A stretch of DNA of 41,462 nucleotides from Bacteroidota bacterium (GCA_004297845.1 SCSP01000390.1:1-41462); one strand, 5' to 3'. Positions 1 through 41,462 are shown, counted from the stretch's first letter. The notes: generated by a model not told the origin, from the sequence alone. Numbers and translations: made by a program.

Positions 1-11
1 CCTGACACTTC

Positions 12-434
12 CTAAAAAGGAAGTGACAGGCGAAGAACGCCATTTTCATACTTCGCGTCAATCTTGTCGGTAACAAGATTATCGGGCAAAGTGAATGAAC
101 GGCAGAAAGAATTGTAAGAAAACTCCCTTCTTCGGAAATTTTCCCTGTCTTCCTTCTTTTCCTCTTCCTTTTCTGCGCTGATGCACAGAACTCCGTCCTG
201 AACTTCAACCTTGAAGTCCTTGCGTTCGAGTCCCGGTGCAGCAAGTTCGATTTTGAAATCCTTGCCGTTCTCAATGATGTTTGCTTCTGGAACCACGAGT
301 GAATCATTGGGGTCGAGGAGTCCTCCATCAAAGTCAATGATTGACGGACCGAAGAATCTGTCCGTGTTGAAGAAGTTGCTCGCCAATGAAGGGAACAAAC
401 TTCCGTTTCTTTTTTTTGATACTACGAGTGACAT
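12..434 (-). CDS. Hsp20/alpha-crystallin small heat-shock protein; C-terminus probably corrupted by a hairpin inversion at 1-30
   Basis: Motifs ELAAPGL, RREFSYNSFCRSFTLP and IDAKYENGVLRL. Start moved to ATG 434 (MSLVVSKK), downstream of the TATCTTTG -7 element at 490-483; the upstream ATG at 464 cannot be excluded. Confidence 0.92.
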   Translation of the reverse strand: MSLVVSKKRNGSLFPSLASNFFNTDRFFGPSIIDFDGGLLDPNDSLVVPEANIIENGKDFKIELAAPGLERKDFKVEVQDGVLCISAEKEEEKKEDRENFRRREFSYNSFCRSFTLPDNLVTDKIDAKYENGVLRLSLPF

Positions 435-482
435 TGTGTTTTTTGAGTTTAAAAGGTTTAACATTTATTTTTTTGACAAGCC

Positions 483-547
483 CAAAGATATTTTTAAACT
501 ATGCCACATGAAATGAGAGAAATCAGTTTGCGGAGTGATTGTTGTCA
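483..547 (-). promoter_or_regulatory. hsp20 promoter: tandem TGA-N6-TCA boxes (547-536, 525-514) plus -7 element TATCTTTG (490-483)
   Basis: Minus strand reads TGACAACAATCA-N10-TGATTTCTCTCA-N23-TATCTTTG; the same geometry recurs at other promoters. Confidence 0.75.
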
Positions 548-554
548 TCCTGTG

Positions 555-743
555 AGTAGCTATTTTTGTTCCGGTACAATCATTTTCAAAAATGTATGTT
601 TGAAGATGGATTTCAGATTTTGCATTTGAAATAATGTTTAGTAGGCGAATAAAATAATCTTCCCCGCTGTGAACGAGTTCAACATTCTCAATAGATTGAA
701 CATTTTTATCTCTGATTATACTATGCTCTTTTTCCCTCTGCAT
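555..743 (-). pseudogene. N-terminal remnant of a cardiolipin synthase (ClsB/PLD family)
   Basis: VELVHSGEDYF..LL..I..AKSEIHLQTYIFENDCTG.KIA matches the Cls N-terminus. Similarity ends near 556, before any HKD motif, and the ORF runs on into the hsp20 promoter. Confidence 0.75.
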
Positions 744-1809
744 TCTTTATCATAATAAATTCCAAAATATTATCGAGGTCTAATACTCCAACAAATTGTT
801 GATTACTGTAAACGAAAGCTAATGAGTTTGTTCCGGCTATCATAGTAAGATAAACCTCCTCCAAAGATTGATTGGCATTTAATCGTATCGGCTCTTTATT
901 TGCAATTGCATGAAGGATGGTGCCTTTTCCGTTATCTGAAAGTGCTTTTATTATTTCATCCCTGCCCAGCGTGCCAACAGGATGTTTGTCGGACGTAACA
1001 ACAAAATTTTTACACTGCCCATTCAGTAATTTTTTTATTGCATTTTCCACTATATCGTTTTCGTCTATGGTTTCATAATTTTTCATAACAATGTCTTTCA
1101 CAAATATTCCTTTCAGCATAAAACCGGCTTTGGTCATTTCGGCTTCGGCTTGTGCTCCAAGCAGGATAAATAAACCGATAAAAATTAAAAATGGACTAGT
1201 GTAAAATCCGAGAAACACAAAACCAACTGCAAGTAATTGACCAATACGTGCTGCTATATTAGTTGCAATATGTCTTTCAAACTTCATGGCAAGCAATGCT
1301 CTCAGCACCCTGCCTCCATCCATCGGGAAAGCCGGAATTAAATTAAATACTGCCAGCCATGTATTTACGATAAAAAAATTTAAAAAGAAATTGCTTTGAT
1401 TTACTCCGCCTGCCAACTGAATGGTTAAATTCTGTATATCAGGGATTGTAATAAACAAGCTCGTAATTAAAACTAAAGCAATATTCACAGCAGGTCCGGC
1501 AATTGCTACTATTAATTCTTCTTTGGGCTTTTCAGGGATTCTTTCTAAACGTGCTAAGCCCCCAATGGGTAAAATTGTAATGTCTTTGGTTTTTATATTG
1601 TATCGCTTTGCCGCGAGTGAATGTCCGAGTTCGTGCAGAAAGACAGTAATAAAAATGCTGAGTATGAAAATAACCGACCATACTATTTGTTCGGTATTGT
1701 GCCCCGATCTATAGTTACTGAAAATGATATATGCTATTAGTATAGAAAATGTCCAGTGTACAAATACACTGATGCCTGCAATGTTTCCAAGTTTGAATGA
1801 TCCTTTCAT
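721..1809 (-). CDS. M50 site-2 intramembrane zinc protease with C-terminal CBS pair (Rip3/Rv2625c-like)
   Basis: HELGH and NLIPAFPMDGGR motifs, several TM segments, CBS-like VKDIVMK...VGVLDLDNI. Confidence 0.93.
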   Translation of the reverse strand: MKGSFKLGNIAGISVFVHWTFSILIAYIIFSNYRSGHNTEQIVWSVIFILSIFITVFLHELGHSLAAKRYNIKTKDITILPIGGLARLERIPEKPKEELIVAIAGPAVNIALVLITSLFITIPDIQNLTIQLAGGVNQSNFFLNFFIVNTWLAVFNLIPAFPMDGGRVLRALLAMKFERHIATNIAARIGQLLAVGFVFLGFYTSPFLIFIGLFILLGAQAEAEMTKAGFMLKGIFVKDIVMKNYETIDENDIVENAIKKLLNGQCKNFVVTSDKHPVGTLGRDEIIKALSDNGKGTILHAIANKEPIRLNANQSLEEVYLTMIAGTNSLAFVYSNQQFVGVLDLDNILEFIMIKNAEGKRA

Positions 1810-1853
1810 ACTTATTTATTTAAAGTTGGTAAATGTTTACGTGTCGTTCATTA

Positions 1854-2954
1854 TTAATGCTGCATCCCACCCATTGAATTTGAACTTTGCTTTATTGTTT
1901 GTTCACTTTTCAAAAGAAAAGCTCCTGAAATGACAACAATATCTCCTTCTTTCAGCCCTGACAAAATTTCTATTTCTATTTTGTTTTCAATCCCGGTTGT
2001 TACCATTCGTGGCTCAAACATACCGTCAGAGGTTTGTACCCATACGGAAATCATTTTTTCAACGAGGAGAGAAGATTTTGGGATAACCAATGTTCTTTTC
2101 TCATTTCGTTTCAAATAGATATATGCCATCATTCCCGGTCTTAGTTTATTTTCTTTGTTATCTACCTTCACTCTTATAAGATTTACTTTTTGGTTTGTTT
2201 CAAGAGCAGGATTATCGAAAACAATTTCTCCGCTGAATAATTTACCTGGATACACTTCAAACTCTACTGATAGTTTTGGATTCTGTCTCAAAAATTTCAC
2301 TTCATCGCCATACACTTGCACTTCTATCCACATGGTACCTAGGTCAGATATTTTCGCAATGGGAGTTCCTATCTCCACATATTCACCTTCGTGGACAGAT
2401 AATTCGGTGATATACCCCTCTGTATGGCTGAAAAATGAAAGTGTAGCAGATGGCTTATTTGTTTTTTCCAATTCCTGTATTTGTTCTTCGGTAATTGTCC
2501 ACTGCAAAAGTTTTTTCCTTGCTCCATCTGCCAGTTGCTTTGCGGTTTCCTTTTGCGACTTGGCATTATTTAGTAGTTCCAACGCGATCAGATAATCATT
2601 TTCATCGGCAAGCAATTCCTCGCTGTAAATATCATAGAGAAGTTTGCCTTTTGAAATATATTCACCTGTATTGCGGACATAAACCCGTTCCAACCTTCCT
2701 TTTACTCGTGATGAAATTATAGTTACTTGGGTTTCGTTAAAAACAACTGTTCCTGTTAATGTACTTTGTTCAGAAATGTTTTTTACTCGCATAGTATCTA
2801 TTTGAATATTCGCTTTAATTATTTCTTCCTTCGTCAGTATTACCATATTTTCCGTTCCATCATGACCTTCATGTTCAGAATGATTTATGGCATTCTCTGA
2901 ACAGGAAAGCAGGAAAAGAGAAACCAGAAACGATATGATGTAGCGCAATTTCAT
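1854..2954 (-). CDS. cusB: CusB-type RND periplasmic adaptor, lipoprotein
   Basis: LLSC lipobox, His-rich HSEHEGH, biotinyl/lipoyl-like GRLERVYV...YSEEL, LRPGMM, Met-rich tail SMGGMQH. Confidence 0.88.
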   Translation of the reverse strand: MKLRYIISFLVSLFLLSCSENAINHSEHEGHDGTENMVILTKEEIIKANIQIDTMRVKNISEQSTLTGTVVFNETQVTIISSRVKGRLERVYVRNTGEYISKGKLLYDIYSEELLADENDYLIALELLNNAKSQKETAKQLADGARKKLLQWTITEEQIQELEKTNKPSATLSFFSHTEGYITELSVHEGEYVEIGTPIAKISDLGTMWIEVQVYGDEVKFLRQNPKLSVEFEVYPGKLFSGEIVFDNPALETNQKVNLIRVKVDNKENKLRPGMMAYIYLKRNEKRTLVIPKSSLLVEKMISVWVQTSDGMFEPRMVTTGIENKIEIEILSGLKEGDIVVISGAFLLKSEQTIKQSSNSMGGMQH

Positions 2955-4198
2955 TTTGATTTGATTAAACTTTCTCTGTCAATCATATATCCTGCATCAA
3001 ACACAATTTCATCTTTGTCTGTTAACCCGCTGGTAACTTCTGCCATATTGCCTTGAGAAACTCCTTTTGTAATGTTCTGAGCCTGAAAAATGTATTTTCC
3101 TTTTTCTGGTTCGCCCGTTTTTACCCAAACAATACTTCTCCCTCCGAGAAAGAGTATACTGCTGTTTGGAATCAATAATTGTTTTGTTTTAACAGAATTT
3201 ACTTTTGCTGTCAGCAGCGAGTTTATTTTAAGCAACCCCGATTCATTGTTCAGATAAATTCTCGCGGATAGGAATTTTTGTCCATTTTGAAGAACGGGTT
3301 CAAGCAAATTTATCTTGGCTTTAATAATATCATCCCTGTCAAGCTCGCTTGTTAATTCAATATCTGTACCGACTGAAATTTCAGATGAATGGCTATTGTC
3401 AATCAAGACAATTCCCAAAACTTCTTTCAAATCATTTACTTTGAAAAGGGTTTGTCCTTTGTTTACATAACTTCCTTCTCGTATTTGAAGCGTAGAAGTA
3501 TTCATTGGCTGATTTGATGATGAATTGCTTGACACTCCCATTCCGCCCATTTGAGACGGATGGGTGGTAGGTATTTGAAGTGAAGGCGCATTTGTATTGG
3601 TGAAATACACATAACCATCATAAGAACTTAGTACACTCGTAGAATAAAGTGTTTTGCCTGTGACTTCGATTTCTTTCAATTGAGAATCAGAAACTCCCAT
3701 CAGCTTTAATTTTTCTTCTGCTTTTTTCACCAGTTCATTTTCTGATTTGTTTTTTAGGAGAAATAAAAGTTCTTCCTGTACGGTGTTTAATTCTGCGCTG
3801 TATATCTCCATCACCTTTTCTCCTTTATTCACATACTGAAAATTATATTTCACAAACAATTTTTCAATTCGTCCGCTGAAGCGTGCTGAAATTTTGTTAT
3901 CCCTTCTTTCATCTACCGCGATATATCCGTTTGCAGAAATAGTAGTATTGCTTTCCGACCAAGCTGGCTTCACAGTTTTCTGAGAAGAAATAACGCTATA
4001 ATTAGTTGGCAATGAAATTGATTTCAAATCAATCGTGTCATTTTTCTTCATCTCATGGTTCGGCATGTTGTGCTTATCATGATTCATGCTCTCATGACCC
4101 GAATGTTCCGATTGGTTGTTACAGCCGTTAGATAACAGCAGCCCTGCCAAAAGAAAACTCCAATAGCACAATTGTATTTTATTTTTTCTGCGATTCAT
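2951..4198 (-). CDS. cusB: Second CusB-type RND periplasmic adaptor, lipoprotein
   Basis: SNGC lipobox, His/Met-rich HSGHESMNHDKHNMPNHEM, ISARFSGRIEKL, internal QMGGMG loop. Confidence 0.87.
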   Translation of the reverse strand: MNRRKNKIQLCYWSFLLAGLLLSNGCNNQSEHSGHESMNHDKHNMPNHEMKKNDTIDLKSISLPTNYSVISSQKTVKPAWSESNTTISANGYIAVDERRDNKISARFSGRIEKLFVKYNFQYVNKGEKVMEIYSAELNTVQEELLFLLKNKSENELVKKAEEKLKLMGVSDSQLKEIEVTGKTLYSTSVLSSYDGYVYFTNTNAPSLQIPTTHPSQMGGMGVSSNSSSNQPMNTSTLQIREGSYVNKGQTLFKVNDLKEVLGIVLIDNSHSSEISVGTDIELTSELDRDDIIKAKINLLEPVLQNGQKFLSARIYLNNESGLLKINSLLTAKVNSVKTKQLLIPNSSILFLGGRSIVWVKTGEPEKGKYIFQAQNITKGVSQGNMAEVTSGLTDKDEIVFDAGYMIDRESLIKSK

Positions 4199-5429
4199 AT
4201 TCGTATTCTGCTTGAAGTTTCAGTACAGTAAATAATTTATCGTTGTATTCCATCTTTTTCATGAGAAGCATTTCCCATGAGTCGAGTAATACAAAAAAAC
4301 TTCCTGTGTTTTGTTTGTAAGTGAGAAGTCCTGCTTCAAAGTTTTCAGAATACATTGGAATAATTCCCTCCTCGTAGTTCTTTAACTGCTTCATTTCATA
4401 TTTTAGCATGGAGAGCTTTTCATTTATCATTTGAATTGCCATGAGTTGCATGGTTTGTTTTTCATGAGTCATGGATTGAATTTCAAAACCCATAGATTTC
4501 ACTTCTGACTTATACATTTTTTCCGACCAGGGCGCAATAGGAATTGTAATCATTCCCATTACAGAATACTGATTGGGCATCCCGAACATCTGCATGTGGT
4601 CAATTCGCACACCGAAATCCGGCTTGCGAAGCGAGTACATGTAATCTTTACTTAACTGCATTGACTTAATTGAATTTTTCATGGCGGTTATATCACTCCT
4701 GTTAAGTGAATTTGTATCTATAACCTGTGGAAATGTTTTGTATGGTTTTAAACCCAGTGTTGTGTCAATAGAAAAATCGGTACTCACATCACGATTCATC
4801 AGCGTATTCAGCCCGATATTACTTTCAGAAATCATGGAATGAAGCATGGCTTCCATATTCTTGAGTTCTTCAAGTTTTGCTTTCGCTTTGAAAATTGTGC
4901 TGAGGTCGCTTTGATTGTATGGATATTTTGCCTCAGATGTTTTAATCAGTAATTCTAACAACTCACGGTTTTCGGCAAGCAGTTTCAGCTTTCTTTCAGA
5001 AACTAATCTCTGGTAATAAAAATATTTTGCATACAAATTAAGTGTGTTCTTTGTCCATTCCTGATTGTTCTTTTGAATTTTCGGTAACGAAGACAAATAA
5101 TTTTGTTTTGCTTTCAGTTTTCCTGAATTTGGAATCATCTGTTCTACTGTGAACATCAACCCTGCTTGATTCATCGGACCAACATCTTTCAGCATCATAG
5201 GGTTATAGGGAAACTGATTCAAACCGAAAGAAGCGGTAGGAGGCATCCATGCTTTTGAACCCTCCACTTGTGCCTGCAGGGATTGAACTTTATAATCGTA
5301 TTTCAGAATTTCAGGATAATTTTTCTCGACAGAATCTATTATCTGAATTAATGTCAGATTTGCATCCTGAGCTTGCAAAAAAACATTGGAGAGGAGAAAT
5401 GATAGTATGGTTATTATTTTCTTCATCAT
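4179..5429 (-). CDS. TolC/CusC-family outer-membrane efflux channel
   Basis: Signal peptide, long helical segments, PDFGV...ITIPIAPW beta strands, Met-rich; lies in the RND operon. Confidence 0.88.
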   Translation of the reverse strand: MMKKIITILSFLLSNVFLQAQDANLTLIQIIDSVEKNYPEILKYDYKVQSLQAQVEGSKAWMPPTASFGLNQFPYNPMMLKDVGPMNQAGLMFTVEQMIPNSGKLKAKQNYLSSLPKIQKNNQEWTKNTLNLYAKYFYYQRLVSERKLKLLAENRELLELLIKTSEAKYPYNQSDLSTIFKAKAKLEELKNMEAMLHSMISESNIGLNTLMNRDVSTDFSIDTTLGLKPYKTFPQVIDTNSLNRSDITAMKNSIKSMQLSKDYMYSLRKPDFGVRIDHMQMFGMPNQYSVMGMITIPIAPWSEKMYKSEVKSMGFEIQSMTHEKQTMQLMAIQMINEKLSMLKYEMKQLKNYEEGIIPMYSENFEAGLLTYKQNTGSFFVLLDSWEMLLMKKMEYNDKLFTVLKLQAEYEYESQKK

Positions 5430-7345
5430 TCTGTTTTAATGAAAGTTAATTCCCCTTTTTTCTTAAACTCATATTCTTTCACAAGCGCAAAAACGCATGG
5501 AATCAAAATGAGTGAATAAAGAGTTGAAAACAGTAGACCGAAAACAAAAGGAAGAGCAATGGGGCGCATCACGTCACTTCCTGCTCCTGTTGCATATATT
5601 ACAGGAATCATTCCCAGCACATCCACGATTACCGTCATTAGTATAGGACGTATTCTTAAAGCCGAACCCTTAAATATCGCTTCTTCAATACGTAAAGGCG
5701 TAATACTGAATTTTTCCAATAACGAATTTTCATTCAATTTTCTTAATTCATTATTCATATAAAACAAAATCAATACTCCTGTTTCAACCGCAACTCCGAG
5801 CAAGGAAATGAAGCCCACTGCAACTGCTACAGAGAAATTCACATGATAAAAGTGAAGGGAAAGTATTCCTCCTATAAAAGCAATCGGTATTCCCGAAAAA
5901 ATAATTAATACTTCACGAAAGGAGTGAAAAGTGGTGTACAATACAACCATCATAATAAGCAGTACAATTGGAATAATTATACTTAATCTCTTTTGTGCGC
6001 GAACCTGGTTTTCATACTGCCCGCTCCATTGAATAAAATATCCTTTAGGAAGTTTCTTAAATTCATTTTCAATCTTGTTTTTTGCTTCTTTCACCACGCT
6101 TCCCATATCCCTCCCGCGAATATTAAATAAAACTGTTCCGCGAAGCATGGCGTTTTCGGAGTTAATCATGGGCGGTCCATCGGCAACAGAAATATCCGCT
6201 ACTGATGAAAGCGGGATATTTCCGTAAGTGGAAGTTTGAACAGGAGTTCGTTTGATTTCTGAAATATCATTGCGAAAATCTTGTGCAAGCCGAACGCTGA
6301 TGGTAAATCTTTCTCTTCCTTCAACTGTATTTGTAAGATTCATTCCACCCAAAGCGGATTCGATAACCATGTTCACATCTTCAACACTTATTCCGTAACG
6401 GGCAATTGCATCACGGTCAATTTTTATGGTAAGGTATTTTCCTCCAATCAGTTGTTCGAGATATAAATCAGAGAGTCCTTCAATTCCACGAAGCGATTTT
6501 TCTATTTTCCCCGACAAATAAAAAATTGTATCAAGGTTTTGACCATATATTTTTACTCCTACATCTGTTCTGATTCCTGTTGAAAGCATATTAATACGAT
6601 TGATAATGGGTTGCGTCCATCCAACCATCACTCCGGGTATTTTGACTTTCTCATCTATTTCAGAAATAAGTTTCTCTCTTGTCATTCCTTCTCTCCATTG
6701 AGCTTTTGGCTTCAGGATGATAATCGTTTCAATCATGCTCATAGGAGCATTATCGGTGGCAGTATAAGCTCTTCCTGCTTTTCCTAAAACATTTTCTACT
6801 TCAGGAATATTTTTCAGGATCTTATCTTGCACCTGAAGAATTCTTTTCGCTTCAGAGTTGGATACATCAGGAAGTGTTACAGGCATCATCAGCAAGGATC
6901 CTTCGTCTAATGGAGGCATAAACTCAGTTCCGGTATTCATTACAACAGGAATGCTTGCGATAGAAAAAAGGATGATTGTTGTAATGACAGATTTTTTCCA
7001 TTGAAGGCAGAATCTTACAATTGGAGAAAAAATCATTGTGAGATATTTTGAAACAGGATTGTTGTTCTCACTGCGAATCGTTCCTTTAACAAAGCTTCGC
7101 AAAACAGCCGGAAGAATAAAAAGAGCAGTGATGGCGGAACCGATCATGCAGAATGTTTTGGTAAGTACCAATGGAGTAAATAATTTTTTCTCTTGTCCTG
7201 TTAGAAATAATATAGGGGCAAATGAAATCAATGTTATCAGGATGGACATAAATATCGCACGCCCGATAGTAACCGTTGACTTACGAATGATATCCACCCG
7301 TTCTTCCTCAGGTATTTCGGATGTATGTCCTTTTTTCTTTTCCAT
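5426..7345 (-). CDS. cusA: CusA-type heavy-metal RND permease, C-terminal part (TM5-TM12)
   Basis: GTEFMPPLDEGSLLMMP, ATDNAPMSMIET and NRINMLSTG carry the equivalents of the E. coli CusA M573/M623/M672 triad; also WSGQYENQ and GVAVETG. Confidence 0.92.
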   Translation of the reverse strand: MEKKKGHTSEIPEEERVDIIRKSTVTIGRAIFMSILITLISFAPILFLTGQEKKLFTPLVLTKTFCMIGSAITALFILPAVLRSFVKGTIRSENNNPVSKYLTMIFSPIVRFCLQWKKSVITTIILFSIASIPVVMNTGTEFMPPLDEGSLLMMPVTLPDVSNSEAKRILQVQDKILKNIPEVENVLGKAGRAYTATDNAPMSMIETIIILKPKAQWREGMTREKLISEIDEKVKIPGVMVGWTQPIINRINMLSTGIRTDVGVKIYGQNLDTIFYLSGKIEKSLRGIEGLSDLYLEQLIGGKYLTIKIDRDAIARYGISVEDVNMVIESALGGMNLTNTVEGRERFTISVRLAQDFRNDISEIKRTPVQTSTYGNIPLSSVADISVADGPPMINSENAMLRGTVLFNIRGRDMGSVVKEAKNKIENEFKKLPKGYFIQWSGQYENQVRAQKRLSIIIPIVLLIMMVVLYTTFHSFREVLIIFSGIPIAFIGGILSLHFYHVNFSVAVAVGFISLLGVAVETGVLILFYMNNELRKLNENSLLEKFSITPLRIEEAIFKGSALRIRPILMTVIVDVLGMIPVIYATGAGSDVMRPIALPFVFGLLFSTLYSLILIPCVFALVKEYEFKKKGELTFIKTE

Positions 7346-7352
7346 TACAAAT

Positions 7353-8621
7353 TTATTTCTTCAAAATCCTATTTGCAAGTTGCCTGTACGCATTTTCTCC
7401 CATTACAATACTTGAATCCACCAAATCGCCTACAGCAAGAGCAATTCCTCCCAACGACATGATATTAGAGGTAACACCGAAAAGTTTCATCAGGATAAAT
7501 CCTATCAGCATGGAGAGAATGATATTCAATATGCTTACGAAGCCCGTGCCGAAATGAAAAAGAAATAGCAACACAACAATACTGACAACAATTATCTCTT
7601 CCAATACCGATTCTTTCAGTGTATTGATTGTTTCGTTGATTAAATCGCTTCGGTCATACGCAACTTTGAATTTAACTCCGGGAGGTAGTCCTGTTTTTAC
7701 GTCATTCATTTTTTCCTTCACTCGATCAATCACATCTTTTGCATTCTCACCATAGCGCATCACTACAATACCGCCCACAACTTCACCTTCTCCGTTCTCA
7801 TCTACAATGCCAAGCCGTAAATCGCTTCCCATTTGTACATCGGCAATATCTTTCAACTTAATCGGAATAGAGTTATACATCCCAACGGAGATGTTTTTCA
7901 CATCTTCTATGTTTTTTATGTAACCCAATCCCTGAATCATATATCCCATCGAATTCATTTCATACAAACTTCCTCCCACATCGCGGTTATTATTCATAAT
8001 GGCTTTAGTTACTGCCATAAGCGGAACATTATAGTAAATGAGTTTGTGGGGATTGATGGTAACCTGATATTGTTTCTGGAATCCTCCGAACGATGCCACT
8101 TCGCTCACACCCTGTACATTCTGCAAAGCGAATTTTACATACCAATCCTGAGCAGCGCGGAGCTCACCGAGATTATATCCTTCCCCTTCGAGCGTATACC
8201 AAAATATGTGACCGATCCCTGTACCATCAGGTCCGAGTGTGGGAGTAATTCCTTGAGGAAGAAACTTTTGAGCGTAATTCAACCGTTCCAGCACACGGGT
8301 TCTTGCCCAGTAAATATCTACGTCATCCTCAAAAATCACGAAAATGAAACTCATCCCGAACATGGAAGAAGCGCGAACTGTTTTGATTTTAGGAATTCCC
8401 TGAAGATTTGAAACAAGAGGATAGGTGATTTGGTTTTCCATTATCTGAGGGTTACGCCCCATCCATTCGGTGAAAACAATGACTTGATTTTCTGATAAAT
8501 CAGGAATTGCATCCACAGGAGTTTGGTAAATGGAAAATATTCCTCCGGAAACAATCATAGCAATCCCAATCCATACTAAAAAGCGGTTATTGGTTGACCA
8601 TGATATGATTTTTTCAATCAT
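7353..8621 (-). CDS. cusA: CusA-type heavy-metal RND permease, N-terminal part (TM1-TM4)
   Basis: PVDAIPDLSENQVIV, DIYWARTRVLERL, LGPDGTG, TM4 NIMSLGGIALAVGDLVDSSIVMGENAY. Confidence 0.92.
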   Translation of the reverse strand: MIEKIISWSTNNRFLVWIGIAMIVSGGIFSIYQTPVDAIPDLSENQVIVFTEWMGRNPQIMENQITYPLVSNLQGIPKIKTVRASSMFGMSFIFVIFEDDVDIYWARTRVLERLNYAQKFLPQGITPTLGPDGTGIGHIFWYTLEGEGYNLGELRAAQDWYVKFALQNVQGVSEVASFGGFQKQYQVTINPHKLIYYNVPLMAVTKAIMNNNRDVGGSLYEMNSMGYMIQGLGYIKNIEDVKNISVGMYNSIPIKLKDIADVQMGSDLRLGIVDENGEGEVVGGIVVMRYGENAKDVIDRVKEKMNDVKTGLPPGVKFKVAYDRSDLINETINTLKESVLEEIIVVSIVVLLFLFHFGTGFVSILNIILSMLIGFILMKLFGVTSNIMSLGGIALAVGDLVDSSIVMGENAYRQLANRILKK

Positions 8622-8623
8622 AA

Positions 8624-8929
8624 TTATTTAACACACAAGCATTTGTATATCTGTTCTGCTATTTTGTTGTTTTCGCAGAGGCAGTAAAAAGTATTTACTC
8701 CTTCGGTCTTCCGCTCAAGAATTCCACATCTTTTTAAAATGCCAAGATGTCTTGATACGATAGGTTGCTCCATTTTTAGTGATCCATAAATACTTTTTAC
8801 AGTCATTCTGTTTTCTTTGCTGCTGCAAATCAAATTCACAATGGCAATCCGCTCGGGATGACCTATGGATTTTAACGCTTCTGCCAATAGGTTAAAATTT
8901 TCTTTTAGGATGTGGTTTTGCTTAGACAT
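8624..8929 (-). CDS. ArsR/SmtB-family regulator heading the cus operon
   Basis: LKSIGHPERIAI and QPIVSRHLGILK winged HTH; several Cys. Start moved to ATG 8929 because the TTG at 8941 overlaps the -7 element. Confidence 0.88.
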   Translation of the reverse strand: MSKQNHILKENFNLLAEALKSIGHPERIAIVNLICSSKENRMTVKSIYGSLKMEQPIVSRHLGILKRCGILERKTEGVNTFYCLCENNKIAEQIYKCLCVK

Positions 8930-8951
8930 TCGAATATGCAAATATTTGAAT
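8928..8951. promoter_or_regulatory. Putative ArsR operator, ATTCGAATAT-GCAA-ATATTTGAAT (10-4-10, 1 mismatch), covering the -7 element AATATTTG (8946-8939)
   Basis: Inverted repeat seen directly; overlap with the promoter and start codon is typical of ArsR autorepression. Confidence 0.6.
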
Positions 8952-8969
8952 AGTGGTATATGTATGGAA

Positions 8970-9003
8970 TGACTGCAATCATCATGTCAGGTGATAAATA
9001 TCA
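8970..9003 (-). promoter_or_regulatory. Tandem TGA-N6-TCA boxes upstream of the arsR-cus operon
   Basis: Minus strand TGATATTTATCA-N10-TGATTGCAGTCA-N23-AATATTTG. Confidence 0.75.
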
Positions 9004-9064
9004 TGCACCCCATCATGCCCGCCACTTCATTACAAAAAAATGCACGAGAGTTGTTTTGAGAATC

Positions 9065-9092
9065 TAATAGTTTATATATTTGTGAACTATTA
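9065..9092 (+). promoter_or_regulatory. Promoter/operator of the arsR-sqr operon: TAATAGTT-N12-AACTATTA palindrome enclosing the -7 element TATATTTG (9075-9082)
   Basis: Perfect 8-bp arms around a consensus Bacteroidota -7 element, 12 bp before ATG 9105. Confidence 0.68.
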
Positions 9093-9104
9093 AACAATTA
9101 AACC

Positions 9105-9431
9105 ATGCCGGATAAAAAAATATTCAAACTCCATGCTGAAGTTTGCAAGGCATTAGCCCATGCTTTAAGAATTGAAGTAATAGACTTACTTCAGGGAGGA
9201 GAATCGTGCTTTACTGACATTTTGGAAGAAACCGGAGGGTTGAAATCAAATCTTTCACAACACTTATCCATAATGGTTAAGTGCGGAATTCTTAAAGTAA
9301 GAAAAGATAGCCGGTGTAATTATTATTCCCTTTCATCTTCTAAAGTGGCCAAAGCCTGTTCACTTATGCGTGAAGTATTGATTGAAAATCTGAAAAAAGA
9401 ACAGAAACTTCATAAAGAACTTTTAAAATGA
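9105..9431 (+). CDS. ArsR/SmtB-family regulator heading the sulfur operon
   Basis: CKALAHALRIEVID and KSNLSQHLSIM HTH; five Cys including one in the alpha5 region (VAKAC). Confidence 0.9.
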   Translation: MPDKKIFKLHAEVCKALAHALRIEVIDLLQGGESCFTDILEETGGLKSNLSQHLSIMVKCGILKVRKDSRCNYYSLSSSKVAKACSLMREVLIENLKKEQKLHKELLK

Positions 9432-10612
9432 ATAAAACAATTTTGATATTAGGTGGAGGATGGGGCGGTTTAACCGCAGCTCATGCCCTGCGGGGAATGT
9501 TAGCTTCCGAATATCGTATTGCTGTAATTGAAAAGAGACAATCGTTTGTTTTCTATCCTTCATTTATCCGTGCCATTATCGGGGAAAAAACAGATTTGAA
9601 TTATATAGAGAGTCCTCTGAAAAAACTATTGCGAAAAGACATTGAGGTTATTAATGAAGAAGTAATTCGCATCAATCCGGAAACACGAACTGTTTACACC
9701 AATTCCCAAACCATACCATGCGATTTTATCATAATTGCTATGGGAGCAGAATTATATCCTGATATTATTCCGGGGTTCAATGGGTTTTGCCTCAATCTTT
9801 ACGATACCCAAGGAGCTTTTGAGATACATCAAAAACTAAAAAACTTCACAAAAGGGAAGATTGCCTTTTTGATTGCACGCACTCCTTTCCGTTGTCCTCC
9901 GGCTCCTTATGAAGCAGCCTTGTTAACAGAATCGTTCATGAGAAAAAAGGGAGTACGTCAGGATGTTGAAATTTCAATTTATACACCCGAAAAACAACCA
10001 ATGCCGGTGGCGGGTCAGCAAATAGGTGAAGCGTTCAATCAGATATTGAAAGCACATAATATTAATTATTATCCTGAGCATAGCGTTACAAAAATTGAGG
10101 GTGATTCAAATAAAATGCTATTTGCAAATAATACGGAAACAAATTACGACCTTCTTGTTGGAGTACCGCCTCATGGTGCGCCAAAATCAATTGCTGACTC
10201 GGCTTTAACTGATTCCACAGGATATATTCCTGTTCATCCGCAAACCATGCAAATAATAGATAAAGCAGATGAACTTACAACACGCTATCCGGGCGTATTT
10301 GCAATTGGCGATGTTGCTGCTATCCGATTGCTGAATGGTGCTTTGCTTCCGAAAGGCGGAGTGTTTGCGGAAGAACAGGCGCATGTTGTTGCAAGAAACA
10401 TTGTTTCACAAATTAAGGGTGAAAAAACATCTGATGCCTTTAATGGCAAGGGTATTTGTTATGTGGATGTTGGGGATGACATGGCTGCCGAAGGCTCAGG
10501 TGATTTTTATGCTTATCCTGCCCCTCACGTAAATCTTGAAATGCCTTCTAAAGAAAGCAGAAAAGCAAAGCACGAGTTTGAACGAATTTTTGAATTGTGG
10601 TTCAAAAAATAA
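9428..10612 (+). CDS. sqr: Sulfide:quinone oxidoreductase-like FAD flavoprotein (type III/SqrC-like)
   Basis: GGGWGG Rossmann fold, PFRCPPAPYE and GICYVDVG Cys pair, VFAIGD, LPKGGVFA, short aromatic C-terminal helix. Confidence 0.8.
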   Translation: MNKTILILGGGWGGLTAAHALRGMLASEYRIAVIEKRQSFVFYPSFIRAIIGEKTDLNYIESPLKKLLRKDIEVINEEVIRINPETRTVYTNSQTIPCDFIIIAMGAELYPDIIPGFNGFCLNLYDTQGAFEIHQKLKNFTKGKIAFLIARTPFRCPPAPYEAALLTESFMRKKGVRQDVEISIYTPEKQPMPVAGQQIGEAFNQILKAHNINYYPEHSVTKIEGDSNKMLFANNTETNYDLLVGVPPHGAPKSIADSALTDSTGYIPVHPQTMQIIDKADELTTRYPGVFAIGDVAAIRLLNGALLPKGGVFAEEQAHVVARNIVSQIKGEKTSDAFNGKGICYVDVGDDMAAEGSGDFYAYPAPHVNLEMPSKESRKAKHEFERIFELWFKK

Positions 10613-10640
10613 ATTTTAATAACAACGAAAAAAAATATCT

Positions 10641-11372
10641 ATGAAAATATTCGTTAAAACAGTTGTTGCAATTATCCTGTTGAGCAGTTGTAACAATAAT
10701 CAGGCACAACAATCAGGTTCGGTCATAGAAAATGTGGATGCAAAAAAATTTAAAGAACTTGTTGATGCCGGCAAAGGAATTATTCTGGACGTGAGAACTC
10801 CGGAGGAAGTTGCAGATGGACATATCAACAATGCAAGCACCATCAATTTATACGATGATGATTTTAATACTAAAATTAACTTAATGCAAAAAGACAAAGA
10901 AATATATGTGTATTGCAGATCAGGCGGCAGAAGCTCGGAAGCGGCTGAACTGCTGGAGAAAAACGGCTTCAGCAAAGTATATAATTTAAAGGGCGGAATT
11001 TCTGCGTGGGAAAACAACGGCTTCCCTATTGTCAAACCCAATATCACAAAAGATGAAAAAATTCAGAAAATAACTTTAGCTGATTTCAAAACATTGCTGG
11101 CAACCGACAAGCCTGTTTTAGTTGATTTTCATACAATATGGTGTTCTCCGTGCAGAAAGATGGTTCCGATTATTGATGGAATTGAAGGAACATACAAAGA
11201 CAAAGCTGTGGTAATGAGGATTGATATTGATAAAAGCAAAGAGCTTGGTGCTGCTTACAAAATTCAGGGTGTCCCTGTGTTTGTTCTTTTTAGAAATGGA
11301 AAAGAAATATGGAAACACAACGGGATGATTTCAGAAGAAGAATTAAAAAAACAAATTGAAAATAATTTATAA
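10641..11372 (+). CDS. Lipoprotein with fused rhodanese and thioredoxin domains
   Basis: LLSSC lipobox; LDVRTPEE..GHI and active loop YCRSGGRS; thioredoxin WCSPC and GVPV. Confidence 0.88.
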   Translation: MKIFVKTVVAIILLSSCNNNQAQQSGSVIENVDAKKFKELVDAGKGIILDVRTPEEVADGHINNASTINLYDDDFNTKINLMQKDKEIYVYCRSGGRSSEAAELLEKNGFSKVYNLKGGISAWENNGFPIVKPNITKDEKIQKITLADFKTLLATDKPVLVDFHTIWCSPCRKMVPIIDGIEGTYKDKAVVMRIDIDKSKELGAAYKIQGVPVFVLFRNGKEIWKHNGMISEEELKKQIENNL

Positions 11373-11408
11373 TTGCGTTCATATTACTATCAATAAAAAC
11401 ATACAGCA

Positions 11409-12086
11409 ATGAAAACCAAAGCAATCATTTTAGCAACAATTCCGACAATAGTAATTACCATCAATCAGTTTATCGGGACGAAAAACTTTTATCATCCCGA
11501 ATTTATGGAAGCTCATAGCTTATCGTCATTGAGAATTAGCAGTGCATATGCTTATCCGCCAGCAGTGGGTATTCTGAGCAATTCAAAAAACTGCATCAGT
11601 TGTCATGCAAATAATGGTCAGTGGAAAGATGACAGTAAAACTATCATTGATGTTCTGGACAAAGACACCAAAAAATCCTTCAAACAATCTGATGGAACAT
11701 TTTTGATTGAAATAAAAAAAGGCGAACAAAAAACAGTGCTTACCGTAATCGGAAGAAAAAAAGACAACTCTATTTCTGCGCCTCATCGCAATGCATGGCT
11801 CTATATTGACCCGACAACCATCGGAACAAATTCGCTTTCAAAATTTGCTCCCGGTTGGGACGTAAATCTCCCGATGTCTTGTCGTTTAGTTGGCGATAAA
11901 CTTCCGGGTTATGAAGATGCTGACATCACAAGTTTGCCTATGACCATTCAGCCATTAATCAACGCAAAGGATGCCGAAATGCAGTTGCAGGTGATGTTGA
12001 CTAAAGGCGAAAGCGTGAAAGGCAATGCACAAGAAGGAATGAGCGGAAATTATTTTGAACGAAAAGTAAAATTAGCAGTGAAATGA
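11409..12086 (+). CDS. Hypothetical exported protein with a single CxxCH (possible monoheme c-type cytochrome)
   Basis: N-terminal hydrophobic stretch, AYA-YPP possible cleavage site, NCISCHANNG, distal PMSC/LPM. Confidence 0.55.
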   Translation: MKTKAIILATIPTIVITINQFIGTKNFYHPEFMEAHSLSSLRISSAYAYPPAVGILSNSKNCISCHANNGQWKDDSKTIIDVLDKDTKKSFKQSDGTFLIEIKKGEQKTVLTVIGRKKDNSISAPHRNAWLYIDPTTIGTNSLSKFAPGWDVNLPMSCRLVGDKLPGYEDADITSLPMTIQPLINAKDAEMQLQVMLTKGESVKGNAQEGMSGNYFERKVKLAVK

Positions 12087-12745
12087 CAATCACGGAAACA
12101 GCATCCCGAAACAAGTTCGGGACAAGTTTTGACAAGTACGCTTTGGAATATGATAAGTGGTTTGATAAACACGAAAATCAGTATCAATCCGAAATTCTTG
12201 CCTTGAGAGAAGCCATTCCGAAAGATAAAATTGGAATTGAAATAGGAGTTGGAACGGGCAGATTTGCACAACCGCTAAACATAACATCCGGAATTGAGCC
12301 AAGCGCGAACATGATACAACTTGCGGAGCAAAGGGGGATAAAAGTGTTCAGAGCAGTAGCCGAAAATTTGCCGATAGAAAATGACTCTTATGATTTTGCT
12401 TTAATGGTAACAACCGTTTGTTTTCTCAATAATATTCCAAAAGCATTTTCAGAAATTCATCGGATATTAAAACCCAACGGAGAAATCATTATTGGCTTGA
12501 TTGACAAAAACAGCGAACTCGGGAAAAAATACAGGCAGCAGAAAAACACAAATAAGTTTTACAAGACGGCACACTTTCATTCCACTTCCGAAATCACCGA
12601 ACTGTTATCCAATTCAGGTTTCGGAAAATTTTCTTTTTGGCAAACACTTACTCCTGAAAATGGAAATATAATTGAACAGCCACAATCAGGTTTCGGCAAA
12701 GGAAGCTTCGTAGTTATTAAATCAATTAAAACTCTAAAAACATAA
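12083..12745 (+). CDS. Class I SAM-dependent methyltransferase (Methyltransf_11-like)
   Basis: IEIGVGTGRF, AENLP..DSYDFA, HRILKPNG. Confidence 0.9.
   Translation: MTITETASRNKFGTSFDKYALEYDKWFDKHENQYQSEILALREAIPKDKIGIEIGVGTGRFAQPLNITSGIEPSANMIQLAEQRGIKVFRAVAENLPIENDSYDFALMVTTVCFLNNIPKAFSEIHRILKPNGEIIIGLIDKNSELGKKYRQQKNTNKFYKTAHFHSTSEITELLSNSGFGKFSFWQTLTPENGNIIEQPQSGFGKGSFVVIKSIKTLKT
12104..12122. repeat. REP-like hairpin TCCCGAA-ACAAG-TTCGGGA inside the methyltransferase N-terminus
   Basis: Perfect 7-bp stem with ACAAG loop; resembles the CCCGAACTTGTTTCGGGA-type repeats I recall from Bacteroidota (not verified). Confidence 0.5.
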
Positions 12746-12749
12746 GATC

Positions 12750-13106
12750 GTGAATAAAATTTTAATCTTAATAAACGATGCTCCTTATGGAACAGAAAAA
12801 GCATACAATGCTTTACGCTTGGCAAATCAACTTGGGAAAGACCACGAAACGGTTGAAGTCAGAATTTTTCTGATGGCTGATGCAGTCGTTTGTGCCATTG
12901 CCAATCAAACAACTCCAAACGGCTATTACAACATTGAGCGAATGTTGAAACTTGCCATCACAAAAAATGCCAAAGTAAAAATATGCGGAAGTTGTGCCGA
13001 AGCAAGAGGACTGAAAAATATTCCACTTGTTGAAGGCACAGAGATTAGCACAATGGCTGAATTTACTAATTGGGTGGTGGATAGCGACAAGGTTTTAACC
13101 TTTTAA
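12750..13106 (+). CDS. DsrE/DsrF/YchN-family sulfur-relay protein
   Basis: INDAPYGTEKAYNALRLA, FLMADAV, CGSCAEARG, WVVDSDKVLTF; GTG start. Confidence 0.9.
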   Translation: MNKILILINDAPYGTEKAYNALRLANQLGKDHETVEVRIFLMADAVVCAIANQTTPNGYYNIERMLKLAITKNAKVKICGSCAEARGLKNIPLVEGTEISTMAEFTNWVVDSDKVLTF

Positions 13107-13217
13107 GTTACTGTTCAGTCGTAATTTTTCGTGTGTATTTTTTTTGTATTTTTTAGCGTTTTGGTGGCAATGTAAAAAGACAATATCATAAAACGGGACC
13201 GAACGGTAACGAAAAAA

Positions 13218-13282
13218 TGATATTTATCATATTGTCGAATGATTCTATTCATGCCTCTGTTTTCAATTTCAAGTCATCTTTA
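13218..13282 (+). promoter_or_regulatory. Tandem TGA-N6-TCA boxes (13218-13229, 13240-13251) plus -7-like CATCTTTA (13275-13282) upstream of the mlaE operon
   Basis: TGATATTTATCA-N10-TGATTCTATTCA-N23-CATCTTTA. Confidence 0.72.
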
Positions 13283-13294
13283 CGGATAATTGCC

Positions 13295-14068
13295 ATGGTG
13301 GTAAGCGCAGATATATGGAAGAGTTTTCTTTCTGAAACGGGAGATATTGCTCGCTTTACAGGAAGATTTTTTACTGAGTTTCCGAGACCCCGATATGAAT
13401 TTGGTGAATTTCTTCGTCAGGCCTTTTATATAGGTTATAAATCCTTGCCCCTCGTTGCTATTACTGCATTTATCATGGGTCTGGTCATTACCATTCAATC
13501 CCGGCCCACATTAGTTGAATTTGGAGCAGAGGCATGGCTCCCGAAAATGGTTTCTATTTCCCTCATCCGGGAGATCGCGCCTGTCATTACGGCTCTTATC
13601 TGTGCAGGAAAGATTGGTTCCGGAATTGGCGCTGAACTGGGATCCATGAAAGTGACCGAGCAGATTGATGCCATGGAGGTTTCGGGAACAAATCCATATA
13701 AATACCTGGTGGTAACAAGAGTGATGGCAACCACGCTTACCATCCCTATTCTGGCGGTGCTTGCCGATACAGTTTCCCTGTACGGAGGATTTTTAGGAGC
13801 AAACATACGTGGGGTGGTGAGTTGGGACCTGTTTTGGAACCAGGTATTTGACACGCTCGTATTCGGAGACGTACTGCCCTCCATTCTCAAAACGTTTTTT
13901 TTCGGATTCGCGATCGGTATTATAGGATGCTATAAAGGATATAACTCGAATAAAGGAACGGAAGGAGTTGGGCGTTCGGCAAATTCAGCAGTTGTCATCT
14001 CCTCGCTGCTGGTCTTTGTGATTGACCTGATAGCAGTGCAGATAACGGATCTCTTACAGCTCAATTGA
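13295..14068 (+). CDS. mlaE: MlaE/YrbE-family ABC permease
   Basis: REIAPVITALICAGKIGSGIGAELGSMKVTEQIDAMEV. Start moved to ATG 13295 because the longer ORF starts inside the promoter boxes. Confidence 0.92.
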   Translation: MVVSADIWKSFLSETGDIARFTGRFFTEFPRPRYEFGEFLRQAFYIGYKSLPLVAITAFIMGLVITIQSRPTLVEFGAEAWLPKMVSISLIREIAPVITALICAGKIGSGIGAELGSMKVTEQIDAMEVSGTNPYKYLVVTRVMATTLTIPILAVLADTVSLYGGFLGANIRGVVSWDLFWNQVFDTLVFGDVLPSILKTFFFGFAIGIIGCYKGYNSNKGTEGVGRSANSAVVISSLLVFVIDLIAVQITDLLQLN

Positions 14069-14069
14069 T

Positions 14070-14846
14070 ATGTTCGCAGAAACAGAAACAGCAAGCGTGA
14101 AAAATGTAAACAGGAAGATGGATTCTGTCATTCATGTAGAGAAGTTGAACAAATCATTCGGAAATAATCATATACTCCACAATTTCGATTTCGATCTCTT
14201 AAAAGGAGAAAATGTGGTCGTGCTGGGAAAATCAGGATCCGGGAAATCCGTCCTTATTAAATGCATTATCGGATTGATGAACCCTGATTCCGGATCGGTC
14301 AATGTGCTGGGAAAAGAGATACCGGAACTTAACCACCAGGAACTTGACAGGATACGCGTGAAGGTCGGATTCCTTTTCCAGAGCAACGCGCTGTATGATT
14401 CCATGACGGTGAGAGAAAACCTGGAGTTCCCCTTGAGGAGGCATTGGATTCAAAAGAACAAAGAAACAGTGAACGATCTGGTGATGGAAGCGCTCACCAA
14501 TGTTGGCCTTGCCGAGACTGTTGACATGATGCCATCCGAGCTTTCGGGCGGAATGAGAAAAAGAATAGCGCTTGCGAGGACATTAATCCTTAAACCCGAA
14601 ATTATACTGTACGATGAACCTACCACCGGTCTTGACCCGATTACGGGGAAAGAAATTTCAACGCTCATGCTGGAAGTGCAGAAAAAATACAATACATCTT
14701 CTGTTATCATTTCTCATGATATAAATTGTGTGAAGCTGGTGAGCAACCGTGTAGTAATGCTTATTGACGGAATATGCTATGCGTCCGGAACCTATGATGA
14801 ATTAAAAGTATCCACAGATAAAAAAATTCATAAATTCTTTGAATGA
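14070..14846 (+). CDS. mlaF: MlaF/Mkl-family ABC ATPase
   Basis: Walker A GKSGSGKS, LSGGMRKR, YDEPTTGLDP. Confidence 0.93.
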   Translation: MFAETETASVKNVNRKMDSVIHVEKLNKSFGNNHILHNFDFDLLKGENVVVLGKSGSGKSVLIKCIIGLMNPDSGSVNVLGKEIPELNHQELDRIRVKVGFLFQSNALYDSMTVRENLEFPLRRHWIQKNKETVNDLVMEALTNVGLAETVDMMPSELSGGMRKRIALARTLILKPEIILYDEPTTGLDPITGKEISTLMLEVQKKYNTSSVIISHDINCVKLVSNRVVMLIDGICYASGTYDELKVSTDKKIHKFFE

Positions 14847-14847
14847 T

Positions 14848-15801
14848 ATGGCAAACGAAACATTCAGAAATATCCGGCTGGGGGCGTTTGTTATCATCGG
14901 AACAGTATTTTTGATTGCTGCGCTTTACCTGATCGGCAATAAGCAGAACCTTTTCGGGAACACCTTCCGCATCAGCGCAAAATTTTACAACGTAGGCGGG
15001 CTTATGGCAGGCAATAATGTACGTTTTGCGGGAATAGATGTCGGGACTGTTGAAAGGGTGGAAATTGTGAACGACTCATCAGTGAATGTGGTGATGGTAA
15101 TAGAAAAAGATATTCAGTCATTCATTAAGAAGAATGCAATTGCAAGTGTTGGTACTGACGGCTTGATGGGAAACAGACTGATCAATATAAATTCAGCAAG
15201 GAATCATGCTGAATCTGTGGAAGAGGGCGATGAGTTGCAGACACTGCGCCCTATTGAGCAGGATGAGATGGTGCGTACGCTCAACGAAACAAACGAGAAT
15301 ATGAAAGCCATCACTTCCAACCTGCGTACCATCACGGACAGGATCAACAGCAAGAACACGATGTGGTCGCTCCTGATGGATACAGTGATTGCGGACAACG
15401 TGAAGGCAGCAATTGTGAGCGTTAAGATTGCCAGTAATTCCAGTGCAGTACTCACAGGAAACCTTAAAAGCATATCTGAAGATATCAGGAATGGAAAAGG
15501 CAGCCTGGGTGCCTTAATCACCGATACAACACTGTCTGGAAAAATCCGGCAGATTATTGTGAAGCTTGACGGGGTGAGTGATACGGCTGCGTTTATCACA
15601 GGAGATTTTTCAAGGATATCCAAACGACTTGAGCAGGGGCAGGGTTCTGTTGGAGTACTTCTGAAGGATACCTCATTCATTCATCACCTCAACACAAGCA
15701 TTAACAATATTAATAAAGGAACGATTATTCTCAATGAAGACCTTGAAGCCCTCCGGCATTCATGGCCGTTTAAAAAATATTTTAAGAAGAAGAAAAAATA
15801 A
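14848..15801 (+). CDS. mlaD: MlaD/MCE-domain protein with helical extension
   Basis: N-terminal [38 protein letters not shown] repeats. Confidence 0.9.
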
Positions 15802-15808
15802 AATTAAG

Positions 15809-16744
15809 ATGGATTTTAAAGATTATTATAAAATTCTGAATATAGATCGTAAAGCCTCTGCGGATGAGATCAAGAAAGCGTATCGTAAGATTGCCGTTAA
15901 ATATCATCCCGATAAAAATCCCAATAACAAGTCCGCAGAAGAAAAATTCAAGGAGGCAAATGAGGCGCACGAAGTTTTGGGCAATGAGGAGAAAAGAAAA
16001 AAATATGATGAACTGGGTGAGAACTGGAACCAGTACAGGCAACAAGGAGGCAACGAAGGAAATTTTGACTGGTCAAAATGGCAAAATGCGGGAGGAGGGC
16101 AACAACGCACCTATACTTCGGGAGAAGATATGTTTGGCAATGAAGGCGACTTTTCCGATTTTTTTGCAAATATTTTTGGCGGCACACAAGGCCGAAGAAC
16201 AAAACAACCGAGAAAAGGCAATGATTATGAATCGGAGTTAAATATTTCGCTTGAAGAAGCCTATTCAGGAACTACGCGTCAGCTTGAAACGAATGGGGAA
16301 AAACTGCAGATAAAAATAAAGCCGGGGGTGAAAGAAGGGCAAATTCTCAGGTTGAAAGGAAAGGGAGGTCGGGGATTGAATAACGGACCCAGAGGAGATG
16401 TTTTTATCAGGATTCATGTGGAAAATCATCCCCATTTTGACCGTAAGAACGATGATCTCTATTGTGATATCCCGGTTGAACTATACACGGCTGTTCTCGG
16501 AGGCAAAACGCTCATCCGTACACTGAAAGGAAATATACGGATTGATATCGCCCAAGAAACACAAAGCGGAAAAGTGCTGCGCCTCAAAGGAATGGGAATT
16601 CCAAAGTTTGACAAGGAGAATGAATTTGGAGACTTGTATGCAAAAGTGAAGCTGATAATCCCTAAAAATCTGTCTGACGAAGAAAAGGAATTATTCAAAA
16701 AACTTTCGGCATTAAGAAATTCAGAGTCTGTAAGTAAATATTAA
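15809..16744 (+). CDS. cbpA: DnaJ-class co-chaperone (CbpA-like, no Zn finger)
   Basis: MDFKDYY J-domain with HPD, G/F region, DnaJ_C ([11 protein letters not shown]). Confidence 0.88.
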
Positions 16745-16749
16745 AACCT

Positions 16750-17046
16750 ATGTCTAAATTCAGCGAACTTATTAATTCAGATCAACCGGTGCTGGTTGAC
16801 TTTTTTGCAGAGTGGTGCGGTCCTTGTAAAACAATGGTTCCCATTCTTAAAGAAGTTGCTTCGCAGGTAGAAGGTAAGGCAAGAATAATAAAAGTGGATA
16901 TAGACAAGAATCCCGCTGCTGCTTCAGCATATGGAGTGCGATCAGTTCCAACACTCATACTTTTCAAAATGGGAAAGATAATGTGGCAGCAGCCAGGGGT
17001 TACGGATGCCTTTAAACTTGTAGGGATCATTTCTCAATATGAATAA
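16750..17046 (+). CDS. trxA: Thioredoxin
   Basis: VDFFAEWCGPCK, SVPTL. Confidence 0.93.
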   Translation: MSKFSELINSDQPVLVDFFAEWCGPCKTMVPILKEVASQVEGKARIIKVDIDKNPAAASAYGVRSVPTLILFKMGKIMWQQPGVTDAFKLVGIISQYE

Positions 17047-17078
17047 ATAATAAAACCAACAATTAATAATAAACAAAT

Positions 17079-17474
17079 ATGAAAACAACAAAACGACTGG
17101 GCATCTGGATGGATCATTCAGCTGCCAATCTGATGGATGCAAATTATGAGGCAATTGTTACAAAAACAATCCAATCTGACTTTACCCGTCAGGAGAGGGA
17201 TCGTACCTTAACGAAAGGAGAGCACATGATGCATAACACAGAGCAGCAGGGACATCACGCGTATTACAAAAAAATCGGAGAGGTAATAAAGCAGTATGAT
17301 GTGGTGGTTTTATTTGGTCCTACACACGCTAAGGATGAACTGGCAAACTTGTTGAGGGCAGACCATCATTTTGAAAAAATAAAAATTAATGTGAAGCATG
17401 CGGATAAAATGACGGAGAACCAGCAGCATGCTTTTGTGAAGGACTATTTTAAGCATCTGCTGGAAACCAATTAA
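17079..17474 (+). CDS. Hypothetical protein with aeRF1/pelota middle-domain-like (baeRF/host-attachment-like) features
   Basis: GIWMDH..A strand, then YYKKI..I..YD.VVLFGP..AK.EL and KMTENQ; family assignment from memory. Confidence 0.6.
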   Translation: MKTTKRLGIWMDHSAANLMDANYEAIVTKTIQSDFTRQERDRTLTKGEHMMHNTEQQGHHAYYKKIGEVIKQYDVVVLFGPTHAKDELANLLRADHHFEKIKINVKHADKMTENQQHAFVKDYFKHLLETN

Positions 17475-17491
17475 ATCTAATAAAGTGCTCT

Positions 17492-17941
17492 ATGAAAAAA
17501 AAGGAAATTAGTGTTTTTGAAAAACTTTCCGGGTATTCAACTTTTTTCACCGGAACTACAACAGCCTTTATTCTTGCGTTGTCAGTTATTGTTGCCTGGC
17601 TGATTACTGGTCCTTTCTTTAATTTTTCAAACACATGGCAACTTGTTGTAAATACAGGAACAACTATTATTACTTTTTTAATGGTGTTTCTTATTCAACG
17701 GATGCAGAATAAAGATTCGCGTGCAATACATCTTAAGCTAAATGAACTTGTTGCTTCGCTGAATGGTCCCAGCAACCGCCTGATTGATGTGGAGGATTTA
17801 ACCGAAGAAGAACTGGAAACCCTCAGCAAGTATTACAGGGAACTTGCAATAATGGCAAAGAAAGAAAAAGATCTTTCCGTTTCTCATTCTATCGAAGAGG
17901 CGGAAAAATTGCATCATGCAAAACATCATAAAAATCATTAA
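17492..17941 (+). CDS. Low-affinity iron permease (Fet4-like) family membrane protein
   Basis: W.ITGP.F.FSNTWQLVVNTGTTIITFLMVFLIQ..QNKD..AIHLKLNEL. Confidence 0.88.
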   Translation: MKKKEISVFEKLSGYSTFFTGTTTAFILALSVIVAWLITGPFFNFSNTWQLVVNTGTTIITFLMVFLIQRMQNKDSRAIHLKLNELVASLNGPSNRLIDVEDLTEEELETLSKYYRELAIMAKKEKDLSVSHSIEEAEKLHHAKHHKNH

Positions 17942-17942
17942 G

Positions 17943-19322
17943 ATGAGTTCTAATGATATTTCAATTCAATTTCTTGGGGCGGCAGGAACTGTAACAGGTT
18001 CAAAGCACTTGCTGAAAACTCCTGAAAAAAATATTTTAATTGATTGTGGGCTATTCCAGGGGTTAAAATCACTGAGGTTAAAAAACAGGGAATCCCTTCC
18101 TGTTATTGTCAGCGACATCCATATTGTTATTCTAACCCATGCACATTTAGACCATTGCGGATATATCCCGCTGCTCCTAAAATCCGGATTTAAAGGAAAA
18201 ATTCTGATGACTCCCCCTACACGGGATCTTGCCGAAATCATTTTACGCGACAGCGCAAAGATTCAGGAAGAGGATGCCGAACGGGAAAATAGACTGGGAT
18301 TATCCAAGCACAATCCTTCGTTGCCGCTTTATACTGTAAAGAGTGTTGAAATAGCTTTGAAGCAATTTTATGTGTACAGCGATAATGAGTGGATTTCAAT
18401 TTCTCCGAATATTGAGTTCCGATTTATTAAAAACGGACATATTCTGGGTTCCTGCTTTGTAGAGATAAATTGTTTCGGGAAAAAAATAGTTTTTTCAGGA
18501 GATATTGGCAGGAACAAGGATGAGATCATGAATCCACCTTCCATCATTGAAGAGGCGGATTTCCTTGTAATGGAAAGCACCTATGGTGACCGGCTTCACG
18601 GAACTGCTTTGGCAAAGGATGAACTGGCAGATATAATCAATGATACGATCCATCAAAATGGTAATTTGGTCATTCCAAGTTTTGCTGTGGGAAGAGCGCA
18701 GGAGTTGATGCACCTCGTCAATCAGTTAAAAAAAGAGATCCGGATCCCGAATGTTCCTGTTTTTATGGACAGTCCAATGGGTGCAGACGCAACAAAGGTT
18801 TTGCATAGATATCCTGCCTGGCATAAGCTTACAGAGGAACAGTGCCATTCGGTATGTCATGATATTAACATCATTACTGATTTTCACGACACCTTGAAAA
18901 TAATCGCCCTGAAAGGCAGCAAAATAATCATTGCGGCAAGTGGCATGATCACCGGAGGGCGTGTGCTTGAATACCTGAAGAATTATATTGAGGATAAAAA
19001 GAACACTGTTCTGCTTGTTGGATATCAGGCAGAAGGTACCCGGGGCCGGGCATTGAGGAACAGGGCATTTGAAATAAAAATGTATGGTAAATATTACAAG
19101 GTAAACGCAAGGGTCAAGGAAATTTCTTCACTCTCGGCTCATGCAGACCAGCAGGAAATGATTGGGTGGATGAAGCAAATAAAAAATAAACTGCAGAAAA
19201 TATTTTTGGTACATGGAGAACCACAGGCGCAGGAGGCATTCCGGGTTAAGATCAGTGATGAATTGATGGTTCAGCCAATATTACCGAAGCAAAATGAAGA
19301 ATATATATTATTCTCTGTATAA
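17943..19322 (+). CDS. MBL-fold beta-CASP RNA-processing metallo-hydrolase
   Basis: GAAGTVTGS, LTHAHLDHCG, GHILGS, FSGD, MESTYG, SAHAD, VHGE. Confidence 0.93.
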   Translation: MSSNDISIQFLGAAGTVTGSKHLLKTPEKNILIDCGLFQGLKSLRLKNRESLPVIVSDIHIVILTHAHLDHCGYIPLLLKSGFKGKILMTPPTRDLAEIILRDSAKIQEEDAERENRLGLSKHNPSLPLYTVKSVEIALKQFYVYSDNEWISISPNIEFRFIKNGHILGSCFVEINCFGKKIVFSGDIGRNKDEIMNPPSIIEEADFLVMESTYGDRLHGTALAKDELADIINDTIHQNGNLVIPSFAVGRAQELMHLVNQLKKEIRIPNVPVFMDSPMGADATKVLHRYPAWHKLTEEQCHSVCHDINIITDFHDTLKIIALKGSKIIIAASGMITGGRVLEYLKNYIEDKKNTVLLVGYQAEGTRGRALRNRAFEIKMYGKYYKVNARVKEISSLSAHADQQEMIGWMKQIKNKLQKIFLVHGEPQAQEAFRVKISDELMVQPILPKQNEEYILFSV

Positions 19323-19365
19323 CGGGGAATAAGATGCGAAATTTATTAATGAAATAATTCTTCTT

Positions 19366-19941
19366 TTAAACTTTCTTGCTTTTGAACAACCAATACAGTC
19401 CCTTAATATTTATTTTCCACTCGGGAAAAATGAAAACTAATATTATTTCCTCTGTTAGTTCAATTATAGTAATGACAGAGGCAACGTAAAATAATGTTTT
19501 GTCAGGTTCCGGTGAAATGAATGCCAGCATAAGAAAGCTACCTTGCAGCAAGGCAGCTGTTTTTGCAAGGTAAGTATGGAAGCTGGATATTTTTCCATAA
19601 CGGATCAAGGCAAGGATATTCTGCACAGCCAGCACTGCAAATAGAATCCCTATAATTAATATTTCTTCTTTAATGAATTGAAATTTGAATACAAATAATC
19701 CTGCAATAGCCGTTAGAATAGTGAGGTCGTCACCGATAGAATCCAACCGTGCCCCCAAAATACTGGTTACTTTGTATTTTCTGGAAAGATAACCGTCAAT
19801 AAGATCTGTAAAAAAACTGATGGGAAGTAACCATTTAAAAAGGTTTTGGTTTCCGGTAAAGATTAACAGCAATAGAACAGGTGTGGTAATAATCCTGTAG
19901 ATTGTTATGCCGTTTATTACTTTATAGCTGAGTTTTTGCAT
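19366..19941 (-). CDS. CDP-alcohol phosphatidyltransferase family protein
   Basis: TDLIDGYLSR...GARLDSIGD motif; hydrophobic. Confidence 0.9.
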   Translation of the reverse strand: MQKLSYKVINGITIYRIITTPVLLLLIFTGNQNLFKWLLPISFFTDLIDGYLSRKYKVTSILGARLDSIGDDLTILTAIAGLFVFKFQFIKEEILIIGILFAVLAVQNILALIRYGKISSFHTYLAKTAALLQGSFLMLAFISPEPDKTLFYVASVITIIELTEEIILVFIFPEWKINIKGLYWLFKSKKV

Positions 19942-19995
19942 TTGTCAACATGCAGGGATTGACCGAAAGAAAGATCGAATTATTCAGCAACTGTT

Positions 19996-20403
19996 CTACG
20001 CTTGTCCGAGAAAAAATCGGATAGTATCTGCAGTTGAAACAATCCCTTTCATTTCTAAGTTATCCGCTATTACAATGGCATGGACCTCTCCTTTTGCAAG
20101 TTCATGGGCAACTTCTTTCAGCGTTGAGGAAGACGACTTTGTAACCGGGGATTCACGCATGATATCTTTTACGCTCAAGTTCTGGTAGGCAGAGTCATCA
20201 TCATCTAAAGAGGCATTCTTGATGGCATACAGGTAATCTACCAAGCTTATCATGCCTTTCAGTTTACCTTTTTCCGTTACGGGGATGTGATGGTGGAAGT
20301 TCTTTTTTTCAAAAATATGCTTTACATCAATTAATTTTTGAGAGGGGTTTACAGATACAACCTCCTTGGTCATTACCTCTGAAACGGGAATATTGAGATT
20401 CAT
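19996..20403 (-). CDS. Stand-alone CBS-pair protein
   Basis: VSEVMTKEV, HHIPV...GMIS, VKDIM, GIVST. Start moved to ATG 20403, downstream of the -7-like TAAATTCG (20425-20418). Confidence 0.9.
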   Translation of the reverse strand: MNLNIPVSEVMTKEVVSVNPSQKLIDVKHIFEKKNFHHHIPVTEKGKLKGMISLVDYLYAIKNASLDDDDSAYQNLSVKDIMRESPVTKSSSSTLKEVAHELAKGEVHAIVIADNLEMKGIVSTADTIRFFLGQA

Positions 20404-20417
20404 AGTATTATTTTTCA

Positions 20418-20522
20418 CGAATTTACCCCTGATGCTGTACATGGCGAATGACAAATATCATGTTTTGAAATCAGGGGAATGATGTTTGTCATTTTGCATA
20501 GGGACGCATTGTTTCACATTTG
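20418..20522. promoter_or_regulatory. Divergent promoters, each with one TGA-N6-TCA box (20449-20460; 20480-20491) 23 bp from its -7 element
   Basis: Minus strand TGATATTTGTCA-N23-TAAATTCG; plus strand TGATGTTTGTCA-N23-CACATTTG. Confidence 0.72.
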
Positions 20523-20544
20523 TACCATAAAAAATAATAGTCCC

Positions 20545-20922
20545 ATGCGTACAAAAACATTAGTAGAATTACTCACCCTGTCCACTAATCTTTATATGAT
20601 CTCTAAGGACGAAAAATTTATGGAGAACCTTTCAGAAATGGTAAAAAAGGGGAAGAAAAAGGCCGAAGACATTATTGATGAATTTGCTTCCGGGGAGGAG
20701 GAAAGTGAAGATTCGCTTGTGCAGAAGTTCCTATTGAAAGCGCAAAAAGCAAAAGAGGAACTCGGGAAACAGATAGATGAGGCTGCCGTAAAAGTTTATG
20801 AAAAAATGCACATTGCCCATTCAGGTGAGGTGAAAAAACTAGCAGAAGAAATCGAAAGGCTGAAAAATGAGCTTGCTCTGGCTGAGGCGCGCATTGTAAA
20901 TCTTGAACCCAGAAAAACCTGA
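20545..20922 (+). CDS. Small helical/coiled-coil protein (phasin-like partner of the ABC1 kinase)
   Basis: Charged amphipathic helices and a C-terminal heptad stretch; stop overlaps the next start (TGATG). Confidence 0.65.
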   Translation: MRTKTLVELLTLSTNLYMISKDEKFMENLSEMVKKGKKKAEDIIDEFASGEEESEDSLVQKFLLKAQKAKEELGKQIDEAAVKVYEKMHIAHSGEVKKLAEEIERLKNELALAEARIVNLEPRKT

Positions 20923-22646
20923 TGGGTTTGTTTTCGTACATAGATGGCAAATACCATTATTTGAGGAGGTATAACCAGATCATGCGCATACTGATCAAGT
21001 ATGGGTTTGAGGATTTGGTTTCCTACATGGAGGAAAAGAAACGCTTCCGGTTTCTGAAGAAGTTGATTCCGAAATCCATGTACGAGCATGCCATGCATCT
21101 TACTAAATGGGAGAAGATGCGTTTGGTATGCGAAGAACTCGGCCCCACCTTTGTTAAATTCGGACAGATTATGAGCAACCGTCCTGATTTATTGCCTGAA
21201 GATCTCATTAAAGAATTGGAAAAACTTCAAGATAGCGTTCCGCCCATAGATGGAAACCTTGCCGTGCAGGTAGTGGAACAGGAGTTAAAGAAAAAAACAG
21301 ATGAACTCTTTGCCTCATTTGAAACAAGTGCGTTTGCGTCAGCATCCATGGCTCAGGTTCACAAAGCGGTGCTTAAAACAGGAGAAAAAGTAGTATTGAA
21401 GATCCAGCGGCCCGGAATTCAGGAAGTTATTTCATCCGACATTAAAGTGATGTTATATGTTGCAGAGATATTCAGTAAACGAATACCCTCCCTGAAAAGT
21501 TTTGATCCCATCGGGTTGGTAAAAAATTTCGATGACAGCATTACCAAAGAACTGGACTTCATACACGAATCGATCAATGTTCAGCGATTTCATAATAATT
21601 TTAAAGAGGACGAAACGGACAAAGGACATATTCACTCCCCGAAAGTTTTCCGTGAATTCACTACCTCAAAAGTTTTAACCCTCGAATTTATTGACGGAAT
21701 TAAAATATCTGATAATCAAAAACTGCTCAGTAAGGGACTGGACAGAAAAGTGGTGGCAAGGCGGCTTGCACATTCTTATTTCAGGCAGGTTTTCAATTAC
21801 GGATTTTTTCATGCAGACCCCCATCCCGGCAATTTGCTGGTTCTGCCTGATAATGTCATCTGTTATCTGGATTACGGGATGATGGGCAACATCATGAAGA
21901 AAGACCTGGAACAGCTTGGTTATCTTTTTATTTCTGTGAACTCAAAAGATGTCCGTAAGATAATTCGTTCCTTACAGGGATTATCTGACAATCCAATTAT
22001 TAGAAATTTTCGTGATCTTGAATTTGATATTAACGAATTTGTTCAAAATTATTCCATACAGGATACTATTCACTCAAACGAAATGAGCACCATTCTTTTG
22101 GAGCTTAAAGATATAATTATAAAGCATGGGCTGAAAGTGCCCACACATTTCTTCCTGCTGGCACGCTCCATGGTTACTGTTGAAGGAGTAATCCGAAGTC
22201 TGGATCCGGAATTGAACCTCACAAAAATGGTGAGGCCATTTCTTGTCCGTACTATTGCCAGACATTACGACCCCATCCAGTTCGGAAAACGTATTTTGAA
22301 TTCAGTTTACGAAATGGGAATGTACATGGAGGATTTTCCGCGTGATCTTAAGAATGCTATCCGTAAAATAAATACAGGGGAAATAAAAGTAGATCTCCGT
22401 CATAAAGGAATTGATCCGCTGGTGCATACCATCAACCGTGTAACACGTCAGATTATTTCTGCGATTATTTTATCTGGAATCCTGATTGGCTCATCACTTT
22501 TGCTGGTAAATAAAGTTTCTCCTTTGTGGCGGGAAACATCGGCTCTGGGAATCATCGGTTTAATCATTGGTGGAATTGTTCTGATGGGAATGATGAAGGA
22601 CCTGCGCAAAGGCGATCATGACGAGTGGAGCGGGTGGGAGGATTGA
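20922..22646 (+). CDS. AarF/UbiB/ABC1 atypical kinase with C-terminal TM helices
   Basis: LGPTFVKFGQ, ASASMAQVH, KIQRP, FFHADPHPGN, LDYGMMG. Confidence 0.93.
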   Translation: MGLFSYIDGKYHYLRRYNQIMRILIKYGFEDLVSYMEEKKRFRFLKKLIPKSMYEHAMHLTKWEKMRLVCEELGPTFVKFGQIMSNRPDLLPEDLIKELEKLQDSVPPIDGNLAVQVVEQELKKKTDELFASFETSAFASASMAQVHKAVLKTGEKVVLKIQRPGIQEVISSDIKVMLYVAEIFSKRIPSLKSFDPIGLVKNFDDSITKELDFIHESINVQRFHNNFKEDETDKGHIHSPKVFREFTTSKVLTLEFIDGIKISDNQKLLSKGLDRKVVARRLAHSYFRQVFNYGFFHADPHPGNLLVLPDNVICYLDYGMMGNIMKKDLEQLGYLFISVNSKDVRKIIRSLQGLSDNPIIRNFRDLEFDINEFVQNYSIQDTIHSNEMSTILLELKDIIIKHGLKVPTHFFLLARSMVTVEGVIRSLDPELNLTKMVRPFLVRTIARHYDPIQFGKRILNSVYEMGMYMEDFPRDLKNAIRKINTGEIKVDLRHKGIDPLVHTINRVTRQIISAIILSGILIGSSLLLVNKVSPLWRETSALGIIGLIIGGIVLMGMMKDLRKGDHDEWSGWED

Positions 22647-22656
22647 CCTTTCGTCC

Positions 22657-22721
22657 TGATGAATATCATCTGTCTTCCTGATATTACTCATTACCCAACC
22701 GTTATTTCGACTGTTCCTTTG
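22657..22721 (+). promoter_or_regulatory. Tandem TGA-N6-TCA boxes (22657-22668, 22679-22690) plus -7-like TTCCTTTG (22714-22721)
   Basis: TGATGAATATCA-N10-TGATATTACTCA-N23-TTCCTTTG. Confidence 0.74.
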
Positions 22722-22763
22722 TAATAGCGAGTTAAAATATTAAAAAATTCTAAAATTCAAATT

Positions 22764-23693
22764 ATGAAAACAAAACTACTCATTACAAAAACATTACTGA
22801 TATTGTCTGTGTATTCAGTGAATGCACAAGTAATTCCTAATTACAGTTTCGAAACATGGAGCAATGGCGCTAACAATGCACCCGATGGATGGGTTGACCA
22901 TGGTAGCAAACATGTGGGATTCTACCCTGCATCACAATCAACCGATCATTTCTTAGGCAGTTACTCTGCCCATTTGGAAAATAAAATTACTATCACAGAT
23001 ACCAGTAAAGGGCTAATAGAAACAAGTAATGGTATAGAAGAAGGTTTCCATCCGGCTTTCCCAATAAACACCAGATATACCACTCTTAAAGGATTTTACA
23101 AATTTATTCCACAAAATGGAGATTCAGCAGTAATTATTACTGTCTTCTATAAAACAGGATATGCCCATTCACAAGGTTTCGGGAATTTGCTTGCGATAGG
23201 ATGGAAGAACATAGGGGTTGCGGCTTCTGTATGGACTCCATTCACTACAATGAATATTTATTATGACAACAACGCAACTGACACGCCTGATAGTGCATAT
23301 ATCAGTTTAGGCGCATTCCAGGAAATGAATTTTTATACAGGTGTCAGATATCCTGTGAAAGGAAATTCTGCGCTTTACATTGATGCATTGAATTATGATT
23401 CCTTCCTCACTGGAATAAGTGAGCATATGGACATTACGACCAATTTCAAATTATTTCCCAATGCTAATAATGGAGCGTTCGATTTGAGTTTTGAGACTAT
23501 TAAATCTGATTATACCACGATAAAAATTTATGATTTAAGCGGTCGCGAAGCAATGACTCTATTTAGCGGAAACTTAAACTCAGGTGCTCACACATTGCAT
23601 TATGATGTAAAAATTCTGGATAACGGAAACTACTTATTTGTAATTGCAACAGGAGAAGGATACAGGGCAGAAAAATTATTCATTCAAAAATAA
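22764..23693 (+). CDS. T9SS type-A cargo protein with one PCMD/CBM-like beta-sandwich
   Basis: Signal peptide ending NAQ, IPNYSFETW..PDGW, LKGFYKF, LYIDAL; CTD FPN...IYDLSGR...GNYL...KLFIQK. Confidence 0.8.
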   Translation: MKTKLLITKTLLILSVYSVNAQVIPNYSFETWSNGANNAPDGWVDHGSKHVGFYPASQSTDHFLGSYSAHLENKITITDTSKGLIETSNGIEEGFHPAFPINTRYTTLKGFYKFIPQNGDSAVIITVFYKTGYAHSQGFGNLLAIGWKNIGVAASVWTPFTTMNIYYDNNATDTPDSAYISLGAFQEMNFYTGVRYPVKGNSALYIDALNYDSFLTGISEHMDITTNFKLFPNANNGAFDLSFETIKSDYTTIKIYDLSGREAMTLFSGNLNSGAHTLHYDVKILDNGNYLFVIATGEGYRAEKLFIQK

Positions 23694-23748
23694 CTGATGG
23701 CATAATTATTAATTCTAAAAACTAAACTTTACAAACAAAAGTAGTTTT

Positions 23749-25113
23749 ATGAAAAACATTTTACTCTTTGTATCAGTATTTGCAATGCAAATGAATTTGC
23801 ACGGGCAAACAGTACCCAACGGCACATTTGAAAATTGGAATTCCATTCCTTATGACGATCTGAACGGCTGGGAATCCAGTAACAAAGAATCAATTCCCAT
23901 GATGGGGCTTGTTTGTGTTACCAAGGTGAATGGTTATACAGGCTTTGGGGCGAGAATGCAAACCTCCATTATTGGAGGGGATACAGTGTATGCTATTATC
24001 GCATTGGGAGACCCCAAAGGGATGGGCGGAGTTCCTTATTCGCAAAAACCAACTGCTATTACCGGATATTGTCGCTATAATTTGCCTGGCAATGATACTG
24101 CATTGGTTTTAGTGACGTTCAAAAAGAACGGGAGCGTTATTAGCGAAGACCTATTTAAAATAAGAGGCGCGGGAAACCAATCCACATTCACTTCATTTTC
24201 ATTTCCACTTTCACTTTCAGCCACTCCCGATACGGTTATTGTTGCTGCTATGGCAAGCAATCTTATGGGTGGTATCGGAATTCAGCATGGAAGTTTTCTT
24301 GAACTTGATAAACTAATTTTTACGGGTTCGGGTATTACACAGCAAGTTCCCAATAATGAATTTGAAAACTGGATAGCAAAGTCCTTCGATATTCCGTCAG
24401 GGTGGGAAAGTTGGGGCAAAGGAGTTGCTAAAACAATTGATAAGTACGCGGGAAATTATGCTCTCAGGGTAGAAACCATTGCTGAGGACTGGGGAATATG
24501 GTCATCCGGAATCACATCAGGATATATGACAGATACAGCAGGGCCTGCTGGAGGATTGCCATACACAAACACCAATGATACGCTCTGCGGATATTACAAA
24601 TACACTTCAATGGGGGGGAGCAACGCAGGCATCTACGTTACTCTTTCTAAAAATGGCTCGCCTGTGGGAGGAAATAACCAATCATTAGGAGTGGCATCTG
24701 TTTATACCTATTTTCAAATGCCTTTCCAGGCGGGAGTTACTCCAGATACAATTCGGATTGATGCGCAGTCATCTGAATGGCCTTTTACTCAAGCAAATGT
24801 TGGAAGTATTTTATTTCTCGATAATCTCTGGCTGAAATCTTCCCCTGTCGGTATTTTTGAGAATAAAGATTTGAAAAGCAGTTTTTATCCAAATCCTGTG
24901 AATGATATTTTGTCTGTTCAGTTCGAAAAGAATTTTTCCGGCATAATGAATCTATTCATTTATGACGCGACCGGAAGAAAAGCAGAAGTAATCGGAATCA
25001 GCAGGAATGCAAATTCAATGTGGGTAGATGTTTCAGAGTTTTCTTCAGGAATTTATTGCTATGAAATAAGAGCCGCTGAAGGAATTATGCGAAACAAATT
25101 TGTAAAACAATAG
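23749..25113 (+). CDS. T9SS type-A cargo protein with two tandem copies of the same domain
   Basis: VPNGTFENW and VPNNEFENW repeats, G.PY..T...GY, PDT, L.LD.L; CTD YPNP...YDATGR...GIY...KFVKQ. Confidence 0.82.
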   Translation: MKNILLFVSVFAMQMNLHGQTVPNGTFENWNSIPYDDLNGWESSNKESIPMMGLVCVTKVNGYTGFGARMQTSIIGGDTVYAIIALGDPKGMGGVPYSQKPTAITGYCRYNLPGNDTALVLVTFKKNGSVISEDLFKIRGAGNQSTFTSFSFPLSLSATPDTVIVAAMASNLMGGIGIQHGSFLELDKLIFTGSGITQQVPNNEFENWIAKSFDIPSGWESWGKGVAKTIDKYAGNYALRVETIAEDWGIWSSGITSGYMTDTAGPAGGLPYTNTNDTLCGYYKYTSMGGSNAGIYVTLSKNGSPVGGNNQSLGVASVYTYFQMPFQAGVTPDTIRIDAQSSEWPFTQANVGSILFLDNLWLKSSPVGIFENKDLKSSFYPNPVNDILSVQFEKNFSGIMNLFIYDATGRKAEVIGISRNANSMWVDVSEFSSGIYCYEIRAAEGIMRNKFVKQ

Positions 25114-25130
25114 ATATTAAAATAAAACCT

Positions 25131-25823
25131 ATGAAAGCAAAGAAACATTTACCTGCAATCATCCTCGGACTTTGTTTAGTGAGCGGTCTGTGTGTGTTAA
25201 ATGGCTGCGGTATTTATACGGAGATATCTGTAACTGCAGATGAAAACACAAACCTGTCGAATTTCAAAACATTTGCCTGGCTGCCGGACAAAATGGATTC
25301 CAATAACTCGCCTTACAACAATGAGATCATACGCAACAACCTAAAAAACTATTTTGGTCAGGAAATGGCTGAGAGGGGATACGGTGTGAACCTGGATACC
25401 CCCGATGTGTTGCTGCAGGTTACCCTTGTGAATAAAAAGCAGGAAAAGGAAGTGCGATACCCGGTTTATCCGCGCCCTTTCTACTACTGCAACTATTTTT
25501 ACTGCAGTGTGTATTATTCGCCCTATCCCTATGCTTATTATTACAGGCATTATGACAATTATTGTTACTCCATGGGCTATTGTAAAGAAACTGTCCAGTA
25601 TGTTGAAGGTTCCATCACCCTGAACGTGATAGACCGAAAAACCAACAAATTAGTTTGGGCGGGCACTGCCAAGGGGGATATTTACGACCCTGCCTACATC
25701 AACCGCAGCATACATCCTGCTGTGGAGGCTATCATGAAAAAATTCCCGGTGTCTCCTATTGGAAATAAAAAGAAAAGCAATAAAACGGACGATGTTTATA
25801 TGAATAATTCTGCTGCCAAGTAA
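25131..25823 (+). CDS. DUF4136-family lipoprotein
   Basis: LNGC lipobox, FKTFAW, RGY...PDVL, Y.EGSITLNVID.KTNKLVW.G. Confidence 0.82.
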   Translation: MKAKKHLPAIILGLCLVSGLCVLNGCGIYTEISVTADENTNLSNFKTFAWLPDKMDSNNSPYNNEIIRNNLKNYFGQEMAERGYGVNLDTPDVLLQVTLVNKKQEKEVRYPVYPRPFYYCNYFYCSVYYSPYPYAYYYRHYDNYCYSMGYCKETVQYVEGSITLNVIDRKTNKLVWAGTAKGDIYDPAYINRSIHPAVEAIMKKFPVSPIGNKKKSNKTDDVYMNNSAAK

Positions 25824-25890
25824 TATAAGAAGGTTTTTTATCAATGATGTTTTTATTTCTTGTGCTCAAAGGTTATTGTTAATTTTGTTC

Positions 25891-26274
25891 GTGGAAAAAA
25901 TTCGCACATAGATCAATGAAAAATGGATGGACAAGAAAGGCATTCTGCGGATCAAGGTGATCGAAGGTGCTGCTATTACTTTGGAAAATCTGAAGGAAGA
26001 CGATGCAGTAAACCCTCAACTTACCGAGGGTAAAAAAGCTCTTGCTCTTTACGATGCGTGCGCCTTTTTTTCAATCACTCCTGAAGCAGAAAAATTCCTC
26101 AGGAGTGGTATTCTCAATAAGTCCCGTATTGCTACAGCTGTACTCACCGATAAGTTTTTTGTCCGCCTGCTTGTAAATTTCATGAATAACTTTACCCGAC
26201 TGAAATCTCCTCTTAAAATGTTCGGCAGGGAAGAGGCAGCATTGAAGTGGCTATACTCTTTCAAAGAGAACTAA
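25891..26274 (+). CDS. Hypothetical STAS/SpoIIAA-like protein; in-frame TAG at 25909, restart ATG at 25927
   Basis: GILRI...ITLE..KE, IATAV, PLKMF..EE.AL.WL. In-frame GTG at 25891 follows the -7 element TAATTTTG (25880-25887). Confidence 0.55.
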
Positions 26275-26315
26275 CCTGGAGCTTCTTCTTGGGGCGTAGT
26301 TTAAATAAGCACAAC

Positions 26316-27406
26316 ATGACCACCACTTCCTCTTCAATAATTAAAAAACTGCTTATCCTGTTTCTTGTTTTTGCAGGATTACACTATGGAAAAGATTTCC
26401 TGATGTCTCTGACAATAGGGGCTGTGATAGCAACACTTTTTTACCGTTTTGCAAATGGATGGAAAGAAAAAAAGTCCTCAAGGGGCTGGCAGCGTTAATA
26501 TGTCTCCTGGTATTATTGATGGCAATAGCAGGTGTAGTGTCAGTGCTGGGTTGGCAGATATCGGAACTGACAAAGGATATTACCCTCATAAAACAACAAG
26601 TTGTTGAGATTGGCAGCCGAGTTCAGCTTTATATATTTAATCACTTCGGCATTTCAGCATTTCAGCAAACGCAGTTACTTAAAGAGGAACAACCATCCTA
26701 TACCGGTATTATACAGATGATGGCAGGTTCATTGGCATACTTCTATGTCAATTTTATTTTAGTGCTTGCATATATTTTTCTTCTATTGTATTATCGCAGC
26801 CACATTAAACATTTCATCCTTAAACTTTTTCTTCACTCTCGGCAAAAGGAAATGGAGCACGTAGTTGACCGCGTAACCCATGTATCGCAACAGTATATAG
26901 TGGGGCTTAGTAAAATGATAGTATGCTTATGGATAATGTATGGCATTGGGTTTTCCGTATTAGGAGTAAAAAATGCTCTCTTTTTTTCCTTTCTCTGCGG
27001 TCTGCTGGAAATCGTTCCGTTCATCGGAAACATTACAGGAACTATACTCACTGTATTAGTAGCTGCAGTTCATGGAGCCAGCTTTCCTATGCTTGGAGGT
27101 ATTATTGGTATTTATGGAGCAGTTCAATTTATACAGGGCTGGCTGCTGGAACCTATCCTGGTAGGACCTCAGGTAAAAATTAATCCATTGTTTACCATCA
27201 TTGCTTTGGTGATAGGCCAATTGGTTTGGGGTATACCCGGTATTTTTCTTGCCATTCCCATTACCGCTATGTTTAAGATCGTGTGTGATCATATCGAACC
27301 TCTAAAGCCTTTGGGTTTTCTGATAGGTGAAACTGAAACCAGAAAAAGAGAACAGGGTTTTATCAAAAAAATAAGAAGCTGGTTTCAAAAGAGCAGGAAT
27401 AATTAA
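26316..27406 (+). pseudogene. AI-2E (PerM) family transporter with a 1-bp frameshift in a T run
   Basis: N-part MTTT...GAVIATLF (from 26316) and C-part ..MERKK..IVPFIG..LEP.LVG...INP are joined by adding one T to the T6 at 26437-26442. Confidence 0.8.
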
Positions 27407-27501
27407 CGCCTGAGCTTTTTAGTCTTTGTTCCTCTTAGCCATGTATTTGCTAAAGGAATTAATGAGATGCCGGTATATAAAACGTAGAGACAGGTTATTC
27501 T

Positions 27502-30500
27502 TTATTCCTTTATAATTTTCCTATGATGAATTGAATCTCCCGATTTGACGTGAAGGAAATATACCCCGCTTGCTAATTCACTTAAGTTGAATCTGTTGTT
27601 ACTCTCTTTTGGTTTAATGCTCAGAATTATTTTCCCTAAAGCATCTGAAATTAAAATTTCATCTGCTATTAGATTTTCTGTTAAAACAGTGATTTCCCCA
27701 AAGATTGGATTAGGGTATACAAAAACACTCATATTGCCGGGCGATTCACTTACACCTGTGCACAAATCAACATACAACAATAGTGTGTCAGTGCTGCTAC
27801 AGTTGTTTGCATCTGAATAGGTGTAAATAATATTCCACAACCCTGCTCCCGCGCTGTCCGGGTCAAATGTATTTCCAACTACGCCTTGCCCGCTCCAGAT
27901 TCCTCCGGATGGGGAGCCAATTAAATTTCCCGCAGGAGACGACAGGCAGAACGTATCATTTGCAATACTTGCTGTAACTACCGGATTTGGATTTGCCAGA
28001 ATATTTTGAACATTGCTGACGGCAGTACAGCCTGCGCTGTTTGATACTATCACCGAATAATTTCCGGAAGTGTTAACTGCGATGCTTTGTACAGTGGATG
28101 AATTGCTCCATAAATAGGTATTTGCGGAACTGGAAGTCAGCGCCACGCTGTCCCCCTGGCAAAAAGTTGTTGGACTTCCTGCTGTGATAATCGGGGTAGT
28201 TGGGTTTGAATTAACAGTAACATTAATCGGTAAACTCATCGCAGTGCAACCTAACCCGTTCGCAACAGTAACCGAATAATTCCCTGATGCGCCAACTGTA
28301 ATACTCTGCATTGTTGATCCGTTATTCCACAGATAAGAATTTTCGGCAATAGAGCTAAGTGTTACGCTATTTCCCGGACAAAATGTGGTAGAACCATTTG
28401 CAGTAATCGTTGGCGTTGACGGGAGAGAATTCACAGTTATATTTGTTGTTGTACTTGTCGCAGTGCATCCAAAACCATTCGCAACTTTTACAGAATAATT
28501 CCCCGATGCACTAATGGTGATGTTTTGTGTTGTTGATCCGTTATTCCACAGGTAAGAATTATTTGTGCTGGAACTAAGTGTAACACTATTGCCAGTGCAA
28601 AATGTGGTAGATCCGCTTGCCATGATCGTTGGTGTCGAAGGGTTTGGTATGATAGTAATTGAATACGTATTGCTTTGAGAAATACAGCCGTTTACATTCA
28701 CCGCTACAGAATAATTTCCTGTTGCAGAGACCGTTATACTTTGAGTGGTTGTCCCTGTTGACCAAAGGTAAGCAGCACCGATAGCCGATGCATTCAGTGT
28801 CATACTCTTTCCTTGGCAAATAGAATCGTTGCCGATAACTGCAACCGCATTGGAAGGAGTCGCGGTTACAGTAACGAGGTTCGTAATAATAATTGTGCTG
28901 TCCAGTAAACTGGCCGTGTCGGTTATTGTAAGTTGAACAGAAAAATTTCCGGTGGTTGTATATGTGTGCGAAGGAGAAAATAATGTATCTGTATTTCCGT
29001 CACCGAAATTCCATAAATATTTATCGCCATCAACACTGTTGTTGGTAAAAGAAACAATTCCGCTGTCGCAGAAGGAAGTATTATTGGCAGTGAAACTTGG
29101 AATGAGCAATAAATTTTTATTGAATGTATCTGTAAGTGCCACGCTCCATTGCTGCAACGTATCGCGGAACTGAAAATGAATAATATGTGAGCCTTTTCGG
29201 ATTCCGGTCATATCTATATTCGTAAGCAAGCCGTAAGGATTAACAGGTGTGGACAGATTAATATTTGTGACGGAAGCGAAAGCCGTATCAATCCAATAAC
29301 GATATGCGGTTATGAGATTTGGTATTGAAGCGGAAGGGGAAATTTTCTGAAAGAACTGGTTCACAACAGAACTCCACCTATCTGCATCATCTTTGAAACG
29401 AAAGTGAAAGGTGTGAAGCCCATTGGTTAATGCAGAAGCAGAAAGTCCGGTGATCACCTGTATCTGAGTTTGAGCCGTAACAGATTGTGAAACTTTTGAG
29501 CCAAAATTATTATCGTACCAGTATTCGTAAGCAACAATCTGATGATTGGCAACAGAGGTTGCAGGAATTTTCTGAAAGAACTGACTCACTACAGAGCTCC
29601 AGTCACCCGCATCGTCTTTAAAGCGAACGTGAATGGTGTGTAAACCATCGTTTAATGCGGAAGCGGAAAGTCCGGTGATAACCTGTACCTGACTTTGAGC
29701 CGCAACAGATTGTGAAACTTTTGCGCCAAAGCCATTGTCGTACCAGTATTCGTAGGCAACAACCTGATGATTGGTAACAGAGCTTGCAGGAATTTTTTGA
29801 AAGAACTGACTCACCACAGAACTCCAGGCGCCTGCATCATCTTTGAAGCGAACGTGAAAGGTGTGCAATCCATCATTTAATGAAGAAGCAGAAAGTCCGG
29901 TGATCACCTGTACTTGACTTTGAGCTGAAACAGTTTGTGAGACTTTGGTGCCAAAGCTATTGTCATACCAATATTCATAAGCAACAACCTGATGATTAGT
30001 AACAGAGCTTGCAGGAATTTTTTGAAAGAACTGACTCACCACAGAACTCCAGACGCCCGCATCATCTTTGAAGCGAATGTGAAAGGTGTGTAATCCATCA
30101 TTTAATGAAGGAGCAGAAAGTCCTGAGATTACCTGTACTTGACTTTGAGCAGTAACTGATTGTGAGACTTTGGAGCCAAAGCCATTGTCGTACCAATATT
30201 CATAAGCAACAATCTTATGATTGGTAACAGAGCTTGCAGGAATTTTTTGAAAGAACTGACTCACCACAGAACTCCAGACACCTGCATCATCTTTGAAGCG
30301 GATGTGAAAGGTGTGAAGTCCATCGGCCAATGCAGAAGCTGTCAGTCCAGTAATTACTTGTATTTGACTTTGAGCCGTAACAGATTGTGAAATTTTTGCA
30401 CCAAAATTATTATCGTACCAGTATTCGTAAGCAACGATCTGGCGATTGGTAATAGTAGTAGTAGGAATTTTCTGAAAGAATTGACTTACAACGGAACTGT

Positions 30501-31578
30501 ATCTCGAATTATCATCTCTGAAGTGAATATGAAATGTATGTAATCCGTCAGTTAGACCAATAGTAGAAACAGTGCTAATAAAGTTGAAACTACCCACAGG
30601 GCTTATACCGGTTGTGGTACGTGCAGCATAAGAATTATCGAACCAATATTCGTAAGAATTTATTTTTGAAGGAGGTGGGTTCCATTCCCAAAAATCCTGT
30701 TTATTAGCGACATCCAATCCTGTTCCGATGTACCCTTTTGCGCCAATAGAAAATCCTGTGGCGTAATATCTTGTTGTTCCGCCAAAACTTGCCTTTTGCA
30801 CCCAGATATCAGTCGCCTGATTCCATTCCCAAAAATCCTGTTGATTAGCACCATCATTTCCTGTTCCTATATACCCTTTTGTGCCGATAGAAAATCCTAC
30901 GGCAGCATGTCTCGCTGTTCCGCCAAAATCAGCTTTTCGCGTCCATACATCGGTCGCCTGATCCCATTCCCAAAAATCCTGTTTATTAACGCCATCATTT
31001 CCCGTTCCGATGTACCCTTTTGTACCAATAGAAAATCCTACGGCACTATATCTCGCTGTTCCGCCAAAATCAGCTTTTCGCGTCCATACATCAGTCGCCT
31101 GATCCCATTCCCAAAAATCCTGTTGATTAGCGCCATCATTTCCTGTGCCGATATACCCTTTTGTGCCGATAGAAAATCCTGTGGCTCCCCATCTTACAGT
31201 TCCGCCAAAGTTTGCTTTTGATGTCCAGCTATTGGTCGTCTGATCCCATTCCCAAAAATTATTTGTAAAACCACCGATTTCCCCTGTCCCGACATACCCT
31301 TTTGTGCCGATAGAAAATCCTACGGCAGTATATCTTGCTGCTCCAACAAAATCAGCTTTTTGCGTCCATGCATTAGTTGCTTGATTCCATTCCCAGAAAC
31401 TTTGTTGACGAACCAAGCCATCTGTACCGGTTCCGATGTAGCCTTTTGTACCGATAGAAAATCCTACGGCAGCGTATCTCGCTATTCCGCCAAAGTCGGC
31501 TTTTTGAGTCCATGTGTCTTGTGCATTTGAACTTACTACAAAAACAATAAATATGATTACGAGATAGAATTTTTTCAT
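27502..31578 (-). CDS. Large T9SS cargo: 6 Kelch blades, 7 x ~75-aa EYW(Y/F)D repeats, PKD, Ig-like PTITA.G.TTFC repeats, type-A CTD
   Basis: Signal peptide SNAQ, repeats visible in the translation, WNFGDG PKD, VYPNP...SGVYFL...KIIKE. Confidence 0.9.
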   Translation of the reverse strand: MKKFYLVIIFIVFVVSSNAQDTWTQKADFGGIARYAAVGFSIGTKGYIGTGTDGLVRQQSFWEWNQATNAWTQKADFVGAARYTAVGFSIGTKGYVGTGEIGGFTNNFWEWDQTTNSWTSKANFGGTVRWGATGFSIGTKGYIGTGNDGANQQDFWEWDQATDVWTRKADFGGTARYSAVGFSIGTKGYIGTGNDGVNKQDFWEWDQATDVWTRKADFGGTARHAAVGFSIGTKGYIGTGNDGANQQDFWEWNQATDIWVQKASFGGTTRYYATGFSIGAKGYIGTGLDVANKQDFWEWNPPPSKINSYEYWFDNSYAARTTTGISPVGSFNFISTVSTIGLTDGLHTFHIHFRDDNSRYSSVVSQFFQKIPTTTITNRQIVAYEYWYDNNFGAKISQSVTAQSQIQVITGLTASALADGLHTFHIRFKDDAGVWSSVVSQFFQKIPASSVTNHKIVAYEYWYDNGFGSKVSQSVTAQSQVQVISGLSAPSLNDGLHTFHIRFKDDAGVWSSVVSQFFQKIPASSVTNHQVVAYEYWYDNSFGTKVSQTVSAQSQVQVITGLSASSLNDGLHTFHVRFKDDAGAWSSVVSQFFQKIPASSVTNHQVVAYEYWYDNGFGAKVSQSVAAQSQVQVITGLSASALNDGLHTIHVRFKDDAGDWSSVVSQFFQKIPATSVANHQIVAYEYWYDNNFGSKVSQSVTAQTQIQVITGLSASALTNGLHTFHFRFKDDADRWSSVVNQFFQKISPSASIPNLITAYRYWIDTAFASVTNINLSTPVNPYGLLTNIDMTGIRKGSHIIHFQFRDTLQQWSVALTDTFNKNLLLIPSFTANNTSFCDSGIVSFTNNSVDGDKYLWNFGDGNTDTLFSPSHTYTTTGNFSVQLTITDTASLLDSTIIITNLVTVTATPSNAVAVIGNDSICQGKSMTLNASAIGAAYLWSTGTTTQSITVSATGNYSVAVNVNGCISQSNTYSITIIPNPSTPTIMASGSTTFCTGNSVTLSSSTNNSYLWNNGSTTQNITISASGNYSVKVANGFGCTATSTTTNITVNSLPSTPTITANGSTTFCPGNSVTLSSIAENSYLWNNGSTMQSITVGASGNYSVTVANGLGCTAMSLPINVTVNSNPTTPIITAGSPTTFCQGDSVALTSSSANTYLWSNSSTVQSIAVNTSGNYSVIVSNSAGCTAVSNVQNILANPNPVVTASIANDTFCLSSPAGNLIGSPSGGIWSGQGVVGNTFDPDSAGAGLWNIIYTYSDANNCSSTDTLLLYVDLCTGVSESPGNMSVFVYPNPIFGEITVLTENLIADEILISDALGKIILSIKPKESNNRFNLSELASGVYFLHVKSGDSIHHRKIIKE
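29125..30660 (-). repeat. Coding tandem repeat, 225-bp (75-aa) unit, 7 copies (5 near-identical)
   Basis: Recurring AYEYWYDN.FG.KVSQ.V.AQ.Q.QVI.GL.A..L.DGLHTFH.RFKDDAG.WSSVVSQFFQKIP. Confidence 0.92.
30680..31518 (-). repeat. Coding Kelch repeats, 141-bp (47-aa) unit, 6 copies
   Basis: W..KA.FGG..R..A.GFSIG.KGY.GTG......FWEW repeated six times. Confidence 0.92.
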
Positions 31579-31590
31579 CGTATAATTATA

Positions 31591-32622
31591 TTAATTGTCT
31601 TGTGCCTTTACCTTTATATTGATATTCAAATCGCCAGCCGGTGTGGTGGTTGGGGCAATCGTTTTTGTTTGGATGTGCGGATTCCCGGGAACAGCAGCTT
31701 CTTTATAAGGGTAATATCCTCCGTAAATCCCAACTTGTGTTCCATCGGTGCCTAAATATGTTCCAGGAGATTGAAGGTGGTAGTTGTGCGTGTAGTTAAA
31801 GGAATTTCCGGTTTGGCTAGTGAAAATGGATGCTTGGGGCACATTAAAATAGTTTCCACTGATAACACCTGATCCTAGAGAAGGCGTATAAATAAAAAGA
31901 TTGTTGCTTACGGTATTGTTCACTGCTCCTCCGCGAAAAATAACATTGCTATGAATTATAATATTGTTTTGAATCAATGACTGGTCGCTGTAGTAAAATA
32001 CAAAGTCTTCATTCCATCCCCAATTGCCATCATAATTCAAAAACACATTATTTTGCACCACCCCATTATTTAAATAACGCACTCCTCCATTCACAATGTT
32101 ATTTGAGAAATTAAGTGTGTTTGCGTTGTCGGTATTCAGACTCCCTGCCACAATATTATTTATCAATGTAGCATGTATGCATGGGGTAGTCCGGCTTCCC
32201 GAAAAATTTATACTGCCGTTAATAAAATTCTTTTTTATCAGAACATAATCAACCGCCTGATCAGCAGTAAAATTTAAACTGCCATTTATATACAGACCCT
32301 CAATACAGGAACTATCTGCACTACCCGAAAGCGTGATTGTAGTGGTGACGAAACTTACTCCTGTGGCTCCTGTGCTGTCGGGATAATGTCCAGTTCCTAT
32401 AATGGTGAGGCGTTTATCAATGGAAGCAGGAGGATTAAAATTTCCGCCCGGTAAAATAATTGTATCACCGGCAACAGAGGCTGTGTAAGCATCCACAAAT
32501 CCGCTGTTGCTGTAAAAAGGAGTAGTGGTTCCGTTGTGGTGAAGCGTTACAACAGTAAGTTGAGCGCTGGCAGAAGCCACAGACGTAAGAAACAATGTAG
32601 TTGCGAGGAAAAGGTTTTTCAT
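31591..32622 (-). CDS. Secreted right-handed parallel beta-helix protein (paralog A), no T9SS CTD
   Basis: Signal peptide, AGDTIILPGG, IIGTGHY, Asn-ladder I.NNI/NNVF repeats, GTDGTQVGIYGG. Confidence 0.78.
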   Translation of the reverse strand: MKNLFLATTLFLTSVASASAQLTVVTLHHNGTTTPFYSNSGFVDAYTASVAGDTIILPGGNFNPPASIDKRLTIIGTGHYPDSTGATGVSFVTTTITLSGSADSSCIEGLYINGSLNFTADQAVDYVLIKKNFINGSINFSGSRTTPCIHATLINNIVAGSLNTDNANTLNFSNNIVNGGVRYLNNGVVQNNVFLNYDGNWGWNEDFVFYYSDQSLIQNNIIIHSNVIFRGGAVNNTVSNNLFIYTPSLGSGVISGNYFNVPQASIFTSQTGNSFNYTHNYHLQSPGTYLGTDGTQVGIYGGYYPYKEAAVPGNPHIQTKTIAPTTTPAGDLNINIKVKAQDN

Positions 32623-32645
32623 TTTTTTTATTTTTAAGTGATTAC

Positions 32646-33680
32646 TTATTTGTCTTGTGCGCCAACAGTAATATTGATATTCAAATCCCCGTTGTTATCT
32701 GTATAAGGGGCAATGATTTTCGAACGAATGTGAGGATTGGCCGGAACTGCGCCTGCCTTGTACGGATTTGCTGTTCCATACATCCCAACCTGTGTTCCGT
32801 CATTACCCAAATATGTTGCCGGATTTTGCAAATGATAATCACTGGAGTAGTCTATAGTGTAATCTGTTTCATTTACGAAAAAATTTGTAAAGGAAATATT
32901 TGTATAGTTTCCGCTTCCGATATTTGAGCCGACAGGGAATGAAAGAGGAATATTAAACACATTGTTTGTGAAAATGCCGGAGTAAACATCACTGCTGATC
33001 CCAATTACTCCACATCCGCTAACGAGTATGGCAATATTATTTTCTACAGTGGCGTTTGACCCTGTGGCAATACAATAAGCCGGACATCCGCCACCACCAA
33101 GGAATGTATTGTTTTTTACAGATATGTTCCCATTAAATAAGGATACATCGGCATTGATCAGATTATTTTCAATGCTAACAAACTGCGCGTTGCATACCCT
33201 CACCCATCCTCTTACAATATTTTCTTTTACTATTATATAAGATGCTGTGCCCGTTAAATTTTGGTTGTACCCCATCTGAATTCCAGCCACATTGCATCGG
33301 GCGATGCTATAATTTGTAACCGTTTGGTTAGCAGGCGAGTTTCCAAAAATAATGCTGCCAGTGAGGTAGATTCCCGATATAGAACCGAACGAAGCATTAT
33401 TTTTCAAATAAATATTTCCACTGAGTGTGGTGGCATAAGTTGCCTGTGTTGAATCCGGATAATGTCCAGCTCCTATTATAGTAATGGAGGAATCAATAAA
33501 TAAATTATTTATCTGGAATCCGCCTCCCGGAAGGTAGATTGTATCTCCTGTTCTTGCAGTGAAGAAAACAGAATCTATCTGGTAATAGATATGCGAAGTT
33601 CCGTTCTGCCTTACAAAAGCACGCTGAGCGTACATATTCAATGAAAGAAGAAAAAGCGATAATGTGATAATTTTTTTCAT
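32646..33680 (-). CDS. Secreted right-handed parallel beta-helix protein (paralog B), no T9SS CTD
   Basis: Signal peptide, TGDTIYLPGG, IIGAGHYPDST, NNL/NNT/NNI repeats, GNDGTQVGMYG. Confidence 0.78.
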   Translation of the reverse strand: MKKIITLSLFLLSLNMYAQRAFVRQNGTSHIYYQIDSVFFTARTGDTIYLPGGGFQINNLFIDSSITIIGAGHYPDSTQATYATTLSGNIYLKNNASFGSISGIYLTGSIIFGNSPANQTVTNYSIARCNVAGIQMGYNQNLTGTASYIIVKENIVRGWVRVCNAQFVSIENNLINADVSLFNGNISVKNNTFLGGGGCPAYCIATGSNATVENNIAILVSGCGVIGISSDVYSGIFTNNVFNIPLSFPVGSNIGSGNYTNISFTNFFVNETDYTIDYSSDYHLQNPATYLGNDGTQVGMYGTANPYKAGAVPANPHIRSKIIAPYTDNNGDLNINITVGAQDK

Positions 33681-33704
33681 GTTAATTCTTTTTGTCTATG
33701 AATA

Positions 33705-33769
33705 CAAAAGAACAACACTTGCCTTTTTTAGTTTATGAGTTATGTCATTTAATCGTATGATTCATATCA
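33705..33769 (-). promoter_or_regulatory. Tandem TGA-N6-TCA boxes (33769-33758, 33747-33736) plus -7-like TTCTTTTG (33712-33705)
   Basis: Minus strand TGATATGAATCA-N10-TGACATAACTCA-N23-TTCTTTTG. Confidence 0.74.
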
Positions 33770-33782
33770 GACCAACCCCTGT

Positions 33783-33823
33783 AAACTAAAACTGCCCGTC
33801 CCCTACAAATCGGGACAGGCAGT
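33783..33823 (-). terminator. Intrinsic terminator on the minus strand
   Basis: ACTGCCTGTCCC...GGGACGGGCAGT 12-bp stem (one U-G pair) followed by TTTAGTTT. Confidence 0.75.
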
Positions 33824-33950
33824 GAGTGCGAAGCCTTATGGGGCTAAACAATCTATCTGACAAGCAGGTGATTTCAGAGCGATAAACTATTTACCCAAAC
33901 AAAAATTTGTTAGTGCCAGTGCTTGTTAATCGGTAATTATTAACTCGTCT
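33785..33950 (-). ncRNA. Candidate ~165-nt small RNA between lpxK and the beta-helix operon
   Basis: -7 element AATCTTTG at 33962-33955, no ATG-initiated ORF, strong terminator at the end; family not recognised. Confidence 0.35.
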
Positions 33951-33968
33951 GTCGCAAAGATTTTATTG

Positions 33969-35039
33969 TCAAATGTTATTTTTTTGTTCTGTCCTGATAA
34001 TGTAGTTTATTATAAGTTGATCGAATTCTTTTTTTTCCTTTTCATCAAAAGTGGTTTCAATGGGAATATAATACATAGGCAATTTGTGCAGCACTTCTAC
34101 CAGTCCCGGTTTATCCAGCCGCATGGCATCTTTTTCCGTGATGATTATAAATTTATTGGGAGATGAAATGCTGTTAAACGTTTCAATGAGCCGGGTAGCT
34201 TCCACCAGCGTGTACTCATGATGGTCGGGATATGCCAGAGAAATTATTTTTAATTTCTTATTGAGCAGGAAGTCTTCAAGCGGCCTTGGGTTGGAGATGC
34301 CGGTAAGAAGAATGGCTGTTCCCCTCTCCTGAAAGAGAGGGGGCAGGGGGGAGGTGAATACAGGCACAGGTTCGCCATATTTGATGTGAGAAAATAAAAC
34401 ATATTGGTGCGGTTCGGGATTTATCTTTTTCAAGATGATCCTTTTTTCCACGGGTGTTAAATGGTCAGGGCATTTTGTAGCCACAATAATGTCAGCCCTT
34501 TTTTTACCGGCTCTCCATTCTCTCAGCGTTCCTACCGGAAGCAAAAAATCATCGTAAAACATTTTTCCGTAATCGGAAAGTAAAATGCTCAGTCCCGGTT
34601 TTACTCTGCGGTGCTGAAAAGCATCGTCAAGCAAAAGTACTTTCAACTCAGGAAATTTGCCAATAAGCTTTTGTATGCCATTTTTTCTGTTTTCATCCAC
34701 CGAAACGATAAGTTCCGGAAATTTTTTCTTGAACTGAAGCGGTTCATCGCCAATTTGATGAGAGGTGGAATCTTTATCCGCGATGAGAAAACCGCTGGTA
34801 TGCCGTTTGTAGCCTCTGCTTAATGTAGCAATCGGAAAGCGACCTTTTAGAAGACGAACCAGATATTCTATCATCGGAGTTTTCCCTGTACCACCGGCAG
34901 AAAGATTTCCAATTACGATCACAGATCGGTTAAATTCGGCAGAGGGCAAAACCCCGCTGTCGTAAAACCAGTTGCGGATCAATATGGCAAGTCCGTACAG
35001 AAAAGCAAAGGGGAATAATAATAACTTTAAAAATTCCAT
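33969..35039 (-). CDS. lpxK: Tetraacyldisaccharide 4'-kinase
   Basis: IGNLSAGGTGKTP, LSRGY, IGDEP, LLDDAFQH, LLPVG.LRE, YPDHH, TEKD. Confidence 0.96.
   Translation of the reverse strand: MEFLKLLLFPFAFLYGLAILIRNWFYDSGVLPSAEFNRSVIVIGNLSAGGTGKTPMIEYLVRLLKGRFPIATLSRGYKRHTSGFLIADKDSTSHQIGDEPLQFKKKFPELIVSVDENRKNGIQKLIGKFPELKVLLLDDAFQHRRVKPGLSILLSDYGKMFYDDFLLPVGTLREWRAGKKRADIIVATKCPDHLTPVEKRIILKKINPEPHQYVLFSHIKYGEPVPVFTSPLPPLFQERGTAILLTGISNPRPLEDFLLNKKLKIISLAYPDHHEYTLVEATRLIETFNSISSPNKFIIITEKDAMRLDKPGLVEVLHKLPMYYIPIETTFDEKEKKEFDQLIINYIIRTEQKNNI
34319..34358. repeat. C/G-run REP-like palindrome, in frame within lpxK (encodes FTSPLPPLFQERG)
   Basis: CCCCTCTC-CTGAAA-GAGAGGGG hairpin plus GCAGGGGGGAGG tail; related copies elsewhere in the window. 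Confidence 0.65.
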
Positions 35040-35117
35040 TCATTAAAAATACGAATAGTATTACTAAGTGAGCGATTTGACTAACTTCGCGCCTCAAATT
35101 TTACAGGTATAAATTTT

Positions 35118-36917
35118 ATGCAGAGGATCAGAAACATCGCCATTATTGCTCACGTTGACCATGGAAAAACAACGCTTGTTGACAAAATACTTCATCAGTG
35201 CCAGCTTTTCCGGGAGAACCAGGCTACGGGAGAGCTGATTCTGGATAATAATGATCTGGAAAGAGAACGCGGAATTACAATTCTTGCAAAAAATGTTTCC
35301 GTAAATTACAAGGATACGAAGATCAATATCATTGATACTCCCGGCCACGCAGATTTTGGAGGAGAGGTGGAGCGCGTTTTAAACATGGCAGACGGAGTTT
35401 TGCTGTTGGTTGATGCCTTTGAAGGACCCATGCCACAAACACGTTTCGTATTGCAAAAAGCATTATTACATGGATTGAAAGCAATTGTGGTAATTAATAA
35501 AGTGGATAAGCCGAATTGTCGCCCCGATGAAGTGCACGATAAGGTATTCGAACTTTTCTTTAACTTGGGCGCTACTGAAGAACAGTTGAATTTTCCTACT
35601 ATTTATGGTTCTTCCAAACATGGATGGATGAGTACAGACTGGAAAAAGGAAACCAAAGATATTCTGCCATTACTGGACGCTATTGTAGAACATATTCCGT
35701 CTGCGCCATCACGCGCAGGCACGCCTCAAATGCAGATCACTTCGCTGGATTATTCCTCCTTCATCGGTCGTATCGCTGTAGGGCGCGTTTTCAGGGGAGA
35801 GGTAAAAGAGAATATGCCTTTTTCATTGGTGAAACGGGACGGAAAAATTGTAAAATCAAGAATACGTGAGATATTTACGTTTGACGGACTGGCAAAGAAA
35901 AAAGTTTCAGCCGTAAAGTCGGGTGACATATGCGCTGTTACGGGCATTGAAGGTTTTGACATAGGTGATACCATTGCGGATTTTGAAAATCCGGAAGGCC
36001 TTAAGCCCATCTCGATCGATGAGCCGACTATGAGCATGCTTTTCACGATCAACAACTCACCTTTTTTCGGAAAAGATGGAAAATTTGTTACATCAAGGCA
36101 TTTAAAAGACAGACTGGATAAAGAGTTGGAAAAAAATCTGGCTCTAAGAGTAGAGGATACAGGTTCTCCGGATTCTTATATGGTTTTTGGGAGAGGCATT
36201 CTGCATCTTTCCATTCTCATTGAAACAATGCGGAGAGAAGGTTACGAGCTGCAGGTCGGCCAGCCACAGGTTATTATAAAAGAGATTGACGGAGTAAAGC
36301 ATGAACCTATTGAGGTGCTTACCGTTGACACACCGGAAGAATATACCGGAAAAGTAATTGAATTTGTAAGCCAGCGCAAAGGCGAAATGCTGATTATGGA
36401 ACCCAAAGGCGATCTCACTCGTATGGAATTTGATATTCCTGCACGCGGACTGATAGGTTTACGAAACGCCATACTCACCTCTACGGCAGGAGAAGCCATT
36501 ATGTCGCACCGATTCAAAGGTTTTGAACCATGGAAAGGACATATTCCCGGTAGAATTGCCGGAGTTCTTATTTCGAAAGAGAAAGGCCCCGCTATTGCCT
36601 ATTCGATAGACAGGCTACAGGACAGAGGGAAATATTTTGTGGAACCCGGAGATGAAATATATTCCGGACAAGTGATCGGAGAGCATATCCGTCCGGACGA
36701 CCTGACAATTAATATCTGTACAGAAAAAAAACTGACCAACATGCGTGCCACCGGCAGCGAAGATAAAATGCGCATTGCTCCGAAAATAAAATTCTCTCTG
36801 GAAGAAGCGCTTGAGTATATTCAGAAAGATGAATTAGTGGAGATCACGCCCAAACACATTCGTATGCGGAAAATTGTGTTGGATGAAAAAGAAAGGCAGA
36901 GGACGGAGAAGAAATAG
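35118..36917 (+). CDS. typA: Translational GTPase TypA/BipA
   Basis: AHVDHGKTTLVD, ERERGITILAKN, DTPGHADFGGEVER, GRGILHL, KKLTNMRA. Confidence 0.98.
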   Translation: MQRIRNIAIIAHVDHGKTTLVDKILHQCQLFRENQATGELILDNNDLERERGITILAKNVSVNYKDTKINIIDTPGHADFGGEVERVLNMADGVLLLVDAFEGPMPQTRFVLQKALLHGLKAIVVINKVDKPNCRPDEVHDKVFELFFNLGATEEQLNFPTIYGSSKHGWMSTDWKKETKDILPLLDAIVEHIPSAPSRAGTPQMQITSLDYSSFIGRIAVGRVFRGEVKENMPFSLVKRDGKIVKSRIREIFTFDGLAKKKVSAVKSGDICAVTGIEGFDIGDTIADFENPEGLKPISIDEPTMSMLFTINNSPFFGKDGKFVTSRHLKDRLDKELEKNLALRVEDTGSPDSYMVFGRGILHLSILIETMRREGYELQVGQPQVIIKEIDGVKHEPIEVLTVDTPEEYTGKVIEFVSQRKGEMLIMEPKGDLTRMEFDIPARGLIGLRNAILTSTAGEAIMSHRFKGFEPWKGHIPGRIAGVLISKEKGPAIAYSIDRLQDRGKYFVEPGDEIYSGQVIGEHIRPDDLTINICTEKKLTNMRATGSEDKMRIAPKIKFSLEEALEYIQKDELVEITPKHIRMRKIVLDEKERQRTEKK

Positions 36918-36940
36918 TTACCCTGGCTCTAAAGGGTGAA
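36918..36940. repeat. REP-like copy directly after typA
   Basis: TTACCCTGGCTCTAAAGGGTGAA resembles the copy at 41128-41156. Confidence 0.45.
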
Positions 36941-36950
36941 ATATTGTCTG

Positions 36951-37775
36951 ATGAAAATAAAAACCATCACCTCTCATTTAGAAAGCATTGCTCCGCTTTC
37001 CCTGCAGGAGGAGTACGACAACTCCGGATTAATTATCGGGAATGTCGAAGATGAAGTGGAGGGTGCGCTCATCTGCATTGACTGTACTGAAGCAATAGTT
37101 GATGAAGCGATCAAAAAAAAATGCAATCTCATCATTGCACATCACCCTATTGTTTTCCGAGGGATCAAAAAAATCACCGGAAGTAATTACGTGGAGCGTG
37201 TGCTGTTGAAAGCAATTCAGAATAATATTTCGATCTATGCCATTCATACCAATCTGGATAATGTTAGCATTGGAGTGAACAAAAGAATTTGCGAGAAGCT
37301 GGGCTTGAATAATTACAAAATATTAGTCCCCAAATCCTCCCCCTTCACCCCCTCCAGAGGGGTACCAACAGCCGGCTCCGGCATGATCGGCACCCTTTCA
37401 AAACCAACTACTGAAATTGCTTTTCTGAATAGGGTCAAAAAAGTGATGAAATCGGCTCATCTTCGTCACACTGCATTGCTTGGTAAAAAGGTGAGCAAAG
37501 TAGCTGTTTGCGGAGGCTCCGGAAGCTTTCTTTTGAACGATGCGATTGCTGCTGGAGCCGATGTTTTTGTTACCTCCGACTTCAAGTACCATCAGTTCTT
37601 TGATGCTGATAATAAGATAGTTATAGCCGATATAGGGCATTACGAAGGCGAGCAATTCACCAAGGAATTAATACGCGACTTATTGAAGCAAAAATTTCAT
37701 ACCTTCGCTGCCCGTTTAACGAAAATTAATACTAATCCTGTAAATTATTTGTTTCATTCGCATCCATTCGTATAG
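36951..37775 (+). CDS. Nif3-like dinuclear metal-centre protein (short form)
   Basis: QEEYDNSGL, AHHPIVF, HTNLD, VCGGSGS, GHYEGE. Confidence 0.93.
   Translation: MKIKTITSHLESIAPLSLQEEYDNSGLIIGNVEDEVEGALICIDCTEAIVDEAIKKKCNLIIAHHPIVFRGIKKITGSNYVERVLLKAIQNNISIYAIHTNLDNVSIGVNKRICEKLGLNNYKILVPKSSPFTPSRGVPTAGSGMIGTLSKPTTEIAFLNRVKKVMKSAHLRHTALLGKKVSKVAVCGGSGSFLLNDAIAAGADVFVTSDFKYHQFFDADNKIVIADIGHYEGEQFTKELIRDLLKQKFHTFAARLTKINTNPVNYLFHSHPFV
37335..37364. repeat. REP-like copy in frame within the Nif3 gene (encodes SSPFTPSRGV)
   Basis: TCCTCCCCCTTCACCCCCTCCAGAGGGG resembles the reverse complement of the lpxK copy. Confidence 0.55.
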
Positions 37776-37809
37776 TTGGTATTTTAACCAAATCTAAAAT
37801 CAAAGACAC

Positions 37810-38592
37810 ATGGCAAAATCCACATCCCTTTCAGAAAGAGAAAAAATTGACACCTCCATAGAGAACAAGCTTAGCGCTCTTTTCGAACTTCAGACGATCG
37901 ATTCCAAGATTGACAGGATACGCACCGTACGTGGAGAACTTCCATTGGAAATAAAAGAATTGGAAGATTCCGTGGAAACGCTTGCAACCCGTCTCGAAAA
38001 AACGAACGAAGATTACCGCGCCAGCGAAATTATTATTTCTGACAAGAAGACTCTGATGAAGGATGCTGAAGCGATGATAAAAAAATATAAATCGCAGCAG
38101 AGTAAAGTGCGCAATAACCGAGAATACGAGTCGCTTACCAAAGAGATCGAGTATCAGACCCTCGAAATTCAGCTTGCTGAAAGAAAAATAAAAGATTTCA
38201 AAGCATCTCTTACAACAAAAAAAGAGCAACTCGAACAGCAAGAAGAAGATTTGAAAGAAAGAAAAAACCGCTTAAAAGAGAAACAAGGAGAACTGGATGA
38301 GATCATCGCAGAAACAGAAAAGGAAGAAACGGCTTTGCTTAAACGCTCTAAGGGCGCTGAAGCTTTGATCGAAGATCGCCTGCTTAATTCTTATAAACGT
38401 ATTCGTTCCAATACCCGTAACGGACTGGCAGTTGTTCCGGTGGAGCGTGATGCTTGTGGTGGCTGCTTTTCAAAAATTCCTCCACAGCGCCAGTTAGATA
38501 TCAAAACACACAAAAAATTATTGGTGTGTGAGCATTGTGGACGTGTCTTGGTCGCCCCCGATATCGCTGAAAAAATGAAAGAAAAGGTTTAA
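37810..38592 (+). CDS. Coiled-coil C4 zinc-ribbon protein (CT398/HP0958-like)
   Basis: LQTIDSKID, long coiled coil, CGGC...CEHCGRVL; usual neighbour of Nif3. Confidence 0.92.
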   Translation: MAKSTSLSEREKIDTSIENKLSALFELQTIDSKIDRIRTVRGELPLEIKELEDSVETLATRLEKTNEDYRASEIIISDKKTLMKDAEAMIKKYKSQQSKVRNNREYESLTKEIEYQTLEIQLAERKIKDFKASLTTKKEQLEQQEEDLKERKNRLKEKQGELDEIIAETEKEETALLKRSKGAEALIEDRLLNSYKRIRSNTRNGLAVVPVERDACGGCFSKIPPQRQLDIKTHKKLLVCEHCGRVLVAPDIAEKMKEKV

Positions 38593-38628
38593 TTTCTAAA
38601 ACGAAAAGAAATTTTTGAGATAGGTTTC

Positions 38629-40833
38629 TCAGTTACCCACTTCAGATATAAACTTGATCCTCATAAGACGTACATCTTCTTCGTCATATTCATCTTCGCC
38701 AAGCTCTTTCAAAGCAGTTTCTACCGAATCCGAGTCAGCTTTGCGGAAATATTGGTAAATGTCGTCCTGTACATCATCATCAATCACTTCATTGATATAG
38801 TGCCCGATATTGACACGCGTACCGGCCGATACAATACTTTCGAGTTCTCCGATAAGATCGGACATTGTTAACCCTTTAGCATCGGCAATATCTTCCAGAC
38901 TGAGTTTGCGGTCAATTGCCTGAATAAGGAAAACCTTGAGCCCCGATTTGTTAATGGTAGATTTTACGATCAGGTCCTGCGGGCGTTCAATTTTATTGTC
39001 TTTTACATATTTAGCGATCAGATCGGCAAAAGATTTTCCATAACGCTGTGCCTTACCAGGTCCAACACCCGATACTTTAGCCAATTCATCTAAAGTAGTA
39101 GGGTAGGTAGTAGCCATTTCCGAAAGGCATGTTTCCTGGAAGATGATCCATGGCTGAAGATTTTCTTTTTTGGAAACCTGTTTTACAAGATCTTTGAGCA
39201 TCTTGTAAAGCGGTTGGTCAAGCGCTGTTCCTCCCTGTCCCGAAATTATTGCCTCCCCTTCCTCGTCATCCGGATTTTTAAAGTCATGGTCTTTTGTGAG
39301 CAGGAAGGAGGAAGGTTTCTCAAGAAATTTTCTGCCATCTTTAGTCACCTTTAAAAGGCCGTAATTCTCAATATCTTTTGAAAGAAGTCCAGCCACATGC
39401 GCCTGCCTCACCACCGCATTCCAGTATCTTTCGTCTTTATCATCTTCAGTTCCCTTCCCAAAAATTTCCAGTTCGTTATGTTTGTATTGTTTGATCAGGG
39501 AGGTTAATGTTCCTGTGAGAACATGGACCACATGTTTTGCTTTGAATTTTTCTTTCATCTCAATAATTGAATCCAGAAGCAATTCAACATCTTCTTTTCC
39601 TTCAAACTTTTTCTTGGGATTGGTGCAGTTATCACAGTTGCCGCAATTTTCCTGTTCGTATTTTTCCCCGAAGTAATGCAAAAGAGTCTTTCTGCGGCAA
39701 ACGGAAGATTCGGAATAGGTAACCACTTCCTGGATGAGCTGGCGGTTTATCTCCTGCTCGGCAACCGGTTTTCCTTTCAGGAATTTTTCTAATTTCTGAA
39801 TATCCGCTTCGCTGTAAAAGGCAATGCAGTGTCCTTCTCCTCCATCTCGTCCGGAACGTCCTGTTTCCTGATAATATCCTTCCAGCGATTTTGGAATATC
39901 GTAGTGCATCACAAAACGAACATCGGGTTTGTCAATTCCCATCCCAAAGGCAATAGTTGCAACAATCACTTCCACATCTTCCATGAGGAACTGGTCCTGG
40001 GTCTTTGAACGTATATCTTTTTCTAATCCTGCGTGATAGGGAACTGCACGGATGCCGTTCACATTCAATGTACTCGCAAGCGCTTCGGTCTGTTTCCGGC
40101 TCAGGCAGTAAATGATACCCGATTTCCCTGCATTCTTGCGGATGTATTGAATAATTTGCCTGGGTGCTTCAACTTTTGAGCGCACCTCATAGTATAAATT
40201 AGGACGGTTGAAGGATGCTTTGAAAACGGTTGCATCAGGTACATTCAGGTTTTTGAGAATATCCTGCTGAACTTTAGGAGTTGCAGTCGCGGTAAGCGCA
40301 ATGATTGGTACACGACCTATCTGGTCAATGAGTTCGCGGATGCGCCTGTATTCGGGGCGGAAATCATGTCCCCATTCGGAGATGCAATGCGCCTCGTCAA
40401 TGGCGATGAAAGAAATATTAATGTTCTTAAAAAACTCAACATTGGCTTCTTTGGCAAGTGATTCAGGTGCAACGTAGAGGATTTTTGTCTTTCCTGCTGT
40501 AAGTTCCTCCTTCACCTTAATGATCTCTGCTTTTGCCAGGGAGGAATTCAAAAAGTGAGCGATATTATCTTTGGTGCCGAAACCGCGGATAAGATCTACC
40601 TGATTCTTCATCAGCGCGATAAGGGGTGAGACCACAATCGCGGTTCCTTCACTTATAAGAGCGGGAAGCTGATAGCAAAGCGATTTGCCGCCACCGGTGG
40701 GCATAATGACAAACGTATCTTTTCCATTAAGGATATTCTTGATTATTTCTTCCTGTTCTCCCTTAAATTTTGAGAAACCGAAGATCTTTTTAAGATGTCC
40801 TTTTAGAGAAATTTCCTGCACAACAGATGCCAT
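38629..40833 (-). CDS. recQ: ATP-dependent DNA helicase RecQ
   Basis: MPTGGGKSLCYQ, DEAHCISEWGHDFRP, YYQETGRSGRDG, Cys Zn site, RQC and HRDC regions. Confidence 0.97.
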   Translation of the reverse strand: MASVVQEISLKGHLKKIFGFSKFKGEQEEIIKNILNGKDTFVIMPTGGGKSLCYQLPALISEGTAIVVSPLIALMKNQVDLIRGFGTKDNIAHFLNSSLAKAEIIKVKEELTAGKTKILYVAPESLAKEANVEFFKNINISFIAIDEAHCISEWGHDFRPEYRRIRELIDQIGRVPIIALTATATPKVQQDILKNLNVPDATVFKASFNRPNLYYEVRSKVEAPRQIIQYIRKNAGKSGIIYCLSRKQTEALASTLNVNGIRAVPYHAGLEKDIRSKTQDQFLMEDVEVIVATIAFGMGIDKPDVRFVMHYDIPKSLEGYYQETGRSGRDGGEGHCIAFYSEADIQKLEKFLKGKPVAEQEINRQLIQEVVTYSESSVCRRKTLLHYFGEKYEQENCGNCDNCTNPKKKFEGKEDVELLLDSIIEMKEKFKAKHVVHVLTGTLTSLIKQYKHNELEIFGKGTEDDKDERYWNAVVRQAHVAGLLSKDIENYGLLKVTKDGRKFLEKPSSFLLTKDHDFKNPDDEEGEAIISGQGGTALDQPLYKMLKDLVKQVSKKENLQPWIIFQETCLSEMATTYPTTLDELAKVSGVGPGKAQRYGKSFADLIAKYVKDNKIERPQDLIVKSTINKSGLKVFLIQAIDRKLSLEDIADAKGLTMSDLIGELESIVSAGTRVNIGHYINEVIDDDVQDDIYQYFRKADSDSVETALKELGEDEYDEEDVRLMRIKFISEVGN

Positions 40834-40963
40834 TTCGTGTCCTGATTTGAGTTACGTAATGCTGATCTTAGCTTTACCCCTTCGTAAAGTGAATATACAA
40901 TATTTATTAATACGCAGAAAAGGTTTTGAGGAGGTTTATCCCATCCCTAAAGAGAGAATAGGA

Positions 40964-41104
40964 CAGGACTTATGCAAACTTTGCGGTTCTTATTGTATTT
41001 TTTGCGGATCTTTGCGGCATATAGTAGTTACGCAAAGTTCCACAAAGATAAGACGCAGAGAGCCGCAGAGAAATACAAGAATTATACCTTTTGCGTAAGT
41101 CCTG
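40964..41104. mobile_element. 141-bp MITE with 15-bp TIRs and a 5-bp target duplication
   Basis: CAGGACTTATGCAAA ... TTTGCGTAAGTCCTG (14/15 match), flanked by TAGGA at 40959-40963 and 41105-41109. Confidence 0.82.
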
Positions 41105-41127
41105 TAGGATAAAGAATTTCAGAATAT

Positions 41128-41156
41128 TTACTTCCCTTTAGGGGCAGGGGGTGGCC
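41128..41156. repeat. REP-like copy after the GT2 stop codon
   Basis: TTACTTCCCTTTAGGGGCAGGGGGTGGCC shares GGGGCAGGGGG with the lpxK copy. Confidence 0.55.
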
Positions 41157-41159
41157 TTT

Positions 41160-41462
41160 TTACTTGAGTTCCTTGTTCGCTTCCATATCAAACCACATGG
41201 CAAACAGGGTGAATAAGCTCGCGCTCATGAACGAGAACATAGCGGCAAGGGCGTTGATAGGAGGAATGTTTCCGAAGACGTAGACGAACCATATGATACG
41301 CACAGAGAGCAAGAGGGTTGCAATAAAGAAAAAAAAGCCCAAAAAGTAAAAAAATACAAGAGGATGAAAATTCCGAATGATGTATTTTTCTTTCATTCTC
41401 CAGAGGAACAATTTCAGCAGAAGCCAGGAAATGCTAAATACCACTTTTCTTATTTTTATTCC
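41160..41462 (-). CDS. 3' end of a probable family-2 glycosyltransferase with C-terminal TM helices (runs off the window)
   Basis: Frame open to the window edge; ...KEKYIIRNFHPLVFFY... followed by two TM helices is typical of GT2 tails. Confidence 0.6.
   Translation of the reverse strand, partial: GIKIRKVVFSISWLLLKLFLWRMKEKYIIRNFHPLVFFYFLGFFFFIATLLLSVRIIWFVYVFGNIPPINALAAMFSFMSASLFTLFAMWFDMEANKELK

Follow-up and report, generated by a model that had tools for sequence, protein, structure and literature searches.

Tandem TGA-N6-TCA boxes with a fixed 22-bp period mark a putative CRP/FNR-type low-oxygen regulon in class Bacteroidia

The stretch of DNA analyzed here (the window) is 41,462 nt long and belongs to a groundwater member of the Bacteroidia. 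Boxes of the form TGA-N6-TCA lie in front of seven sets of genes, which were assigned with Pfam as follows.

12 to 464, minus strand: Hsp20/alpha-crystallin gene (Pfam HSP20, E 1.6e-20)
721 to 8929, minus strand: operon for ArsR, a CusA/CzcA-type RND pump, an outer-membrane factor, two CusB/HlyD-type adaptors and an M50-CBS protease
13295 to 19322, plus strand: operon for MlaE, MlaF, MlaD, a DnaJ-like protein, a thioredoxin, a 131-aa protein, a low-affinity iron permease and a beta-CASP RNase
19366 to 20403, minus strand: genes for a CBS-pair protein and a CDP-alcohol phosphatidyltransferase (start codon placed from sequence)
20545 to 22646, plus strand: genes for a phasin-like protein (weak match) and an ABC1/UbiB kinase-like protein
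22764 to 27406, plus strand: operon for two Por_Secre_tail proteins, DUF4136, DUF7793, an 83-aa ORF and an AI-2E family transporter
27502 to 33680, minus strand: operon for 344-aa and 343-aa proteins and a 1358-aa PKD/Por_Secre_tail surface protein

The RND pump of the arsR operon is split over two ORFs, and the C-terminal one scores 600 bits against the NCBIfam CusA/CzcA model, short of the whole-protein cut-off of 701. The ABC1/UbiB kinase-like protein scores 419 bits against NCBIfam UbiB (cut-off 487.55 bits). An aeRF1-like protein that had been proposed as a member of the set is not upheld, as the 131-aa ORF (17079-17474) gives only a sub-threshold eRF1_2 match (E 0.006; 17.3 bits versus a cut-off of 27.1). 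A beta-helix lead for the 344-aa protein came from Atlas.

Oriented to the downstream gene, each of the seven promoters has a box proximal to a -7 octamer, and some have a second, distal box.

483 to 547, minus strand: hsp20 promoter; -7 octamer TATCTTTG at 483-490, proximal box at 514-525, distal box at 536-547
8939 to 9003, minus strand: promoter of the arsR-RND operon; -7 octamer AATATTTG at 8939-8946, proximal box at 8970-8981, distal box at 8992-9003
13218 to 13282, plus strand: promoter of the mlaE operon; distal box at 13218-13229, proximal box at 13240-13251, -7-like octamer CATCTTTA at 13275-13282
20418 to 20460, minus strand: CBS promoter; single box at 20449-20460, -7-like octamer TAAATTCG at 20418-20425
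20480 to 20522, plus strand: phasin-ubiB promoter; single box at 20480-20491, -7 octamer CACATTTG at 20515-20522
22657 to 22721, plus strand: promoter of the T9SS-cargo operon; distal box at 22657-22668, proximal box at 22679-22690, -7 octamer TTCCTTTG at 22714-22721
33705 to 33769, minus strand: promoter of the beta-helix operon; -7 octamer TTCTTTTG at 33705-33712, proximal box at 33736-33747, distal box at 33758-33769

All 12 boxes were found where the original prediction had placed them, and the spacing that it described holds as well. The proximal box is exactly 23 nt from the octamer in seven of seven promoters; five octamers end in TTTG and the remaining two have one mismatch in it. In five of the seven, a second box lies 22 bp upstream of the proximal one, a tandem pattern that was found on average 0.01 times in 100 dinucleotide shuffles of the window (largest count 1; none reached 5). 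The CBS and phasin promoters have a single box each, and these two boxes are 31 bp apart. The simpler pattern of a box, N27 and TTTG (at most one mismatch) occurs 16 times in the window, versus a shuffle mean of 7.38 (sd 2.31, largest 14). In the arsR-RND promoter, the G of the -7 octamer is followed by an ATG 9 nt on.

The same geometry recurs across the genome (3.47 Mb scanned), where 22 pairs with perfect cores, drawn from 1228 TGA-N6-TCA boxes, are exactly 22 bp apart and any other distance from 1 to 60 bp gives 0 to 2 pairs. A period of 22 bp combined with a gap of 23 nt gives 16 sites with perfect cores and a perfect TTTG, and 10 more with one mismatch in the TTTG. At this period the only other gap with perfect cores and a perfect TTTG is 22 nt (2 sites), and no perfect-core site was found genome-wide at periods of 18-21, 23-26 or 33 bp. 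The 22-bp tandem geometry is far in excess of chance. Promoters with a single box hardly exceed background in this genome: a box, N27 and TTTG occur together at 35 sites versus approximately 19 at other spacings, and 16 of these 35 are the tandem sites. Put differently, a distal box at the 22-bp distance is present in 16 of the approximately 18 above-background promoters with a perfect TTTG. The TGA and TCA cores are unusually invariant, and allowing one core mismatch yields sites no more often than in the controls. Several tandem sites are on short contigs.

The genes behind the tandem sites fit a low-oxygen role. The narGHJI, narK and hemN genes carry such sites, and the products of narG, narH, narI and hemN exceed their NCBIfam cut-offs. 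Further targets encode a NarK-Usp fusion, many Usp proteins, Hsp20, CBS proteins, a nitroreductase, ScdA/RIC, BON and DUF892.

The position of the boxes points to activation. The promoters with tandem boxes contain the -7 element TAnnTTTG and lack the TTTG of a -33 element; the distal consensus is TGAyAAAAATCAtat and the proximal one cTGAc....sTCAT. Because the proximal box lies 23 nt before the -7 octamer, its center would be at about -41, a class II position, if the start site is at the usual distance from the -7 element, as we assume. Both the CRP/FNR-type core and the activator-type placement of a box abutting the -33 region had been noted in the original prediction, and both stand. We consider it likely that the boxes are operators for CRP/FNR-family activators that turn on a regulon for low-oxygen survival and respiration.

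As had been predicted, the candidate regulator genes are outside the window: there are just five HTH_Crp_2 genes in the genome, all on other contigs, and each of these contigs also holds a tandem site. Two of the candidates are FNR-like proteins of 236 and 239 aa with N-terminal cysteines in the arrangement Cys-x2-Cys-x8-Cys, plus a Cys in 'VCF(I/F)P'. E. coli FNR has an N-terminal Cys-x2-Cys-x5-Cys plus one beta-roll Cys. The FNR-like proteins are probably iron-sulfur oxygen sensors, and the gene for the 236-aa protein (C162:27978-28688) is inside the hemN operon, behind a tandem site. Another candidate, of 354 aa, combines a receiver, a cNMP_binding domain and HTH_Crp_2 in one protein (receiver-Crp). 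Its gene adjoins one for a FixL-like PAS kinase, and tandem sites flank the two; the pair of boxes between them (C211:27001) is without a TTTG at the usual spacing. By its PAS domain, whose closest solved relatives are the FixL heme domains (1d06, E 1.9e-14) and DosP, the kinase looks like a heme oxygen sensor. A His in this domain aligns to what we take to be the proximal His of FixL, and the position of the distal Arg of FixL is Met. This kinase domain, together with narG, narH, narI, hemN and the NarK-Usp, Usp and nitroreductase genes, all outside the window, strengthens the low-oxygen reading.

None of the regulators scores above any NCBIfam cut-off, and the FNR-like proteins fall short of the Fnr model NF008365 (104.7 and 101 bits versus 228). 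Their predicted recognition helices are TATETAIR (236 aa) and TTTETSIR (239 aa), and that of receiver-Crp is TATETTIR. Compared with the E--SR of E. coli FNR, these ETxIR helices keep the E and the R and have Ile at the position of the Ser. At least three regulators have a near-identical recognition helix. The original prediction had proposed one activator; the Crp/FNR-type activator position is retained, but a single regulator is too simple since three or more have nearly the same helix.

The tandem layout is common to many related bacteria of class Bacteroidia. Of 201 genomes sampled from the class, 139 have it, with 0-2 occurrences per genome in a reversed control; in 151 genomes that belong to other classes of the phylum, none exceeds 4 and just four have 3 or more. 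Around receiver-Crp homologues of other species (80 loci, 651 kb), 91 pairs have a spacing of 22 bp and 8 a spacing of 23 bp, and every other distance gives 0-4. At least one 22-bp pair is present in 49 of these 80 loci, and tandem sites flank the kinase and receiver-Crp genes there. The TTTG recurs too: among 104 distinct pairs from 95 loci of other species, it is at offset 27 in 87 orientations versus 0-7 elsewhere. The selection placed no constraint on the second position of the octamer, and 85 of the 87 cases have an A there, in agreement with TAnnTTTG.

These related loci bear on whether the boxes might instead act in repression, belong to promoters read by an alternative sigma factor, or be a short mobile repeat that has spread in copies. 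The invariance of the cores, with one-mismatch sites no commoner than controls, and the sites on short contigs would suit such explanations, but the boxes are not repeat copies because only the cores and the spacing are conserved across loci, and spacers and flanks vary. The downstream element is an ordinary sigma-A TAnnTTTG, and palindromic boxes misfit a sigma -35 element. Boxes upstream of the -33 position, in promoters without the -33 TTTG, fit activation better than repression. We regard non-activator explanations as highly improbable.

In relatives, tandem sites co-occur with the regulators. They occur with receiver-Crp alone, with the FNR-like type alone, and with both. In raw counts over the 201 class genomes, which ignore kinship, the 31 genomes with both types have a mean of 10.3 pairs (at least two pairs in 29), and the 62 with neither have a mean of 0.45 (at least two pairs in seven, range 2-6). 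The 27 with only the FNR-like type have a mean of 2.56 (at least two in 17). The 81 genomes classed as having only receiver-Crp have a mean of 3.65 (at least two in 70), a class that is impure in that one member, G003, also has a divergent Crp-type protein (Cys-x2-Cys-x5-Cys; helix RETVSR) that the E-value filter missed.

It could be that the FNR-like iron-sulfur proteins alone, for example the 236-aa protein, bind the tandem boxes, and that receiver-Crp controls something else or its own locus alone. The genes narGHJI, narK and hemN are classic FNR targets and they carry sites, and the 236-aa protein is itself encoded within the hemN operon. Regulons are largest where there is an FNR-like gene (means of 10.3 with both types and 3.65 with receiver-Crp alone). 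Three genomes without a receiver-Crp gene (G061, G083 and G178), in each of which the FNR-like gene adjoins a tandem site, keep 7-9 pairs with unchanged geometry. However, the 70 of 81 receiver-Crp-only genomes with at least two pairs, and the 49 of 80 loci with pairs on the flanks of the kinase and receiver-Crp genes, argue against this possibility, as do the nearly identical recognition helices. For example, G096 (91% complete) has 16 pairs, one of them adjoining its receiver-Crp gene as also occurs in G003, and its only other Crp-type gene over the cut-off encodes a 214-aa protein with an unrelated helix (ATSRVVVSR). We consider control by FNR-like proteins alone unlikely.

Conversely, the kinase and receiver-Crp alone might drive the tandem regulon, with the FNR-like proteins binding other, single sites. 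Tandem sites flank this gene pair in the source genome as in the 49 related loci, and at least two site pairs are present in 99 of 112 genomes that have the gene pair versus 24 of 89 that do not. But genomes in which just the FNR-like type was found keep the architecture and the gene classes, single-box promoters are near background in the source genome, and no separate motif for the FNR-like proteins was found. We think it quite unlikely that receiver-Crp is the sole activator.

The best reading, in our view, is a class-II-type CRP/FNR regulon with an unusual, obligate two-box operator, probably used by two kinds of regulator with almost identical recognition helices. The weaker proximal box, which ends 23 nt before the -7 octamer, takes the place of the -33 element, and the stronger, A/T-rich distal box, exactly 22 bp farther upstream, is on the same helix face. 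We postulate that a dimer on the distal box assists a second dimer onto the proximal box, and that the latter contacts RNA polymerase. One kind of regulator would be the FNR-like Cys-x2-Cys-x8-Cys protein, a probable iron-sulfur oxygen sensor. The other would be a response regulator that has a receiver domain, in place of the cysteine segment, before the Crp-type module, probably driven by the FixL-like heme-PAS kinase encoded beside it.

A more ambitious version of this reading, which we offer tentatively and find possible rather than probable, is a hypoxia-dormancy program of the Bacteroidia's own, with obligate 'dimer of dimers' activation and two oxygen sensors converging on the same operators. 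With the boxes at about -41 and -63, their spacing would be exactly two helical turns; binding would nucleate at the stronger distal box, which would be shared by divergent promoters and serve both directions. The independent sensors would be the iron-sulfur FNR-like protein and the heme-PAS kinase, which would phosphorylate receiver-Crp; kinase and receiver-Crp might thus be a FixL-FixJ-FixK cascade compressed to two proteins.

Several known systems resemble this one in part. In the class II promoters that FNR and Anr control in E. coli and Pseudomonas, a TGA-N6-TCA inverted repeat (full FNR site TTGAT-N4-ATCAA) centered at about -41.5 replaces the -35-type element, and the genes for nitrate reductase, narK, hemN and Usp genes are among the targets. 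The tandem-box system shares the core, these targets and a Crp-family regulator with N-terminal cysteines, and its estimated position would match. It differs in that its promoters as a rule have a further box exactly 22 bp upstream, in its Bacteroidetes -33/-7 promoter type, and in the recognition helix and low Fnr score described above. In the FixL-FixJ-FixK cascade of rhizobia, a heme-PAS kinase senses oxygen and a Crp/FNR-family protein, as the last tier, activates the genes for microoxic respiration. Our kinase PAS domain is closest to the FixL heme domains and the DNA-binding tier is also of the Crp/FNR family. However, one protein here joins the receiver directly to the Crp-type module, so that the LuxR-type FixJ tier and a separate fixK gene are missing, and the operators are tandem.

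The parallel with mycobacterial DosR drawn in the original prediction, which as a whole is partly supported, applies to gene content. Hsp20, several Usp proteins, nitroreductase, CBS proteins, narK and an M50-CBS protease are common to both, and the trigger is presumably hypoxia in each. It does not extend to the regulator family or motif. DosR (DevR) is a NarL/LuxR-type regulator with GAF-heme kinases and a different 20-bp motif, whereas the site-linked regulators here are of the Crp family and the kinase sensor is a PAS domain; we saw no homology between the two systems in regulator or operator.

The lxa locus of Burkholderia cenocepacia is similar in outline. As described in the account that we draw on, it is an island of approximately 50 genes in which a TGA-N6-TCA motif recurs at 17 intergenic positions, and it holds genes for Usp proteins, alpha-crystallin, a nitroreductase and a metal-dependent RNase (PMC3721108). 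Anr-related CRP regulators occur there together with two-component systems, and the locus, which its authors compared with DosR, is required by an aerobe to survive anoxia (PMC3721108). It is proteobacterial, and that account gives a single 4-bp inverted repeat with a 6-bp separation, without a fixed tandem arrangement, and regulators that are separate proteins in contrast to the receiver-Crp fusion here (PMC3721108). Among the papers that we searched, none described the tandem-box operator in Bacteroidota, and we found nothing on the sensing of oxygen loss in aerobic or facultative Bacteroidia.

Bacteroidia abound in soil, water, sediments and guts, and to our knowledge the means by which aerobic and facultative members sense and survive the loss of oxygen are largely undescribed. 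The fixed, easily recognized promoter signature could allow the low-oxygen regulon of any member of the class to be read directly off its genome or metagenome bin, and it also points to the probable sensors. The system would suit studies of cooperative two-dimer activation by Crp-family proteins and of how a receiver domain can substitute for an iron-sulfur sensor module. Among the relatives, ORFs labeled ccoS-, ccoNO- and ccoI-like from their size and order alone also follow tandem sites.

The original prediction, in which seven promoters of the window share one operator of fixed geometry, was confirmed in its coordinates, its 22-bp period, its 23-nt gap and its chance controls. All twelve of the TGA-N6-TCA boxes were found where it had placed them. 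In each of the seven promoters, oriented towards the genes, exactly 23 nt separate the proximal (gene-side) box from a TAnnTTTG-type octamer (TATCTTTG, AATATTTG, CATCTTTA, TAAATTCG, CACATTTG, TTCCTTTG and TTCTTTTG), and in five of them a second, distal box lies 22 bp further upstream. At the divergent CBS and phasin genes each promoter carries a single box, and the two boxes are 31 bp apart (20449-20491). This distance is about three helical turns, and each box might be the upstream partner of the other. The window is contig C112 of the source genome, G000, which comprises 3.47 Mb in 412 contigs with 42% G+C. The nearest public relatives of its genes are from uncultured Bacteroidia, and the window's DNA is present in two groundwater-metagenome runs, both of one study.

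The tandem arrangement is far more frequent than chance would produce. The window holds 5 tandem patterns with 0.01 expected, and none of 100 dinucleotide shuffles reached 5. Among the 1228 boxes of the genome, 22 pairs lie at exactly 22 bp, versus 0-2 at other start-to-start distances from 1 to 60. When TTTG was required 27 nt after the proximal box, the combination of period 22 and gap 23 gave 16 genomic sites with perfect cores and a perfect TTTG; a further 10 had a single TTTG mismatch. No perfect-core sites came from periods of 18-21, 23-26 and 33. At period 22 the only other gap to yield such sites was 22 (n = 2). TTTG is one base closer, at gap 22 rather than 23, in a NarK-Usp promoter (G000:C162:3116-3149) and a DUF892-YkuD promoter (C338:2030-2063). 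A single box followed by N27 and TTTG occurs at 35 genomic sites, versus 12-28 at other spacings (15-40). This excess is roughly the number of tandem sites, indicating that two boxes are the rule and that single-box promoters are rare. Pairs with one or two core mismatches were not commoner in the genome than in the spacing controls, and thus the strict pattern appears to cover most of the sites.

The boxes of a pair differ. The distal one, TGAyAAAAATCA with tat after it, forms a good palindrome rich in A/T. In the proximal one the TGA and TCA cores are kept and the inner positions are free; a T follows. These promoters have no TTTG at the -33 position.

The genes behind the sites were assigned from profile matches.

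Genes behind the sites in the window (source of assignment in brackets)
Hsp20 (Pfam)
ArsR, CusA/CzcA-type RND pump, outer-membrane factor, two adaptors, M50-CBS protease (Pfam, NCBIfam)
MlaEFD, DnaJ-like protein, thioredoxin, 131-aa unknown, iron permease, beta-CASP RNase (Pfam)
CBS pair, CDP-alcohol phosphatidyltransferase (Pfam)
Phasin-like protein, UbiB (Pfam, NCBIfam)
Two T9SS cargo proteins, DUF4136, DUF7793, AI-2E transporter (Pfam)
Two unknowns (one a beta-helix lead), 1358-aa PKD surface protein (Pfam)

Genes behind sites elsewhere in the source genome
Cytochrome c, then narG, narH and narI (all above curated cut-offs) and a probable narJ
NarK-Usp fusion
Small DUF6520 gene, FNR-like gene, queD, hemN (above its cut-off)
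At least six Usp genes
DUF2267, CDF transporter, TerB, DoxX
Nitroreductase, then Usp
Fatty-acid desaturase
Second CBS pair
Two DUF892 proteins, YkuD transpeptidase
BON protein
Porin-like protein with ScdA/RIC
Erythromycin-esterase-like protein with PolX

The housekeeping genes beyond 33969 (lpxK, bipA, NIF3 and recQ) are without boxes. The proposed aeRF1-like member could not be substantiated: the 131-aa ORF in the mla-dnaJ operon (17079-17474, plus strand) has only a sub-threshold match to eRF1_2 (E 0.006) and no NCBIfam match at E <= 1e-5.

Several features surround the arsR promoter. The start codon of arsR lies 9 nt past the last base of the -7 element (8929-8946), so its mRNA would have almost no leader. 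The CusA/CzcA-type RND pump is split into two ORFs (5426-8621, minus strand) in different frames with 7 nt between them, which could be natural, a frameshift or an assembly error.

7353-8621, minus strand: RND pump ORF, ACR_tran profile positions 2-415
5426-7345, minus strand: RND pump ORF, ACR_tran profile positions 416-1021

A probable sulfide-handling operon (9105-13106, plus strand) diverges from the arsR-RND promoter and comprises a second ArsR, a type III sulfide:quinone reductase-like protein, a rhodanese-thioredoxin, an unknown, a methyltransferase and DsrE. Its -7-like TATATTTG (9075-9082) is 71 nt from the nearest box and is thus outside the fixed geometry.

The regulator gene had been expected outside the window. 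There are five HTH_Crp_2 matches in the source genome and none in the window, and all five genes are on contigs with tandem sites.

Crp-family genes of the source genome
C211:27083-28147: receiver-Crp regulator, 354 aa, with Response_reg, cNMP_binding and HTH_Crp_2 domains
C162: three Crp-family genes, two of which (236 and 239 aa) begin with Cys-x2-Cys-x8-Cys
C77 (L003:1-975): fifth Crp-family gene, partial at the contig end, with an RETTTR helix

The receiver-Crp gene is preceded by a gene for a PAS-HisKA-HATPase kinase, and tandem sites lie upstream of the kinase gene, in the space between the two and beyond the regulator gene. The pair between them (G000:C211:27001-27034, or L008:8001-8034) lacks a TTTG at the standard distance whichever way it is read. 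It could belong to an internal promoter whose -7 element is degenerate, or it could have a different role. On C77, a stand-alone receiver-domain gene comes after the Crp gene, and both adjoin the BON gene with its tandem site. The recognition helices are TATETTIR in the receiver-Crp protein and TATETAIR and TTTETSIR in the FNR-like proteins of 236 and 239 aa. From residue 27 onward, the 236-aa protein and the Crp part of the fusion share 38% identity, indicating that the receiver takes the place of the cysteine segment. No NCBIfam model matched the regulators above its cut-off, the best names being Fnr, FixK and FnrL, and no PDB chain spans both the receiver and Crp parts of the fused regulator. 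The best solved relatives of the kinase PAS domain are the FixL haem domains and DosP. A His in this domain aligns with the proximal His of FixL, and a Met occupies the position of the FixL distal Arg.

The pattern is conserved well beyond this genome. In 80 loci (651 kb) around receiver-Crp homologues from other Bacteroidota, 91 pairs have the 22-bp period, compared with 8 pairs at 23 bp and 0-4 at any other distance. At least one pair occurs in 49 of these loci, usually upstream of the kinase gene or just past the regulator gene. Among 104 distinct pairs from 95 loci, TTTG is at offset 27 in 87 orientations, versus 0-7 at any other offset (neither orientation in 26 pairs, both in 9). Position 2 of the octamer, which was not selected for, is A in 85 of the 87, identifying the element as the Bacteroidetes -7 motif. 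The Flavobacterium consensus is TTG-N17-23-TANNTTTG, as quoted in a Chlorobaculum preprint (10.1101/172254). The tandem pattern was found in 139 of 201 sampled genomes of the class and 82 of 121 genera, with up to 35 copies; a reversed control pattern occurred 0-2 times per genome. No more than 4 copies were found in any of 151 genomes sampled from other classes of the phylum, and only 4 of these genomes reached 3. Two genomes flagged as unpublished (G180 and G094) are counted here, but no claim depends on them. The promoter signature is class-wide, and it is directly testable.

The phyletic pattern across the 201 genomes does not single out either regulator type, as tandem sites go with both. 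We called the receiver-Crp type present at E <= 1e-90 (112 of 201 genomes; one of the copies is truncated by a contig end and another has an internal stop) and the FNR-like type at E <= 1e-55 (58 of 201). The counts are descriptive because related genomes are not independent.

Tandem pairs by regulator type
Both types: 31 genomes, mean 10.3 pairs, at least 2 pairs in 29
Receiver-Crp only: 81 genomes, mean 3.65 pairs, at least 2 pairs in 70
FNR-like only: 27 genomes, mean 2.56 pairs, at least 2 pairs in 17
Neither type: 62 genomes, mean 0.45 pairs, at least 2 pairs in 7

Individual genomes give a similar picture. G003 (receiver-Crp type) has the same geometry as G061 and G178 (FNR-like only) and overlapping gene classes, namely Usp, Hsp20, CBS, ScdA, MlaEFD-phasin and DoxX. 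Their sites also precede ORFs that resemble ccoS, ccoNO and ccoI by size and order alone. The FNR-like gene itself abuts a tandem site in G178, G083 and G061. Two of the "receiver-Crp only" genomes were examined in detail, and in one of them, G003, the E-value filter had missed a divergent FNR-type protein (Cys-x2-Cys-x5-Cys, RETVSR helix) encoded away from any site. G096, which is 91% complete, has 16 pairs, and its only Crp-type genes over the cut-off encode the receiver-Crp protein and a 214-aa protein with an unrelated helix. We conclude that both regulator types probably share one operator architecture. The original interpretation was largely right, but in place of its single activator we propose a few Crp/FNR-type sensors that act through the same operator.

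We postulate a centre near -41 for the proximal box, on the assumption that the start site lies at the usual distance from the -7 element. A dimer bound there would activate sigma-A RNA polymerase in the manner of class II FNR/CRP promoters, and a second one, placed two helical turns away on the stronger distal box, would stabilise it. The signal would be low oxygen, the probable sensors being an iron-sulfur cluster in the FNR-like proteins and haem in the kinase.

The system resembles several known ones in part. FNR/Anr regulation is alike in site core and targets, but the system here differs in helix, family score, promoter type and its obligate second box. FixLJ-FixK has a similar sensor type and final tier, but in the present system one protein unites receiver and Crp module. 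The proposed parallel with DosR holds for gene content and extends to nothing further. The nearest described analogue is the lxa locus of Burkholderia cenocepacia, in which a TGA-N6-TCA motif occurs at 17 intergenic points and which encodes, among others, Usp proteins, alpha-crystallin, a nitroreductase, a metal-dependent RNase and Anr-related regulators (PMC3721108). We found no description for Bacteroidota in the literature searched; subscription journals and supplementary files, which lie outside that scope, may hold one.

Lastly, other genomes have four places with three boxes spaced 22 + 22 bp.

G096:C6:18526-18581: triple box, from overlapping pattern matches only
G096:C12:13694-13749: triple box, from overlapping pattern matches only
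G081:C2:2518584-2518639: triple box, from overlapping pattern matches only
G003:C17:86014-86069: triple box between divergent genes, the central A/T-rich box being the distal box for both promoters
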